Source: a virus. Taken from it: DNA of 64,000 nucleotides. The translations under genes were made by a program, and so were the position numbers. The stretch covers positions 1-64,000 of the IMG/VR virus record IMGVR_UViG_3300021964_007369, one strand, 5' to 3'. Of the stretch, positions 1 to 64,000 are shown in pieces; the stretch's first letter is position 1, and each line of letters begins with the position of its first letter. The notes beneath the pieces are model-generated. The model did not search any database. It saw only the letters and a program-made list of their open reading frames with translations, and was not told where the DNA came from.

Positions 1-113
1 AAGAATGTTTCCGTATGCGAGACATGCTTAGTGAACAAGTTGGTAAAGGAAGCGGATACTTTAACCTATCCAGTCAAGCAGTTTGTATACAAATAAACGA
101 GGTTGATATATGA
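1..113 (+). CDS. 3' end of an upstream hypothetical protein (partial)
   Basis: The frame is open from position 3 (ECFRMRDML...EVDI) to TGA at 111-113, overlapping the next ATG (ATGA). Confidence 0.55.
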   Translation, partial: ECFRMRDMLSEQVGKGSGYFNLSSQAVCIQINEVDI

Positions 114-514
114 AAGTAGGATTTACCTGTAGTACATTTGATTTGTTACACGCAGGACATTTGATTATGTTGCGTGAAGCAAAAGAACAATGTGAATATC
201 TTATATGTGGATTACAAGTTGATCCTAGCATAGATAGAAAAGACAAGAATGCACCAGTGCAAACTGTAGTTGAACGCTACACTCAACTAAAAGGTGTTGA
301 GTATGTAGATGAAATTATTCCGTATGGTACTGAAAAAGATTTAGAAGACATTCTTAGTATGTACCCAATTGATGTACGCATACTAGGAGAAGAATATCGA
401 GACAAAGATTTTACAGGCAAAGACATTTGTCGTAAACGTGATATTGATTTACACTTTAACAAACGAGACCATCGTTTTAGTACAAGTGATTTACGGAGAA
501 GAGTTTGTGAATAA
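110..514 (+). CDS. Cytidylyltransferase, TagD / glycerol-3-phosphate cytidylyltransferase-like
   Basis: TFDLLHAGH (HxGH) motif, YVDEIIPY, C-terminal FSTSDLR. Confidence 0.85.
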   Translation: MKVGFTCSTFDLLHAGHLIMLREAKEQCEYLICGLQVDPSIDRKDKNAPVQTVVERYTQLKGVEYVDEIIPYGTEKDLEDILSMYPIDVRILGEEYRDKDFTGKDICRKRDIDLHFNKRDHRFSTSDLRRRVCE

Positions 515-1208
515 ATTTATATTTGATGTGGACGGAACACTTACACCTAGTCGTCAAGAAATTGACGGAGACTTTGCTATATTCTTTGGTAATTTTTGTG
601 CTGAAAACGATGTGTATCTTGTAACAGGTAGCGATAAAGAAAAAACTATAGAACAGATAGGTGAAGAAATATATAGCCTAGCTAAACGTGTTTATAACTG
701 TTCAGGTAGTGATGTTTGGCAAGGTGAAACACATATTAGATCTGATAATTGGAGAATTCCAATACATGTTAAGGCTTGGTTAGAAGATAAACTAGAAGAA
801 AGTAGTTTTCCGTTACGTACAGGACTACACATTGAAGAACGCCCTGGCATGGTTAACTTTAGTGTTGTTGGTCGCAATGCTACAATGGGCGAGCGAAAAC
901 TTTATGTGAAACATGACACACAGATTGGCGAAAGAAATATTATTGCTGATTTGTTTAATAACGAATTTCCTGATCTAATTGCAAGACCAGGCGGTGAAAC
1001 AGGTATTGATATTTCACCTAAAGGTGCAGATAAAAGCCAAATCATTTACGACTTTGATCCTAATGATGTATTATATTTTTACGGAGATAGAATGGATATT
1101 ATGGGTAATGACTATCCTTTAAAGAAAGTTATAATCGATAATGATTTAGGATTTGCTATTGGAGTAAATGGATGGAAAGATACATGGAGTAAATTAAAAT
1201 GCATATAA
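507..1208 (+). CDS. HAD-IIB hydrolase, eukaryote-type phosphomannomutase-like
   Basis: FDVDGTLT, VTGSD, ERPGMVNFS, GGETGIDI, YGD...GNDY motifs. GTG start at 507 follows GGAG (the ORF track start at 438 overlaps the previous gene). Confidence 0.8.
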   Translation: MNKFIFDVDGTLTPSRQEIDGDFAIFFGNFCAENDVYLVTGSDKEKTIEQIGEEIYSLAKRVYNCSGSDVWQGETHIRSDNWRIPIHVKAWLEDKLEESSFPLRTGLHIEERPGMVNFSVVGRNATMGERKLYVKHDTQIGERNIIADLFNNEFPDLIARPGGETGIDISPKGADKSQIIYDFDPNDVLYFYGDRMDIMGNDYPLKKVIIDNDLGFAIGVNGWKDTWSKLKCI

Positions 1209-1951
1209 TGTTAACAGGACATAGAGGTTTTATTGGAAGTCAATTATTAAAAAGACTTAAAAAAGAACATAGTGTTGTTGGATTTGATTTACAAGACGGA
1301 CAGGATTTATTTGACTGTGAACTTAGAGAAAACTTTGATCTTATTATACACCTAGCAGGTAAAAGCGGAGTGCGTCAAAGTATAGAGGATCCTGCAGGAT
1401 ACTGGCGTAATAACGTCGAAGTAACTAAACGCTTACTTGAACGTTACCCGGACACAAGGATAATGTATGCAAGCTCTAGTAGCGCCTACGAGCCCGATTT
1501 GAACCCTTATGCGGCATCTAAGTATTGTATGGAAGAAGCCGCGTCACGATACCATAATACATTAGGTATGCGTTTCCACACTGTATATTCAAGTAACCCT
1601 CGCAAAGGAATGTTCTTACAAAAACTAATTGACGGTGAACTAGAATATACTACAAATCATTACAGAGACTTTATACATATTGAAGACTTGTGTGATGCAA
1701 TAATGCTATTGGTTAACAATGGCAAATATACAGGAATTTTAGATATTGGAACAGGAAACCCTGTTAAAGTTTCAGACTTCGCTCCGGATCTTCCTGTACT
1801 TCTAAATACCCCAAACGAACGTAATTGGACTTGTGCAAATACAGATCGGATGAAGCATTTGGGCTTTAAACCTAAATACTCTGTAGAAAAGTACTTGACT
1901 TCTTACACAAAAGATAATATAATAAAACTTGAAATAGGAGAACCCACATGA
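1199..1951 (+). CDS. NAD-dependent sugar epimerase/dehydratase (extended SDR)
   Basis: TGHRGFIG Rossmann motif, IHLAG, ASSSS, YAASK (YxxxK), RDFIHIED. Confidence 0.88.
   Translation: MHIMLTGHRGFIGSQLLKRLKKEHSVVGFDLQDGQDLFDCELRENFDLIIHLAGKSGVRQSIEDPAGYWRNNVEVTKRLLERYPDTRIMYASSSSAYEPDLNPYAASKYCMEEAASRYHNTLGMRFHTVYSSNPRKGMFLQKLIDGELEYTTNHYRDFIHIEDLCDAIMLLVNNGKYTGILDIGTGNPVKVSDFAPDLPVLLNTPNERNWTCANTDRMKHLGFKPKYSVEKYLTSYTKDNIIKLEIGEPT
1895..1923 (+). promoter_or_regulatory. sigma70-type (early/middle) promoter
   Basis: TTGACT-17 nt-TATAAT upstream of the 1948 gene. Confidence 0.75.
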
Positions 1952-2676
1952 AAGACATCTTACAAGACATCGTTGCACATACACACGCACTAGGATTTTT
2001 GAACTTAGTAAAAGTAAGCAACGACGAAAGCACAGCAATTGACAGTATGGCAGAAGACCGTAGTGTTATTTTAAGTGCAGAAACAAAAACACCAGTTGCA
2101 GAGTTTGAAGGAACATTCGGTATGCCTAACTTAGATAAGTTAGCATTACATTTAAAGAATCCAGAGTATCAGAAAGATGCTAAGATTGATGTAGTGAAAG
2201 CAGATCGTAACGGAGAAATAATTCCTACACACATTCACTTTGAAAATACAGCAGGTGACTTTGAAAACGATTATCGCTTTATGAATAAAGCAATTATTGA
2301 CGAGAAACTTAAGACTGTTAAATTTAAAGGTGCAAGCTGGAACGTTACATTTGAACCAAGTATAGCAAGTATTGGAAGAATGAAGTTACAAGCACTTGCA
2401 CACACAGAAGAACCTACATTTAATGTTAAAACTAAAGACGGAAACTTAGTTTTCGGTTTTGGTGATGTAAGTACACACGCAGGTGAGTTTGTATTCCAAG
2501 CAGGAATAGAAGGTACACTAGGACATACTTGGAGTTGGCCAGTAGCACAAGTACAAGCAATCTTAGGTCTTGACGGTGATAAAACAATGAGTATCAGTGA
2601 TCAGGGTGCAATGCAAATTACAGTAGACAGTGGTATGGTCAAGTATGATTATATTCTGCCAGCACAGAGCAAATAA
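1948..2676 (+). CDS. Putative DNA polymerase sliding clamp (gp45/PCNA-like)
   Basis: 242 aa, alternating beta/alpha pattern and PCNA-like C-terminus (KYDYILPA). The fold is inferred by eye. Confidence 0.5.
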   Translation: MKDILQDIVAHTHALGFLNLVKVSNDESTAIDSMAEDRSVILSAETKTPVAEFEGTFGMPNLDKLALHLKNPEYQKDAKIDVVKADRNGEIIPTHIHFENTAGDFENDYRFMNKAIIDEKLKTVKFKGASWNVTFEPSIASIGRMKLQALAHTEEPTFNVKTKDGNLVFGFGDVSTHAGEFVFQAGIEGTLGHTWSWPVAQVQAILGLDGDKTMSISDQGAMQITVDSGMVKYDYILPAQSK

Positions 2677-2679
2677 TAT

Positions 2680-3243
2680 ATGAACTACGATTTTGTAGAT
2701 TATCGTTCAGACATACAGTTTATTATACATTGTATTGGATTACAAGGTAAAGATATTGTTGGGGCAGAAGTAGGATTGTTTAGAGCAGAAAGTTTCTGTA
2801 CTATCCTACAAAACTGTCCTAATGTTTCGAAACTCTACGGAATTGATAACTGGAAACCTTATACTGATTATTTAGGTATAGGTCCAATGGAAGTTCAAGA
2901 AAAAGATATTGATCTTGTTAAGTTTCAAGCATACCATAACTTTAAATGGAGCGGTGAAACAGATAGAGGTGTAATACTTGAACAAGATAGTAAAGATGCT
3001 GTAATGACATTTGATGATAACAGTTTAGACTTTATCTTTTTGGATTCGTATTTGGCATATGAGCAAGCCTTGGATGATCTAAATACCTGGTACAGTAAAG
3101 TTAAGCCAGGCGGATTATTTGCAGGTCACGATTGGAATACTATGCAAGTAAAAGAAGCTGTAACAACTTTTAGAAAAGATAATAATATTGAACAGAATAT
3201 GAGTTGCTACGGTGACACATGGATATGGAAAAAAGATGAATAA
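2680..3243 (+). CDS. Class I SAM methyltransferase (Methyltransf_24-like)
   Basis: GAEVG, GIDNW, LDFIFLD, VKPGGLFAGHDW. Confidence 0.8.
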   Translation: MNYDFVDYRSDIQFIIHCIGLQGKDIVGAEVGLFRAESFCTILQNCPNVSKLYGIDNWKPYTDYLGIGPMEVQEKDIDLVKFQAYHNFKWSGETDRGVILEQDSKDAVMTFDDNSLDFIFLDSYLAYEQALDDLNTWYSKVKPGGLFAGHDWNTMQVKEAVTTFRKDNNIEQNMSCYGDTWIWKKDE

Positions 3244-4762
3244 AGATTTAACTGCAACACAAAACGACTATGCACATTTTTTGCCTGCACTTAGTGGCTT
3301 TTATGCTACGTATGTAGGTAAACAACGTTTTGATGAATATGTAGACAAAGCACGTATTCCAAGCAACTTTGTAAATGGTGTTGAAAGTTTAAACTATCTT
3401 AATAAAAACGAAGGTGCGTTTACTTATAAATGGAGTCTTTACTCTGCAGGACATGCTGACTTAGATACAAATAAAATTGTACCTAAAGAAGATATGGTGC
3501 GTAATAGAGATAGAGAAAACACTTGGTTACTAGGTGACTCAGGTGGTTTCCAGATTGGTAAAGGTGTTTGGGAAGGCGATTGGAAAGATCCTAATTGTCC
3601 TAAAGCACAAAAGAAAAGAGATGGTGTTCTTCGTTGGATGGACGCTTATATGGACTATGGAATGATACTTGATATTCCAGCCTGGGTTGCACGTTCCCCT
3701 GAAGGTGCAAAAGCAACAGGCATTAGTACATATGCAGAAGCAGTTAAGGCAACACGCATTAACAACGACTATTGGATGAAACACAGAACAGGTGCTTGTA
3801 AGTTGTTAAATGTTTTGCAAGGCGAGAATCACACAGACGCTGATGACTGGTACGAGCAAATGAAAGACTACTGCGATCCAGTTAAATATCCTGATAGACA
3901 CTTTAATGGTTGGAGTATGGGTGGACAGAACATGTGCGATGTGCATTTGGTTCTTAAACGCATAGTTACATTGTATTATGATAACCTACTACAACAAGGT
4001 GTACACGATGTAATGCACTTCTTAGGCACAAGTAAACTAGAGTGGGCTACACTACTAACTGATATACAACGTGCAGTACGTAAGAACTATAATCCAAACT
4101 TTATGATTACATTTGATTGTGCTAGTCCTTTCTTAGCAACTGCAAACGGACAAGTATACATTCAAAACGAAACACCTGATAGAGGCAAGTGGACTTATCG
4201 AATGGTGCCTAGTGTTGACGATAAGAAGTATGCAATTGACACACGCACATTTAAAGATGCAGTACTACAAGATGGTATCTTTAAAAACTTTGAAGACTCG
4301 CCTGTAACAGACGGAATGCTTGTAAAAGATATTTGTATCTATAAACCGGGTGACCTAAATAAAATAGGTAAAGAAGGAAAAACATCGTGGGATAGTTTTT
4401 CGTATGCGATCCAAATGGGTCATAATGTATGGAGCCACATTAATGCAGTTCAAGAAGCAAACAGACAATACGACAATGGAGTCATTCCGAAAATGCTTGT
4501 ACAAGAGCAATTTGACAGGGTTTTATTTAGAGATGTTGTGGAAGAAATATTTGCAACTGGAAGTAAAGAAAAGTCGTTAGAACTTATAGATAAACATTCA
4601 AAGTTTTGGATGGCTATTCCAGGTACACGAGGTGCTGTCGGTAAAAAGACAGTTAACTCTAGTACGTTCTTTGATGCACTATTTGAAGTTGACGATACTG
4701 TTGTTGAAGAAGATACACTAGACGAAACTAAGTTGGAGGAACTAGAGGATGAGCAATTATGA
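3236..4762 (+). CDS. TGT-superfamily transglycosylase, DpdA-like (7-deazaguanine insertion, probably into DNA)
   Basis: GDSGGFQIG, ILDIP, NVLQG, HFLG and TFDCASP motifs of the TGT fold. It lies near folE, queE and a queD-like gene. ATG 3236 is preferred over GTG 3212. Confidence 0.78.
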   Translation: MNKDLTATQNDYAHFLPALSGFYATYVGKQRFDEYVDKARIPSNFVNGVESLNYLNKNEGAFTYKWSLYSAGHADLDTNKIVPKEDMVRNRDRENTWLLGDSGGFQIGKGVWEGDWKDPNCPKAQKKRDGVLRWMDAYMDYGMILDIPAWVARSPEGAKATGISTYAEAVKATRINNDYWMKHRTGACKLLNVLQGENHTDADDWYEQMKDYCDPVKYPDRHFNGWSMGGQNMCDVHLVLKRIVTLYYDNLLQQGVHDVMHFLGTSKLEWATLLTDIQRAVRKNYNPNFMITFDCASPFLATANGQVYIQNETPDRGKWTYRMVPSVDDKKYAIDTRTFKDAVLQDGIFKNFEDSPVTDGMLVKDICIYKPGDLNKIGKEGKTSWDSFSYAIQMGHNVWSHINAVQEANRQYDNGVIPKMLVQEQFDRVLFRDVVEEIFATGSKEKSLELIDKHSKFWMAIPGTRGAVGKKTVNSSTFFDALFEVDDTVVEEDTLDETKLEELEDEQL

Positions 4763-4958
4763 TAACGATCAAGATAAAATCAAAGCGAGGTTGTCCGAAT
4801 TAGAACGGAAACATAAAGCTCTTGACAATGAGATACAAATGCGTTATAATAATGTTACAATTGATGAACAAGTTCGAAGAATGAAAACTATGAAATTATA
4901 TTTAAAAGATGAAATTTATAGATTAAATGCACAACTAGTACAGGCAAAATTGAGATGA
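4749..4958 (+). CDS. DUF465/YdcH-like small coiled-coil protein
   Basis: KHKALDNEI...MKLYLKDEI pattern. Confidence 0.65.
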   Translation: MSNYDNDQDKIKARLSELERKHKALDNEIQMRYNNVTIDEQVRRMKTMKLYLKDEIYRLNAQLVQAKLR

Positions 4959-5473
4959 AAAGAAATTACGAAAATGGTATAAAAGAACAGGTTATGTTTT
5001 TTACAGGTGTAGAAGTTGAAAAAACTCCTGCTTATGGTTTAAAGACTCTATTTATTACAGGTACACATCCATGTGATGTTATACAAAAGCATTATGACGA
5101 TGAACAATGTGAACACATCTTCTTTGGTGCTAATCATTCGTTTGAACCATTAAACGAACAAGAATGGACTAGTTGGGAAAGAATGATCAAAGCGTTCTTA
5201 GCCGCAGGAAAACTTTGTAGTTTAGATATTCCAATTAGTTACTCAGAAGAATTTCTCGATAGCGGTCTTACTGAATATGAAAATTTTATCCCACAACTAC
5301 GCATTCCTTTGCCTTATGCAAAACTGTGGAACTACAACACTATGTTGAAGATTGACGATAAAGACTTTAAGGCAACTAACCCTGGCGTTTGGTGTCATAG
5401 TTTGCACGATTTAATGGATAGAGAAAAATTCACTGATTGGACAAAATATGGCCTTGACAAAGTGATAAAGTGA
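4955..5473 (+). CDS. Hypothetical protein in the deazaguanine cluster
   Basis: Translationally coupled ORF (FFTGVEVE, HIFFGANHSF, NPGVWCH). No function recognised. Confidence 0.7.
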   Translation: MKRNYENGIKEQVMFFTGVEVEKTPAYGLKTLFITGTHPCDVIQKHYDDEQCEHIFFGANHSFEPLNEQEWTSWERMIKAFLAAGKLCSLDIPISYSEEFLDSGLTEYENFIPQLRIPLPYAKLWNYNTMLKIDDKDFKATNPGVWCHSLHDLMDREKFTDWTKYGLDKVIK

Positions 5474-5482
5474 GTGTATACT
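5454..5482 (+). promoter_or_regulatory. sigma70-type promoter
   Basis: TTGACA-17 nt-TATACT. Confidence 0.75.
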
Positions 5483-5483
5483 A

Positions 5484-5996
5484 ATGCTACAACAAGAAAG
5501 ATATTATGAAGGTATGGTACGTATGATGAAAGAAGAAGATAAAAAACTCTATATGGAGAATAAGGTAAATAGATCTATATGGGTTACATTCAAAAAAGAG
5601 GGTATACACAAATACCCGGCGGCGCTCGAAGATCCGAAATTAGCAACTGGAGACTGGGATGATGTTTCGTTTCTTGGTTATCCTCATCGTCATATTTTCC
5701 ATTTCAGGGTGCAAATCCAAGTGTTCCACGACGATAGAGATATCGAATTCATCCAGTTCAAAAGATGGCTCGAAAGACTCTACTCAGGAGCCAATTCAGG
5801 AAACAATAATCAAGGAAGTGAAGAACAGAGCTCAACCGACTCTGACGTGCTCCTTTTAGATTACAAAAGCTGTGAGATGATTGCAGATGAATTGTATGAA
5901 AAGATTAACAACAAATATCCAGGCCGGTTTGTTGAAATTGAAGTTGCCGAAGACGGCGAAAACGGCTGTAACATAAAATATCCAACTACCCTCTAA
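5484..5996 (+). CDS. QueD/6-PTPS-like T-fold protein with LxxxHRHxF motif (DpdL-like)
   Basis: FLGYPHRHIFHFRV, RDIEF, SCEMIA, VAEDGENG. It lacks the canonical QueD CxxxHGH. The real start is probably a downstream ATG, because 5484 is only 1 nt after the -10 box. Confidence 0.7.
   Translation: MLQQERYYEGMVRMMKEEDKKLYMENKVNRSIWVTFKKEGIHKYPAALEDPKLATGDWDDVSFLGYPHRHIFHFRVQIQVFHDDRDIEFIQFKRWLERLYSGANSGNNNQGSEEQSSTDSDVLLLDYKSCEMIADELYEKINNKYPGRFVEIEVAEDGENGCNIKYPTTL
5659..5859 (+). CDS. Candidate overprinted lipoprotein in the +1 frame of the QueD-like gene
   Basis: GGAG 6 nt before the ATG; MMFR n-region, hydrophobic h-region, ISG-C lipobox, then a Ser/Thr-rich tail. Confidence 0.4.
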   Translation: MMFRFLVILIVIFSISGCKSKCSTTIEISNSSSSKDGSKDSTQEPIQETIIKEVKNRAQPTLTCSF

Positions 5997-6020
5997 ATGC
6001 TGTTAAAAGGAATAGAAAAA

Positions 6021-6257
6021 ATGGCAAATTTTGATCGTGAAGTATATAATACGATTTTTAATGATATCGATACTTTTAAAGAGTTTTGTGCAACTGCATG
6101 GAACTTAGGTTTCGAAAGCGGATTTAAGTTTGATGAAAAGAACTTATACAACAGTAAAAGCTACGAATGGAGAGCTTACCAGAACTATTTAAAATATGGC
6201 AAACCACCTAAGCCTCGTGAACGTAAACCTGGTGGACGATTTAACCGGAGGAACTAA
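6021..6257 (+). CDS. Hypothetical protein with a basic C-terminus
   Basis: ATG 6021 after AGGA; stop overlaps the next start (TAATG). Confidence 0.65.
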   Translation: MANFDREVYNTIFNDIDTFKEFCATAWNLGFESGFKFDEKNLYNSKSYEWRAYQNYLKYGKPPKPRERKPGGRFNRRN

Positions 6258-7303
6258 TGACTATTCATATTGTAGATATTGAAGCAGTAGACACACGTTA
6301 TACTAAGCAATGGAAAGAGTATCTTCCAAAGCAACTTCAACGAGCTACAAACGAAGACGTAAATGTTATTAGTGGAGGAGAGACGCCTCAGGCTACAACG
6401 CCTGGTGCATTTCTTAACTTTGGAGGAACAAACGTCTACAAAAGTAAACAATTAGAAACTATTGGAGAAATGTTTTGTAATGGAACTGTTAAAGATGGTG
6501 ACTATTTTCTCTATACCGATGCCTGGAATCCTACAGTTATACAACTACGCTACATGTCAGAACTACTTGGTGTTGACATTGCTATTGGTGGTCTCTGGCA
6601 TGCAGGTAGTTATGATCCACAAGATTTTCTAGGCAGGCTTATAGGAGACAAACCTTGGGTAAGACATGCTGAACAATCAATGTACGAATGTTATGATGAT
6701 AACTTTTTTGCAAGCGAGTTTCATATTAAACTGTTTGCTAAAAGTTTAGAGATTGACAGTTCTAAAACACATCGAGTTGGTTGGCCTATGGAGTATTTAA
6801 AGAACAGTTTAGATAGTTACAAAAACATGGAGAAAAGAGATTTAATTTTATTTCCGCATCGTGTTGCTCCTGAGAAACAAATTGAAATTTTTAGAGATCT
6901 AAAAACACAATTACCGCAATATGATTTTGTAGTATGTCAAGAACAACAACTAACTAAAAACGAATACCATAATTTGTTAGGCGAAGCTAAACTTGTGTTT
7001 AGTGCTAACCTACAAGAAACACTTGGTATTAGTTGGTATGAAGGCGCACTAGTAGATACTATTCCTATGGTTCCTGATAGACTTAGTTATAGTGAGATGG
7101 CATTGCCTGAGTTTAAGTATCCAAGTGAGTGGACTGAAGACTATGATGCTTACTTACATAATAGAGATAAAGTAGTTGCACAAATTGTTGAGTACATGGA
7201 AAACTACGAAGACTTTATACCAAGCATTAGTAAACAAATTAATAAGCTACATAAAGAATTTTTTAGTGGTAAAGAACTTTACAGGGTTATTGCAGATGAA
7301 TGA
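6257..7303 (+). CDS. GT-B fold glycosyltransferase (GT4-like)
   Basis: FPHRVAPEK and QETLGISWYEG (Ex7E-type motif), LSYSEM. Confidence 0.72.
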   Translation: MTIHIVDIEAVDTRYTKQWKEYLPKQLQRATNEDVNVISGGETPQATTPGAFLNFGGTNVYKSKQLETIGEMFCNGTVKDGDYFLYTDAWNPTVIQLRYMSELLGVDIAIGGLWHAGSYDPQDFLGRLIGDKPWVRHAEQSMYECYDDNFFASEFHIKLFAKSLEIDSSKTHRVGWPMEYLKNSLDSYKNMEKRDLILFPHRVAPEKQIEIFRDLKTQLPQYDFVVCQEQQLTKNEYHNLLGEAKLVFSANLQETLGISWYEGALVDTIPMVPDRLSYSEMALPEFKYPSEWTEDYDAYLHNRDKVVAQIVEYMENYEDFIPSISKQINKLHKEFFSGKELYRVIADE

Positions 7304-7625
7304 TAATGATGACACTTATACTTTTTCAATTGAAGGTGCAACTGTAAGCGGAAATAGCACTTGGAGTAGTACATATGATACATATGATTTCGGTACAGTG
7401 TCACCTACTACTATTACACTTGATGCACCTATTGCCGACAGCAATATAACATTTGATGTTGATAACATTAATATAATTGATATATCTGAAATAGAAGATA
7501 TGTGTACTGAATATCCTGCATTAGAAAAAGTATGGCGTAACTTTAAAACACTGTACGATATGACCTTACAAGATTACAAAGGCAAACAAAAAGAAAGAGG
7601 CTTCGATGATAAAATTCCTTTCTAA
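7296..7625 (+). CDS. Hypothetical protein
   Basis: ATG 7296 overlaps the GT stop; C-terminal YPALEKVWRNFKTLY. Confidence 0.65.
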   Translation: MNDNDDTYTFSIEGATVSGNSTWSSTYDTYDFGTVSPTTITLDAPIADSNITFDVDNINIIDISEIEDMCTEYPALEKVWRNFKTLYDMTLQDYKGKQKERGFDDKIPF

Positions 7626-8040
7626 ACTAATGGACAAACTCGGAAGACGTAGAGTAATTACAGACAGAGACGGAAAGGTTCCATACCTTATTCGTTATTA
7701 CATATTTTTAAAAGAACGAAAGAACTTTCCTTTTAATATTACACTACACAAAGTATTAGTAAGTGACGAGCCTATACTACATGATCATCCATGGAGTTGG
7801 GGTGCAGTAATTTTAGCTGGAGGCTATTGGGAACATACTCCAGAAGGTAAATTTTGGCGTGGTCCAGGCCATATTAGATTTAGAAGTGCAAGAGATTTGC
7901 ATTGGTTAGAACTTGCAAAGGACAAAAATGGAAATGAAATTCCGTGTACAAGTTTGTTCTTTATGGGTAAAAAAGCACAAAGTTGGGGCTTTGTTAAAGA
8001 TGGTAAATGGATTAATAACGAGGATTACTTAAATCAATGA
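7606..8040 (+). CDS. Cupin-like protein
   Basis: LHDHPW...GGYWE...HWLEL metal-binding cupin pattern. Confidence 0.6.
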   Translation: MIKFLSKLMDKLGRRRVITDRDGKVPYLIRYYIFLKERKNFPFNITLHKVLVSDEPILHDHPWSWGAVILAGGYWEHTPEGKFWRGPGHIRFRSARDLHWLELAKDKNGNEIPCTSLFFMGKKAQSWGFVKDGKWINNEDYLNQ

Positions 8041-8570
8041 TTAAAAAACATTTTTACAGTTGGACTGATGTAGAACGTATGTGCGTTAGTATTACAAATC
8101 AAATGTACAAAGAAAATTGGCGTCCTGATTACATTGTAGGAATTACACGCGGCGGCAATGTACCCGCTACTATTATCAGCAACATGACAGGCATTCGTTG
8201 TGAAGCACTTAAAGTTAGCCTACGTGACGACAATAGAGAAAGCGAAAGCAACTGTTGGATGGCCGAAGATGCATTTGGATATCCGCATAGTGATGCAGGT
8301 AATAATAAAAAGAACATTCTTATTGTAGATGACATCAACGATACAGGTGCTACATTCAATTGGATTATGCAAGACTGGGAGGCAGGGTGTTTGCCTACAG
8401 ATCCTCATTGGCATCGTGTATGGGGCAATAATGTAAAGTTTGCTACACTTACAGATAACATGGCCAGTGAAGTACTTGTGCCTATTAGCTATACATGTCA
8501 CGAAATTAACAAAGCAGAAGAAGATGTTTGGCTTGTTTATCCTTGGGAAAATGTTGCTGAATATGCGTGA
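8037..8570 (+). CDS. Purine phosphoribosyltransferase (Gpt/XGPRT-like)
   Basis: IVGITRGG, ILIVDDINDTGAT PRPP loop, WLVYPWE. Confidence 0.85.
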   Translation: MIKKHFYSWTDVERMCVSITNQMYKENWRPDYIVGITRGGNVPATIISNMTGIRCEALKVSLRDDNRESESNCWMAEDAFGYPHSDAGNNKKNILIVDDINDTGATFNWIMQDWEAGCLPTDPHWHRVWGNNVKFATLTDNMASEVLVPISYTCHEINKAEEDVWLVYPWENVAEYA

Positions 8571-8964
8571 TGATTTAATGGTACAACAACAAGTAGCAAA
8601 TGTATGGCAACATATGGTTGGTGTTATTTGTTTGAATTGTACAAACCGTAAACAAGTTAAAGCAGTACTACCTACATTCTTTAGCAAGTGGAGTACACAC
8701 GATAGTTTTGTACACGCAGGACGTAGAGAAATTGAAGAAGTAATTGCTCCTTTAGGTATGAAACACGTTCGATCAGAAAGATTGTATCGTATGAGTGAAC
8801 AGTTTAAAGATTGGGACGGAGAAGATGCTACACAACTGTACGGAATTGGTAAGTATGGAAGTGATAGCTATGAACTATTTTACAAAAAAAGAGTGCCTGA
8901 TAATATAGGCGATCACGAATTAAAGCGTTATGTAGAGGAAGAGTTTTATGAAACCGTGGACTGA
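8563..8964 (+). CDS. HhH-GPD DNA glycosylase, MBD4-like stand-alone domain
   Basis: ICLNCT, PLGM..R, LYGIGKYGSDSYELF and DHELKRY match the MBD4 glycosylase pattern. Start at ATG 8563. Confidence 0.78.
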   Translation: MRDDLMVQQQVANVWQHMVGVICLNCTNRKQVKAVLPTFFSKWSTHDSFVHAGRREIEEVIAPLGMKHVRSERLYRMSEQFKDWDGEDATQLYGIGKYGSDSYELFYKKRVPDNIGDHELKRYVEEEFYETVD

Positions 8965-9310
8965 AATATTAATTGATACAAAAGAATTTACAGTTTACAA
9001 AGATGGCTATCCAGTTACAGAAGGACATGTACTATTTGTACCTAAAGAAGAAAACTGGCAGTCTATGACAAAGTGTTTCGAAGCCGCATATAAATGGGGC
9101 TACGATTGGGTTGAACGTGGATATTGTGATGCGTTTAACATTGGACAGAATGTAGGAGAAGCGGCAGGACAAACTGTTATGTATCCACATGTTCATCTCA
9201 TACCTCGGCGCAAGGGTGATATGGAAGAGCCACAAGGAGGAGTGCGTCACGTAATACCTAGCAAGGGAAACTACAAGAAAGGAACTTATGTTGAAACAGC
9301 AAATGATTGA
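8948..9310 (+). CDS. HIT family nucleotide hydrolase
   Basis: PVTEGHVLFVP, AGQTV, HVHLIPR histidine triad. Confidence 0.9.
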   Translation: MKPWTEILIDTKEFTVYKDGYPVTEGHVLFVPKEENWQSMTKCFEAAYKWGYDWVERGYCDAFNIGQNVGEAAGQTVMYPHVHLIPRRKGDMEEPQGGVRHVIPSKGNYKKGTYVETAND

Positions 9311-9494
9311 AGCGGCAAGAAAACATGCCGAAGCAGAAGTACTATTGCACAAAACTAATATTAATGTGTATATGGAAAAGGTTGTTGGCATTGGCGAACA
9401 TTCAGATATTATTGAAACTATTCAAAAAGAACTGGATGCTATGGCTACTGCGGACGATCGTCTTGAAATGTTGAACAAATATTTTAATGACTAG
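9288..9494 (+). CDS. Small hypothetical phage protein
   Basis: Coupled ORF containing VGIGEHSDI. Confidence 0.7.
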   Translation: MLKQQMIEAARKHAEAEVLLHKTNINVYMEKVVGIGEHSDIIETIQKELDAMATADDRLEMLNKYFND

Positions 9495-10317
9495 ATCACT
9501 ATTCTTAGGAGATAGCCACAGTCACGGTTACGCCGAAGTTAACGGCGAAGTACAATTTTGGAAGGATAATAATTATGCAGAATTATATTCCGACCATAAT
9601 AATAAACCTGTGGCTATCTACAGCATTCCTGGAGGATGTAATAAAAAATATCCAACTTGGCTTAAAGCTATGTTGGATTATTATGACGACATTGACGAAG
9701 TTTTTATACAAGCAACGTATTGGAATAGATACTTAATTGCTTGTAGTCGTAATCTTGATGTCGGTGACGGTATAAAAGCAAATCATTTTAGTCGAGGACC
9801 TAAACAACCAGTGGCTACAGATGATCCTGAACACATTGATAGATGGACTGATGAATTAGTTACTGAAGAACATGCAGAATTAATCGAACAATGTCGTCCG
9901 GAAAACTTTGAACAATTTAAAGGATTTGAATATTCTGAAAGAAAAGGAATGACACACGATTGGGGTCCTTTTAAAGAAAAATATCAATATACTAAACTAT
10001 GGCATGAATCAGTTACACATCTACAGTATCGAGAATGGTGTGCAGATTACTTGCTTATGGACTTTATCTGCACAAAACGTAACATACCTATGTATGTTTG
10101 GTCTATAAACAATAGAGTGTTTATTCCAGAACACAAAAATCTTTATGGTGATTTTACAAATACTACATTTTCAAAATCGAGTGCAGAGGCTTATTTGTTA
10201 GATAAGCATAAAATTAACATAGAAACGGACAAATATAGGTCTGATGGTGAGCATTATACTACTGAAATACATAAATTAATTGCTACTGATTATCTAAATT
10301 ATGTAAAAAATGCTTGA
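9487..10317 (+). CDS. SGNH/GDSL-like protein
   Basis: N-terminal FLGDSH and C-terminal DGEHY (DxxH). Confidence 0.55.
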   Translation: MTRSLFLGDSHSHGYAEVNGEVQFWKDNNYAELYSDHNNKPVAIYSIPGGCNKKYPTWLKAMLDYYDDIDEVFIQATYWNRYLIACSRNLDVGDGIKANHFSRGPKQPVATDDPEHIDRWTDELVTEEHAELIEQCRPENFEQFKGFEYSERKGMTHDWGPFKEKYQYTKLWHESVTHLQYREWCADYLLMDFICTKRNIPMYVWSINNRVFIPEHKNLYGDFTNTTFSKSSAEAYLLDKHKINIETDKYRSDGEHYTTEIHKLIATDYLNYVKNA

Positions 10318-10342
10318 CATAGACCTAAATAAAGTGTATAAT
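10314..10342 (+). promoter_or_regulatory. sigma70-type promoter of folE-queE
   Basis: TTGACA-17 nt-TATAAT, with TAAATA inside the spacer. Confidence 0.8.
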
Positions 10343-10354
10343 ATAAACAATTAC

Positions 10355-10384
10355 AGGCAATCCACTGCCTTAACATCGGAGAAG
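10355..10384 (+). promoter_or_regulatory. Candidate structured 5' leader of folE
   Basis: AGGCA-ATCCAC-TGCCT hairpin followed by TAACATC and the GGAG SD. The loop TCC is complementary to GGA of the SD. Confidence 0.35.
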
Positions 10385-10387
10385 TAA

Positions 10388-11077
10388 ATGAATAAAAGCG
10401 AACAAATTAGAGCAAAGTTAGAAGCGGCAGGTGACCGCTACTGGGCTGGCGATAATATTAGTCACGTATTAGAAGAAGGTGACAAACAACAGTTGATTGA
10501 CGAGGCAACTGTAGCATTTGAACAAGTGCTAGATAAACTTGTTATTGATAGAAAGACTGATCCTAACAGTAAGGATACTGGTAGACGTCTTGCTAAAATG
10601 TATTTTAACGAATTGATGGTTGGACGTTACGACCCAATGCCTAATGCAACTGCATTTCCTAATCACATAGAAGATGGGTATAAAGGTATGTTGGTTGTAC
10701 GTAGTGAACTTAAAAGTGTTTGTTCACATCACCATCAACCGGTAACGGGTGTTGCGTATATTGGAATCATCGCCGCGGACACATTAATTGGTCTGTCGAA
10801 ATACACACGTATAGCACAGTGGTGTGCGAGACGTGGCACCCTACAAGAAGAATTAAACAATGACATTGCTAGAGAAATTATGAAGGCAACTGGCAGTGAG
10901 AATGTTGGTGTTTACATTCAAGCAACACACGGTTGTTGCGAAAACAGAGGTATTGGTGCTCATAGTAGTTTAACACAGACAACAGTACTACACGGAGCGT
11001 TTGCCGATGACGCAGGTACAAAGAAAGAGTTTATGGATAATATTAAACTACAACAACAATTTGCGGCAGGTGTGTAA
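10388..11077 (+). CDS. folE: GTP cyclohydrolase I
   Basis: SVCSHHHQP, IGLSKYTRI, LQEEL, ATHGCCENRG. Confidence 0.93.
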   Translation: MNKSEQIRAKLEAAGDRYWAGDNISHVLEEGDKQQLIDEATVAFEQVLDKLVIDRKTDPNSKDTGRRLAKMYFNELMVGRYDPMPNATAFPNHIEDGYKGMLVVRSELKSVCSHHHQPVTGVAYIGIIAADTLIGLSKYTRIAQWCARRGTLQEELNNDIAREIMKATGSENVGVYIQATHGCCENRGIGAHSSLTQTTVLHGAFADDAGTKKEFMDNIKLQQQFAAGV

Positions 11078-11078
11078 C

Positions 11079-11975
11079 ATGCAGAAACTTAGATACTCAG
11101 AAGCATTTTATAGTGTACAAGGCGAAGGCAAGTTTGTAGGAGTTCCTAGTGTGTTCCTACGTACATTCGGTTGCAACTTTCGTTGTATGAACTTTGGTTT
11201 ACAAAATGAACCTATGCGTGACGAAAAACAAAAAGCAGGTATTATTCGTAATGCTGAAGTACAAGGATTGCTTGATGCTGGTGTACACGAAACTACAAAA
11301 GAGTTTAACGACTTACCTATTATACATACAGGTTGCGATACTTATGCAAGTATCTATCCTGAATTTAAAAAGTTTAATAAGCAAGCAACTGTTGACGAAG
11401 TAGTTGAGCATTTACTATCTCTTACACCTAATGGTAAATGGGTACAAGATAATGGTCAAGACGTTCATTTGATTATGACAGGTGGCGAACCGTTGTTGGC
11501 GTGGCAACGACTGTACGTAGAATTATTCGAACATCCACGTATGAAAGACTTGAGGAATATTACTTTTGAAACAAATACTACACAACATTTACACGAAGAT
11601 CTCTTTAACTATCTCAACGATCAGGACAGAATCCAAGTCACTTGGAGTTGTTCCCCAAAACTTAGCGTTAGCGGAGAACCTTGGGATACTGCTATTAAGC
11701 CTGATGTGGCTAGTGAGTATCAGTCTGTTACTGATAGCGACATGTATCTTAAGTTTGTTGTCGCTACTCAAAGCGACTTTGATGAAGTTAAAAAGGCTGT
11801 GGACACTTACAGAAGTGCCGGGGTGGAATGTCCAGTATATCTTATGCCGTTGGGCGGACGCAGTGAAGAATATGTTCTCAACGTTAAAGACGTTGCCGAA
11901 GCGTGTATGGCAGAAGGATGGCGATTTACCCCTAGACTCCACATTAGCTTATTCGGAAATGCCTGGGGAACTTGA
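11079..11975 (+). CDS. queE: 7-carboxy-7-deazaguanine synthase (radical SAM)
   Basis: EAFYSVQGEG, VFLRTFGCNFRC...GCDT, TGGEP, FETN, SPKL, YLMP, RLH. ATG 11079. Confidence 0.88.
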   Translation: MQKLRYSEAFYSVQGEGKFVGVPSVFLRTFGCNFRCMNFGLQNEPMRDEKQKAGIIRNAEVQGLLDAGVHETTKEFNDLPIIHTGCDTYASIYPEFKKFNKQATVDEVVEHLLSLTPNGKWVQDNGQDVHLIMTGGEPLLAWQRLYVELFEHPRMKDLRNITFETNTTQHLHEDLFNYLNDQDRIQVTWSCSPKLSVSGEPWDTAIKPDVASEYQSVTDSDMYLKFVVATQSDFDEVKKAVDTYRSAGVECPVYLMPLGGRSEEYVLNVKDVAEACMAEGWRFTPRLHISLFGNAWGT

Positions 11976-12075
11976 TAACTTACGAGAGTATAAAAATGCA
12001 CAACACGAAAAGGCAATGAAGGCTAAAATTAACAAACCACTCGACGAACAGTTGAGAGAGAAAGGACTATTATGA
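11959..12075 (+). CDS. Small ORF filling the gap after queE (may extend upstream to 11566 in the +1 frame)
   Basis: ATG 11959; stop overlaps the next ATG (ATGA). Confidence 0.35.
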   Translation: MPGELDNLREYKNAQHEKAMKAKINKPLDEQLREKGLL

Positions 12076-12458
12076 GCAACTGGGATAAAATTAAAAAGGC
12101 TATAGGAATAAAACCTAAAATTACTAAAGGTGAAACTTCACAAGATCAACGCAGAGCAATTCTTGCAAAAGAAAAAGAAGAAGCAACTAAAAAAGGTGAA
12201 GCATGGGTTGGTGTGTTAGATACACAGGTAAATCCCAATAACATTAAGAACGGTTTCTTTGAGCTCGATTGGAATAATGAGTTTATTGAACAACTTCTTG
12301 ATGCTGGTTATTCTGGTGAATCTAATGAACAGATTGTTGATGCTTGGTTTAGAACAATAGCAATGCAAGTTTTAGATGATCAAGGTGCTGATAAAAATAG
12401 AGATATGGGTTATATAAACGTTAAACCGCTTGATAAAGATAAAAGCGAAGTATCTTAA
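12072..12458 (+). CDS. Hypothetical protein
   Basis: AGGA RBS; GFFELDWN..FI..L..GY motif. Confidence 0.7.
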   Translation: MSNWDKIKKAIGIKPKITKGETSQDQRRAILAKEKEEATKKGEAWVGVLDTQVNPNNIKNGFFELDWNNEFIEQLLDAGYSGESNEQIVDAWFRTIAMQVLDDQGADKNRDMGYINVKPLDKDKSEVS

Positions 12459-12461
12459 TGG

Positions 12462-12490
12462 TTGACAACAGCCAGATCTGGTGCTATAAT
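12462..12490 (+). promoter_or_regulatory. sigma70-type promoter with extended -10
   Basis: TTGACA-17 nt-TATAAT, preceded by TGc. Confidence 0.82.
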
Positions 12491-12519
12491 AACACTATAA
12501 ATTACACAAAGGTAAGCTA

Positions 12520-13527
12520 ATGGCAACTTATATACTAGTAGATACAGCAAATACTTTCTTTAGAGCTCGGCACGTAGTACGTGGTGACGTTGATACTAAA
12601 GTAGGAATGGCGTTACATATCACACTTAATAGTGTTAAAAAGGCATGGAATGACTTTGACGCTACACATGTTGTGTTCTGTTTAGAAGGACGTAGTTGGC
12701 GCAAAGACTTTTACGAACCTTACAAGCGTAATAGACAAGTTGCTCGCGATGCACTTACTCCTGCACAAGCAGAAGAAGACAAAGTGTTTTGGGAAATATT
12801 TGATGAATTTAAGGACTTCATTGGTACAAAGACTAATTGTACAATGATGCAACATCCGCAACTAGAAGCAGATGATCTTATTGCAGGTTGGGTACAGGCA
12901 CATCCTAATGATAATCATGTTATTATTAGTACTGATGGCGACTTTGCACAACTTATTGCTCCTAATGTAAAACAATATAATGGTGTTAGCAATACAATTA
13001 TTACACATGAAGGTTACTTTGATGATAAGAAACGTCAGCCTATTATTGATAAGAAAACTAAAGAGGCTAAGCCTGCTCCGAATCCGCAATGGCAACTATT
13101 TGAAAAGTGTATGCGTGGCGACACAAGTGACAATGTGTTTAGTGCTTATCCAGGTGTACGTACAAAAGGTACTAAGAACAAGGTAGGCTTAACAGAAGCA
13201 TTTGCAGACAAAGACAGTAAAGGCTATAACTGGAATAACATGATGCTACAACGTTGGGTAGATCATGACGGTGTTGAACACCGTGTATTAGATGACTATC
13301 AACGTAATGTTGTGCTATGTGACTTATCTGCACAACCTGAAGACATTCGAGGCATTATTAATAATGTTATAGAAGATCACATGACTCCGAAAGACGTACA
13401 ACAGGTCGGTATGCGTCTTATGAAGTTCTGTGCTAAATGGGATATGCAACGTGTAGCAGATCAAGCGGCACAATTTGCAGAGCCCTTAAACGCAAAATAC
13501 CCCGACCAGGAAGAGGCAACAATATGA
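12520..13527 (+). CDS. rnh: T4 RNase H-like 5'-3' exonuclease (flap endonuclease)
   Basis: ILVD, SWRK..Y..YKRNR, EADDLIA, STDGDFAQL, GDTSDNV. Confidence 0.88.
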   Translation: MATYILVDTANTFFRARHVVRGDVDTKVGMALHITLNSVKKAWNDFDATHVVFCLEGRSWRKDFYEPYKRNRQVARDALTPAQAEEDKVFWEIFDEFKDFIGTKTNCTMMQHPQLEADDLIAGWVQAHPNDNHVIISTDGDFAQLIAPNVKQYNGVSNTIITHEGYFDDKKRQPIIDKKTKEAKPAPNPQWQLFEKCMRGDTSDNVFSAYPGVRTKGTKNKVGLTEAFADKDSKGYNWNNMMLQRWVDHDGVEHRVLDDYQRNVVLCDLSAQPEDIRGIINNVIEDHMTPKDVQQVGMRLMKFCAKWDMQRVADQAAQFAEPLNAKYPDQEEATI

Positions 13528-14003
13528 TAAAGGCAAAATCAGTACTAAAAAATAAGTTTTGGATCATGGAGGACGATGGCGTAAAAATTGGTACGTTACA
13601 TCGCAATGACGAAGATAAAAAGTACATGTATACCTGTAGTACAGGAACAACATTTTATGAAAACGAAAAAGATTTGAATACTGCACTAGGTAAAATTACT
13701 TGGAGTGCTGGTACTATTAGTGATAGTGATTCTCATATAAGTAAAGAACTATATGGATTTCCTACAAGCACTATTCCGTATAATACAATGTACGATGTAC
13801 AACGTAGGTTACCATTGTTTACAAAAAGTTCTAAAAGTAAAAGCGTATATGCGGCAGGATATTACATTATTAAATTTGACAAAGGTTGGGTAAGAAGTTT
13901 TTGTCCTAAGAGTGTTACTATTGAAAAATATCCTTTTAAAGGTCCATTTAAAAACGATCTACAAATGAGAACGGAGTTAAGTAATGCCAATAGAACCAAT
14001 TAA
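13524..14003 (+). CDS. Hypothetical protein
   Basis: ATG 13524 after GAGG, overlapping the rnh stop. Confidence 0.7.
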   Translation: MIKAKSVLKNKFWIMEDDGVKIGTLHRNDEDKKYMYTCSTGTTFYENEKDLNTALGKITWSAGTISDSDSHISKELYGFPTSTIPYNTMYDVQRRLPLFTKSSKSKSVYAAGYYIIKFDKGWVRSFCPKSVTIEKYPFKGPFKNDLQMRTELSNANRTN

Positions 14004-14226
14004 TACTACACCTATACAACAGTTTATTAATCAAGTTAAAGGTGCTGATGCATCACAGCAAAAAGAAATTAAATTAGATATTGTTACTGCACGTAAACTA
14101 GCACTAACACTAGGTGAAGTAATGTCAAGAACAACAGGCGAACTAGAAAAATTTGTAAAAGAAAACGCACCTAAAGGCGAAGAGACTGTTACAATAAAGA
14201 TGGACGCTGGCGGAAGTTGGAAATAA
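13984..14226 (+). CDS. Hypothetical protein
   Basis: GGAG RBS; coupled ORF. Confidence 0.7.
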   Translation: MPIEPINTTPIQQFINQVKGADASQQKEIKLDIVTARKLALTLGEVMSRTTGELEKFVKENAPKGEETVTIKMDAGGSWK

Positions 14227-14251
14227 CTGGTCACATAACCTAAAAAAGAGA

Positions 14252-14290
14252 TAAATATATGCGTAGTTTATATTAAAGGACACGCATATG
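14252..14290 (+). promoter_or_regulatory. Late-type promoter (TAAATA) overlapping an RBS/ATG-sequestering hairpin
   Basis: TAAATA at 14252-14257. ATATGCGT (14257-64) pairs with ACGCATAT (14282-89), which includes the start codon. Confidence 0.6.
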
Positions 14291-14575
14291 AGTAGACCAA
14301 AACCTACAGTGATATTAGAACACATTGATAAAAAGACCTACAAGTCTGAACAGGTACTAGAAGCAGAAGCCATCTGGGCAGTTTTCTTTAAAGGAAAACC
14401 TTTCAATTTAAAGTCGTTAAACATGATCACTAATTATCCTGGCCCTAAGTACAAAAAAGTATCTTTTTCAAACCCGGGGCATGCACATAATCTAGCAACC
14501 AAAATGAATGAGTTATTCAATACTGAAGATTTTGCTGTATACAAACTGACCACTGGTGAACTTACAGTCGAATGA
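14288..14575 (+). CDS. Hypothetical protein
   Basis: AAGGA RBS; MSRPKP..., GPKYKKVSFSNPGHA. Confidence 0.75.
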   Translation: MSRPKPTVILEHIDKKTYKSEQVLEAEAIWAVFFKGKPFNLKSLNMITNYPGPKYKKVSFSNPGHAHNLATKMNELFNTEDFAVYKLTTGELTVE

Positions 14576-14955
14576 GCTGGAAAGAAACACTTACCAAGGT
14601 CTTCTTAAAAAATTCTAATATTGCAGTTACAGAAGCAACCTTAAAAGAATACCTTCCTCTATGGTGGCAAAACACTAGAGAAAAAAATGAAGGCGGTCTA
14701 AGATTAACTGATAACGGCTATATACATTTAACTGAAAATCTTGACTTACAAACCTACGAAGTCCCCTTTCCAAAAGACTTTAAGTTAACAACCCAAGTAA
14801 TAATATTCTTAGATAAATTTATTAATTGTCCGTATTATCTTTCATCTTATAGTATCATTGTAACTGATGAAAAAAAGGCTATGGAATTACACCTTTTTAG
14901 TGGTGATTTACGAAAATATGGATTAAATAAAGCACTCAAAAGACACGAGAATTAA
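14572..14955 (+). CDS. Hypothetical protein
   Basis: Coupled ORF (GGLRLT, CPYY). Confidence 0.72.
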   Translation: MSWKETLTKVFLKNSNIAVTEATLKEYLPLWWQNTREKNEGGLRLTDNGYIHLTENLDLQTYEVPFPKDFKLTTQVIIFLDKFINCPYYLSSYSIIVTDEKKAMELHLFSGDLRKYGLNKALKRHEN

Positions 14956-14974
14956 TATTTTGGTAGATTAGTGG

Positions 14975-15003
14975 TTGACTTCTGGACCTAATGATAGTAT
15001 TAT
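14975..15003 (+). promoter_or_regulatory. sigma70-type promoter
   Basis: TTGACT-17 nt-TATTAT. Confidence 0.62.
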
Positions 15004-15050
15004 GTATATATTAAATGAGTACAGACACTACAACTTCTAGAGAGGCTAAT

Positions 15051-16136
15051 ATGGAAAACATCGCAACACGTACTGTCACACCTAATGGGGCTAAAAAATC
15101 AATTACACGAGCTTTTAAAAAGCAACGTCCAATTTTTATATGGGGTCCCCCAGGTATTGGCAAATCAGACATTGTACATCAAATTGGAGCATCTATGGAT
15201 GCACATACAATTGATGTTCGACTATCACTTTGGGAACCTACAGACATTAAAGGTATTCCTTATTACAGTGCAAATGACAACTGTATGTCTTGGGCACCAC
15301 CACAAGAACTACCTACTGCCGAAATGGCAAAGAAACATAAATGGATTATTTTGTTTTTAGACGAAATGAATTCAGCGGCACCAGCAGTACAAGCGGCCGC
15401 ATACCAACTTATTCTTAACCGTAAGGTTGGTACTTATAAATTACCAGACAATGTTCTTATTGTAGCCGCAGGTAACCGTGATGCTGACAAAGGCGTTACG
15501 TATCGTATGCCAGCACCGTTGGCTAACCGTTTTGTTCACTTAGAAATGGCTGTGGACTTTGATGATTGGTTTCAATGGGCTGTAGCAAATAACATCCATA
15601 AAGATGTTGTAGGTTACCTTACTTTTAGTAAAAAAGATTTATATGATTTCGATCCTAAGTCACCAAGTCGTTCTTTTGCAACACCTCGTTCATGGTCGTT
15701 TGTATCAGAATTACTTGAGGATGACGATGACGAAAATACAACTACTGACCTAGTTAGTGGTTCAGTTGGTGAAGGCCTTGGAGTGAAGTTTATGGCACAC
15801 CGTAAAGTTGCTGGGCAGATGCCTAACCCTACCGACATTCTTGCAGGTAAGGTTAAGGAGCTCAACAATAAGGAAATCAGTGCGATGTATTCCTTAACAG
15901 TGTCTCTTTGCTACGAGCTTAAAGAAGCCTGCGACAAAAACGATAAAAAGTTTGACGACAAAGTTAATAACTTTTTACGTTTTGCTATGGATAACTTCGA
16001 CACTGAATTGGTTGTAATGGGTATTAAATTAGCCCTCACACAATATTCATTACCTATCGATCCAGACGAAGTTAAGTGTTTTGACGAATTTCATGAACGT
16101 TTTGGCAAGTATATTACTGCCGCACAAAAGGCTTAA
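15051..16136 (+). CDS. MoxR-like AAA+ ATPase
   Basis: Walker A GPPGIGKS, Walker B LFLDE, AAGN, PLANRF, TPRSW. ATG 15051 after GAGG. Confidence 0.88.
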   Translation: MENIATRTVTPNGAKKSITRAFKKQRPIFIWGPPGIGKSDIVHQIGASMDAHTIDVRLSLWEPTDIKGIPYYSANDNCMSWAPPQELPTAEMAKKHKWIILFLDEMNSAAPAVQAAAYQLILNRKVGTYKLPDNVLIVAAGNRDADKGVTYRMPAPLANRFVHLEMAVDFDDWFQWAVANNIHKDVVGYLTFSKKDLYDFDPKSPSRSFATPRSWSFVSELLEDDDDENTTTDLVSGSVGEGLGVKFMAHRKVAGQMPNPTDILAGKVKELNNKEISAMYSLTVSLCYELKEACDKNDKKFDDKVNNFLRFAMDNFDTELVVMGIKLALTQYSLPIDPDEVKCFDEFHERFGKYITAAQKA

Positions 16137-16141
16137 CCAAA

Positions 16142-16171
16142 AAAGAGTAGGAGTTAAGTCTCCTACTCTTT
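16142..16171. terminator. Intrinsic terminator-like hairpin (possibly bidirectional)
   Basis: AAAGAGTAGGAG-ttaagt-CTCCTACTCTTT perfect 12 bp stem right after the ATPase stop. Confidence 0.75.
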
Positions 16172-16182
16172 ACCAATCTTGG

Positions 16183-16211
16183 TTGACATTTAGCGTTAAT
16201 GATCGTATAAT
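16183..16211 (+). promoter_or_regulatory. sigma70-type promoter
   Basis: TTGACA-17 nt-TATAAT. Confidence 0.8.
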
Positions 16212-16235
16212 TAATAACATAGCAAGGAGAGAAAC

Positions 16236-17552
16236 ATGAGTGCAGTAGCAGGTAAAAAACATTGGTCACCAAATCCAGACATTACTCCAGACGAACTGGA
16301 AGAAATGCGTGTTGATGTACTTGATCGTATTATTGTAGCACGAATTGGTCTACTTTTAAGACATCCTTTCTTTGGTAATATGGCAACACGTCTGCGTATT
16401 AAGAGTGCAGATGACTGGTGCCCAACTGCCGCAGTTGACGGTAAAAATTTATATTTTAACACACAGTTTTTTAATTCAATGGATAATAAAGAAATTGAAT
16501 TTGTAATTGCACACGAAATTTTACATTGTGTATTTGATCACTTAGAACGTAGGGCTTGGCAAGGTCGTGACTTAGATCCTATGGTTAGTAATATTGCACA
16601 AGACTATATTGTAAATAATACACTTGTAAGAGATAATATTGGTACTAAGCCTAAACTAGTAGACTGTTTTCAAGACTTTAAATATGACGGTTGGACTTCA
16701 GAAGAAGTATATGAAGATATTTTTGAAAAGTATGACAATGAAGAACTTCAAGCATTAGGTGAACTTTTAGATGAACATCTTGATCTAAATGATAGTGATG
16801 CTGGCGGAGCACCTAATGAAAATGATCCTAAGAAAGATACAAATAATGATAACGGCAATAAGAGTGTAAAGGCACCAAAGTATTCGAAAGAAGAACTAAA
16901 GAAAATTAGAGACAGTGTAAAAGAAGGTATGATGCAGGCGGCACAAGCGGCCGGTGCAGGTAATCTTCCTAAAGAAGTTCAACGTATGATTACTGAGTTA
17001 ACTGAACCTAAGATGAACTGGCGTGAGCTTATTCGTCAACAGATTCAGTCAACTATTAGAAATGATTACACTTTTGCTCGTCCTTCACGTAAAGGATGGC
17101 ATACTGGAGTTATACTTCCAGGTATGAACTTTGATGAACAAATTGATCTTTGTATTGCATTTGATATGAGTGGTTCAATTGGTGGCGATATGCCTAGAGA
17201 TTTCTTAAGTGAAGTTAAAGGCATATGTGACGAATTTAAAGAATATAACATTAAGATTTGGTGTTTTGACACAAGTGTTTATGGCGAACAAGATTTTGCT
17301 TCAGACAACGGTGATGACATTAGTGAGTATCAGCCTATTGGTGGAGGAGGTACTGATTTTGATGTGAACTGGACATATATGAAAGAAAATGATATTATTC
17401 CTAAAAAGTTTATCATGTTTACAGATGGTTATCCTTGGAGTAGTTGGGGCGATCCAGACTATTGTGATACTGTATTCGTAATACATAGTAATAGAAAAAA
17501 AGATATCCAGGCACCTTTTGGAACTACTGCACACTATGAAGCAAATGTCTAA
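16236..17552 (+). CDS. Metallopeptidase-like + VWA domain protein (DUF2201-type MoxR partner)
   Basis: TAAVDG, AHEILH (HExxH), DMSGS MIDAS, GGGTDF, FTDG. Confidence 0.85.
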   Translation: MSAVAGKKHWSPNPDITPDELEEMRVDVLDRIIVARIGLLLRHPFFGNMATRLRIKSADDWCPTAAVDGKNLYFNTQFFNSMDNKEIEFVIAHEILHCVFDHLERRAWQGRDLDPMVSNIAQDYIVNNTLVRDNIGTKPKLVDCFQDFKYDGWTSEEVYEDIFEKYDNEELQALGELLDEHLDLNDSDAGGAPNENDPKKDTNNDNGNKSVKAPKYSKEELKKIRDSVKEGMMQAAQAAGAGNLPKEVQRMITELTEPKMNWRELIRQQIQSTIRNDYTFARPSRKGWHTGVILPGMNFDEQIDLCIAFDMSGSIGGDMPRDFLSEVKGICDEFKEYNIKIWCFDTSVYGEQDFASDNGDDISEYQPIGGGGTDFDVNWTYMKENDIIPKKFIMFTDGYPWSSWGDPDYCDTVFVIHSNRKKDIQAPFGTTAHYEANV

Positions 17553-17826
17553 AGCATTAAATCCGAATAATTTTTTTCAGATACGCAAACTGAATTTTGA
17601 AGCGCCGCATCTCGAATATATAGATCTGCCATTTACATATAATATTGAATCTAGTTTAGAAAAATGGATTACTAAGCATTGTAAAAACAGATTTTTTATA
17701 AAAAAGACTATTAGTGTAGGAAATAACCAAGAAACCAGCCTAAATTTTAAGATGCGTGTAGGATTTGAAGATCCTAAAGAAATGTCATATTTCGTTTTGG
17801 CGTGTCCACTTTTAAAATACAAGTAA
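17545..17826 (+). CDS. Hypothetical protein
   Basis: ATG 17545 overlaps the VWA stop; VGFEDPKE. Confidence 0.65.
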   Translation: MSKALNPNNFFQIRKLNFEAPHLEYIDLPFTYNIESSLEKWITKHCKNRFFIKKTISVGNNQETSLNFKMRVGFEDPKEMSYFVLACPLLKYK

Positions 17827-17829
17827 ATA
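17824..17829 (+). promoter_or_regulatory. Late-type promoter core TAAATA
   Basis: At a gene boundary, upstream of GGAGG-ATG 17856. Confidence 0.45.
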
Positions 17830-17855
17830 ATATACACAGTTAACGGAGGAAAAGA

Positions 17856-18125
17856 ATGACTGAAGAAACAAAAGCCCCTCAAGTAGCGGGTACACAACAA
17901 GCACCGGCACAGCCAGAGGTTCCTGTAGAACTAACTATTCAGGACTTAGGCGTCATTAGATCAATTATTGACGTGGCAAGCCAACGCGGTGCGTTCAAAG
18001 CAAATGAACTAGAAGCAGTTGGTAAAACTTATAACAAACTAGAAACTTTTCTAGATACTGTTCAGAAAAAATCTGAAGAGGCTAAAGCGGCTCAAGAGGC
18101 CCAAGGAGAGAAGAAAAATGGCTAA
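17856..18125 (+). CDS. Hypothetical protein
   Basis: GGAGG RBS; IIDVASQRGAFKANE. Confidence 0.75.
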   Translation: MTEETKAPQVAGTQQAPAQPEVPVELTIQDLGVIRSIIDVASQRGAFKANELEAVGKTYNKLETFLDTVQKKSEEAKAAQEAQGEKKNG

Positions 18126-18756
18126 TATAAAACATGTAGGACGTTTAAAAAGTAACCAACGTAAAGTTGCAGTTGCTTTTCGTGTTCTACCAAATAACCC
18201 TAATCATGCACTAGTTGTAGACACTGCAAGTCTAAGTGATGCAGATCATGATAGTTTAATGAAGCTGATTGAATCTCCAGCAGGACAAGAGGCACACGAA
18301 CTTGCTGAAGCAATGGACAGAACTTCATTACAAGATGGAGCTCGCATGTTACCAAGATTTCATGCTACTGGAAGACTTCAAAAGGTTCCAACTGATCAAA
18401 TCGAAATGACACCAAACAATCAAACTGCAATTTTACTTTCTGAAATTAACTCAGCAGTAGCAGAACAAAAAGGTGTTACAGTAGCAGATCTTGCTATGAA
18501 TGATGGCGGCAATCCTGCAAGTACAACTGAAACTGTAGGCACTATTAACGAAATGCCAAAAGCAAAAGATACTAATGTATTAGCAGAAGCTGATGCGGCA
18601 CGTATTCAAGCACCATCTGATGGAGTGATCTCCGATGAAGATTTAGCGGCTAGTTATAGATCACAAGCTGACTCAATGTTTAAGGAAGCGAAAAGGTTAC
18701 GTGAACAAGCTGAAGAGCTTTCACCGACCAAGAAGAAGAAAAAAGAAAACGTATAA
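18118..18756 (+). CDS. Hypothetical protein
   Basis: GGAG RBS; coupled ORF. Confidence 0.75.
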   Translation: MANIKHVGRLKSNQRKVAVAFRVLPNNPNHALVVDTASLSDADHDSLMKLIESPAGQEAHELAEAMDRTSLQDGARMLPRFHATGRLQKVPTDQIEMTPNNQTAILLSEINSAVAEQKGVTVADLAMNDGGNPASTTETVGTINEMPKAKDTNVLAEADAARIQAPSDGVISDEDLAASYRSQADSMFKEAKRLREQAEELSPTKKKKKENV

Positions 18757-18788
18757 TTTTTTCTTCCGTAATTAAGTCGGGACGGTAA

Positions 18789-19103
18789 ATGAAACGTAAA
18801 AAGTTTCCTGCAGACGTAATACGACAGTGGCCTGAAGTTTTCAAAGATGTTGACGTACACAGTGTTCCTATGGAATATATAAACACTATACACGTAGAGT
18901 TCAATAACGGAAAAGTTTGGGATATTGATTGTAAAGCCAAACGGAGTATATCTAAGGATAGCAACCATGTCTCTAAAGAAATCGAAAAATTATTCGAAGA
19001 GTATGGTGATGCTATTAAGGGTGTAGACTTCCGTATCGACAGTCGAAGAGTTAAAAAAGATATCCAGAAAGAAACCAAAAGGTTTCTAAAAAGACGCAAG
19101 TAA
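18789..19103 (+). CDS. Hypothetical protein
   Basis: Open ORF whose stop overlaps the next start. Confidence 0.68.
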   Translation: MKRKKFPADVIRQWPEVFKDVDVHSVPMEYINTIHVEFNNGKVWDIDCKAKRSISKDSNHVSKEIEKLFEEYGDAIKGVDFRIDSRRVKKDIQKETKRFLKRRK

Positions 19104-19738
19104 TGGGACCTGAAGGAAGTAATTTACGAATATCCGAAAGTGGACAAGAGTTTTTTGTTTTAGATCAATTAGGTTATAAACAAAACGGATACTTTATTGA
19201 TATTGGTGCATCCGACGGTGTTACTGCTAGTAATACTTTTATATTAGAAAAGTTTTATAAATGGCAGGGTGTTTGCGTTGATCCTAATCCTAGTACGCTA
19301 AAGAGCTTGTGTGGTGCAAGAGATAGCATAATAAGTGATCTCTGTGTGTACAACGAGTCAGGTAAAATACTACCGTTTAGATTTTTAGAAGACCAAACTC
19401 AATTTTTTGGATGGAACTTACGATCAGGTATTGAAGGTATTATTGAAGACCCAGGTGAAGATTTTGCTTATACTAATGTGTATAGCATCACACTATCAGA
19501 CTTAATAAAATTATATAAGGCACCTCCGATTATAGATTATATTAGTTTAGATTGCGAAGGAAGTGAGTCTTTAATACTAGATGCATTTGATTGGTCAGTA
19601 CACATTAACACTTTGACTGTCGAATTTGAAAACGAACAAAACCGTCAAAATATATTAAATATACTTGAAAAACAAGGTTTTCAGCGTCATATACGCTGTG
19701 ATAATGAAGACTGGTACGTGAACAATACAATTAAATAA
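19103..19738 (+). CDS. FkbM-family methyltransferase
   Basis: FIDIGASDG..SNT, IDYISLDCEGSE. Confidence 0.82.
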   Translation: MGPEGSNLRISESGQEFFVLDQLGYKQNGYFIDIGASDGVTASNTFILEKFYKWQGVCVDPNPSTLKSLCGARDSIISDLCVYNESGKILPFRFLEDQTQFFGWNLRSGIEGIIEDPGEDFAYTNVYSITLSDLIKLYKAPPIIDYISLDCEGSESLILDAFDWSVHINTLTVEFENEQNRQNILNILEKQGFQRHIRCDNEDWYVNNTIK

Positions 19739-19752
19739 ATGCAGGTAAGGCA

Positions 19753-19758
19753 TAAATA
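19753..19758 (+). promoter_or_regulatory. Late-type promoter core TAAATA
   Basis: Intergenic, upstream of AGGAG-ATG of a structural gene. Confidence 0.55.
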
Positions 19759-19786
19759 CATATAATAAAGAATCAGGAGACAAAGA

Positions 19787-20926
19787 ATGTCACTACGTTT
19801 GAGAAGAGGAACAGACGGCGAACGTCTAGCTATAACGCCAGAAGCAGGCGAACTAATATTCACTACGGATACTAAAACAGTATACGTTGGTGATGGATCT
19901 ACTGTAGGCGGTGTTGTTGTAAGTGCCGGCGGTGTTACTATTGAAGACTTAGGAGATACTAATATAGTATCAGTACAAGACGGAGATATATTAGGTTACA
20001 ATTCTTCAAACAGCAAATGGGAAGCAACTAGATACGTTACTACAGATATTACAGGTAGTGTATTTGCTAAAGATTCAGGAGTGCTTGTAGACTCAGATGC
20101 AGGGTTAGTTACAGGTACAGTAGACACAGATAGTGTTACAGCGTCAGGAACAATTACAGCAAACGCATTTGTTGGTGATATTACAGGCACAGTTACAGGA
20201 GATGTAGTAGGTGACGTGACTGGTAATCTAGTAGGTACTACAACAGGATATCATACAGGTGACGTAAGCGGTAGTTTATTTGCTATTGATTCTAGTGTAA
20301 TGGTTGATGCTATTAATGGCGATTTATTTGCAAATTCAACAAACACACGTGATGTAACGAACACACAAGGTACTTTAGTTTTAAGAGAATCTGCTTCTGC
20401 TGATAACAATAGAATTGAAATATCTTCTACTCAGATACAATTTATAGCTACAGGTCCATTAGTTGCTAATAACAACCATTTAAACGTTCAAAAGAACGAT
20501 GAAGCACATAGAATCACTATAGGTAGAGCAAACACAGATAGTAGTGCTTTTACTCCTACAACAGAAATAGCAAGACGTGTTTTCACAAGTAAGCAAGGTA
20601 CAGATGATTCTACAGCATTATTAACAGAAACTATTTCACAACAACAATGGACATTACTTCCTTCTCCAAACGGAACTATTGACTACACAAAAACAATACG
20701 TTTCCATAATGAAGGAAAATTAGGTATTAACGGAACAGTAAGTTCAGAGCCTGATGCAAACCTACATGTAACAGGTAATGCAAAACTTACTGAAGAATTG
20801 TTACTTGGTAATATGACGACTACAGAACGTGATGCATTGACAGCCGCTAACGGAATGATGTTGTATAACACAACTGATAATAAATTCCAAGGTTACGAAA
20901 ACGGCGCTTGGGTTAACTTAATTTAA
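19787..20926 (+). CDS. Tail-fibre/adhesin-like structural protein
   Basis: N-terminal LRRGT...GELIFTTDTKTVYVGDG (Mtd-N/hyaluronidase-like), G-x-V-T repeats, C-terminal NGMMLYNTTDNKFQGY. Confidence 0.7.
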   Translation: MSLRLRRGTDGERLAITPEAGELIFTTDTKTVYVGDGSTVGGVVVSAGGVTIEDLGDTNIVSVQDGDILGYNSSNSKWEATRYVTTDITGSVFAKDSGVLVDSDAGLVTGTVDTDSVTASGTITANAFVGDITGTVTGDVVGDVTGNLVGTTTGYHTGDVSGSLFAIDSSVMVDAINGDLFANSTNTRDVTNTQGTLVLRESASADNNRIEISSTQIQFIATGPLVANNNHLNVQKNDEAHRITIGRANTDSSAFTPTTEIARRVFTSKQGTDDSTALLTETISQQQWTLLPSPNGTIDYTKTIRFHNEGKLGINGTVSSEPDANLHVTGNAKLTEELLLGNMTTTERDALTAANGMMLYNTTDNKFQGYENGAWVNLI

Positions 20927-20941
20927 GACTATATTTTAGCT

Positions 20942-21008
20942 TGGTATGTATGTACTCAGCAGTGTCTAAACACCGCTGTATGACGCTTATATTGCGTCTA
21001 AGATACCA
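20942..21008. terminator. Structured intergenic element between convergent transcription units
   Basis: Outer stem TGGTAT/ATACCA enclosing two hairpins (CAGCaGTGT/ACACcGCTG and GACGC/GCGTC). Confidence 0.45.
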
Positions 21009-21018
21009 TTAAATAGTA

Positions 21019-21675
21019 CTATTTCTTCCAAAAAGGATCAGTCCATTCATCTAGCAACTTGCTAGGACGACTAATTTTCATATTAAAAATACTGTGGTTT
21101 ATTAAATCACTGTATGCAGGATTACTTTCACCTGTCCAAGGCGCTCCAATACATAGCGTAATTTTTTCTTCATTGCCAGGTAATAAAGCATGTGGATGAG
21201 ATCCATCTAGTATGTATGTGTGATAACAATCTGGTACATGGATATTATTGTGATTGCTATCTATAAAATAAAGTTTATCAATGTTTCCATTTAATACAAT
21301 TCTAAATTTGTGTTGGCGCGAGCCTATTTCTTTTTCTGTGCTATCTAAATGAACGTTTAGTCCATGTCCGGCAGGAGTCTTTAATATTGTTACTCTACCT
21401 TCTGGAATCATCCAAGGAAAAATTTTTGTTTTCAAAATCCTTTGTGTATGGACACAGTTCTTAGTTGGATCAGTAAATTTGAAAACGCCGTCTTTTGTCT
21501 TTTTAGGATCTTGACCGCCTAGCAACCCTCCTGCATTATATACAGGTAACATTTTACAACCCCTAAACTCGTTGTAGTGCCAGTTTAAAGGACTTACACT
21601 TAACACTTCATCAAGCATAAGTTTTCTATCTTTATCAGTAATCTTTAGGTCTAACGCTGTAAATGTAAAATCCAT
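21019..21675 (-). CDS. Fe(II)/2OG oxygenase (Asp/Asn beta-hydroxylase-like)
   Basis: RVTIL, HLD (HxD), distal HPH, DSBH pattern. Confidence 0.65.
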   Translation of the reverse strand: MDFTFTALDLKITDKDRKLMLDEVLSVSPLNWHYNEFRGCKMLPVYNAGGLLGGQDPKKTKDGVFKFTDPTKNCVHTQRILKTKIFPWMIPEGRVTILKTPAGHGLNVHLDSTEKEIGSRQHKFRIVLNGNIDKLYFIDSNHNNIHVPDCYHTYILDGSHPHALLPGNEEKITLCIGAPWTGESNPAYSDLINHSIFNMKISRPSKLLDEWTDPFWKK

Positions 21676-21686
21676 TATCTTGTTTC

Positions 21687-22409
21687 CTAAACAAGTGCAT
21701 AGCGTATGTGTTGTCTTACTACATCTGATGGAGTGCTATCTCTTTTATGAACTGTTTTAAAATTATTATACACTAGCAATTGGTTTGGTTTCCAATCATG
21801 CTTGTAAAATTTTGTGTTTTGCATAGCAGTTTGCAGTTCTTCTTCTAAATCTGTTTCTGTATATGCTTCACTAAAGAAATAATATTTTCCTGTGCTATCT
21901 TCTTTTACTAAAGGGTGTTCGGCTCTATTCTTCATTCTCCAAGCACGTTCGTGTACTGGTGAATCAAATTCGTAAGGATATTCTTCCTTACTCATATATT
22001 TTGTTATAGTATTCATACATCTTAGATTGCTCGCTTTATCTTGGAGTTCGGTTGTACTTTTATTGTAAGCATCTTGCATGTCTGCAAACCAGGTAGGACT
22101 ACTGCCCTTGTCGGCTCTAATACAATACAATCCTACGTACGGATGACAATCTTTGCTATATGCTCTGTCCTGGTGCCATAGCATATCGTGTGCATGATTT
22201 AATCTTTTGCCATGCTCATCATCGTGTCCTATAGTTACACGCTTTCTACCGTACATATCTTGATCTAATAAATTGCCGAATAACTCTACAGTATCTTCGT
22301 TAGCATCATCAATCACATATAAACTTACAACACCACTATGTAAATCATTAATTACATCTTCGTTTATGTCTTTTACATTTATTTTTTTAATAAACTGTCT
22401 TTGTGTCAT
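21687..22409 (-). CDS. TauD/TfdA-family dioxygenase
   Basis: WHQD, TWFADM, HPLV, WKPNQLLVYNN..VHKR. Confidence 0.82.
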   Translation of the reverse strand: MTQRQFIKKINVKDINEDVINDLHSGVVSLYVIDDANEDTVELFGNLLDQDMYGRKRVTIGHDDEHGKRLNHAHDMLWHQDRAYSKDCHPYVGLYCIRADKGSSPTWFADMQDAYNKSTTELQDKASNLRCMNTITKYMSKEEYPYEFDSPVHERAWRMKNRAEHPLVKEDSTGKYYFFSEAYTETDLEEELQTAMQNTKFYKHDWKPNQLLVYNNFKTVHKRDSTPSDVVRQHIRYALV

Positions 22410-22947
22410 TTAATGTATTTCCTCCTAACCATACTATATATTGCCAACACTCATCACCATCACAAGGTGCTGTGCGCCACAGATCTTTTTCTAGTGTCCA
22501 ACCTTTGTATTTACTATTGTGTTCCATACCTCTGCACAGGTTGCGTATACTTCTTGGATTTTTATATTCGCGACTAATAAAAAATTTGCTAATTCCATAC
22601 TCTAGTTGGCAAAGTTCAATTTGTTGATCTGCTTGTTCGACAGCAAACGTACTCATTCCTTTTATATGGTATTTGTTTACTCTTAATCCAACTTGTTTAA
22701 TTTTGTTGCTTATATAGTATTTACTAAGCAATCGTACTCCGCCATTATAAAAGTCTCGTTTTCTAGCTACACTTCCGCATATGCAATCTCCGTCATCATC
22801 GTAGGTTACGCTATAATATATATGATCAGGATTATTTAAATCTTCTGGCTTATAATTATCAGGCAACCTGTTTAACGGATTTAATAAACTTTCTTCGAAA
22901 AGTTTTACTAGGTCCTTAGGAAGTGTAGGTGTAGTCAGTGTCTTCAT
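22387..22947 (-). CDS. Hypothetical protein, possibly GNAT-like
   Basis: Coupled ORF between two TauD genes; the beta-strand pattern (YYSVTY..ICGSV..VRLLSKYY) is only suggestive. Confidence 0.5.
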   Translation of the reverse strand: MKTLTTPTLPKDLVKLFEESLLNPLNRLPDNYKPEDLNNPDHIYYSVTYDDDGDCICGSVARKRDFYNGGVRLLSKYYISNKIKQVGLRVNKYHIKGMSTFAVEQADQQIELCQLEYGISKFFISREYKNPRSIRNLCRGMEHNSKYKGWTLEKDLWRTAPCDGDECWQYIVWLGGNTLNDTKTVY

Positions 22948-23885
22948 GCTTGTTTTAGATACTTGTAATTAAATGCAATACGATATAATAGTCGATCACC
23001 TTTAACAGCATTACGAGCATGGTAACTCATAAACTGATCGTTGATAATAAGATCACCTGTTTTCCAATGATGATGATACATATATTTCGGTTGGAATAAG
23101 TGTTTGTGTAAAGCACTTAACAAAGGCTTTGCTTCTTCAAGAGTAATTTCTTCACCAGTTTCTTTATTGCGTAGTTTACGCATGACACCAAAGTGTCCTG
23201 TATATATTGCTTTAGGACTGTTCTCTTGATCCCACCAGCCGGGAATTGTTCTAAACGGGTGTTGCACAATCAATGGTTTCCAACTACCTCTAACAGGGTT
23301 GAGTTCTTGTTTACCTTTACGTCCTGTGCTTTTTAAGTTACCTTCAAATATAGCAAGTAGTTCATCCATACCTTTGTTAAGACTGTCGTCATCAAATTGG
23401 TAGATGCTGTTGTCTTTATCAAACTGTGCCCAATATTCAAATTTGTCTGCTTGAGATTTTAGATCATCTGGTAAATCTACATATGCTTGATGACTATTCA
23501 AATAACTTGTTACAACTTGTTCTCCTGGTTTTACACAATAAAAAGCAATACAACTTTCAATAACATGTTTCCAGTGACGCCAATTTCCGTTGTTATGCCA
23601 ACCTAATTCACTTTCAGGAAACAATCCAACAAACTTTCCATCTTCGTCCTTTTCGTTTGTAACTCTTGAAATACCAGGATATTCTTTGTGTTCAAAGTAA
23701 ACATCAAAGCCTGCCTTTTTAGGACTATATAACTTTCCTATACTAGTTGCACCGTCAAGTAATTCTTGTTCATGCAAATTAGCATCCGGAATATATGCAA
23801 TAATATCCTTAGGTTGGTTACGACACACTTCGTGCCAATTATCTGGATCTCTCATATCTAGATTGTATTCTATTGGTTTAAACAT
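22944..23885 (-). CDS. TauD/TfdA-family dioxygenase with a variant metal motif (HNN)
   Basis: ISRVTN, GWHNNG, AYVDLP, HHWKTGDLIINDQ..YHAR, RLLYR. Confidence 0.78.
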   Translation of the reverse strand: MFKPIEYNLDMRDPDNWHEVCRNQPKDIIAYIPDANLHEQELLDGATSIGKLYSPKKAGFDVYFEHKEYPGISRVTNEKDEDGKFVGLFPESELGWHNNGNWRHWKHVIESCIAFYCVKPGEQVVTSYLNSHQAYVDLPDDLKSQADKFEYWAQFDKDNSIYQFDDDSLNKGMDELLAIFEGNLKSTGRKGKQELNPVRGSWKPLIVQHPFRTIPGWWDQENSPKAIYTGHFGVMRKLRNKETGEEITLEEAKPLLSALHKHLFQPKYMYHHHWKTGDLIINDQFMSYHARNAVKGDRLLYRIAFNYKYLKQA

Positions 23886-23888
23886 TTT

Positions 23889-24611
23889 TTACCTCTTTAT
23901 AAGTTTTATAAACCAAGCACCAGGATCAAGTTGATACCAATGCTTGCCAATTCTCCAATTACGACTGTCGTCATGATGGTTTTTGTGCCATCCTTCTCCA
24001 CCTGTTAAGATGTTAGCCATCCAAGAATTTCTTGGTTCGCCGCTTTTTGTATGTGGTACAACATTAACTATTCCGTAGCCATGGAATGCTAAAACTATTG
24101 GCATACAAAAACCAAATAGAAAAAGCATAGGATTTATTATTAATGTTGTTAATCCTACTAACCCAATTAGTAGGAAATAGTTTTTGTAAAAGAATTTAAT
24201 ACTTTTTGTGTTTAATCCTTTTAACATTCTTCTTTCAATTTGTATATTATTACCCCATGTGCTTGTATATACTTTTAAAAAACCTTTTATAGTAGGACTA
24301 TGAGGATCTTTCTCAGAGTCTGTATATGCATGGTGCATTCTGTGTGTTGCCGCCCATGTCATTACAGGTCCTGGATTTGCAAACAAACCAATTATTTGAG
24401 CATACCAAGGATACCATTTAGGTGCTTCAAAAGACTTATGAGCAAAATATCTATGATAGCCTGAACTAATTGCAGTTGCGGCTATCCATTGCCACCATAA
24501 AAAACTAGCAACGAACATCCATAATTCCCCATACATTATAGCAGGTATTAAAGCTAAATGACAAATTATATGTATCGATAATAATTTAGATGTATTACTA
24601 AACTTTGTCAT
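23889..24611 (-). CDS. Membrane fatty-acid desaturase (delta-9/DesC-like)
   Basis: Three His boxes (HRYFAH, HRMHH, HKNHH), DPHSP, GEGWH and transmembrane segments. Confidence 0.88.
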   Translation of the reverse strand: MTKFSNTSKLLSIHIICHLALIPAIMYGELWMFVASFLWWQWIAATAISSGYHRYFAHKSFEAPKWYPWYAQIIGLFANPGPVMTWAATHRMHHAYTDSEKDPHSPTIKGFLKVYTSTWGNNIQIERRMLKGLNTKSIKFFYKNYFLLIGLVGLTTLIINPMLFLFGFCMPIVLAFHGYGIVNVVPHTKSGEPRNSWMANILTGGEGWHKNHHDDSRNWRIGKHWYQLDPGAWFIKLIKR

Positions 24612-25719
24612 TTACTTTCCTTTTAGGTATTTTTGAATCTGCTGAACTGACACAACTCTTTGTAATACATGTCTTAGGTGTCTTAAATAGTTCGAAACCT
24701 GTTTCAATGTTGCCAAGAGGTGCATCATGGCACGAATAGCTTCTTTTTATGCTACCGTCTGGCTCGCGTATTATTAGTCCGCTGTAACCGGCGTTACACC
24801 GCCATCCTTCAAAATTGTTGAAATTAAAGGCATTAAAGCGTTCTGCTTGGTCCATATACCATTTATTACCTTTAGAATCTTCTAGTTCAACTTGCATATG
24901 CCAAGGAACACTTGCATCTGGTTTGCCTATTCCTTGAGGTACTTGGAATGACGGTTTAGGTCTACCTTCCCATTTCCTTTTGTTTTCTGTGTATGCACGT
25001 TGTGGCATTCCGTTGTATAACTTCTTAAGATCTTCTTCTTTATACCCGTCAACAATTTTAGAAGCAGTAGGGTCTGATTGAGGTTTGAGTGTAACGTTGA
25101 TTCCTTGCTCGTGGAAGAACAGGGCGTTTTCCCAATCTCTTTCAAACCAGTCTGGAACCATAACTTGATTAATTGTAACTTGTACATCGTTCTCCTGACA
25201 GAAGATTAACTTGTCTGCAAAGTCTTGCATCTTCTCTTTTGAGTTTACATGTTCTGTATGCAAACTTGCTGTAATACTTGCTCTATGAAAGGGCTTTGCG
25301 TATTCAACATAAGTTTCAAACCACTTCATGTTTCTTGAACAGTTTGATGTCATGTGTATACTTGTGTAGTTTGTATTATCTACATCGTCGGCTAGGTGTT
25401 TTAATATTTCGAGATAACCTGGATGGAACGTTGGCTCACCGCCGGACAAGGAGAAGTGGAAACTGTTGAATCCGTTATCTCTTGCTTGGCGTTTGATTTC
25501 ATCCACTGTTCGCAAGCATAGCTCAGTTGGCCTGTGATCTTTTCTGTCACTTCTGGCGTAGGGCCAACAGTAGGAACATTTGTAGTTACAGAATCTTCCG
25601 AGCAACCAACTGACAGTAAACAGGTCTCTATATAAGAGTGTCCTTTGTCCGACACTAACAATGTCGTCAAACGGGATTTTTGAGAAGTCATAATTACTCC
25701 ATTTAAGTTCATTATTCAT
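24598..25719 (-). CDS. Radical SAM protein with C-terminal SPASM/twitch cysteines
   Basis: CNYKCSYC, SGGEP, C-terminal CNAG...SC...C...C. Confidence 0.88.
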   Translation of the reverse strand: MNNELKWSNYDFSKIPFDDIVSVGQRTLLYRDLFTVSWLLGRFCNYKCSYCWPYARSDRKDHRPTELCLRTVDEIKRQARDNGFNSFHFSLSGGEPTFHPGYLEILKHLADDVDNTNYTSIHMTSNCSRNMKWFETYVEYAKPFHRASITASLHTEHVNSKEKMQDFADKLIFCQENDVQVTINQVMVPDWFERDWENALFFHEQGINVTLKPQSDPTASKIVDGYKEEDLKKLYNGMPQRAYTENKRKWEGRPKPSFQVPQGIGKPDASVPWHMQVELEDSKGNKWYMDQAERFNAFNFNNFEGWRCNAGYSGLIIREPDGSIKRSYSCHDAPLGNIETGFELFKTPKTCITKSCVSSADSKIPKRKVNDKV

Positions 25720-25724
25720 AGCTT

Positions 25725-25753
25725 ATTGTAACACCAATTTAATACGTTGTCAA
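25725..25753 (-). promoter_or_regulatory. sigma70-type promoter, probably giving a leaderless mRNA
   Basis: TTGACA-17 nt-TACAAT ending 5 nt before ATG 25719. TAAATA lies just upstream (25755-60, - strand). Confidence 0.72.
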
Positions 25754-25766
25754 GTATTTATAGGTG

Positions 25767-25772
25767 TAAATA
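25767..25772 (+). promoter_or_regulatory. Late-type promoter core TAAATA (divergent)
   Basis: Upstream of AAGGA-ATG 25794. Confidence 0.5.
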
Positions 25773-25793
25773 CAGTATTATTAAGGATTTGAT

Positions 25794-26504
25794 ATGGATT
25801 GGCATCAACTTATAGAAATGAGACATACTACATTTGCATGGGATACTGAAAAAGTTCCTAGTAAAGAGTTAATTAAACAAGCCTTGCAAGAAGTATATTC
25901 ACACATACCTAGCAAAAATTTACAATTTCCGTACCAGGTTAGACTGCTAAGGAATGACAATCCTGTTATAGCAAAAGAAATTATGACTATATGCCAACGA
26001 AATGCTCATGTAACTATTGAAGAAGATAGAGGTAATCCACAAGTGTTGGCTCCTTGGTTGTTAGGATTTAATAGTAGATGGGTAGGAGACTTAGAACGAA
26101 GATACGAGAAAGAATCTGACAGAGGAAAATTAGACGGGCTAGGCGTAGGTAAAAAACGTACAAACGATCCGCATGGTGATCAGGATAGAACAGAAAATAT
26201 CGAGATAGGAATTTTTAGTGCATATGTTATGTTAGCTCTTGCCAACAAAGGGATACAAACTGGCATGTGTCAAAATATTTGTAAAAATAAAGAAAGAGCT
26301 GGAGAAATATTTAATATTAGTAATGACGATCGAGCAATGGAGTTTAGATTTATTATGGGTGTAGGGTACGGTAAAGATAGCAACATACATCATGAATACT
26401 ACGATCCTCGTGTTGATAAAAATAAAAAGATTCCATTCCCTCCAACTATAGTTGAAGAAGTATATCCTAGACCTAACTTTTCAGATGTTATTATAGAGTT
26501 GTAA
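25794..26504 (+). CDS. Nitroreductase-fold protein
   Basis: RHTTFAW, PSKNLQFPY, APWLL, GIQTGMCQ, MGVGYG. Confidence 0.65.
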   Translation: MDWHQLIEMRHTTFAWDTEKVPSKELIKQALQEVYSHIPSKNLQFPYQVRLLRNDNPVIAKEIMTICQRNAHVTIEEDRGNPQVLAPWLLGFNSRWVGDLERRYEKESDRGKLDGLGVGKKRTNDPHGDQDRTENIEIGIFSAYVMLALANKGIQTGMCQNICKNKERAGEIFNISNDDRAMEFRFIMGVGYGKDSNIHHEYYDPRVDKNKKIPFPPTIVEEVYPRPNFSDVIIEL

Positions 26505-27186
26505 AAATACTCAAACCAATTTTACGAGTAATACCAACTTTCCTAAAATCACTAGCACAATGAAGTTGCAAACTATCAAATGCAATATAACTTCCTGGTA
26601 TCCAAGGAAAGTATGATTTCATACTAAGACCTTTAATCCATTTTTCGTCTAAGTGTGTTAAGAAATCTTTACGCCAAATATCAGATATTCCTCTATCATT
26701 TATTCCTTCTACTTCTTCGTAACTTGTAATTGCTTGGTTGTAAGTAGGACTTTTATAATCTTCGCCGTTTAAAAACTTTGCGGGACCGCCATAGTAATAC
26801 TGATCAAAAAAACATAACTTTGCATCTAATGGACTTGCGCCACCGATTACTTGTAAAGGTATTGTAAATGCTTTGTAACTGTTAGGTAACTCTCGTCCAT
26901 CATCAATATGAATTACATGCGGCACTTCAGTATCAAAGATTTGTGCATTACGTACTTTAAAATTTCCGTATTTTTTACGCAGTGGTATAAGTAAATCATC
27001 TATAACGCCTTCACCTTCTTTTATATACAAACATTTAGGACCTGTAGGTTTTTCATCTACTTTGTCTTTGTGATTATTATAATGTTCTAATAATTTTTCA
27101 ATGTCGTGTTCTTTTAGAAAAATAAATTGTTGTGTTGCCGGAGACTGGCTTTCTTTTATTTTATCAATTTGTAATTGAGTTCTCAT
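26491..27186 (-). CDS. Putative Fe(II)/2OG oxygenase
   Basis: HID (HxD), W.PGSYIAFDSLQLH, KIGLSIF. Confidence 0.6.
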   Translation of the reverse strand: MRTQLQIDKIKESQSPATQQFIFLKEHDIEKLLEHYNNHKDKVDEKPTGPKCLYIKEGEGVIDDLLIPLRKKYGNFKVRNAQIFDTEVPHVIHIDDGRELPNSYKAFTIPLQVIGGASPLDAKLCFFDQYYYGGPAKFLNGEDYKSPTYNQAITSYEEVEGINDRGISDIWRKDFLTHLDEKWIKGLSMKSYFPWIPGSYIAFDSLQLHCASDFRKVGITRKIGLSIFTTL

Positions 27187-28375
27187 TAAAAATATCCTCT
27201 AGTTCTGGAAATATTTTCCAGTAATTTTTGTTATGTAATTGTTCTTGCTTTTTATACCAGCTGTATGCTTTATCTAAATATTCTTTATCTCTACGTGTAC
27301 CTATTTGACTACGTATATCATGTAAATGCTGTATGTATAAATGTTTTTGTTTTAATTTTAATTTCATAACATATTCAACAGCATCGTCTATATAACTTGT
27401 ATATTGTTCAGGAAGTATAGCAGGGTGCATTGCTTTTGGTTCAGTTAATGTATTAATACTTAATCCCCATGTCTTTCCAAATGCATTCCAATCTCTATGC
27501 TTTTGAACTAACCTTGTAGCCCAGTCTAAAAATTGCACGTGATCTGTAATAGATAATGCACTCATTGTAGGTAACAAACCTACTCTAGTAACTGCTGGTT
27601 CACTCATAAGCCAATCTAAATTGTGTTCAAATCTTGCAAAATCTAAACCTTCTCTTATTGCTTCTGCTCTAATTCCTATGTTGTCAATGCTTGCATTAAG
27701 ACTGTGTACTACATATGGATATTTTTTACATATGTCTATAAACTTTTGTACAACACTTGGTCCTAAATTTAGATTACTAATAAACTGCATTACACATCTT
27801 TGCTTTCGTGTGTTGTGAATATTTGCCAAGTATTCAACTATATCAAGAAATTCATCTATTAAAAATGTTTCTCCGCCTAAGAATGTGTATATTACACTTT
27901 CTTTATCTCCAGTGTTATTTTCTATATGTTTATACAAACTTGTAAGAGCCGCTTCTTGCCATTCTGCATCAGGCTCTAAAATAGGTACACCTAATTTTTT
28001 TGCCCATAAACTACTTACTTCTGGTATACAATATATGCATGTCTGATTACATTTACTAGAAAGTGCTATTTCAATTCTGTAGGAAAGATCATTTTTTAAA
28101 TTAGGTGTTGACTTGTTTAACCAATTGTTCCAAGTGTTGTATTGACTATTAGGGTGGTTAGAGCTACAGGCTTCACAACCTTTAGGAAAATTATTATTTT
28201 TTATCCAATACTGTTTTGCTTCTGTTAGTTCTTTGCGGTCGGTCCAAAACTTTGGGTCTGAAATTTCTTCTATTGTAGGTGTTTCAAGTTGTTGTCTTTT
28301 ACAACAATTTACAACTTCTTTTCTATGGATGTTTAAGTTTATGTCCGTCCATAACCTACTGCAAGGAGTAATCAT
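27164..28375 (-). CDS. Radical SAM protein with N-terminal twitch domain
   Basis: C..W...NCC...C..C, then CNQTCIYC, GGE, SID...IREG. Start 28375 (TAATG overlap). Confidence 0.85.
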   Translation of the reverse strand: MITPCSRLWTDINLNIHRKEVVNCCKRQQLETPTIEEISDPKFWTDRKELTEAKQYWIKNNNFPKGCEACSSNHPNSQYNTWNNWLNKSTPNLKNDLSYRIEIALSSKCNQTCIYCIPEVSSLWAKKLGVPILEPDAEWQEAALTSLYKHIENNTGDKESVIYTFLGGETFLIDEFLDIVEYLANIHNTRKQRCVMQFISNLNLGPSVVQKFIDICKKYPYVVHSLNASIDNIGIRAEAIREGLDFARFEHNLDWLMSEPAVTRVGLLPTMSALSITDHVQFLDWATRLVQKHRDWNAFGKTWGLSINTLTEPKAMHPAILPEQYTSYIDDAVEYVMKLKLKQKHLYIQHLHDIRSQIGTRRDKEYLDKAYSWYKKQEQLHNKNYWKIFPELEDIFNENSITN

Positions 28376-29133
28376 TAGAATGCCTTTGTTATGCTCATTA
28401 ACTTTAATACATTTTCCCAAGTTTTTGGTATATTCATTACAAGATGGATACTATCGTTTACCCAACTGTGTGTTCTATGAGTCTTTGTTGTGTCTACATA
28501 GTAAACACCGCCGGGCTTTATTGGAACTTTTGTGTGTTCCATTTCCCATTCGAATTCGTCTCTTGTTACATTCCAACTAGGAAATGCAACTACTCTAAAA
28601 GTGTCTCTTGTAAGTTTAGGATGATCTTTATGCGGAGGAAAATATCCTCCAGCATTTGCTTTAACTAACATTGTTCTACCTAATGGTTTCCAATAGTCTA
28701 ATAATTCATGTAAACTAGGAAGCATATTATATGCTTCTGTAGGAGTGTTGAATTCTGTTTCGCTTAAACGTCTGCCAGCTTTTTTACATGCTTCTGGCAT
28801 ACTCAACCCTTCTTCCATAGAAGCATCAGGTAACCCAAAAAGAGATATTCCTTCTCTGTCGTTCATTATACCTTCTCTACGTAGGTACGGTACCCATCGG
28901 TCATCAAGTGCTTCAACTTCTTTCATAAATTGACTTGGATCTATTTTTATACTTAGAGGCTCCCAAAAACTAAGCATGCCTAATTGAAGTTCACACTTTA
29001 GATCTTCGTTACTAGGATCTAAAGACTCTGGATTGTCTAACCATGTTTGATAATAGTTTGCTTGTGTAGCTCTATTCGCAAGAGGTATTAAATTAAGTTG
29101 TTTACCGTCTTTATCGTATTTTTTATAGTCCAT
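28375..29133 (-). CDS. Fe(II)/2OG oxygenase (Asp/Asn beta-hydroxylase-like)
   Basis: FPPHKD (HxD), YYVDTTKTH, IHLVMN. Confidence 0.68.
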   Translation of the reverse strand: MDYKKYDKDGKQLNLIPLANRATQANYYQTWLDNPESLDPSNEDLKCELQLGMLSFWEPLSIKIDPSQFMKEVEALDDRWVPYLRREGIMNDREGISLFGLPDASMEEGLSMPEACKKAGRRLSETEFNTPTEAYNMLPSLHELLDYWKPLGRTMLVKANAGGYFPPHKDHPKLTRDTFRVVAFPSWNVTRDEFEWEMEHTKVPIKPGGVYYVDTTKTHRTHSWVNDSIHLVMNIPKTWENVLKLMSITKAF

Positions 29134-29144
29134 ACTAATATTTA

Positions 29145-29855
29145 TTAGCGGACCACGTTGTTAAACCACTTCTTTGGCTTTTGTCCTGTATGTGTGACAC
29201 CGTCTTTGTATGTTGTAAAGCTGTGGTCTGTATTTGAAATACCTGTTCCGATACCGACGCTTATCATAGGTCTACCTATATAATCTTTGTTAAAATAAAA
29301 TGTTTGATCGTTGAAAGTTACATTTATTTTTTGAAGATTAGAACCAAATCTATTCCAAATTTTTTCAGCATATTCATAACTTGTATTGTTGTCTTGTTTA
29401 ATAGCCCAACCATCTACACAAGCAATTTGACAGGCATCGTATCCTAGTTGTAAAGTTTCGGAAACAAGAATACCAGCATGGAAAGAATTATTTCGTATTG
29501 CTTCTGTATTTTTAGAAATCTTAATATAACCTCTTTGTTCTTCTGTTAATATTTCATTTAGGTCCTGAGGAATTTTAATTTGAAAACTTGTAAACATATA
29601 CGGAGCATCTTGTAACGCCGTAAAATACTCATTGTGTCCTTGGTATTTGTCATCTGTAAAATAAATGTTTTCTACTAACCAATTTTTTAATGCTTCATCT
29701 TCTGGTGTAAGCAAACACCAAACATGATCAATAGATCCTAATTGACTAGGAATGTATTGTATCATTTCTACTAGATTGTCTATATCCTGTTGTGCTGGAA
29801 TGATACTACTGTCAAACGCTCTTACCGTCCACCTATTTTTCCATTTATTTAACAT
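29145..29855 (-). CDS. Nitroreductase-fold protein
   Basis: RWTVRAF, IPSQ, APY, LGYDACQIAC, ISVGIG. Confidence 0.6.
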   Translation of the reverse strand: MLNKWKNRWTVRAFDSSIIPAQQDIDNLVEMIQYIPSQLGSIDHVWCLLTPEDEALKNWLVENIYFTDDKYQGHNEYFTALQDAPYMFTSFQIKIPQDLNEILTEEQRGYIKISKNTEAIRNNSFHAGILVSETLQLGYDACQIACVDGWAIKQDNNTSYEYAEKIWNRFGSNLQKINVTFNDQTFYFNKDYIGRPMISVGIGTGISNTDHSFTTYKDGVTHTGQKPKKWFNNVVR

Positions 29856-31189
29856 TAGCTCTTCTTTAAATTGCTGTGCTCAGATATTTCATTATATTCA
29901 TTATCGTAAATGCCAGGGTATTCTTTATTTAAAATATCTAATTCAGGTATTGCTTCAAATACATTTGTGTCTCTGCTAAAATCTAATACAGCACTTTTTC
30001 TTAAAAAGTTTATAGCACCTTGTTCACTGTGTGGTTTCTCTAATTCGTTATAGAAAGTTTTTAAGTTTTGAGGATTATGCACAAAAGTAGATTTTTCATA
30101 TCTTTTAATTTTTTTTCTAATTTCTTTTTTAAATTTATCAGGTAATACTTGTATGTTAAATGCTTTTGTAAATACCGGATTTAACGCAGGAGTAAATCTT
30201 TCATTGTCGCTTCTGTATAATTCTTTAAATTCTTCTAACATCTCCGGTAGCCTAAAAATATTATAACACCCTAAACTTATGATAGGACTACATCTAATAT
30301 CAGCTTCAACTAACTTACGAATATTAGAACTAACTATTTTCCAGTCAGTTCCGTATCTAATCCATTCAGCCCTTGCACCTAGTTCGTCCACACTATTTTC
30401 AATGTACAATCTATCCTTCTTCCATTTCTTCCAATAGTCGATTACATTTTTTCCTTTATAATCTAACTTTAAAAGATTAGAATTGTATTTCATTTTTACA
30501 TTATATTTTTTAAGATTATCTAATTTTTCTAATATGTACCAATGCTCGTCCATTACAAGTGGTTCGCCGCCTGCAAAATAAATTTTTTCTACATCATGTA
30601 TAGCATCGTCGACCCAACTAATTTTTTCTCCAAAGTTTTCAACTTTATCCATAGCGATAGTATCTTCTTCCGATAATACTAATGCTTGCATTAATCGACT
30701 CCTAGCATTGTCCGACGTCATGCTTTTATACAAACGGTTTGCTTCAATTGTCCACCTACTGCTAAATTGTGGTGTACACATAACGCAAGTCATATTGCAA
30801 ATATTACTAAAACGTAAATCCCAATACCGTATTTTAAAATCTGGCAGTGTACCATCTTCTTGAGTTGTAGGAATTATATCCATTACTTCGTCTGCATAGT
30901 TATGAGTGAAAGCCCATTGCCTAGGACTCTTTACACCAATCTTTTCATAATTTACACATTTATGACAAGTGTCCTCAGGCAATATACCATTAAGCATATC
31001 AACTCTAAGTTTTTTCATTTTGTCACCGTTAAATATTTCATCTATAGTTTTTTCTTTTACATTACCTAAGATTGTAGGATTTGCTCCACGCTGGTGACAA
31101 CAAGGCACAACATCACCGTTAGGATTAATTGCTAAGTGTGACCAAGGATGTATACATAAACTAGTTGATTTTAATTTATAAGGGTTCAT
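29855..31189 (-). CDS. Radical SAM protein with N-terminal twitch domain
   Basis: CIHPW...PCC...CHKC; CNMTCVMC; FAGGEP. Confidence 0.9.
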   Translation of the reverse strand: MNPYKLKSTSLCIHPWSHLAINPNGDVVPCCHQRGANPTILGNVKEKTIDEIFNGDKMKKLRVDMLNGILPEDTCHKCVNYEKIGVKSPRQWAFTHNYADEVMDIIPTTQEDGTLPDFKIRYWDLRFSNICNMTCVMCTPQFSSRWTIEANRLYKSMTSDNARSRLMQALVLSEEDTIAMDKVENFGEKISWVDDAIHDVEKIYFAGGEPLVMDEHWYILEKLDNLKKYNVKMKYNSNLLKLDYKGKNVIDYWKKWKKDRLYIENSVDELGARAEWIRYGTDWKIVSSNIRKLVEADIRCSPIISLGCYNIFRLPEMLEEFKELYRSDNERFTPALNPVFTKAFNIQVLPDKFKKEIRKKIKRYEKSTFVHNPQNLKTFYNELEKPHSEQGAINFLRKSAVLDFSRDTNVFEAIPELDILNKEYPGIYDNEYNEISEHSNLKKS

Positions 31190-31193
31190 ACTA

Positions 31194-32093
31194 CTATTTA
31201 ACTTCCTTTATTTTTTCAGATATCTTTTTGGCAATATGTTTAATACTGTTAATATCGTAATGGTACGGACTTCTGCCTAATCTATGCTGATCGTCTCCAA
31301 CAACTTCTTCCCAATCAATTTCTAATAGTTTTGCTCTATAAGGACGCATCTGATGTTTAATACCTAGATGTATACCTTTTTGAAACCTGTGTACATCATA
31401 CCAACTGTTTACATCAAAATGTTTTCCATTTGTAACTTTGTTTTTAAATATATGTGTAAAATTTCCAGTGACTGGAATATCTTGATAGTATCCTATCTTT
31501 TTGTTAATCCAACGTCTAGCTGGTGGAGTATACACTAATTGTATTCTATCCTCAAATAATCCTGTGACTAATTCAGCAAAACGTCTTCCCCATTCACCTT
31601 GCATATTCCAATTTTCTTTTTGATTCCAAAATCCTCTAAATACTAAGTCGTCATCATATGTACATACATTACGTTTATCGTTCAGTATATCTAATATGTT
31701 TTCAGGAAACTTTAATTTAGTAAGTTCACTTGCTGATTTTTCTTTGATTAGTTGCTTAATTAATGTTACATGTTCTTTATTGTATTGACAACGTGCTTCT
31801 GATTCTCTTGTAAAACTAGCAATTAGATAGTTGTCTTTTTTATTTGTTTTAGGAACTATATCAAAATAATCTTTGCTTACAATTTCTTTGTATATACGTC
31901 TGCCAAACGGATACTTTTTTGCATCACTTTTATTATACCATTTGTCAACAGCATCAGCAATATATCCAATAGGTGAAAACAAACTACCTATAGTAGTTGT
32001 ATCTAATCTTTGAAATGTATGTTGCGGATATTTTTTAATTAGTATTGGTATAGTATCTTCTAATTCACATCCGCCCCAGAGGAAGAAGTTCAT
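31194..32093 (-). CDS. Hypothetical protein (possibly SGNH-like)
   Basis: N-terminal WGGC and C-terminal D..H..GRSPYHY. Function unclear. Confidence 0.6.
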   Translation of the reverse strand: MNFFLWGGCELEDTIPILIKKYPQHTFQRLDTTTIGSLFSPIGYIADAVDKWYNKSDAKKYPFGRRIYKEIVSKDYFDIVPKTNKKDNYLIASFTRESEARCQYNKEHVTLIKQLIKEKSASELTKLKFPENILDILNDKRNVCTYDDDLVFRGFWNQKENWNMQGEWGRRFAELVTGLFEDRIQLVYTPPARRWINKKIGYYQDIPVTGNFTHIFKNKVTNGKHFDVNSWYDVHRFQKGIHLGIKHQMRPYRAKLLEIDWEEVVGDDQHRLGRSPYHYDINSIKHIAKKISEKIKEVK

Positions 32094-33238
32094 ATATCCA
32101 ACTCCGGAACTACATCTACTAAATTTTGATTTCGACTTTCGTCTAACTTTGCAGTATACTCTTTAAATGCATCTAATTTATTTGACCAATCTTCTGCCCA
32201 CATGTAATCTATAATGCCTTGCACTTTAGGCAAATCTATATACGGTCTTAGTCTAAGGGCGGCTAAATTTTTCAAATCTTTCGGTAAACATCTTATGTTT
32301 AGATATTCAGGATGATTTAAAATATTAAAATATATTTTATGTTCATAGGGTAATGCCCATTCAATTAATTTATCTAAGTGTAATATGTTGTACATCTGCA
32401 CTGTACAATGTATTTCAATAGTTGCGTTATAAAGTTTTCTAATATCCTGAAAGTTGCGTTCTATAGTAGCCCAGTTACTAGGATATCGTATGTATCTATC
32501 AAGTTCGCCTGTTGCATCAATACTACAATTTAATTGTACATGTTTAAACTTACTCCATTTCCATATTAAATCTTTAGGAACATTTGTAAGATTAGTGTTA
32601 TACTTTAATTTTATTTTATGTGCTGTTTTATTATCTATAAAATAATCAAGCAATCTATGCTGTTCTTTAATAATAGTTGGTTCGCCACCTGTTAGATATA
32701 TTTCATCGACTGTATTAGCAATGCTGAATAAATTTTCCCAAGTCTTTTCATCTTCAGGCCAATCCATATTACTTAATCGTTTATATTCACTTTCACTTAG
32801 AGCTTCTTCAACTAGATTCCATTCTTTGACCCACATACTACTTGCATACGGATTGCACATTCTACATTTTAAATTACATAAGTTGCCTAACCGTAAGTCC
32901 ACATATTTAATATCAAAAGGTGCATCTACTGTATACTTAATATCTTCTTGCCATTTATGATTCCATGCTTGTCTTGCACTACGCACACCTGCATCTTCTT
33001 CACGGAAACATCTTGTACACATTTCAGGACGTTCACCGTCAAGCATTTGCTTACGTATTTTTTTATATACTTCGCTATTCCATGCTTCTTCTAAGTTATC
33101 TTTGTTTAGTTTAAAAGGGGTGCCATCTTCTTTGGTAATAAAATTTTGTCCAGGAATAGAGTTACAACACACACGAAGATTGCCACTAGCATTGGTAGCT
33201 AGATGCATCCACGGAAGTATACAAAATGTTTTACTCAT
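32090..33238 (-). CDS. Radical SAM protein with N-terminal twitch domain
   Basis: CILPW...VCC...CTRC; CNLKCRMC; TGGEP; SIDA...YIRYP. Confidence 0.9.
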   Translation of the reverse strand: MSKTFCILPWMHLATNASGNLRVCCNSIPGQNFITKEDGTPFKLNKDNLEEAWNSEVYKKIRKQMLDGERPEMCTRCFREEDAGVRSARQAWNHKWQEDIKYTVDAPFDIKYVDLRLGNLCNLKCRMCNPYASSMWVKEWNLVEEALSESEYKRLSNMDWPEDEKTWENLFSIANTVDEIYLTGGEPTIIKEQHRLLDYFIDNKTAHKIKLKYNTNLTNVPKDLIWKWSKFKHVQLNCSIDATGELDRYIRYPSNWATIERNFQDIRKLYNATIEIHCTVQMYNILHLDKLIEWALPYEHKIYFNILNHPEYLNIRCLPKDLKNLAALRLRPYIDLPKVQGIIDYMWAEDWSNKLDAFKEYTAKLDESRNQNLVDVVPELDI

Positions 33239-34430
33239 ATCTTTTAAACTCCGGTACTATGTCAAACAGATTAGTGTCTCTACTTGCATCTAATTTTTTA
33301 CTAAATCTTAAAAACTGATCCCAGTTTTCAGATTTTTGTTCAGCAAGTAAAAAATTTAAATTAGTATTAATAAATCTTTCTATACGCTTTTTTCGAGAAG
33401 TACTTATATCGTATGTTTTAACTTTTTCTAAATATGCTTTGTATTTCTTTTCTGCTGTATCCTTTAATCCCACAGGCAATATTTGGGGGTTAATAAATTT
33501 AGGTGCCCATGCAATGTTTCCGTGTACAGGTAAATCTAATTCAAATGTAAAGTAGTCATATGCTTCAGGCAGTCCCATTACATTCCAAGCACTATAACAT
33601 AATGCCGCTCTGGCTTCAAACTTATCACCTAGTTCTAATTTAACTTTCTTTAAGTTTTCTGCAATTTGTTTTGTGTTTGCTTCAGTACGAATATATTCAT
33701 TTAGTTCTGGATGACCGTCTATACTCAAACTTATATCAACACTTCTAAAATCTTTCCATGCTTCTAGTGCATCAAACTTTCCGTACTTTAGTTTACTTAA
33801 ATTTGTGCTGTACTTAACTGTGATATGTTCACCATGGGGCCTCAGTGCCTCTAATACCTTATAATGCATAGGATCCATTAGAGGTTCTCCGCCAGCAAAC
33901 TCCACTATTTCCATAGTTGGTGCTAGTTTTTCTATGTTAGCTAAGAACTCTGGATTGTTATAGTTTTCTTGTCTAGTTGTATCATTTTTCCAACCTATGT
34001 CTTCATATTCGTCTTTGACTTTAGCCCAATCTTTTAACCATGTCGTTGAAAGGTCTGGCTTACATGTTCTACAACGGAAGTTACATAAGTTACTAAGTTT
34101 TAATTCTAGCACTGGAATATTAAACGGTACTTGTGTATGTTCTTCGTCTTCATCAAACGGATACATCCAATTGCGGGTCTTGTTCATAGTTTGACGCATA
34201 CTAACACTGCCTTGGTCTTCTAATTGATAACAAGGCCAACAACCTTCTGGACGTTCATCGTTCAAAAGTTCTTTACGCAACTTTTGCATATGTTTATTAT
34301 TCCAAATTTGTTCTAGTGTTTCATCAGCAATATTACCTACAGTTTGCATACTTCTACAACAAGGAGCAACGTTACCGTCAACTCTTGTGCTTAGATGTAT
34401 CCAGGGTAATATACAAAAATTATTCTTCAT
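33231..34430 (-). CDS. Radical SAM protein with N-terminal twitch domain
   Basis: CILPW...PCC...CWPC; CNFRCRTC; AGGEP. Start 34430. Confidence 0.9.
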   Translation of the reverse strand: MKNNFCILPWIHLSTRVDGNVAPCCRSMQTVGNIADETLEQIWNNKHMQKLRKELLNDERPEGCWPCYQLEDQGSVSMRQTMNKTRNWMYPFDEDEEHTQVPFNIPVLELKLSNLCNFRCRTCKPDLSTTWLKDWAKVKDEYEDIGWKNDTTRQENYNNPEFLANIEKLAPTMEIVEFAGGEPLMDPMHYKVLEALRPHGEHITVKYSTNLSKLKYGKFDALEAWKDFRSVDISLSIDGHPELNEYIRTEANTKQIAENLKKVKLELGDKFEARAALCYSAWNVMGLPEAYDYFTFELDLPVHGNIAWAPKFINPQILPVGLKDTAEKKYKAYLEKVKTYDISTSRKKRIERFINTNLNFLLAEQKSENWDQFLRFSKKLDASRDTNLFDIVPEFKRYE

Positions 34431-35544
34431 TCCAAATTTTCCTAAACTTTGGTTCAACATCAAACAACTTTTCGTTTCTGATTTTGTCTAATTTCTCAGT
34501 ATATTCTTTAAACTTCTTCCATTTGCTTTTATCTCGATTTTGAGTTTTTAACCATTTAACAATGTTATCAAAGCTAGGTTCTTTACTGTATCTTGCAATT
34601 AACTTTCTCTTTGTCTTGTCTGGTAAATTAGCAGGGTCTTGATAAGTCGGAAAATAACTAATATTACCAAATGCTTTACTATAATTTTCATGAGGGCCAA
34701 AATATTTTTTTATAACAGATAGCATTTGTTGTAGATGAAAGATATTATACATTGTAACTGTAATACTAATACCAGGAATAAAATTGGGCAGTCGGTCTCG
34801 CATATACTCCATATTTTTTACTGCTGTTTCAAGTGGATGATTAGGTCCGCCTCTTATATATTTGTAAAGTTCTCCTGTAGCTTCTAAACTTAGATTACAT
34901 TTTATTTTTTTGAACTGTTTTAATTTTTCAATATAATAATCACTTATGCCTGTGCCATTTGTAAAAACAACAAGTGTTGTATTTCTTTTAAAATTATCAT
35001 CTAATCTATCTATAAAGTTTAAGAACTGGTCAGTAACAAACGGCTCGCCACCTTTTACTTCTAATACAAAGTCGTCATAAGTTACATTATTACAATATTC
35101 AACAATTTGATCTAACCTATAATCAGGCATATCATATTTTGGTGTTATAACTCTTTCTAAATCAAATCCGCCTTCTACAAGTTTCTTTTCATCAGCAATC
35201 CATTTGGTGCTATTTCTACTTTCGCACATTCTGCATTTTAAATTACATGTATTACCAAATGTAATATCCAAATAAGTAATCTCGCCTTCTTTGGCGTCGC
35301 CCTTATTTCCTCGCCATTCTCGTCTACTCGGAATGCCTTTTTCTTCTGTAATCTTACAAACTTCACAACCTTTGTGAAGTAATCCTTTTTCTTTTACCTC
35401 ATTGTATGCGTTTGCATACCAATCAAATATATTTTCTTCGCCTTCTGGAGACACTGCATCTGTAAATATACAACAAGGTTTAATCGTACCTCTGTTGTTT
35501 ATATTCATATGATGCCATGGGCTTAAACAAAATTTCTCAGACAT
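34420..35544 (-). CDS. Radical SAM protein with N-terminal twitch domain
   Basis: CLSPW...PCC...CEVC; CNLKCRMC; KGGEP. Start 35544. Confidence 0.9.
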   Translation of the reverse strand: MSEKFCLSPWHHMNINNRGTIKPCCIFTDAVSPEGEENIFDWYANAYNEVKEKGLLHKGCEVCKITEEKGIPSRREWRGNKGDAKEGEITYLDITFGNTCNLKCRMCESRNSTKWIADEKKLVEGGFDLERVITPKYDMPDYRLDQIVEYCNNVTYDDFVLEVKGGEPFVTDQFLNFIDRLDDNFKRNTTLVVFTNGTGISDYYIEKLKQFKKIKCNLSLEATGELYKYIRGGPNHPLETAVKNMEYMRDRLPNFIPGISITVTMYNIFHLQQMLSVIKKYFGPHENYSKAFGNISYFPTYQDPANLPDKTKRKLIARYSKEPSFDNIVKWLKTQNRDKSKWKKFKEYTEKLDKIRNEKLFDVEPKFRKIWNEE

Positions 35545-36514
35545 GTTCTTTCCATTTCGTAGTATTGAGATCTGCCGCACAATTACACCATTGCTTTGCA
35601 CACAATATAGGATCTTGTTCTAGGGTAAAACCTGTTTCTATGTTACCCAATATGCCGCCCTGTTTGCAAGTAGCTCTATATACACTACCATCGTTATCAA
35701 TCATAAGCGTTTCTAAGCCTGCCATACACTTCCAACCTTTAAATGTATTCCATTTATTCTTTGTTAAAGTGTTTACATTATCTAGCCAATTTTTTTCTTT
35801 AGTCCATAGTTCGCAGTTTTCTTTATTAGTGCCTGCTTTGTTAAAACTATCCAAATATTCTAATTCTTCGTCGTTGTAATATCCTGTTGCTCCGCCCCAT
35901 TGAACTCCTTCAAATTCCATACCGCTTGCACCAGGCGGATTAAATTCGCCTTGCTTGTTTGTCATAGGACGTATTCTACGCATTACATATTGTATATCAT
36001 TTGTTTGTAGCCAGTCTACAACACCTTTAACTTCATCTAAGCGTCCAGGCAAATACATTAGATGAACATGTATATGTTTTGCTTTATCTTTTAAGCCTAG
36101 TAATACTTCTTTCATGTGTGGTATACGCAGATGTTCAAAGTGCCAACTAAAAATTATATTATCAATATACTCTAATGCTTTGGTATATTTTTCTAAAGGC
36201 AAACTTCCATTACTAATAATACTTGTTTCATCTACATTATATTTTTTAAACAATGCAAGTATATCTAATATTTGCGGATGTACAAACGGCTCGCCGCCTG
36301 TAAGGCTCATTCTAATTTTCTTATCTTTATAAAACTCTCTTAGTGTTTTGATTGTGTATTCAAAACTTTCAAGTGGCATATGTTTGCTTGTATTATCGTG
36401 TAGATCAGCACCACAGTAACTACAATCAAAGTTACAGCGTTTGCCCATATTCCATTCTATACGTACCCAAGATTTATATTTCTTAGCACTATGCTCTACA
36501 CGTACTAGATCCAT
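35537..36514 (-). CDS. Radical SAM protein with C-terminal SPASM/twitch cysteines
   Basis: CNFDCSYC, TGGEP, CMAG...TC...C...CNC. Paralog of 24598-25719. Confidence 0.88.
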   Translation of the reverse strand: MDLVRVEHSAKKYKSWVRIEWNMGKRCNFDCSYCGADLHDNTSKHMPLESFEYTIKTLREFYKDKKIRMSLTGGEPFVHPQILDILALFKKYNVDETSIISNGSLPLEKYTKALEYIDNIIFSWHFEHLRIPHMKEVLLGLKDKAKHIHVHLMYLPGRLDEVKGVVDWLQTNDIQYVMRRIRPMTNKQGEFNPPGASGMEFEGVQWGGATGYYNDEELEYLDSFNKAGTNKENCELWTKEKNWLDNVNTLTKNKWNTFKGWKCMAGLETLMIDNDGSVYRATCKQGGILGNIETGFTLEQDPILCAKQWCNCAADLNTTKWKEHV

Positions 36515-37920
36515 CAAAGATGTCCTTTAAATAACGGGAATATTTCTTCGAAATTATCGTAGCCTCTTGTTTTATTAACTAGTTTAATGTATTCTTTAAA
36601 TTCAGGCATACGTGCAGACCAATCTTCTGCGTTCATAAACCTAATAACACCTTGATAACGTTTTAATCCATAAGGTGCATTCATCCATTGCTCCTTGGTA
36701 ATACCTGCTTCTTTTACTCCGGTAAACTTGTCCCAGTTTTCATCAAGCCAAGGATAGAATTCGTTTTCATATTTGTCTGTAACTTGTTTCTTAAGTTCAA
36801 GCGGTAGTGTTTTAACATTTAGTTGTGGAGGCCAATATGCAAAATGCATGTTGATACCGCCTGCTCCAAATGGCCATTTGTTCCATTTTTTAAAACCTTG
36901 CTCAACTTTCCATTTTATAAAGTCGGGAATGTAACCAATATTAAGTGCCATAATAGTTGTTGCTGTTGTTACTTCGACGTTATCTGTAGTTGCGTCAAGT
37001 TTCCACATTTGTTCTACTTGGTGATTCCATTTACTAGGATAGCGTATATAATCATTTTGATCTCCAAGTGCATCAACACTGTAATGGAAACGCACACGCT
37101 TAAATTCTGCCCATAGGTCAAATAAATCATCACGCCACTCTACAGCATTTGAATTATATCGCAGTTCCATATTCTTAGCATGGCCACGTTTAATACATTC
37201 TTCTAGCAATTCATAGTGTTCGTCAATAATTAAACTTTCTCCGCCTGCAAAATACAGTTGGTACATATGCGGAATTTGATCCATTAGGTCTGCCCAGAAC
37301 CTTGGATTGTTTTTATGCCAGTTATAACTTGCTCCGTCATTGCGACCTTTGTTATGCCAGCCACTGGTATTTTTTAATTTTTCATTTTTCATTTGCGGAT
37401 ACATTTCGTTCCACTCTTTAATCCAACCTGTTGAATCATGTGGTGAACACATAACACATGCTAGTTGACATTTACTACCTAAACGCAAATCAATATATCT
37501 AATCTTTGGAGGTATGCTTCCATCTTCTTTTGTCTCGGCAACTAGTTCGTCAAGATTAAACCTATTACCCCAATACTCTGTTTCCCAATTACGTTTACTT
37601 AGGTGTCCTGACTCTTCTTCTTTATAACATTTTAAACAACTAGCAGGCTTTTCTCCACGCAACATCATTTTACGAACGTTACGCATATAGCCACTATTCC
37701 ATGCTTCTTCCAATGTTGTGTGATTAAAGTTAGCAGGAACGCCGTCGTCATTTTTTACAACGCCAACTTCTCCGCCGCCTACTTTTTTATTACTGTCTGG
37801 ATCTTGTACACTACTTGCATTTGATGTACAGCAGGTCCTCATCTTTCCGTCTGGTCTACTACTTAGGTGCATCCAGGGTAAAGCACAAAATGTTTCTGAT
37901 GGTAAGGGTTTATTGCTCAT
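36514..37920 (-). CDS. Radical SAM protein with N-terminal twitch domain
   Basis: CALPW...TCC...CLKC; CQLACVMC; AGGES. Start 37920. Confidence 0.9.
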   Translation of the reverse strand: MSNKPLPSETFCALPWMHLSSRPDGKMRTCCTSNASSVQDPDSNKKVGGGEVGVVKNDDGVPANFNHTTLEEAWNSGYMRNVRKMMLRGEKPASCLKCYKEEESGHLSKRNWETEYWGNRFNLDELVAETKEDGSIPPKIRYIDLRLGSKCQLACVMCSPHDSTGWIKEWNEMYPQMKNEKLKNTSGWHNKGRNDGASYNWHKNNPRFWADLMDQIPHMYQLYFAGGESLIIDEHYELLEECIKRGHAKNMELRYNSNAVEWRDDLFDLWAEFKRVRFHYSVDALGDQNDYIRYPSKWNHQVEQMWKLDATTDNVEVTTATTIMALNIGYIPDFIKWKVEQGFKKWNKWPFGAGGINMHFAYWPPQLNVKTLPLELKKQVTDKYENEFYPWLDENWDKFTGVKEAGITKEQWMNAPYGLKRYQGVIRFMNAEDWSARMPEFKEYIKLVNKTRGYDNFEEIFPLFKGHL

Positions 37921-37927
37921 ACTGTAC

Positions 37928-38995
37928 TTATTTAAACTGTTCTGCAAAGGGATCGAACTCGGCGCCGCATTTCATTGCACACACTTTAAGTTTACCATCA
38001 CTGCAACTAGGCTTTGCCCAACTTTCTTGTATACGATCAAATATACCTGTGTTAAAAACTTTTCCTAATCCGTTTCGGGCATCGAGTACACTTTTATCAG
38101 GAATAAAATCCCATATTTGCTCTACTTTAGGATCTTTATGCCACCATTTGTACATACGTCCAGCTGTCCAACAACAAGGTAATGCTAGTCCTTCTGCTGT
38201 GATGAACAAACTGTTTTCTTTTTTAACTTTACAAATGATAGGAGCCGCATCATAATATGCATCCATACTACCGTATTTCTTGAGGATAGTTTCTTGCTTG
38301 GTAAGTGCTTTGTTTTGGTACTTTGTGTCTGGCTTTTTGAGCTCTGCTGTATCTTTGCCTTTGCGGTCTTTGGCTTGGTGCTTTTCTTTCTTGTTTGAAT
38401 TTGTGTCAATAAATCTTCCCGTCTTCTTTTTCATAAATTTTTCGCACCCCCATTTGTTAGCAAGTGCTTCTGCTTCTTCAACTTGGTGTTGATTATGTTC
38501 AAATATTAAATAATCCCAACGTGCTCTACCTCCTGCATTTATAAATGCTTGCATGTTGCGTTCTACGTTGTCCCAAACAACACCTTGACGATATATATGG
38601 TTAGTATCGCGTAAACCATCAACGCTAAAAATAACAGCCCCCATGCGACCAAAAGTTGTCGCCAAGTCGCTCCACCATTCTTCATTCTTTGCGCCTCCAT
38701 TTGTATTCATGCTTAACCACATATTAGGATTGTGTTGTCTAAAGTATTTGAATATTTCTAATGTGTCTCGAGCAACAATAGGATCACCTAAGTTACCACA
38801 CATATACATTGTATCTAATTGCTTAATGAATTCAGGAGTGAATATGCGTTGGCAATCGTTAAGAGATAATTCATCTAAATTAATATGAGGATTAATTCCT
38901 TCGCCGTTCATATTACGATCACACATAGGACAACTTGCTTGACAGTTTTGTGTTACTTCAAGATGAATTGTTTTTATATCATTATACTGATACAT
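37928..38995 (-). CDS. Radical SAM protein with C-terminal SPASM/twitch domain
   Basis: CQASCPMC, GNLGDP, TNGG, SVDG, C...PCC...C...C...C. Confidence 0.88.
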   Translation of the reverse strand: MYQYNDIKTIHLEVTQNCQASCPMCDRNMNGEGINPHINLDELSLNDCQRIFTPEFIKQLDTMYMCGNLGDPIVARDTLEIFKYFRQHNPNMWLSMNTNGGAKNEEWWSDLATTFGRMGAVIFSVDGLRDTNHIYRQGVVWDNVERNMQAFINAGGRARWDYLIFEHNQHQVEEAEALANKWGCEKFMKKKTGRFIDTNSNKKEKHQAKDRKGKDTAELKKPDTKYQNKALTKQETILKKYGSMDAYYDAAPIICKVKKENSLFITAEGLALPCCWTAGRMYKWWHKDPKVEQIWDFIPDKSVLDARNGLGKVFNTGIFDRIQESWAKPSCSDGKLKVCAMKCGAEFDPFAEQFK

Positions 38996-39473
38996 TGAGC
39001 TCTCCTAATCTTTTGTTCACTAACCAAGCAACTGTCTGTAAATTATTAAAATATTTCCATGGCATAAAATCTGGAGTAACTGAAAAACTATCTGCATCAA
39101 TTAGCATTACTTTATTTTGTTTTGTTATAACAACATTATTTAATGATAGATCTCTATGCATAAAAAATTTGTCACTCCATCTATTTTTACTTAACTCTAA
39201 TGAATCTAAATAAATTTGATTATAAGTTGCATATATGTCTATATAAGTTTGTCTCGAAAATCTATGATGCTGTGTTAATGCATTTTCTACATCGCACAGT
39301 ATATCAAGTTTTTCTGTAGTATACTGTGTAGGACTTATCCAAGATATTACCTTCATAAAATGATCTTTATGACTTGACAATTCTCTATACAAATTAAAGT
39401 CTGATAAACTCCATTCATTTTTGTACAATGTTTTTCTTATACAGTTGTCTTCTATCTCAATCTTAGCTTCCAT
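38982..39473 (-). CDS. Minimal protein-kinase-like (small-molecule kinase?) protein
   Basis: HRDLSLNN catalytic loop and LIDAD; the N-lobe is very short. Confidence 0.55.
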   Translation of the reverse strand: MEAKIEIEDNCIRKTLYKNEWSLSDFNLYRELSSHKDHFMKVISWISPTQYTTEKLDILCDVENALTQHHRFSRQTYIDIYATYNQIYLDSLELSKNRWSDKFFMHRDLSLNNVVITKQNKVMLIDADSFSVTPDFMPWKYFNNLQTVAWLVNKRLGELNVSV

Positions 39474-39690
39474 CTAGAACCATCTTTACATCTTTGCCGG
39501 GGCCAACACGACTGGGCAGATCACCGTATTCTTTTACATACCAATCAATTACTGCAACATACCAATTTTCACTGTTATGATGAGCTTGTTTGTTAAACTG
39601 CCAAATATTATTGTTAGTGGCTTGCATTGTACTTAACGCTCTAGCACTTTCGGTTTGCAGTTCTCTGAGTGTTAGTTTCTTTTTTTCCAT
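39463..39690 (-). CDS. Small hypothetical protein
   Basis: 75 aa ORF overlapping both neighbours. Confidence 0.65.
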   Translation of the reverse strand: MEKKKLTLRELQTESARALSTMQATNNNIWQFNKQAHHNSENWYVAVIDWYVKEYGDLPSRVGPGKDVKMVLDGS

Positions 39691-40430
39691 ATCTTATTGT
39701 ATATCCTTTTGGCAAGATCATCATGATAACCTTTAATAATATGATTACATGCTGTATGAACTTTTTCATTTGGGTTATAATTAGGTGTTAAAGACATTAT
39801 ACTAGGATAAACTATATCTTTAATATATTTAAAATCATCGGCAGGATCAACTCCTTTTGTAAACCAAGCAGGAGTCTCTACTAGAATATAATCTACGTTA
39901 GGAATACTATCCATAATTTTAATTAATCCTAGAAAAGGTAACACTCCAATTATTTCTAATTCTAAATTACTAAACTTCTCTGCGTAGTCGGATAGTACTA
40001 ATTTTTTAGTTTTTGTATATTCGTTTGTACTACTAACCATATTCCATAGTAGGGTATTGTTTGGGTCATTTGGATAAAACAATCTCTGCGGATTGGTCAA
40101 CCCTATGACTGCTAAAATTTTTTCACGTTGTTTACTTAATTGTATTAAATCTTTAGTAGAATCAAGGGCAATGTTTGCTAAGCCGGCTCCGCCGAGGGCA
40201 TTATTAATTACTGGAACGTTTGCAAAGCGTCCAAGTGTAGTAGGGTATGAATTCTTTCTTTCTTCTGACTTCCAATCTTCTTTACTTTTATTTTTTCTTT
40301 TTTCGTTTGTTAACCTACACTTTTCAGTAACTTCGTCAGCTGATAAAGGACCCGTAGGATTATAAAGATGCTGAGCTAATCCAGATCCAGCAGTATAACT
40401 ATCTCCATTAGCGTATATTAGATCATACAT
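39672..40430 (-). CDS. SGNH/GDSL-like protein
   Basis: ANGDSYTAG, NNALGG, C-terminal CNH. ATG 40430 after AGGA. Confidence 0.62.
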   Translation of the reverse strand: MYDLIYANGDSYTAGSGLAQHLYNPTGPLSADEVTEKCRLTNEKRKNKSKEDWKSEERKNSYPTTLGRFANVPVINNALGGAGLANIALDSTKDLIQLSKQREKILAVIGLTNPQRLFYPNDPNNTLLWNMVSSTNEYTKTKKLVLSDYAEKFSNLELEIIGVLPFLGLIKIMDSIPNVDYILVETPAWFTKGVDPADDFKYIKDIVYPSIMSLTPNYNPNEKVHTACNHIIKGYHDDLAKRIYNKIWKKRN

Positions 40431-41265
40431 AACCAATCCTCATAAATCTTGTATATTTTTCTAAAGGCAATTTTCCTTCATACAATACTGTTGTAAGAGG
40501 TGCTTGGCTTGCAAATTCATCTAAATCATTTACGCAATTAACATGCTCATCTATTTCAAAAAAGTTATTACTTTGTAACACAACTAATTTACCTTTTGGT
40601 ATTTTTGTAAACCATTCTGTAAAATTTTCTATATGTTCACAACTTGTATTAATAATTGTATCAGGCTTATCTGTTATAGGATAACTCATCCTATTATTGG
40701 CATTGCTCCAATACTGCCAAGTATGTGTATCGTAACTAATATCGTGTATATCTGATACTAACGCTTTAAATTTCCATTGGTCAACAAACCAAGGCTTGTT
40801 AAAAACTTCTGCAATATTAACTGTTGATTCGTCAATATCAAAACTACGTATTTTGTTTATACGAAGATTACTTTCAAATAACATAGTAGCTAGAGTAGCG
40901 TACCAACCTGCACATAAAAATACTGTTCCTATATCAGGAGTAACTTTTCTAAGTTCTTGTACTAGCCAAACCTTACTTTGTAGTTGGCCGCGGGCAAAAC
41001 AATCTTCATCAATAATAGTTTCGTTTATAGTAAAATTTTTAAAAGCTGAAGTAAACTGTGTCCCTACAAACTTATCTAATAGAGGCCATAACTTCCATTT
41101 ATTATCTTCCATTACTAGTTTGCGTAGATCATCTTTGTTATTATCTTGTACAATCCTAAAAATGCTACTGAGGTCTTTGTCAATATATGCTCTACGTAAA
41201 TCGCTTAGTGTACTCTTTGTAGGATATAATATTTCGTATCTATCTAGTAATTCATGTATTTGCAT
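40423..41265 (-). CDS. Class I SAM methyltransferase-like protein
   Basis: GQLQSKVW, FLCAGWY, SFDID, IINTSCEH, LQSNN. Confidence 0.6.
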   Translation of the reverse strand: MQIHELLDRYEILYPTKSTLSDLRRAYIDKDLSSIFRIVQDNNKDDLRKLVMEDNKWKLWPLLDKFVGTQFTSAFKNFTINETIIDEDCFARGQLQSKVWLVQELRKVTPDIGTVFLCAGWYATLATMLFESNLRINKIRSFDIDESTVNIAEVFNKPWFVDQWKFKALVSDIHDISYDTHTWQYWSNANNRMSYPITDKPDTIINTSCEHIENFTEWFTKIPKGKLVVLQSNNFFEIDEHVNCVNDLDEFASQAPLTTVLYEGKLPLEKYTRFMRIGYV

Positions 41266-42271
41266 TAAATTGTTCCTTTAGCCATTCAAAGTCATTAATT
41301 TTTTTGATTGCATCAGTGTTGCCTTTGTTAGCAAGTCCATACTGTCTGCCAGCTCTTGCACCTTTGATAGCATATTCGCCAAACGGTGCTCCGTTGTTTT
41401 TCGTACACCATATTTCCAAACGCTCATTAGTTTCATCGTCTTTTTGTCTATCAATAACTTTACTTGCAAGTTTACAACATTCTCTAAATGCACTTTTCCA
41501 TGTAGCAAACTCATTTGAATTAAAACTTGTAATACACGACATTTGATCCACTGCTTTAAACTTATTACTAATACTAGTTGTCATATCTGCTGTATCAACA
41601 TTCATGTCAATAGTCTTTTGTGTTGGAAATAATTTAATGCCTCCATATCCGTACACTAGATCATTTATTGGATTTCGACTACGGAAAACATGTACTGCAT
41701 CTTTATTCCAACACTCTACTTGGTAATCAAAATTAAATTCATCTACTACAGTTGCATCGCCATCTACAATATAAAACATATCTGTAGTTGCTAGTTTGGC
41801 GGCTTCAATATGTGCTTGGTGTATTCCTTTTACATCTTCGACTCTTTTGCAGGGGAAACGTCCATTAAGTAATCTATAATTGTCGTCGGCTGTTGGTTCT
41901 TTATAACTTATCATCACTATGTCATACTTAGGTATGATAGGATTACTTGCAACTATATCTAATTGTTTTTTCTTAGCAAAGAATCTATAACTTAGTTCTT
42001 GTTTACTTGGAGTTGCATTATTCGGAAACAAACACATACCATCATAGTGTTTACCGTTTTTAAAGATATGCGTATACTCGGTACTATGCGAATCTACTGT
42101 ATAATTAAAATCATAGTCTACTCTTATGTCATCCCATATAGCATAAAAATATTTTGTTAAACATATTTCTTTTGCATGGTCAAAGTTCGTTGCTTTCTTT
42201 AGTACGGGAATTTGTTTTTTGTGTGCATTATAGTTCTTTGTATTGCTACCTACATATATGACGTCATACAT
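41252..42271 (-). CDS. GT-A-like glycosyltransferase with a degenerate duplicated N-terminal domain
   Basis: YIVDGD (DxD), NDLVYGYGGIKLFP, WKSAFRE. The N-terminus repeats the YD.I...FY.(W/V)DD..DF pattern. Confidence 0.6.
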   Translation of the reverse strand: MYDVIYVGSNTKNYNAHKKQIPVLKKATNFDHAKEICLTKYFYAIWDDIRVDYDFNYTVDSHSTEYTHIFKNGKHYDGMCLFPNNATPSKQELSYRFFAKKKQLDIVASNPIIPKYDIVMISYKEPTADDNYRLLNGRFPCKRVEDVKGIHQAHIEAAKLATTDMFYIVDGDATVVDEFNFDYQVECWNKDAVHVFRSRNPINDLVYGYGGIKLFPTQKTIDMNVDTADMTTSISNKFKAVDQMSCITSFNSNEFATWKSAFRECCKLASKVIDRQKDDETNERLEIWCTKNNGAPFGEYAIKGARAGRQYGLANKGNTDAIKKINDFEWLKEQFNANT

Positions 42272-42993
42272 TCGTACACCTCCTTTGCAAAAATTTCGTG
42301 CATTTGTTCAGTTGGATGTGACCCTGGTAATCTTGTATGCATTTTATTACTATAATCTAGTAACGTTTGACCAAAGTTTACTTTTACATCAAGTAAATTA
42401 TATAATTCGCAATCACGATTCTTTGTAGGGTCAATAGAAAAATGACACATTCCTGAATCTATTATTAACACAGGAATGTTTCTTGATGCTAATAAATTTT
42501 TTGTTCCAGTAATTACATTATATGTACGCCATAGGTTGTCGTAATCATTTGGCTCTGCTAACAAATTTGTTAACCAACTAGGACGTTGAGGGAGAAAACT
42601 TCTAAAATTATATTCAGTATGTTCACTGTGCATTGCATGACCAAATCTTGCAGGGTGTGTCAACATAATTATTACTAGATCGGGCTTACGGAAATTTCTT
42701 GATATTTGTTTGAGAACACGCCAACATATTTCTTCGTTACTAATTCCGCCCATAGAAACATTTTGTACTTCAAAATACGGATCTAATTTTTGTAACTTGG
42801 CAGGCCAAGCACGATCTCGTTGTCCGTTGAGTACTTCTTTGTATTTTGGTTTGTCATGATTCCACAAATTTGCTAATTGTTTCTGATGTTGTTCATGCAG
42901 GTTTTTGTTTACATCGCTTTCAAGATACCCTGGTACAAGTTCTACCAACTCATCACCTGCCGTAAAACTACAACCTGAAGTTATGATTTCCAT
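42250..42993 (-). CDS. SGNH/GDSL-like protein
   Basis: SGCSFTAG, NVSMGG.SN, GSHP. Confidence 0.62.
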   Translation of the reverse strand: MEIITSGCSFTAGDELVELVPGYLESDVNKNLHEQHQKQLANLWNHDKPKYKEVLNGQRDRAWPAKLQKLDPYFEVQNVSMGGISNEEICWRVLKQISRNFRKPDLVIIMLTHPARFGHAMHSEHTEYNFRSFLPQRPSWLTNLLAEPNDYDNLWRTYNVITGTKNLLASRNIPVLIIDSGMCHFSIDPTKNRDCELYNLLDVKVNFGQTLLDYSNKMHTRLPGSHPTEQMHEIFAKEVYECMTSYM

Positions 42994-44336
42994 GAGTCGT
43001 AAACTCCTTTACAATAGTCATAAAACGCAGTATATTCAGGAAACGTGTTTAATAAGTTAGTTCCAATACGTTTATCATTTTCTGTAAAGAAACTATAAAA
43101 GTCTCTTTGTCCTTGTTTAATTTTTTGCGGATCAACAGGATTTTGATACATATAATCACGTACACGTTGCATCTTTGCAATTTCAACACTAGTAAAATAG
43201 TCTTTGTTGTTACTCATGTACTCTAAGTGTTCATCCATAAACTTGTTAAACATTTGAGGTAATATATTGATCATCCAATGCGGCGGCTCTTTTAGATATG
43301 GCGTATCAAATGCAAGTGCTTCTTTTCCGTATATCTTGCGCCAATGCATAACACGTTGTAAAAAGTTTTGGAATGTTGCTACACATAATACGTTAAATGT
43401 ACACATGATGTTAACTTTGAATCCACGCTTAATTGCTTCTTCAAAGTTTCTCTCCCAATGATCACATTTTAATCCTGTACGCATATACTCTGCTTGTTCT
43501 CCCCAACCTTCAATACTTGTAAACAAACTAAACTTTCGTATCTTCTTTTGATCTAATAAACTTTGTACTCTATCATACATCCTGTCCATTTTTGCAGTAG
43601 TAACACCTAAGTTACTATTAATGCTAATTTCTAATTGTGGTGCTGGTTCTTTTTCTAATAAGTCAAAGAACTGCATTGCACCGGGATTCATTAGAGGCTC
43701 GCCTCCTGTAATTCTAAGTGTGTGTAGATCTTTACGTAGATCAGGCCACCATTTCCAAAATGCCTCAATATAAGGATTTTCATCCTTGGGTGCGTAGTAA
43801 CGTCCGTTATCTAAAAATTCTGTGCCGTATTGATTATATGTTAAATCATAATTGCCATGTTTCTTAATCTCATCCATCCACTTTGTACTTGCTTGGGGAC
43901 AACAGTATCCACAACGATAATTACACCCGTTACCAAAACTAACTTCTAAATAACGTGGATTTACATTTTCTAACCAATGCTTTTTTGATATCTCTTCAAT
44001 CTCTGGTTCAGACCAATCACTTGCACTGTGTATCATCCTATCTGATATTTGATCTCCTTCAAGGTCTTCAATGTTCCAGCAATAGTAACATTCTTCAGGA
44101 CGCTCACCTTCTAACATTTTTTTACGCTGTTGTTTTTTCCATGCTGTATTGTGTAAAGCACTTGGATCAGCTTTTATTTCAGCTAGAGGTATATGCTGTG
44201 GACGTGGATGATAGCAACTATGATTATCACCTGTGTGCAAATACAATGTTTCATGAAGCCACTTCATTGTGCAAAATCCTTTGCCAATTTTGTTTAATCT
44301 ATCACGTACATCTTTAATATCGTCAACTCTACTCAT
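42981..44336 (-). CDS. Radical SAM protein with N-terminal twitch-like domain (HSCYHP subtype)
   Basis: CTMKW...HSCYHP...CYYC; CNYRCGYC; TGGEP. Confidence 0.88.
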   Translation of the reverse strand: MSRVDDIKDVRDRLNKIGKGFCTMKWLHETLYLHTGDNHSCYHPRPQHIPLAEIKADPSALHNTAWKKQQRKKMLEGERPEECYYCWNIEDLEGDQISDRMIHSASDWSEPEIEEISKKHWLENVNPRYLEVSFGNGCNYRCGYCCPQASTKWMDEIKKHGNYDLTYNQYGTEFLDNGRYYAPKDENPYIEAFWKWWPDLRKDLHTLRITGGEPLMNPGAMQFFDLLEKEPAPQLEISINSNLGVTTAKMDRMYDRVQSLLDQKKIRKFSLFTSIEGWGEQAEYMRTGLKCDHWERNFEEAIKRGFKVNIMCTFNVLCVATFQNFLQRVMHWRKIYGKEALAFDTPYLKEPPHWMINILPQMFNKFMDEHLEYMSNNKDYFTSVEIAKMQRVRDYMYQNPVDPQKIKQGQRDFYSFFTENDKRIGTNLLNTFPEYTAFYDYCKGVYDSWKS

Positions 44337-45720
44337 AATAATCCTTTAATGACGGGAACACATCTACAAAATTTGTATTTCTACGTTTGTCATGTTGTTG
44401 AAAGAATAACTTAAAATTCTTTTTTGCTGTTTCTCTGTCAAAGCCTGTATCAGCCTTAATCCAGTTTATTAGTCTTTTAACTTTGTTTATTTCAAAATCA
44501 CTAAATCCTTGGAATTCATTTTTATCACCGTCCTTATTATATTCCATATATTCTACACATTGTTCTAACTGTATAACACGTTCGGGCATTAGCTTAGGAT
44601 TCATATAATCAGGATTTGTTAATTGTGGAATATCAAACCATATCATTTGTCTTTGTTTGCTGTACTGTGTTCGTAACTTGTGTATTTGTTGCATATAATT
44701 AAATATCCCATTATAGCTAAGTGTATTGAATGTTATGATAAATGTTAAACTGTGTTTATCACATTGCTCTAAATATTGTACAACATTTTTATAAAATACA
44801 TCAAAGTCTAAACCGTTACGAATATATTCCGCTTGTTTGCCCCAACTGTCTAAACTTGCAAACAACATAAAATGATCTAGGTTAGGTGTAAGTGTTTGCA
44901 TACTATTAATAAACTTTTGCCATTGTCCTTTAGGAGGGCAACAGTTACTTGTAATACTCATATGCAAATCTTCTTTAGGATTTTCTTTTACATAATCAAA
45001 CATTTTAAAAGTATTTTTATCCATCAACGGTTCGCCACCGGTCATTCTAAATGTTTGAAGTGTAGGATAAATTTCTGGTAACCATTTCCAAAATGCATTT
45101 AAGTACATGTTGTCAGGACTGTTATCTACCTTTTCCATATACTGCATATCATTATGCTTGCGATTATGTAAATTGTACGGTCCTTCTTTTTTAATTTCTT
45201 TCATCCATTCTGTACTCAATATAGGAGAACAATATGAACACTTAAAATTACATGCTTGGTTAAAATTAACTTCTACATATCTTGGGCGGGCGTTGCCATC
45301 CATACCTAATTGCTTTGCTTCTTCTATAAGACCTGGTTCGTATACATCTTTACTTCTATATGCTCTATCACTTAGTTGTGAACCACTGTCTTCAGTTTGC
45401 CAACAGAATTCACACTCAGGTGGGCGTATTCCGTTAAGCATCATACCACGCTGTTCTTTTTTATGCTTGGTATTATGTAAGGCGCTGTTATCATCTTCGA
45501 GCTCTGTTTTTGGAATGAGATGACTTTTGGGATGATAACAGCTATGTGTCTTTCCGGTCGGTATATGTATGCTTACATTAAACCATTTGGCTAGACAAAA
45601 ACTTGGGCTAACTTCATTAAGTTTTTCTAACACGACTTCAGCATCGTGCATATATCGACTTTCAAACTTGCCGTCGATTTTTCTTAATTCATTACCTTTT
45701 ATGTTTCTATTATATTTCAT
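44329..45720 (-). CDS. Radical SAM protein with N-terminal twitch-like domain (HSCYHP subtype)
   Basis: CLAKW...HSCYHP...CEFC; CNFKCSYC; TGGEP. Confidence 0.88.
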   Translation of the reverse strand: MKYNRNIKGNELRKIDGKFESRYMHDAEVVLEKLNEVSPSFCLAKWFNVSIHIPTGKTHSCYHPKSHLIPKTELEDDNSALHNTKHKKEQRGMMLNGIRPPECEFCWQTEDSGSQLSDRAYRSKDVYEPGLIEEAKQLGMDGNARPRYVEVNFNQACNFKCSYCSPILSTEWMKEIKKEGPYNLHNRKHNDMQYMEKVDNSPDNMYLNAFWKWLPEIYPTLQTFRMTGGEPLMDKNTFKMFDYVKENPKEDLHMSITSNCCPPKGQWQKFINSMQTLTPNLDHFMLFASLDSWGKQAEYIRNGLDFDVFYKNVVQYLEQCDKHSLTFIITFNTLSYNGIFNYMQQIHKLRTQYSKQRQMIWFDIPQLTNPDYMNPKLMPERVIQLEQCVEYMEYNKDGDKNEFQGFSDFEINKVKRLINWIKADTGFDRETAKKNFKLFFQQHDKRRNTNFVDVFPSLKDYYE

Positions 45721-46640
45721 TCAATATCTATAAACTGCTGATTACTATTTCTACTAGGATTTTGATATACTGTTTTAAAGAAAGCACTTTGTTCTGGATC
45801 TAAAGGATCAGTTGCAATAGGAATATCTAATTCATGTTTAAGTGTTTCTCCTAGTCCCATAATTTCGTATGGCAACTTATCTTCAGTAATTCCACTATAA
45901 TTCTTTTTCCATATATCATTTAGGTATTCAAAGTCACGTACATTTACATAGTCCCAATCAGTACACATAGTTTTATACAATCCTTCTCTTGCTCCATAGA
46001 TTGCCCAATTACCATTTTCTACATCTGCACCTACCATTAACCAAATCCAAAGTCTATGCAAATTTTTCCAATGACCGTTTAAGAATTCTTGCTTGGTAGA
46101 TTTTACACCTCTGTCAAGTGCCATCTTAACTCCTTCACGGAATCCAGCACGCCAGGCTTGTTGTGGAGTATAATTATTCCACACATCAGAATAGCAACTA
46201 TTTTGTTGTATATACTTTAAGTCCCAACAAAAGTCTACCTGTGCATGTGGATTATCCGGATCAGCATTCTCGTGTGTTTTCATATTAAGTACAAACTCTT
46301 TAGGCCAACATTTAAGTCCACCGTTGCCGTATAACAATCCGTTAATTACATTCTTGCCACACCAACTAATAACACAATTTTCTAAATCTGTATGTTCATC
46401 AAAGTCTATTTCTTGCTCTAAGAACTTTGGGTGTACTGTGTTATCGCCATCAACTGTAATAAATCTGCTTGTTTCACTTAGGTTAGCACAGGCTTTGTGT
46501 GCGGCGTCTGAGCCTTCTACACCGTGTACACGTTTTGCCCATGGTACTTTAGTAAGTAAATCTGCATAATTTTTTTCAGCATTAGGTTCATCATAACTTA
46601 AATAGATGATATCACAGTCAATAACTTTAAATTTGTTCAT
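45717..46640 (-). CDS. GT-A-like glycosyltransferase (paralog of 41252-42271)
   Basis: SYDEPNA, ITVDGD, NGLLYGNGGLKCWP, AWRAGFREG. Confidence 0.6.
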   Translation of the reverse strand: MNKFKVIDCDIIYLSYDEPNAEKNYADLLTKVPWAKRVHGVEGSDAAHKACANLSETSRFITVDGDNTVHPKFLEQEIDFDEHTDLENCVISWCGKNVINGLLYGNGGLKCWPKEFVLNMKTHENADPDNPHAQVDFCWDLKYIQQNSCYSDVWNNYTPQQAWRAGFREGVKMALDRGVKSTKQEFLNGHWKNLHRLWIWLMVGADVENGNWAIYGAREGLYKTMCTDWDYVNVRDFEYLNDIWKKNYSGITEDKLPYEIMGLGETLKHELDIPIATDPLDPEQSAFFKTVYQNPSRNSNQQFIDIE

Positions 46641-47161
46641 GTTAGGTCCTTGTAATTATATTTTGCAAATTGGCGTTTTGTATAGATACTAAAGTTCTTA
46701 CTACTATCGAATAAGCAAGAATTATCTTTTCGTAAATCAACTCTAAATAAATGATATAATATGTGAGGATTATCTTTAGCTGTAATGCTAAAACTTGTTT
46801 CACTGTCTAGGCTTGTTGTATCTAATATTTTTTTAATTCTGTCATTTATATTAATTTTAAGTTTATCACCGTCATAGGTTATTTCAATATCTGCATCATC
46901 TATTCCGGATTCAATTTTTGTATATCCTTGATATGTTTGTAGTATTTCTGCTTCATGCTTTAGTTCAAACTTTGAGTCTATCGTATTAAACACAACTCTA
47001 TAATCTGCTTTATTATCTTTGAAGTTTAAAATTCTTTCAACAGATGAAAAATCAACTTCAATATTATCATATCCTTCTGCTTTACTTGGTCCTACAGAAT
47101 AAATTTTTCCAGTTGCAATTTCAAAATTCACAATCATTTGTGGAGTACAATCTATATTCAT
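46637..47161 (-). CDS. Hypothetical protein
   Basis: Coupled ORF. Confidence 0.68.
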   Translation of the reverse strand: MNIDCTPQMIVNFEIATGKIYSVGPSKAEGYDNIEVDFSSVERILNFKDNKADYRVVFNTIDSKFELKHEAEILQTYQGYTKIESGIDDADIEITYDGDKLKININDRIKKILDTTSLDSETSFSITAKDNPHILYHLFRVDLRKDNSCLFDSSKNFSIYTKRQFAKYNYKDLT

Positions 47162-47976
47162 AACACTTTACTTTCGTATTTTTTAATTAAACTTTCTGTA
47201 ACAAAATGATTTTCTGTATAATGAAATATACCTTCTTGAATAAAATTACCAATTATAAGTTTTACATCATCTGTAATTGTATAAGATACTCTGTCCTGCC
47301 AAGTAGAAGATTCGTTGCGCCAATCCTGGGCTCTTGATTTCATATGTGTAAATGTAGGCAAATTAATTTTAGGATTAGTAACTTGTTCTTCGATGTCCAT
47401 TGCTTTGATAGCAATGCTTGCAGTTACATCCATACTTGCATTTTTAGGATATTTTTTAGGAACATATTTTCCATAAAATAATTCTCTGTTGTTAATGATT
47501 AATTCTAAAAATTTATAAAATTCTAATGCTAAATTAGATTTTTTAAAATAATGATATCCAAAGTAAACGTTAGGTAAGTTGTTTACAGTAAATGCTTCTC
47601 TATAATAATCACTAGTTACTATATTATTTCTATATGTATGTACTTTGTTTGTAAAGAACAGTTCATAATTTTCAAGTAATTTCCAATAATGGCTTACATC
47701 TGTAAGAAATAACATATCGCTATCTAATATAACAGTTTCTTCATACGGTGATATATGATATAGTTTCCATCTATGTTCTACAGCATAACGTTGCTCTTCG
47801 ATCCAAGGTATATCTATAATATTATCAAATAGGCTTTTGTATTTTTCTGGCACTGGCGTGTCTGTTGCAATACTTACGCTATCAATTTGTTGTGTGTGCT
47901 TTATACTCATTGCACATAGACACGCTTGTATTACATATTCAGGTCCTGTAGCAAGTATTAGATATCCTTTACTCAT
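47158..47976 (-). CDS. GT-A glycosyltransferase (GT8 / nucleotide-diphospho-sugar transferase-like)
   Basis: GYLILA, SPYEETVILDSDMLF (DxD), FTHMK. Confidence 0.7.
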   Translation of the reverse strand: MSKGYLILATGPEYVIQACLCAMSIKHTQQIDSVSIATDTPVPEKYKSLFDNIIDIPWIEEQRYAVEHRWKLYHISPYEETVILDSDMLFLTDVSHYWKLLENYELFFTNKVHTYRNNIVTSDYYREAFTVNNLPNVYFGYHYFKKSNLALEFYKFLELIINNRELFYGKYVPKKYPKNASMDVTASIAIKAMDIEEQVTNPKINLPTFTHMKSRAQDWRNESSTWQDRVSYTITDDVKLIIGNFIQEGIFHYTENHFVTESLIKKYESKVL

Positions 47977-48829
47977 ATATCATTTCCTCACGTATACGAT
48001 CGTTAAGACTAAATTTATTCATTACATGCATATCAAGTCCTTTTGTTGAAATTGCATTGTAATGACCAGTTGCTCCTTGTTGTTCAACTAAAAATGTATT
48101 TTCGCCTGCTTCCATTTCTATAAAAATGTCTCTATCTAATGTATAATATAATTTTCCTGGAAATTCTTTAGCATATCTTCCTGTTGTACCGTTTAGAATA
48201 TGTAATGCTATACTAAATGCATGATCATTTCTAAATGTTGTTGTACCAACATCATAGATTAAACTGTAATGTTCCCAATTACGTACTACATGTCTTAGTG
48301 TATCAAAAAATAACGAAGCATATTTTCCTTTGCGAAAGAAAAAACAAGTAGCCCAGTAAAAATCTATCCCAGTATCATTAATGTAGTCAAACTCATAGTC
48401 ATGTCTCCAACCTGATATATCAGTAGCGTCTTTATAAATTAGTAAATCATTTTTATCCTGAAATGCTTTTAGTAATTTTTTACTGTTAATCACATAATCT
48501 GTATCAATAACAATAGTTTCATCGTACGGCGACAGGTCATATGCCATATGCCTGTGCGAATTTCTAAATTGTAATACCTTGTAAGACGTTGACCCGTCAT
48601 AGTATCGTTTATAATTTAAAGGTAGTATACGTCGATTTTCTAAATCTATAATTTTATCAAATAGATTTCTATACTTTTTATATTTGCTGTTGAAATGAGC
48701 TCTATCAGTGGTTACTAACGTTACAGGTATGTTTAAAAATTGTTTGGCTCTTTTAGCAACAAAACACGCTTGAAGTACATAGTCAACATTATCATTATTT
48801 ACAGCAAATAGTAATATGCCTCTACTCAT
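47969..48829 (-). CDS. GT-A glycosyltransferase (GT8-like), paralog of 47158-47976
   Basis: GILLFA, SPYDETIVIDTD (DxD), FRNDHAFSIA, HVMNK. Confidence 0.7.
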   Translation of the reverse strand: MSRGILLFAVNNDNVDYVLQACFVAKRAKQFLNIPVTLVTTDRAHFNSKYKKYRNLFDKIIDLENRRILPLNYKRYYDGSTSYKVLQFRNSHRHMAYDLSPYDETIVIDTDYVINSKKLLKAFQDKNDLLIYKDATDISGWRHDYEFDYINDTGIDFYWATCFFFRKGKYASLFFDTLRHVVRNWEHYSLIYDVGTTTFRNDHAFSIALHILNGTTGRYAKEFPGKLYYTLDRDIFIEMEAGENTFLVEQQGATGHYNAISTKGLDMHVMNKFSLNDRIREEMIYE

Positions 48830-49169
48830 ATTTCAGCAACCCTAAAACTTTTCTATTTTTTATTAACTTATTATACTCTGTATGAAATCTATTTGAAGCA
48901 GTAAAATACACGTTCTTAATTTCTTCTAAGAAATCAGTAGGTGTCACTTCAACAGGTTGAGAATTGTCGTCAATAAGAATGAGAGAGTCTTGATTGCTGG
49001 TTGCCATATAACTAACAAAATTTATGAGTTCAGGATCTACTGTAAATTTAGAACCGTTGTGGTAATAAATTAGATCTTCTTGATACTTTTCGTTTAGTAT
49101 ACGCTTTTGATTGTTTAATGTTACATTAAAGTTAGAGAACTCTAATGCTTTTTCTAGTCTTTTGTCCAT
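48822..49169 (-). CDS. Hypothetical protein, first gene of the island
   Basis: AAGGA RBS; LIDDNSQP. Confidence 0.7.
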   Translation of the reverse strand: MDKRLEKALEFSNFNVTLNNQKRILNEKYQEDLIYYHNGSKFTVDPELINFVSYMATSNQDSLILIDDNSQPVEVTPTDFLEEIKNVYFTASNRFHTEYNKLIKNRKVLGLLKYE

Positions 49170-49192
49170 ATCTCATTCCTTATACTTGTTAC

Positions 49193-49221
49193 AGTATACG
49201 ATATTTAAGACTAAATGTCAA
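49193..49221 (-). promoter_or_regulatory. sigma70-type promoter with a nested late core
   Basis: TTGACA-17 nt-TATACT, with TAAATA at 49202-49207 inside the spacer. Confidence 0.78.
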
Positions 49222-49239
49222 GTAAAATATTAGATCTGA

Positions 49240-50166
49240 CTATGATAAATTGCGTGAAGTAGCAAATACTGGCTTATTAACATCAACACTATTAATATTA
49301 GATGGTCTGTTAACCTGTACAGTACTAGTTGTTCTTGGGGTTACTGCTTCGTCAAAGTTTGGATTAGGACCTTTGTCGTCATTGAAGAAGATTCTAAATC
49401 TTATTACAGCACCGTCATTTGTATCTTCTTTACCTTGAATTGTAAAGTCATTTTCGCTATATGAACTAGCAGTTTTTGTAAAAATGGTTTGATATGATGT
49501 TGTTAAATCAGCATGTCCTATTAAAGTACCTTCTGAACCGTTAGTAGTCTGTGTATAACTCATACGTATTGTACCTGCGGCATTTAACAAGTTGCGCCAA
49601 TCATTATTAATAGATCCGCCACCTGATGCTAGACTTGCACTAAACAAAATTTCTCCGCCTGCATTAAAAAATGCACGTCTATGATCTGTTGCTGTGATAT
49701 TAGTTGTAGTACCGTCGCCGTTTGTTACGTTATATGCTTGAAATGTTACAGTAACTTCATGATAAATTGTTCCATTCCAGTCTGTGTCAGTAAAACTTTC
49801 AACTCCTGCTTCAACACTTGCTTGACCTGCGGCAATATTTAATCTATCATTAACAATATCTAATGATAAACCTTCGTATTGTACAAGACCTTTTTTGTTA
49901 GTAGCGTTACTATCTTCAACTGTGTTTCCAACTGCAATAGTTGCAATTTCTGCAGGAATACTTCCAGATTGGTGTATTCTACATTTTCTCATATCAGTAT
50001 ATAACTCTGACATATGAGATGCTTCAATTGTTGTATTTGCAGATACTTGACTACTAGTTACCGATTGTCCATAACCTTCATTACCAGCACCTTTTCCTAA
50101 AATTGTTGCAATTCTTGCTTGTACTGCATTGTACCTTGCCGCTGTAATTGTATCGCCTACTGCCAT
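49240..50166 (-). CDS. Virion structural protein (tail/fibre-associated)
   Basis: MAVGDTITAARYN, GYGQ, RAFFNAGGEI; Thr/Ser/Gly-rich; preceded by a late promoter. Confidence 0.6.
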   Translation of the reverse strand: MAVGDTITAARYNAVQARIATILGKGAGNEGYGQSVTSSQVSANTTIEASHMSELYTDMRKCRIHQSGSIPAEIATIAVGNTVEDSNATNKKGLVQYEGLSLDIVNDRLNIAAGQASVEAGVESFTDTDWNGTIYHEVTVTFQAYNVTNGDGTTTNITATDHRRAFFNAGGEILFSASLASGGGSINNDWRNLLNAAGTIRMSYTQTTNGSEGTLIGHADLTTSYQTIFTKTASSYSENDFTIQGKEDTNDGAVIRFRIFFNDDKGPNPNFDEAVTPRTTSTVQVNRPSNINSVDVNKPVFATSRNLS

Positions 50167-50207
50167 TTCAAATCCTTATTCATTAACTACGTATATATTC
50201 GTAAGTA

Positions 50208-50215
50208 TATTTATA
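50208..50215 (-). promoter_or_regulatory. T4-type late promoter TATAAATA
   Basis: Exact TATAAATA on the - strand, upstream of 50166. Confidence 0.7.
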
Positions 50216-51683
50216 CTTTTAAAACACATTCGATTAATTTTTCCGAGTCGTCATCATGTGATTCTAGTGCAATACCGACTAAACCTGTAGAAGCTATTGT
50301 AGTACATACTCCATCTGCCCATGCATACACAGGTTGACCTTTTGATACTGGTCCTTTAACTCTAACTGGCACACGACCTTTTAATGCTATTGCTTGTCCT
50401 TCAGCATCGCTGTTCATTAAGTATGCAGGATTATCACTAATTGTTCCTACGCACATATCTGAAGCTTTAGCTGGACGAACTTCTGCTTCGCCGCCAACTG
50501 CTACTGCTGTACCTACAGGTAATTCTTCATTTGTTGCATATATTTCTGCTAAGTCAGCATATCTTGCTGTAGTAGCTGTACCTTGAAATAGATTTGCATA
50601 TAAATCACCATCATTATCTCTAATTGCTACTGTGTTTGCTGTTGAAGATGTTGATCCTGAATAATCAGTTCCACTTAATCTAATTGTACTTGCGGCTGTT
50701 GCTAATCCGTTGAACGAATTTGCATAAACTGTTTGCCATTTAAATGACGAACTACCTAAATCATAACTTAATGTAGTTGCAGGATTAAATCCTGTTTCTG
50801 TAATTTTTGCAATTTGTGTTTCTACGTTACTTGAAGTAATTGCAAATCTTAATTCTGTACCAACTTGGTTAACAATTTTACCTTGATTGCCATCTTCAAT
50901 AGAAATAAGCAAATCATTTGATGTACCAATTGTTAATCCATCATCAATAAATCTAGCAATACTGTTAAAAGAAGCATCAGCACCTGGTTCTGATTGAATA
51001 AAGTTTGACGCCGCTATTCCACCAAGTTTAAGTGCGTTAGTTGCTGTTCCCCAAAATCTATGATCTGAGCTAGTAACACCGTTTGTGCTATCTGTAGTAT
51101 TTCTTAAAGTAAGACCTTTTCGTACAACATCAAAACCTGTAATTGCATTTAATGGATCCGAACTGTCAATTGTAAACTGTTCCGAACTAACTGTAAATAA
51201 TGTTTCGTCATTTACTACTGCTGTTACTATTGTTCTAAGTTGTGCTGTGGTATCACGAACTTCTTTAGTAACCATTTGGCTAACACTATCACCTGTTGAT
51301 TGTGGTCCAACTAAAACAAATCCGCCTGCTCCGGCGTTGGCATACAATTGATTGTTTGTAGTGTCCCACCAAAAATCACCTTCGGTTAAACCTACTGGCT
51401 GTGTGGTGCTAACTTCTGCTCCGCCTGTTGTACGGAATTTTGTACCATCGTAAAATTTAAGTTTACTAGATGTGCTATCGAACCAAATTTGTCCTGATAT
51501 AGCTCTAGTAGGTTGCTGTCCACTTGCAAAGTTTTCAAGCAATGCAACCATGTTTTCATTTTGTATTTCACCGTATCCAGCGTAGTTTTTACCAACTAGC
51601 TTAAGATCGGTAGTCTGATCAATAGTACCATCTTCAACCACTGTAAGTTGCGTACCGTTTGTCTTATTAATTATGTATGCCAT
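50211..51683 (-). CDS. Tail/baseplate fibre protein with a C-terminal autocleavage/chaperone-like domain
   Basis: Shared N-terminal module (GKNY.GYG..ENM..LLENFA..GQIW) and C-terminal ARYADLAE...GRVPVRVKG. Confidence 0.65.
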   Translation of the reverse strand: MAYIINKTNGTQLTVVEDGTIDQTTDLKLVGKNYAGYGEIQNENMVALLENFASGQQPTRAISGQIWFDSTSSKLKFYDGTKFRTTGGAEVSTTQPVGLTEGDFWWDTTNNQLYANAGAGGFVLVGPQSTGDSVSQMVTKEVRDTTAQLRTIVTAVVNDETLFTVSSEQFTIDSSDPLNAITGFDVVRKGLTLRNTTDSTNGVTSSDHRFWGTATNALKLGGIAASNFIQSEPGADASFNSIARFIDDGLTIGTSNDLLISIEDGNQGKIVNQVGTELRFAITSSNVETQIAKITETGFNPATTLSYDLGSSSFKWQTVYANSFNGLATAASTIRLSGTDYSGSTSSTANTVAIRDNDGDLYANLFQGTATTARYADLAEIYATNEELPVGTAVAVGGEAEVRPAKASDMCVGTISDNPAYLMNSDAEGQAIALKGRVPVRVKGPVSKGQPVYAWADGVCTTIASTGLVGIALESHDDDSEKLIECVLKV

Positions 51684-51707
51684 CAGTTATTAACTCCTAA
51701 TCGTATG

Positions 51708-51713
51708 TATTTA
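51708..51713 (-). promoter_or_regulatory. Late-type promoter core TAAATA
   Basis: Intergenic, upstream of AGGAG-ATG 51683. Confidence 0.55.
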
Positions 51714-51716
51714 TCG

Positions 51717-53516
51717 TTAAACACTAGAAGTCAGGTCTTCTATATATGCCCAAGAACCACCCACTACTCTAAATAATTTCAATGATCTATCAACTGTTAA
51801 AGATACCTGACCTGTTACATCAATAAATGTAATATCTCCTAAAACAGATGCAGAACCATCATCGTCACCGTTTCCATCTAATGCCTGTACAGCTACCTGT
51901 GTTTTTTGCAAGGCTGATATTAAATTAGCCCCTGTAAATGTTGCAGTAGCACTTGTTGTATCTGTGCAGTGTATTTTAGCTTCTGTGCCGTTTTCTTTAG
52001 TGGCCGCAGGAGCAATATCGTTTATAACTAGTGCTACTTGTGCATTTGTTAATCCTGTAACATCTAGAGCAAAACTTAGTGTTTCTAAGTTTATTGCACT
52101 ATCGACATATGATTTAGTAGCAACATCTTGTGCATCTGTAGGATTAGCAACACCACCAATTTTCTGGTTGTTGGTTACTAAGATTGTACCTGCACTTTCA
52201 ATTTGTAATCCTGAAAGGTTTGACGTTATTTTGTTTCCGTCAATATTTACATTATCAATATCAACACTTTGTAAAGCACCTAGTGATGTAATACCTGGAG
52301 CACTTGTTCCTTGAATAAGTGTAATACCAGATGATTTTAATGCTGTACCTGCTAAGTTAATTCCTACATTACTAGTCCAAGAATTTGTTGCTAAGTCCCA
52401 TACAAACTCTTTGCCGCCTGCTTGTGATTGTAAAATTATTCCACCACCGTCAGCAGTAGCATCGTCAATTACAGTACTGTCATCAGTTATACCTAATTCG
52501 ATATTTTTATCTTTAACACGTAATACTTCAGTTTCAATACCAATTCTAGAACCTTCAATAATTAGATCGCCGGCAATTCTTGCAGAACCATTTACGTCTA
52601 ATGTATATTGTGGAGAATCTTGGAATAATCCAACCCTTTTTGTACTGGTGTCAATATATAAAGCATCAATAGGACCATCAGTAGTTCTTACTCTTACTCG
52701 CCAGTCATGATCAGTAAGCTGATTTTCTGTAACAAAACTTGTTCCTAATACATAAAGTTTATTATTTTGTGATGTACCAACTGTTAAACCTTGTGAGTTC
52801 TGAATAATCAATGCACCACTTGTTGTACCATTTGTATCTGCTGGAAGAAACTGTGCCGCAAGTCTTGAAGTACCTGTTGCATCAATCAATGCATCAGCTC
52901 TTGTTGCTGTGCCGTTCCATTTAAAGTCAGCATCAACAACATTAAATCCTTTTTGTATTGTACTAGACAATCCACCTAATGCTGTGACAGCACCAACTGA
53001 TGGAGTAAATGAAATTTTACTATAAATGCCTACAATAGTATTTCCAATATAAAACTGTACTACAGTTCTACTTGTACTTTGATTATCAAGTACAGTTGCA
53101 ATTTTAGTTCCTGATATTCCTTGGAAAGCACTATACTCTGGTCCTAAAAGATATGTCTGATTGCCATCATAGAAGTACATTTGTTTTGATTCATTATTAA
53201 TCCACAAATCGCCTTCAACCATGTTAGGTTCTGTCGCACTAACAATTGGTCCGCCGCCTGATGTGAATTCAGTGCCTGTGTAAACTTTTAATCTATTTGT
53301 ACTTGTGTCCCACCAAAGTTGTCCTGTAATAGGATTTGCTGGAGGCAATGTATTTGCAAAATTTTCTAATACGCTAACAAAGTTTTCGTTAATAAATTCA
53401 CCAAACCCTTTGTAATTACGTCCTATTAATGTAATGTCTGTAGAACTATTATCTATTTGCCCGTCTGCTAGATCTACAAGTAAAGCACCATTTGTTTTGT
53501 TTATTTGATAACTCAT
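51717..53516 (-). CDS. Tail/baseplate fibre protein
   Basis: Same N-terminal module (GRNY.GFG..ENF..LENFA..GQLWWDT); PTDAQDVATKSYVD fibre motif. Confidence 0.68.
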   Translation of the reverse strand: MSYQINKTNGALLVDLADGQIDNSSTDITLIGRNYKGFGEFINENFVSVLENFANTLPPANPITGQLWWDTSTNRLKVYTGTEFTSGGGPIVSATEPNMVEGDLWINNESKQMYFYDGNQTYLLGPEYSAFQGISGTKIATVLDNQSTSRTVVQFYIGNTIVGIYSKISFTPSVGAVTALGGLSSTIQKGFNVVDADFKWNGTATRADALIDATGTSRLAAQFLPADTNGTTSGALIIQNSQGLTVGTSQNNKLYVLGTSFVTENQLTDHDWRVRVRTTDGPIDALYIDTSTKRVGLFQDSPQYTLDVNGSARIAGDLIIEGSRIGIETEVLRVKDKNIELGITDDSTVIDDATADGGGIILQSQAGGKEFVWDLATNSWTSNVGINLAGTALKSSGITLIQGTSAPGITSLGALQSVDIDNVNIDGNKITSNLSGLQIESAGTILVTNNQKIGGVANPTDAQDVATKSYVDSAINLETLSFALDVTGLTNAQVALVINDIAPAATKENGTEAKIHCTDTTSATATFTGANLISALQKTQVAVQALDGNGDDDGSASVLGDITFIDVTGQVSLTVDRSLKLFRVVGGSWAYIEDLTSSV

Positions 53517-55537
53517 TAGCCACCTACCCCTGTATATATAATGTAATTCATTGTGGTAAACGGTTGCATAACATCTAATGGTTCACCAACTGCATCGTTA
53601 GTTAATATTCCGCCTGATGTTGGATATGCTTGTCCAGCCTGCGAACCAGTTGGAGCATCATATTGAATACCTTCTGGGTCAGTTGGAACACCTTGAATAT
53701 CTCTAATAACATAGTACTGGTCACCACTTGGACCACGTAAATCATGTTCGTGTTCAGGTAAGTTCTCAACTTGAATATTTTTATTCTCATTACCGCCCGA
53801 GTTACCAATAACGTCTGCGTTAACATTTGTAACTCTTCCTGAACTTGTGCCACCCATATTATCAGCACCTAGTGGCTGACGTCCTCTTAAATCTGGTACA
53901 GCAAAGAATCCCGAAGTAACTAGTGATTGGTCTTTATATTTGTAACCTATTGTTTGAAATAGTGTTAAGAAATCTGAAATTTTAACTTCTGTTCCGTCAC
54001 ACAACAACCAACCAGATGGTGAAGTATCGCCTGCAAATGGACTTACAACACCTACAGGTGAAACACCTGTAACACTGTTTAATAAGTTACGCTGTGTTAT
54101 TTTGTATACACCCGGTGTACCACTTGTTCTGTTTATAATAAATTCGTCATCAATGTTTGATGTTGATACATCAGTTTTGTTAGCAATAAATGCATTACTA
54201 ATAGTACTTGTAAAAATTTTGTTTGTGCCACCTTGTTGTCCATCAAATGTAATTTGATTAGAACTTACATCGCCTTGCACTTCAAATGTTGTTGCTGTTG
54301 CTAATTTATTTGTACTTCCTGAACGTCCTGATACTGTACCTGTTACGTTACCTGTTAAGTTTCCAGTAAATGTTGTAGCATAAACATTTGCATACTTAAG
54401 AGATGCACTACCTAAAGTACTTGTATTATTAGCTTGTGGTAAAATATTAGCACTGTTAATATCTCCTGTAACATTTAAATCAGTACCAACATATAATTTC
54501 TTAGCAACTCCTAGGCCGCCTTTTACAGTTAGTGAACCTGTTCCAGTACTACTTGAATCTGCTGTACTATTTACAATTACTGCACCACTTGACTGAATAT
54601 TACCTGTAACATCTAGTGCTTCAATTGGACTCGGATTATTAATACCTACTTTTTCAGTTGAATCAACTCTAATAACATTTTTACTTACACCCAAGTTATT
54701 AATTCTTATATCAATACTTGAACCTGAGGTTAAGTTACTTATAATACCACTTGTGCCTTCAACGGCAAATGTTACAAGTCCATCCTGTCCAACTTGTAAT
54801 CCTTCATTGTTTCTAATAACAATCGGACTTGTTGTTGTACTTGTAATATCACTTCTTAAAAAGTTTGATGCTTGTACAGGCTCTCCGCCAATAACTAATG
54901 CTTCTGCTTTTTCACTTATACCGTAGTACTTCGGACTTGCATTTAATAAAGTTCTTGTTGATAAGTTAACACCTGCATTAATTGCTGTAAAGCCTGCAAT
55001 AGTTGATTTCGGTGTAAATCCTTTTGTACTATAAATTGCTAGTACTTCACCTTGTACTTCAAATGTTAATACTGTGTAATTAATGTCGTCTGTACCTACA
55101 AGCACAGTTGGCTTTGTACCAGTTAAAAGTCCGTCACTAAATTCTGGACCAACAAGTATCCAGCCAGTACCTGTAAATAGGTATAGCTGATTGTTATCTG
55201 TATCACTCCATAAGTCACCTGCTATAGCAGATGATACATCTGGTTCAATGTCACCTTTTTTAATTCCGCCTGCGTTTACCCATGATGTTCCATCATATAT
55301 TTTTAATGTTGAAACTCCTACACTTGTATCATACCACAGTTGTCCTGCAACTGGATTTAATGGTGCAGTTGGATTACTAAAATTTTCTAACAGTTGAATA
55401 AAGTTTTGTCCAATAACCGTACCGTAGTTGGCAGTGTTTCTTCCTGGAATACTTAAACTAGTTGTAGTGTCAGTGGTTCCGTCTTCCACTGTAATTGGTG
55501 TTTTATTCGGATCAGTAAAATTTATTGAATATGCCAT
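53516..55537 (-). CDS. Tail fibre protein with phage tail-collar domain
   Basis: Shared N-terminal module; PVGVVSPFAG...GWLLCDG...VPDLRGR; C-terminal QPFTTMNYII. Confidence 0.78.
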   Translation of the reverse strand: MAYSINFTDPNKTPITVEDGTTDTTTSLSIPGRNTANYGTVIGQNFIQLLENFSNPTAPLNPVAGQLWYDTSVGVSTLKIYDGTSWVNAGGIKKGDIEPDVSSAIAGDLWSDTDNNQLYLFTGTGWILVGPEFSDGLLTGTKPTVLVGTDDINYTVLTFEVQGEVLAIYSTKGFTPKSTIAGFTAINAGVNLSTRTLLNASPKYYGISEKAEALVIGGEPVQASNFLRSDITSTTTSPIVIRNNEGLQVGQDGLVTFAVEGTSGIISNLTSGSSIDIRINNLGVSKNVIRVDSTEKVGINNPSPIEALDVTGNIQSSGAVIVNSTADSSSTGTGSLTVKGGLGVAKKLYVGTDLNVTGDINSANILPQANNTSTLGSASLKYANVYATTFTGNLTGNVTGTVSGRSGSTNKLATATTFEVQGDVSSNQITFDGQQGGTNKIFTSTISNAFIANKTDVSTSNIDDEFIINRTSGTPGVYKITQRNLLNSVTGVSPVGVVSPFAGDTSPSGWLLCDGTEVKISDFLTLFQTIGYKYKDQSLVTSGFFAVPDLRGRQPLGADNMGGTSSGRVTNVNADVIGNSGGNENKNIQVENLPEHEHDLRGPSGDQYYVIRDIQGVPTDPEGIQYDAPTGSQAGQAYPTSGGILTNDAVGEPLDVMQPFTTMNYIIYTGVGG

Positions 55538-56148
55538 TAGCTAGTTAACCCCGATAAACTTTGTACCCTTACTGTGTAATCAATTTGAATTAATCTATTC
55601 AAACTTTTTTGTACAGGATGGAAAATAACATGTGTTAACAATCTGCCAGTGCCAGTTGGGTCATATCCAACTAGACCTAATTCGTCAAATACGTATAAAT
55701 TTTCTGTACTTGATGCATTATCAATTGCATCTTGCCCACTTGGCTCACCATAGTCTAATAAGCAAGTAACTAGAATATCTGTATAGTTAGTGCCACTTAC
55801 ATGTCTTGTTTCAATTTTGTTACGTGTAGGATCAAGGTTATTAACACTTCTATCGTCAACTACTTTTGTATAAGTTTGATTATACAAACTTGCATTTGTT
55901 CCTGTTGAGTTAGGTGTTAAGTATGTAATAATACCTGTTGGGTCTATACTTGTGCCGCCATTTCCAAATGCCATTTGATATATAAATCCTTCACCTGCAT
56001 TACTTAAACTTTCTGCTAGTGAAATACTCATATTCTCATAATGAATAGCATTTCTTTTGTCAATAAGAACTTCTCCGCTTTTAGGGTCGGATATTTTAAT
56101 GTGTCCTTGTATTAACGTTCCTTGTGTGTCTTTAAATTTATCTGTCAT
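55537..56148 (-). CDS. Baseplate/tail structural protein
   Basis: KRNAIH, FGNGG, FDELGL, LLTHVIFHPVQKS; lies within the structural operon. Confidence 0.6.
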   Translation of the reverse strand: MTDKFKDTQGTLIQGHIKISDPKSGEVLIDKRNAIHYENMSISLAESLSNAGEGFIYQMAFGNGGTSIDPTGIITYLTPNSTGTNASLYNQTYTKVVDDRSVNNLDPTRNKIETRHVSGTNYTDILVTCLLDYGEPSGQDAIDNASSTENLYVFDELGLVGYDPTGTGRLLTHVIFHPVQKSLNRLIQIDYTVRVQSLSGLTS

Positions 56149-56166
56149 TTCATGATCCTATATACG

Positions 56167-56172
56167 TATTTA
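56167..56172 (-). promoter_or_regulatory. Late-type promoter core TAAATA
   Basis: Overlaps the stop of the giant gene, upstream of 56148. Confidence 0.5.
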
Positions 56173-59100
56173 TTCGGGCAACGCGGCTTGCTCTGCCTTC
56201 AAGAAGCGTGTTATCAAATTATTTGTAGTTTCTAATGAACTTCCGTTCGGTGTCCATAGTCTACCAATTTTCCTTGTTATTATTACTTTTTCTCCCATTT
56301 CAGGTGCTACAGCTAGTGTTACAACACTTGTAGTACCGTCTACAGTAAATTCCGCCGGAATTGTTTCATCCGCTTCCGGTGAATCTTGATCAAGCAAAAC
56401 ATTAAACTTACTTATTGAATTTTTACGTAAACGCTTTCCGCCTACAAAAACATCAAATTCGTTGTTAGTAGCAGGAGTAAATCCTAAATCATATGCTGTA
56501 GTACTACCGTCTCCGTCAAATGTAAGTGTTACTGTTTCGTCTTTGTACGGTACAGTTTGCTGGAAGCCTTGATTTAATACTTCACTTCCTGCTGTATGAG
56601 TAGTTGCTACTCCTGTACCTAATGTTCCTCGAGTAAGTTGTGATAACTTGTTTTCAGTCATTTTAAAGAATTCAATTCTTTCACTTCCTATCATAATTAC
56701 TCCAGGTAAATTATCTTTTGGATTAGGCTGGGCAATTCCTGAAACATCATCTAATACTATTTCCTTATCAAATACATTTAAGTCATTTAATAGTCTATAT
56801 TCCTTTGCATCACCTAAGCGTTTGTAAACAGTTCTATTAGTTAAATCTTTAAATTGTCTAAAGCCAAATTTATTTCCAAGCACGCCTTCAGTACTAAACT
56901 GTATAATTTCTATAGTATCGTTATCTGCAGGATTATTTTTTAACTTAATTGCTTTTTTATTGCTTGTAAGTTTATAATCTATACTAGGTGTTAAAAGGAC
57001 TTTATTTAATGTTACCCACACATAGTTTACATCTACAGGAATATTAGGTAACGGTACTACACCATTACGTAATCTATGATATTCTTCATGTTCATCTGTT
57101 CCAACAGTTAATGCAACTCTGTTTACAACATCAAAGTTTTGTTTTTCAATATTTTGTACATCGTGATTACTAAAATGATAAACTTCAATCGTTTGGTTTA
57201 TTGTTGGTATACTATCAAATGTAATTGTAGTAAATCCTGTACTATCATCATCTACAGTTGTTAACGAGTATTCACTATCAACTGTTACATAAATCTCTAA
57301 TAAGTCTCCAGGTACACCAACGCCTTCAAATAATTCAATACTACTATTGAACGGACGTATGATATAGTCCTGAGCACTTATAAGTTCTCTGGTACCATTC
57401 AGATAAACTTTAATATCGTTACTACTTAATTTGCCCGGCTCTTGTTGCCATTCTCTCATTTGATATTCTCTACCAGTAACAACATTAAATGTTTCTTTGT
57501 AACCACTTGATAAAATTGTATTTCCTACTTTTACAATCATATTTTGTATTGCAGGCTGTGCTGTGAAAGGAGTTAGGCTAAGTGTAAACGTTCCTGTTGA
57601 TCCGTCTCCAACAAAATTGTCAATTTTAATCTCACTAAATGTTTGTGCTTCGCCTTCGTAGATTGCATAATTGATAATGCTTCCATCTTTTGGTGCTTCA
57701 CCAAATGTTAACACGTAACGTCCGTCAACTATGTCAATAATACTTTCAGGTACTTTGCCGTCTATCGTTACATAATAATTTACTTCGTCTTGTTTATTAA
57801 CTCTAGTTACAAAAGAAGTTGTTGATCCATCTCCTATAAACACATCCATGTCTAATATTTTTTCACCATTACCTGATAAGCTAACAAGATTTACTAACGA
57901 ACCAGTAGACGGTGCTGTTGTAAATGTTATTTGTTTATTAGCATAGTCAACTGTGTATTGTGTTTTTGCATATAAAGTACTATTAACTTTGATAAACAAA
58001 CTATCTTCATTTTGTGGTAACACACCAAATTTAAATACTGTAGTATTGCCGTCACCTCTGTATGAGTTGCTACTAATAACACTTCCGCCTTTTCCTGATC
58101 TATGGAATACTTTAATGTCAACTGTATCTAATATTTGTCCTGGAACTAATTCTTCCGGACCCTTTGATGTTGTAGGTGTAACAAATCCATCACCATCGAT
58201 AATAATATCTTCTGGTCTAACTCCTGAAGCTGTAGTATAATTTAAATTTCCACCTTGAATAAGTGTATCATAACTTGCAGGGTCTGCAACAAAAGAACCA
58301 TCTGATGTTTGCTTTCTAATTATGAAAATATCTTCATCTTGTACAGTTACAACTTCTTCATCAAATTGTACTATATTTTCTAAGTTCTGATCATCTTGGA
58401 ATGTAAATCCTGTTTGACCGGATCCTGTAATACTAGAAATAATTGCAGAAGTATTTGTTTGTGCATCTGTTCCGAAGTTTGGATCATCTATTCTAATACC
58501 GTTTCTATAAACATTATAAACAGTACCCGAAGCCAAAGGCTTGGCTAATGTATAAACTTTAGTACTATCATCTGTAATTCTAAATACTTCGTCTTCGTAT
58601 GTTGTATCAAATGTATCGTAAGAGCTTGTGAACCATTTATCTGCGTCCCAGCCTGCGCCGCCGCCAAAGTTAATACTGTTAACTTCAACTCCGCCATAAT
58701 CAATTCCCTCTAGTAATTGAGAAAGATCATTTGCTAACATACCTGTTGTTGGATTATAAAATAATGATATCCTGTCTTGTGCTTGCAACATTGTAATATC
58801 TTTGTTATATTTTATAACAATATTACTGTTTGTTGTTGGAGCAGTATTAAACGATACTCTACCTGTTTGTCTAGTATAACCTTTTTTAGTATCTTTGATA
58901 TTAGATATAGTATACTGACTTCTTAGTGCTTCGATACCATTTACTGTTATAGTAACTGAATTTGTATCTAAGCTCATAGGATATTTTAAATCAAATAACT
59001 GTTGGTTTGCTAAACTTACGAAACTTTCGGTAGTATCAAGTGTTTGTAAGAGCATAGTGCCGGTTGTTCTATCAAATTTACAAATAATATGTGCATTTCG

Positions 59101-62100
59101 AATTTTTCCGTTACCTAGTTCTGCACTTACTGAAGCTTCAACGCCACCGTCTTCAATACTTCCGTTTAGTGTAACTGCTGGTGCTGTAATATATCCAGAC
59201 CCTGAATTAGTTACCTTAATACTAGATATTTTTCCGTTAGATCCTAAGTATGCCTGTGCTGTTGCTCCACTACCGCCGCCACCAGTAATTACTACTGCTG
59301 GAGCACTACTATAAAGTTTTCCGGCGTTTCCTATTACAATTTTAGTTATTTCGTATCCAACATTGTCAATAAAATATTTACTAGGATAGATATCTGTCTC
59401 TGCATCGCCTGTTAATACTCTATCACCATCAACAATAATTCCTTGTGGACGTATTTCTCCTGCACGTTCGTTATATACCGGTGGAGCATCAAAATCGGTT
59501 ACACTAGATTGTGAATTTTCAATCTGTGTGTAAGAACTTACATATTCACGTATCTTAGATTTGTATGGCTTTGCTTCTTTGATAAACTCTTCATAACTTG
59601 GTAAACTATCATTTTTAAATGTAATTTTTTGTTCTAAGTTTCCAACATTATGTTTTGCTTTTACAAAACTTGTTTTAAATGCCCAATCAATGTATGGCTG
59701 TTCTGCAAATGCATAACGTAAACTACTAAAGAATAATTTATTATATTCTATTTCAAGATCTGTTATAAAGATTTTTTCTTTAATTGCAGTTAATATTATT
59801 CTTAATTCTTCAACTGGTTGTAAATCAAAAAATCCACTATCGTAACTAATACCGTCAAACCCAGTATTTGATATTTTACTATCATAAATTAAACTGTTAA
59901 ATTTAATTGTACCATTTTGTCTACCAACTGTTTGATAATTTACTGTATAGTCAACACCCGGCAAGTCGTTAATTTTCTTTAGCAATAACCAGCCGCCTGT
60001 TCCTACACTATTAATTTTTACAACACTACCTAACGAGTCTTGTATTGACTCTAATTCGTATGCACCGTTAACAACAAAATTAATTGCAGTGTTTGCATTA
60101 TAGCCTGTGGCATACCAATCAATGTAACTCCAATATCTTGATACATTGTATGCTTGACTTGATGCTCTCTGGAATGTTGTACCTGTTAATGCATAAGTTG
60201 CCCATCTACCACCAATTGTTTCGTCTGCATTTATAAGAATTGTAAATGGCCTAACTATTGCAGAAACAGAATCGCTATAATTTTTACCTTCGTTAATAAT
60301 ATTTGCACTATTAACTTTACCATCAGAATCAATAGTTAATGATATTTCTCCTGCTTCGCCTTGAGAATCAATAATCTCAACTGTAGGAGGAGTAATATAG
60401 CCGGCACCTTGATCAGTAACTTGTATTTCTGCAATTTTGCCATTAACAAGAATTAAGTTTAATTTTGCTTGTTTAACAGTTGCAGTATTAACTAATCTCA
60501 ATTCTGCATATGTATCAATCGAACGATCAAATTCATTACTTGCAATACTCGGTGTAGGCGATCTTCTATTTAAATCACTTAGATCATATTCATCAACGAT
60601 TAACTTTTCTTTTAGTACAATATTAATACGTTCAAATAATTGTTTTACTGCTTCGTTACGGTTTATAAACATACTTTGACGTGGAATGTTTTGTATTCCG
60701 TACTTTTGCTTTGCACTTAGTACAGGATCTGGAACTACTCTTGCCTGAGCATCATATCCAATTAAACTGTCAAACCATTTACGTTCAATATCTACATTAG
60801 GCTTACTATTAGCAAGTCCTTCAGTTAATATTTGATACTCGTTATGTATATTAATATCTTGATTGTCCAACGTCCAATATCTTACATTTAGTGCAATGTC
60901 ATTATCTTCTATTAAACTTTCGCAGTTGTGTAAAGCAAATTTATTGTTACCAAGGAATGTTAAGAATTTGTATCCTTGATTATCAGGGTTGTCAATAAAT
61001 TGTGTAACTTCAAACGCACTTATCTTTCTGCCTGGTATATTTGGAACAATTCTTTTATTCTTAACCCAAAAGTAATAATAAGTTGTAAATGTACCTGTTG
61101 ATTCGTCATACTCTCTTATTAAGCTGTATGCATTGTTACCATATAACGATACACCACTAATACCTTGAGCAAGGCCTGATTCACTATCTGCTAACTGATC
61201 CCATTGTTCTGGATTAAGTGTCGATTGTACCCATTCGTAAACATTAACAGTTGTTCCGGGGAACTTTGAACTAAAATTGTTTATACTTGTTATAATATCA
61301 CCTTGATAAGGATTAATCCAACGTGTTGAATCAATATCCCACCATAGTTTTCCAACAAACTTTTTATTTGTGTAGTTTAGTGTATCTTGTGTTGCTACAT
61401 TATCAGTTACATTACTATATGTTGCAGGATCATAACTTGTTTTAAATGCAAGTTCTTGTTCTGCAGGACCTGCAATTTTTCCTTGTATAGGATCAATATA
61501 GTCTAAGTAAGTAACTAGTTTCTGAGTTTTTGTGTTATACAAAAACGCTCCATTAAATTTTTCTAAGTTTGCTTGATCAATTGGCGAACGTAACGTTCTC
61601 CATGATTTTGACCCTCTTATCTTCTTATAATCTATAATGAGACCTTTTGCAGTTGTACTATCATCTGGATTATCGTATTCAGGTAAACTTACATATACAT
61701 GATTGGAACTTACTTTAACATTATCACCGTAGTATAATACATCTCTGTTTAAACTAAAGTCTTGTGCATATACTAACGTATTATTAATCAGCTCAAATAT
61801 ACTAACTGTTCCACTATCACTGTCAGTGGTTACAAATGTTGTTAATTTATTATCAAATACAGTTGTGCCACTATCAAATCTTGTTTTATTTTCAATGTCT
61901 CCGCCTCTTGACGTAACTGATAGCGTTCCAGCATCGTAACTTAAAGCAGTACCAAACTGTGTGTTAATTTCTTTATCAATACTTCTAATAGTTTGAGTTA
62001 AATCAAATGTTCCGTTTACTTGATTATAAACATAAACAGTTCCGGAGTCAATTGCTTCTACGCTATTTTGTGGAGCACCTATAAATATTTTTGTTCCGTC

Positions 62101-64000
62101 ATCGGAAATACTTAGGCTTGCTCCAAATCCTTCATACTCGCTAATAGGAGAGTCTATAATTTGACTATATTGATATCTTCCGTTTGTCTTTCTATAGACA
62201 GCAACTTTTATTAGTGGCTTAGTACTGTCTTGATGATTAGTATAAGAAGCTGTTGTTACAAGTACTTCACCGTTTGCACTTACATCAAATTGTTCTCCAA
62301 AATTAGTAAGTAAATCTTGTTCAATTGCACTATCATCGCCTAATGTAATTCCACTTAGGTTCGGAATAAAGCCTTGTATTGCTGTGCTTTCAGAAATTTC
62401 AGTCCAAAAGTTGCTATTAAACGCTTGACTTGTAAGATTAGTTTTTGCTGTGTACAATTTATTATTATAGAATACAATTTCATCTTCAAAATAATCTGTT
62501 GTATTATCAAATACACCTCTATACTTAGGATCTTTACCTAATTGGAAAGTTGTATCGGTGCTTGTTTTATTAAAGAAATACAATCTTCCTTCATTATCTT
62601 CAGTATTATTTCCTGATGCATGAGCAATAATTGTATAGGTTGTGCCATCTTTAACAATTTTAATCTTATTACCTAGACGTAGATTATTTTGTGCTGTAGG
62701 CACTGTGAAATATCCATCTAAATTATAATCTTTTCCTGAACTTTTCTTGTATACTCCAATAACACCTTCATTTGTAAACCCACTTGCACTTGCTGTAGAT
62801 GATACTGGAATTTTATTTGTTTGTTGCCAGTCAAAGTTAAACTGATTCGGAGCGTCTACTGTTCTAGTAATACCTGTCTTTGATGTGTCTTCATATATCC
62901 AATATTCTAATCCAGTTAAACTAGTACTTGGACTAATAGGGATATCCTCTCCTTGATCAACTACAATTAATTTTCCAGCTGTTGCTGTATCAAGTTTAGT
63001 ATTAACAATATTACCAACAAGTCTTTCTGTACTATCATTTAAGAAAAACGATAGTGTAGATAAATCATTGTTTGCTTGTCCTAAACTCCAACCTGTAGTT
63101 GTATTTTTAACAAATAATCTTACTCTATCAAATAATCTAATAACTTTGGTTACTTCTGCACTTGCATTTGTTGCTTGGTCAAGAACTGTATCACCTACAA
63201 CAGGTATAAAAGGATTACCTTGTAAGTCAAAGTTTGTAAACAATACTTCAATTTCGCCATCCCATATATCATTTACAACATGTGTTGAACTGTTTAGATA
63301 ACTAAACGACAATCCTATAGCCGACGGGTTTTGTACAGCATTATTAACTCTTAGTGTATTAAGATTAAATCTAAATAGATCACCAATATCTAAAGTAGAG
63401 TTTACTGGTGCTCTAAATATCCATTCACTTGATAATGTTACAACTTCAGTTTGTCCTTCGACAAAACTTAAAGTTTCAATATAACTAATTGGAGTAACTT
63501 GTGCGGCAGGTACTGTTTTTAAATTATCATAGATATTTTGATATAAGTTTACAGTATCTACTTCATCAAGTTTAATAATATCTTTAATTATTAAATTTGG
63601 ATTAGTTTCAGCAACTACATCACTACTAAAAGTAGAACCAACATTTATTAACCACCAGCCATTGTAAGCTGTATAATCAGTTGGGAACACTTTTGTATAT
63701 TCACCTAAGTATGCAACTCCTGAATATATATCATCAGTAGTTTCAAAATCACCATTTACATCTTTTAAATAAATTATTGTTTTATTATCCGGATTATTAA
63801 ACCTATAATAAACTTCTGCTTTACCAGCGGTAGTTTGTACAGTATCACCTACACCCGGAACAGCTTGTGTGTTATCAATAAGAATAATTAAATCAATTTT
63901 TTCAACAATACTATGTTCACCGTTTATAAATTCTTTCGAAAGTACTGGACTATTGTCAAACGGTAATACTCCGCTTGCACTTAAAGTTGTATACTGATTC
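56170..64000 (-). CDS. Giant (>2600 aa) baseplate-wedge/tail structural protein, 5'-truncated by the window edge
   Basis: The frame stays open from 63690 to the window end. It contains beta-propeller-like (FG..IS.DG) repeats, G.GY..AP.V.I.G repeats and several GDGSTT.F repeats. Confidence 0.75.
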   Translation of the reverse strand, partial: NQYTTLSASGVLPFDNSPVLSKEFINGEHSIVEKIDLIILIDNTQAVPGVGDTVQTTAGKAEVYYRFNNPDNKTIIYLKDVNGDFETTDDIYSGVAYLGEYTKVFPTDYTAYNGWWLINVGSTFSSDVVAETNPNLIIKDIIKLDEVDTVNLYQNIYDNLKTVPAAQVTPISYIETLSFVEGQTEVVTLSSEWIFRAPVNSTLDIGDLFRFNLNTLRVNNAVQNPSAIGLSFSYLNSSTHVVNDIWDGEIEVLFTNFDLQGNPFIPVVGDTVLDQATNASAEVTKVIRLFDRVRLFVKNTTTGWSLGQANNDLSTLSFFLNDSTERLVGNIVNTKLDTATAGKLIVVDQGEDIPISPSTSLTGLEYWIYEDTSKTGITRTVDAPNQFNFDWQQTNKIPVSSTASASGFTNEGVIGVYKKSSGKDYNLDGYFTVPTAQNNLRLGNKIKIVKDGTTYTIIAHASGNNTEDNEGRLYFFNKTSTDTTFQLGKDPKYRGVFDNTTDYFEDEIVFYNNKLYTAKTNLTSQAFNSNFWTEISESTAIQGFIPNLSGITLGDDSAIEQDLLTNFGEQFDVSANGEVLVTTASYTNHQDSTKPLIKVAVYRKTNGRYQYSQIIDSPISEYEGFGASLSISDDGTKIFIGAPQNSVEAIDSGTVYVYNQVNGTFDLTQTIRSIDKEINTQFGTALSYDAGTLSVTSRGGDIENKTRFDSGTTVFDNKLTTFVTTDSDSGTVSIFELINNTLVYAQDFSLNRDVLYYGDNVKVSSNHVYVSLPEYDNPDDSTTAKGLIIDYKKIRGSKSWRTLRSPIDQANLEKFNGAFLYNTKTQKLVTYLDYIDPIQGKIAGPAEQELAFKTSYDPATYSNVTDNVATQDTLNYTNKKFVGKLWWDIDSTRWINPYQGDIITSINNFSSKFPGTTVNVYEWVQSTLNPEQWDQLADSESGLAQGISGVSLYGNNAYSLIREYDESTGTFTTYYYFWVKNKRIVPNIPGRKISAFEVTQFIDNPDNQGYKFLTFLGNNKFALHNCESLIEDNDIALNVRYWTLDNQDINIHNEYQILTEGLANSKPNVDIERKWFDSLIGYDAQARVVPDPVLSAKQKYGIQNIPRQSMFINRNEAVKQLFERINIVLKEKLIVDEYDLSDLNRRSPTPSIASNEFDRSIDTYAELRLVNTATVKQAKLNLILVNGKIAEIQVTDQGAGYITPPTVEIIDSQGEAGEISLTIDSDGKVNSANIINEGKNYSDSVSAIVRPFTILINADETIGGRWATYALTGTTFQRASSQAYNVSRYWSYIDWYATGYNANTAINFVVNGAYELESIQDSLGSVVKINSVGTGGWLLLKKINDLPGVDYTVNYQTVGRQNGTIKFNSLIYDSKISNTGFDGISYDSGFFDLQPVEELRIILTAIKEKIFITDLEIEYNKLFFSSLRYAFAEQPYIDWAFKTSFVKAKHNVGNLEQKITFKNDSLPSYEEFIKEAKPYKSKIREYVSSYTQIENSQSSVTDFDAPPVYNERAGEIRPQGIIVDGDRVLTGDAETDIYPSKYFIDNVGYEITKIVIGNAGKLYSSAPAVVITGGGGSGATAQAYLGSNGKISSIKVTNSGSGYITAPAVTLNGSIEDGGVEASVSAELGNGKIRNAHIICKFDRTTGTMLLQTLDTTESFVSLANQQLFDLKYPMSLDTNSVTITVNGIEALRSQYTISNIKDTKKGYTRQTGRVSFNTAPTTNSNIVIKYNKDITMLQAQDRISLFYNPTTGMLANDLSQLLEGIDYGGVEVNSINFGGGAGWDADKWFTSSYDTFDTTYEDEVFRITDDSTKVYTLAKPLASGTVYNVYRNGIRIDDPNFGTDAQTNTSAIISSITGSGQTGFTFQDDQNLENIVQFDEEVVTVQDEDIFIIRKQTSDGSFVADPASYDTLIQGGNLNYTTASGVRPEDIIIDGDGFVTPTTSKGPEELVPGQILDTVDIKVFHRSGKGGSVISSNSYRGDGNTTVFKFGVLPQNEDSLFIKVNSTLYAKTQYTVDYANKQITFTTAPSTGSLVNLVSLSGNGEKILDMDVFIGDGSTTSFVTRVNKQDEVNYYVTIDGKVPESIIDIVDGRYVLTFGEAPKDGSIINYAIYEGEAQTFSEIKIDNFVGDGSTGTFTLSLTPFTAQPAIQNMIVKVGNTILSSGYKETFNVVTGREYQMREWQQEPGKLSSNDIKVYLNGTRELISAQDYIIRPFNSSIELFEGVGVPGDLLEIYVTVDSEYSLTTVDDDSTGFTTITFDSIPTINQTIEVYHFSNHDVQNIEKQNFDVVNRVALTVGTDEHEEYHRLRNGVVPLPNIPVDVNYVWVTLNKVLLTPSIDYKLTSNKKAIKLKNNPADNDTIEIIQFSTEGVLGNKFGFRQFKDLTNRTVYKRLGDAKEYRLLNDLNVFDKEIVLDDVSGIAQPNPKDNLPGVIMIGSERIEFFKMTENKLSQLTRGTLGTGVATTHTAGSEVLNQGFQQTVPYKDETVTLTFDGDGSTTAYDLGFTPATNNEFDVFVGGKRLRKNSISKFNVLLDQDSPEADETIPAEFTVDGTTSVVTLAVAPEMGEKVIITRKIGRLWTPNGSSLETTNNLITRFLKAEQAALPE

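Follow-up and report, generated by a model that had tools for sequence, protein, structure and literature searches.

A hypervariable, radical SAM-rich enzyme island next to the tail-fibre genes of an uncultured marine jumbo phage

The stretch of DNA analysed here (the window, 64,000 nucleotides) is a fragment of an uncultured marine jumbo phage that is Rak2-like and T4-related, its baseplate protein being closest to those of Rak2-like jumbo phages (35-38% identity). Between positions 21019 and 49169 it carries a dense block of radical SAM enzymes, glycosyltransferases and other tailoring enzymes, and this island is composite, hypervariable and located at the end of a string of baseplate, giant-protein and tail-fibre genes. 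On the best reading of its chemistry, the island most likely makes an unusual sugar decoration and then modifies it by oxidation, and we put the chance that this is correct at about even.

An earlier note had described about 31 tightly packed and often overlapping genes, all on the minus strand except one, and the enzyme block is confirmed as described. The ORF list holds 31 ORFs of at least 115 aa, 30 on the minus strand and one on the plus strand (25794-26504), and a conserved 75-aa ORF outside that list (39463-39690, minus strand) makes it 32 ORFs in 28 kb. Overlaps of 1 to 65 nt are found at 24 gene junctions, which suggests translational coupling. The position downstream of baseplate and tail genes also holds, with a baseplate wedge gene, the gene of a 4948-aa virion protein and fibre genes (four tail-fibre-like genes at 49240..55537) upstream on the same minus strand. 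At the far end, however, the proposed head-to-head arrangement with a tail-fibre gene was incorrect, since the island meets a fibre-like plus-strand gene (19787..20926; weak PHROG tail-fibre match, fibre-type terminal motifs by eye) convergently, tail-to-tail. A strict sigma-70 pattern has seven matches in the window against 0.47 expected. Just two of them are on the minus strand, and the one at 49193..49221, TTGACA-17-TATACT, heads g31 and the long minus-strand unit. The unit from g06 to g01 has a promoter region at 25725..25762 (minus strand), where TTGACA-17-TACAAT abuts the T4-late-type TATAAATA; the late-type motif TATAAATA also occurs at 50208-50215 (minus strand), before the last of the four upstream fibre-like genes.

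The number of radical SAM genes given in the earlier note, 11 with a CxxxCxxC motif, was exact. CX3CX2C is present in exactly 11 island ORFs and all of these match Pfam Radical_SAM, eight above the gathering cut-off and three below it (ORFs starting at 27164, 36514 and 44329), the latter three being full-length matches to NCBIfam NF033640. Eight of the 11, all on the minus strand, are old paralogs of this family (N_Twi_rSAM), in which an N-terminal BtrN-like twitch Fe-S domain precedes the SAM core: g26 (44329..45720), g25 (42981..44336; 35% identical to g26), g18 (36514..37947), g16 (34420..35601), g15 (33231..34463), g14 (32090..33238; AF2 model with pLDDT 92.5, Foldseek), g12 (29855..31189) and the divergent g09 (27164..28420). 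Seven align end to end with NF033640 at 233-417 bits (cut-off 170), g18 having the best score of 417 bits, while g09 falls below the 170-bit cut-off at 154.7 bits; all eight keep the four auxiliary-cluster Cys, CX3CX2C and GGE. These eight copies lie within 19 kb, and each groups with copies of other phages and not with its own neighbours, indicating that they are old, specialised enzymes. Among cultured phages no close homologs of the island N_Twi genes were found, the best being 22-24% identical (RsoM2USA and KVP40-like Vibrio phages). The remaining three radical SAM genes, also on the minus strand, are g19 (37928..38995; Pfam, CX3CX2C), with a Cys-rich C-terminal region, g17 (35537..36517; Pfam), a paralog of g06, and g06 itself (24598..25719), which has the best Pfam score and orthologs of 62-89% in many relatives.

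NF033640 is defined by sequence only, and we found neither a characterised member nor a demonstrated substrate for any member. The paralogs' N-terminal domain, in all eight, gave a profile match to the BtrN twitch domain (E 4e-7), which we count in favour of a sugar substrate. The closest solved cores weaken this reading, since they are the peptide maturases TvgB (8VPO) and SkfB as much as the sugar or nucleotide enzymes BlsE, viperin and BtrN.

The four glycosyltransferase-like genes of the earlier note, all on the minus strand, are supported as GT-A-type by profile, model and paralogy. The paralogs g30 (47969..48829; DTD motif) and g29 (47158..47976; DSD motif, phrog_1903) are GT8-like, with a profile match to glycogenin (GT8; E 0.006) whose alignment spans the DxD. 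GT2-like g27 (45717..46640; DGD motif) gave an AF2 model (pLDDT 88) with Foldseek matches, at the level of the fold, to ThuS/SunS (top), TarP/TarS and PBCV-1 A64R; its paralog g23 (41252..42271) has an N-terminal extension, and some g27 homologs carry Pfam GT2. Glycosyltransferases had been said to come first in the operon, which is true of g27, g29 and g30 but not of g23 in the middle of the island.

For the accessory enzymes the picture is more mixed. Two or three SGNH proteins had been proposed, and g24 (42250..42993, minus strand; GCSFTAG, GG, C-terminal His) and g21 (39672..40436, minus strand; GDSYTAG) do have the motifs, but support stays at motif level and further searches did not confirm the call for g24. 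The methyltransferase is a weak lead from cluster membership: g22 (40423..41265, minus strand), a conserved Rossmann/methyltransferase-like protein, had no match in a PDB search, and 21% of the proteins in the nearest named cluster carry Methyltransf_31. Likewise, the small kinase-like g20 (38982..39473, minus strand; HRD..N and DAD motifs) has marginal matches (E about 0.003-0.006). Two of the five proposed Fe/2OG oxygenases are TauD-family members by Pfam (g04, 22944..23885, and g02, 21687..22409, both minus strand). The call for the other three is built on an invariant HxD motif, and a PDB search gave no match for them: g08 (26491..27186) and g01 (21019..21675), with HxD..H, are possible oxygenases, and g10 (28375..29133; all minus strand) is a probable Asp/Arg-hydroxylase-like one, as its nearest Atlas cluster includes Asp/Arg-hydroxylase (LpxO-type family) members. 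The two nitroreductase folds, g11 (29145..29855, minus strand) and g07 (25794..26504), the sole plus-strand gene, are supported by a profile search of the PDB (E 3.5e-4) in which nearly all matches were nitroreductases. Pfam FA_desaturase, three His boxes and two TM segments identify g05 (23889..24611, minus strand) as a membrane Delta9-type acyl desaturase of the stand-alone type, and it is the only membrane-embedded island product, the others looking soluble. Four unassigned genes on the minus strand complete the set: g31 (48822..49169; 115 aa, no Pfam or PHROG match), g28 (46637..47161; 174 aa, no family match, ortholog in the relative G002), g13 (31194..32093; 299 aa, no family match) and g03 (22387..22947; 186 aa).

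Comparison with related phage contigs agreed with the prediction that the island would be fixed in position and variable in content. It spans 28 kb here and about 54 kb, with 19 radical SAM genes, in the close relative G002, and the complete 328-kb relative G003, with 22 radical SAM genes (14 N_Twi), has its island orthologs split over three sites at distances of up to about 110 kb. Together with the stand-alone desaturase, this speaks against the single 31-gene assembly line of the earlier note and shows the island to be a composite of at least three modules. Module A, made up of g31 and g28, a pair of GT8-like genes, one GT-A gene and two N_Twi radical SAM genes, remains linked to fibre genes in about 12 other contigs as well as in G002 and G003, with g31 orthologs holding the first position. 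Module B comprises a GT-A gene, g22, the 75-aa ORF, the g19 radical SAM gene and N_Twi paralogs, and module C the g06 radical SAM gene, the desaturase and Fe/2OG oxygenases, with the g06-g05-oxygenase order kept in several contigs.

Genes adjoining the modules in relatives argue for sugar chemistry. Although the window's own island contains no nucleotide-sugar genes, the syntenic island of G002 has an NDP-sugar epimerase/dehydratase and a DegT/DnrJ aminotransferase between two fibre-linked N_Twi genes, and a radical SAM cluster of G003 has a UDP-glucose/GDP-mannose dehydrogenase, a carbamoyltransferase and TauD. Relatives also encode Fe-S supply genes, namely an A-type carrier and, in G003, SufBD; the surroundings of the G003 modules further include a TonB receptor, ClpX, NAD synthase, SbmA/BacA and an aldehyde dehydrogenase. 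Beyond phages, three chromosomal Bacteroidota loci (L110-L112), on which the cellular gene association depends, have NF033640 paralogs next to glycosyltransferase, SGNH, oxygenase and methyltransferase genes. The partners in some are a GT2-methyltransferase fusion, GT22-like and GT11-like genes, a polysaccharide deacetylase and GDSL/SGNH, and in others five PhyH oxygenases, a WelO5-type enzyme and a methyltransferase. All but one of the eight cellular NF033640 copies form a clade of their own. The sugar reading is thus supported by the four GT-A-type genes, the NDP-sugar genes of relatives and the recurrence of the same partner set in cells, and the glycan cluster next to the fibres foreseen in the earlier note is best supported in its tailoring set and glycan chemistry but not as one pathway. 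The Delta9 desaturase and many unassigned ORFs do not fit a glycan pathway, and the separation of modules in G003 and the motif-level fold calls also count against it.

We propose that modules A and B would assemble a sugar chain on a cytoplasmic acceptor from host or phage-modified nucleotide sugars, the soluble GT-A and GT8 enzymes attaching the sugars. Each N_Twi orthogroup, with the help of its BtrN-like auxiliary 4Fe-4S cluster, might then carry out a C-H abstraction of its own on a sugar, leading to oxidation, epimerisation, deoxygenation or C-C/C-methyl formation. Further decorations could come from the Fe/2OG oxygenases and the nitroreductase-like flavoproteins, and from the SGNH-, methyltransferase- and kinase-like proteins. 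Through the variable paralog set, the product, which we infer to be destined for virion fibres or host envelope precursors, may differ from one phage lineage to the next. Five related phage records, one of them the complete genome, have neither a priming phosphoglycosyltransferase nor a Wzx flippase, so that a route to envelope polysaccharide would have to borrow host machinery. Module C, with its lipid desaturase, probably has a separate auxiliary function.

The island could instead be a cargo hot spot, a recombination-tolerant region behind the fibres, comparable to the pelagimyophage and cyanomyophage host-recognition cluster, that gathers independent auxiliary enzymes with no common product; the oxygenases, desaturase and radical SAM enzymes would each have their own targets among host metabolites, lipids or parts of the envelope. 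We consider this somewhat unlikely. The strong differences in size and content, the dispersal of modules in G003 among unrelated auxiliary genes, the stand-alone-type desaturase and the described variability of islands with radical SAM cassettes (PMC7029224) are what would be expected, but module-level order is kept across many contigs, the overlapping junctions suggest coupled translation, only two strict sigma-70-type matches serve the 32 genes, and the set of glycosyltransferase, SGNH, oxygenase and N_Twi genes recurs in cellular loci. If lipids were the substrate, the infected cell would have its acyl chains or lipid A-type molecules altered by the radical SAM enzymes together with the desaturase and the Fe/2OG hydroxylases. 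The conserved gene order around g05, an FNR-like reductase adjoining the desaturase homolog in G003, the LpxO-type lead for g10 and a profile match of the N_Twi core to the lipid C-C-forming enzyme GDGT-MAS (E 3.6e-8) are compatible with this. Yet g05 alone is membrane-embedded, and the reading accounts neither for the four glycosyltransferases nor for the sugar-nucleotide enzymes in relatives. Lipid remodelling is very unlikely for the island and likely to be true at most for module C.

It is also unlikely that the radical SAM enzymes are maturases of a ribosomal peptide or a phage protein such as a fibre, glycosylated by the GT-A enzymes in a glycocin-like manner. Peptide maturases (TvgB, SkfB, SuiB, CteB and anSME) are among the best core matches, the top matches of the g27 model are the peptide S-glycosyltransferases ThuS and SunS, G003 has the SbmA/BacA peptide transporter near module B, and the 75-aa ORF lies directly upstream of g19- or g06-type, that is non-N_Twi, radical SAM genes in more than 20 contigs. 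In that ORF, however, conservation is even from end to end, Cys is absent and no leader/core pattern is seen; the island has no room for other small ORFs and no protease or exporter, Pfam PqqD matches none of the 11 radical SAM proteins, and the C-terminal part of the g14 model is all-helical. Phage glycosyltransferases that glycosylate DNA are well known, and both island promoters share their sigma-70 type with those of the left-flank DNA-metabolism genes, as could be expected if glycosylation and radical chemistry decorated phage DNA bases against restriction. This is highly improbable, since the island has no DNA-binding, base-flipping or nucleotide-kinase/transferase families by Pfam, DNA modification pathways are not known to include SGNH-like, GT8-like or desaturase genes, and module A goes with fibre genes, not replication genes.

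Returning to the sugar-tailoring reading, the solved enzyme BtrN (4M7T), the 2-deoxy-scyllo-inosamine dehydrogenase of butirosin, has an auxiliary-cluster domain homologous to the N_Twi twitch and oxidises an amino-sugar-like cyclitol, which fits such a role. However, its twitch domain is C-terminal and not N-terminal as here, the cores are not specifically related (TvgB and SkfB match best), and the island lacks aminoglycoside genes. Among viral enzymes that glycosylate virion proteins or host polymers, the PBCV-1 capsid glycosyltransferase A64R and the prophage enzyme TarP resemble the g27 model in fold and are likewise soluble cytoplasmic enzymes encoded near structural genes, but identity is only 9-16% with TM-scores of about 0.3, and neither system is known to involve tailoring by radical SAM enzymes. 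The Bacteroidota loci share tandem N_Twi paralogs and the partner set with the island, in only 2-4 copies and without phage context.

The earlier note knew of no characterised phage pathway this rich in radical SAM enzymes; no characterised case was found, but such phages are on record, and the richness of marine T4-like phages has been noted in passing. The Campylobacter phages CP220/CPt10 (PMC2853527) and the T4-like Tara genome TARA_ERS488813_N000010 (PMC5332604, where phage Fe-S carrier genes are also reported) have 11-12 radical SAM genes per genome as here, partly in exchangeable modules, those of CP220 being paired with amidinotransferases. In its layout the island resembles the pelagimyophage and cyanomyophage host-recognition cluster, for which Zaragoza-Solas et al. 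2020 proposed, without a test, modification of the host O-chain (PMC7029224). Both are large hypervariable islands that lie within the structural region, following the genes for a giant virion protein and for tail fibres, and both have GT8 glycosyltransferases and variable radical SAM cassettes. The phage studied here is nevertheless not a pelagimyophage, its baseplate being closest to Rak2-like phages, the far border of its island is a convergent early-type block and not the neck gene gp14, and its radical SAM load is much higher.

The island at 21019-49169 is real, conserved and clearly under selection, a member of a widespread class without a characterised function, and is best explained as a composite rather than a single assembly line. 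It holds 31 ORFs of 115-477 aa, numbered g01 (21019..21675) to g31 (48822..49169), with 30 on the minus strand and one, at 25794-26504, on the plus strand. The gap at 39473-39672 is occupied by a 32nd gene, a 75-aa ORF at 39463-39690 on the minus strand. Neighbouring genes mostly overlap by 1-65 nt, and there are just three spacers of more than 40 nt. The earlier note had counted eleven radical SAM enzymes in the island, and this was borne out: CX3CX2C, the motif of the SAM-cleaving 4Fe-4S cluster, occurs once in each of exactly 11 ORFs and in 0 of 22 other ORFs checked, and the same 11 match Pfam Radical_SAM (PF04055), a sequence pattern that cannot be chance. Eight lie above the gathering cutoff of 29.5 bits, and the three below it, at 19.7-28.4 bits, are full-length matches to the NCBIfam model NF033640.

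An all-against-all BLAST comparison separated the 11 proteins into a family of eight (starting at 27164, 29855, 32090, 33231, 34420, 36514, 42981 and 44329) with mutual identities of 21-35%, a pair (24598 and 35537) and a singleton (37928). The family of eight corresponds to NF033640, "N_Twi_rSAM" (here N_Twi), with seven members at 233-417 bits and g09 (27164) at 154.7 bits, under the 170-bit cutoff. Four invariant cysteines N-terminal to the core, CX3CX2C and a GGE motif are aligned in all eight. The Pfam SPASM domain lies ahead of the SAM core, at residues ~6-108, and passes its cutoff in four of them. In a profile built from 30 N_Twi sequences, the N-terminal part matches the C-terminal twitch domain of BtrN (E 4e-7), and the core part matches TvgB (8VPO, a RiPP cyclopropyl synthase), SkfB, GDGT-MAS, BlsE, viperin and MoaA. 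The AlphaFold2 model of g14 (32090; pLDDT 92.5), whose C-terminal part is all-helical, has the same mixed set of fold neighbours, and the fold search did not separate sugar-type from peptide-type relatives, so the structure is silent on the substrate class. In a quick maximum-likelihood tree, each of the eight pairs with copies from other phages, a topology that shows the duplications to be old and each lineage to have been retained. Our literature search found no paper on NF033640.

The source record is a linear IMG/VR sequence of 91.8 kb with a CheckV completeness of 25%, of which the window is the first 64 kb; past the window end it carries a baseplate wedge gene, a gp5-like hub/lysozyme, a gp55-like late sigma factor and a gp46-like nuclease. 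The wedge protein is nearest to those of Rak2-like jumbo phages (340-490 kb) at 35-38% identity, among them Salicola SCTP-2, Agrobacterium Atu_ph07 and Escherichia phage A4. The order on the minus strand is baseplate, giant protein, four fibre-like genes (49240-55537) and island. The giant protein is a 4948-aa minus-strand ORF that runs from 56170-63999 in the window on to position 71016 of the source record and matches phrog_10938, a virion structural protein; it has the baseplate wedge gene on one side and the fibre genes on the other, is VrlC-like by position and takes forms of 2683 to 3986 aa in relatives. The far end of the island is convergent with a fibre-like gene at 19787-20926, beyond which exonuclease, ATPase and HNH genes lie in a plus-strand block. 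A megablast of this left flank against cultured phages gave no match. The flank also carries an Epimerase-family (short-chain dehydrogenase) gene at 1199-1951 on the plus strand.

The transcription signals suggest that the phage employs both sigma-70-type and T4-late promoters. The strict pattern TTGACA-N16-18-TAYAMT occurs 7 times in the window versus 0.47 expected, a 15-fold enrichment, and all seven near-consensus sites precede genes in the coding direction, five of them before plus-strand genes of the left flank and two on the minus strand, before g31 (site at 49193-49221) and g06 (25725-25753). The T4-late-type motif TATAAATA is four-fold depleted (3 copies versus 12.4 expected); one copy lies before the last fibre-like gene (50208-50215) and another before g06 (25755-25762). 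From these sites, the island looks like two units with early-type promoters of their own, a timing that we infer from the promoter class. Terminator scans found none between the fibre genes and g31, and the late fibre operon possibly reads through into the island.

The earlier note had asked whether the island is conserved in position and variable in content across related phages, and near relatives do keep its position and vary its content. In IMG/VR, 105 related stretches were found by a pattern scan, of which 80 loci were kept; these carry radical SAM arrays in the recurring order g33-g32-g31-g30-g29-g27-g26/25 ... g23-g22-g19-g18 ... g14 ... g06-g05-g04 and differ in the number of N_Twi paralogs. 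G002, a relative of 256 kb, has the layout of the window (giant protein, fibres, island and convergent left-flank block) with an island of ~54 kb, in which orthologs of g31, g30, g29, g28, g27, g25, g26, g23, g22, the 75-aa ORF, g19 (87%), g18, g14 (78%), g06 (80%) and g10 follow in this order; G002 lacks counterparts for about half of the genes in the window and has many additional ones. Five related phage records carry 17, 19, 22, 13 (within 32.7 kb) and 7 radical SAM genes by Pfam. The record with 22, 14 of them N_Twi, is G003, a complete 328-kb genome with terminal repeats. In this more distant relative, the orthologs lie in three places: module A (g31, GT8-like genes, g28, a GT-A gene and two N_Twi) behind the fibres at 176-185 kb, module B (a GT-A gene, g22, the 75-aa ORF, g19 and N_Twi) at 288-296 kb and module C (g06, the desaturase and Fe/2OG oxygenases) at 64-92 kb. 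The single assembly line proposed in the earlier note is thus not supported, since its modules lie apart in G003 and do not form one cluster. Near module B of this genome, at 273.5-287 kb, there are genes for ClpX, NAD synthase, an SbmA/BacA-type transporter and aldehyde dehydrogenase. One radical SAM cluster is headed, at 62.4-66.5 kb (positions 2399-6485 of locus L090), by genes for a TonB-dependent receptor and the Fe-S assembly protein SufBD, and an A-type Fe-S carrier is encoded at 8366-8671 of the same locus; by annotation, G003 has iron-uptake and cluster-assembly genes beside its 22 radical SAM genes. No flavodoxin was found in five phage records.

The glycosyltransferase-like genes belong to two of these modules. 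g29 and g30 (47158 and 47969) are classed as GT8-like on a weak profile match to glycogenin-1 (E 0.006 over 106 columns, with the DxD aligned), and as single sequences they have no Pfam match. g27 (45717) is predicted to be a GT-A fold glycosyltransferase: its AlphaFold2 model (pLDDT 88) matches ThuS/SunS, TarP/TarS and PBCV-1 A64R, with Foldseek probability 1.00 to ThuS, SunS and A64R at a TM of only ~0.3. BLAST within the island identifies g23 (41252) as its paralog, and D64/D66 of the DxD are invariant in both. Their family has at least 7995 metagenomic members, a few of them carrying Pfam GT2, and its profile found nothing in the PDB. The metagenomic homologs are mostly 530-540 aa long, about twice the domain, so the common form is probably a tandem two-domain protein, represented in the window phage by two separate genes.

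The remaining assignments are of graded strength. Pfam identifies g02 and g04 (21687 and 22944) as TauD dioxygenases and g05, at 23889-24611 on the minus strand, as a membrane desaturase of 240 aa (FA_desaturase, E 5e-13), presumably of the Delta9 type from its motifs. It has the His boxes HRYFAH, HRMHH and HKNHH (HxxxxH, HxxHH and HxxHH) and two hydrophobic segments and is the only membrane-embedded protein of the island. g05 stands in a conserved trio with the radical SAM gene g06 and Fe/2OG oxygenases, and its homolog in G003 adjoins an FNR-like reductase. The nitroreductase-like g07 and g11 (25794 and 29145) match PDB nitroreductases by profile (E 3.5e-4). Possible Fe/2OG oxygenases are g10 (28375), from an Asp/Arg-hydroxylase lead and an invariant HxD, and g01 and g08 (21019 and 26491), from the invariant HxD motif only; a pooled profile of the three found nothing in the PDB. 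A weak lead marks g22 (40423) as methyltransferase-like, with nothing found by its profile in the PDB, and marginal matches mark g20 (38982) as kinase-like. g21 and g24 (39672 and 42250) are SGNH-like at the motif level only: block I (GDS/GCS-x-TAG), a GG block and a C-terminal His are conserved, and profile comparisons were not significant. Their profile gave nothing meaningful in the PDB, and hhalign against cellular GDSL neighbours aligned block I alone at a probability of 2.4%. Family searches gave no match for g03 (22387), g13 (31194), g28 (46637), g31 and the 75-aa ORF. For about 12 unassigned ORFs, and for a 13-kb insert of G002, annotation comes from scans for selected families.

A glycan product is the best available reading of these genes, and we give it about an even chance; of the glycan pathway proposed in the earlier note, this much stands as the leading reading, and the single line of assembly does not. 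The glycan reading draws on sugar genes in the relatives and on a cellular partner set. The island of G002 carries an NAD-dependent sugar epimerase/dehydratase (E 8e-44) and a DegT/DnrJ aminotransferase between two fibre-linked N_Twi genes, and the module C region of G003 carries a UDP-glucose/GDP-mannose dehydrogenase, a carbamoyltransferase, an FNR-like reductase, TauD, SufBD and a TonB-dependent receptor. Among 400 sampled Bacteroidota genomes, 4 have NF033640 genes. One locus (L110, at 1.21-1.23 Mb on a 1.46-Mb contig of the G088 chromosome) combines two divergent N_Twi genes with five tandem PhyH dioxygenases, a WelO5-type halogenase homolog and a methyltransferase, and looks from its gene content like an oxidative or halogenating tailoring cluster; it also includes a reductive-dehalogenase-like Fe-S protein. 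Two other Bacteroidota loci have a methyltransferase-GT2 fusion, GT22-like and GT11-like genes, a polysaccharide deacetylase and GDSL/SGNH genes adjoining N_Twi. Judged by these annotations, cellular loci hold the island's own partner set independently. A genome-contig scan with one N_Twi protein gave only contigs of metagenome-assembled genomes, and these were set aside: they look like phage DNA caught up in the bins, with 7-9 N_Twi copies on each and phyla that disagree with one another.

The mixed profile matches of N_Twi, with TvgB among them, raise a peptide product as an alternative, for which the 75-aa ORF is the sole small ORF found in the island, with no space for others. Its identity across more than 20 contigs is 55-80%, and immediately downstream of it there is almost always a radical SAM gene, of the g19 or the g06 type depending on which one the contig has; in the window, the kinase-like g20 separates it from its radical SAM gene. 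It has no leader/core pattern, and we rejected it as a RiPP precursor. Since it is evenly conserved along its length and free of cysteine, it looks like a small partner protein and not a precursor peptide. No PqqD-like recognition element was found by Pfam in any island protein. A self-contained envelope polysaccharide pathway of the Wzx/Wzy type is likewise disfavoured: searches of five related phage records, the complete one included, for a priming phosphoglycosyltransferase or a Wzx flippase gave no match to Bac_transf, Glycos_transf_4 or Polysacc_synt. Because these enzymes were not found and only the desaturase is membrane embedded, the acceptor is more likely to be cytoplasmic: a virion protein, a small molecule or an intermediate linked to a host lipid.

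Under the glycan reading, the two modules with glycosyltransferase and radical SAM genes probably build and tailor a sugar structure, and the third, with the desaturase and oxygenases, may act on lipids. A more specific proposal, which we consider unlikely, is a virus-specific glyco-code common to the island and to related islands on hundreds of contigs from aquatic jumbo phages. Here, a cytoplasmic sugar chain on the tail fibres, or on another virion protein, would be diversified by N_Twi orthogroups, each with a different, undescribed C-H functionalisation of the sugar, and paralog swaps would alter the virion surface and the host range. Radical SAM enzymes are sensitive to oxygen and costly in iron; these phages, marine according to the literature, nonetheless retain 11-22 of the genes per genome, and some relatives bring Fe-S assembly genes of their own and one a TonB-dependent receptor. 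NF033640 counts thousands of members in metagenomes, none with a known reaction, and so offers a large store of enzyme chemistry yet to be tapped. Were the product to decorate virions or the surface of infected cells, abundant ocean viruses would have a new level at which host range or superinfection is controlled, and if the genes are independent, the island shows jumbo phages storing and shuffling oxidative enzymes behind their fibre genes.

Several phages with many radical SAM genes have been described. Timms et al. 2010 (PMC2853527) reported Campylobacter phages with 11-12 of them, and Nishimura et al. 2017 (PMC5332604) reported a T4-like Tara genome with 12, together with Fe-S carrier genes. 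A 2025 cyanophage paper (PMC12801897) places a radical SAM gene near aminotransferase and amidinotransferase genes (ORFs 305, 306 and 309). In pelagimyophages, Zaragoza-Solas et al. 2020 (PMC7029224) described a host-recognition cluster in which GT8 genes occur together with variable radical SAM cassettes, and for which they proposed a role in modifying the O-chain. None of these four papers contains function tests of the phage radical SAM genes. The island resembles the pelagimyophage-type cluster in being a hypervariable region behind a giant virion protein, with tail fibres and GT8 or GT8-like genes. It differs in its border, which is the neck gene gp14 in the pelagimyophage cluster and the convergent exonuclease/ATPase/HNH block here, and in its phage, whose nearest cultured kin are the Rak2-like jumbo phages and not the pelagimyophage/cyanomyophage group.
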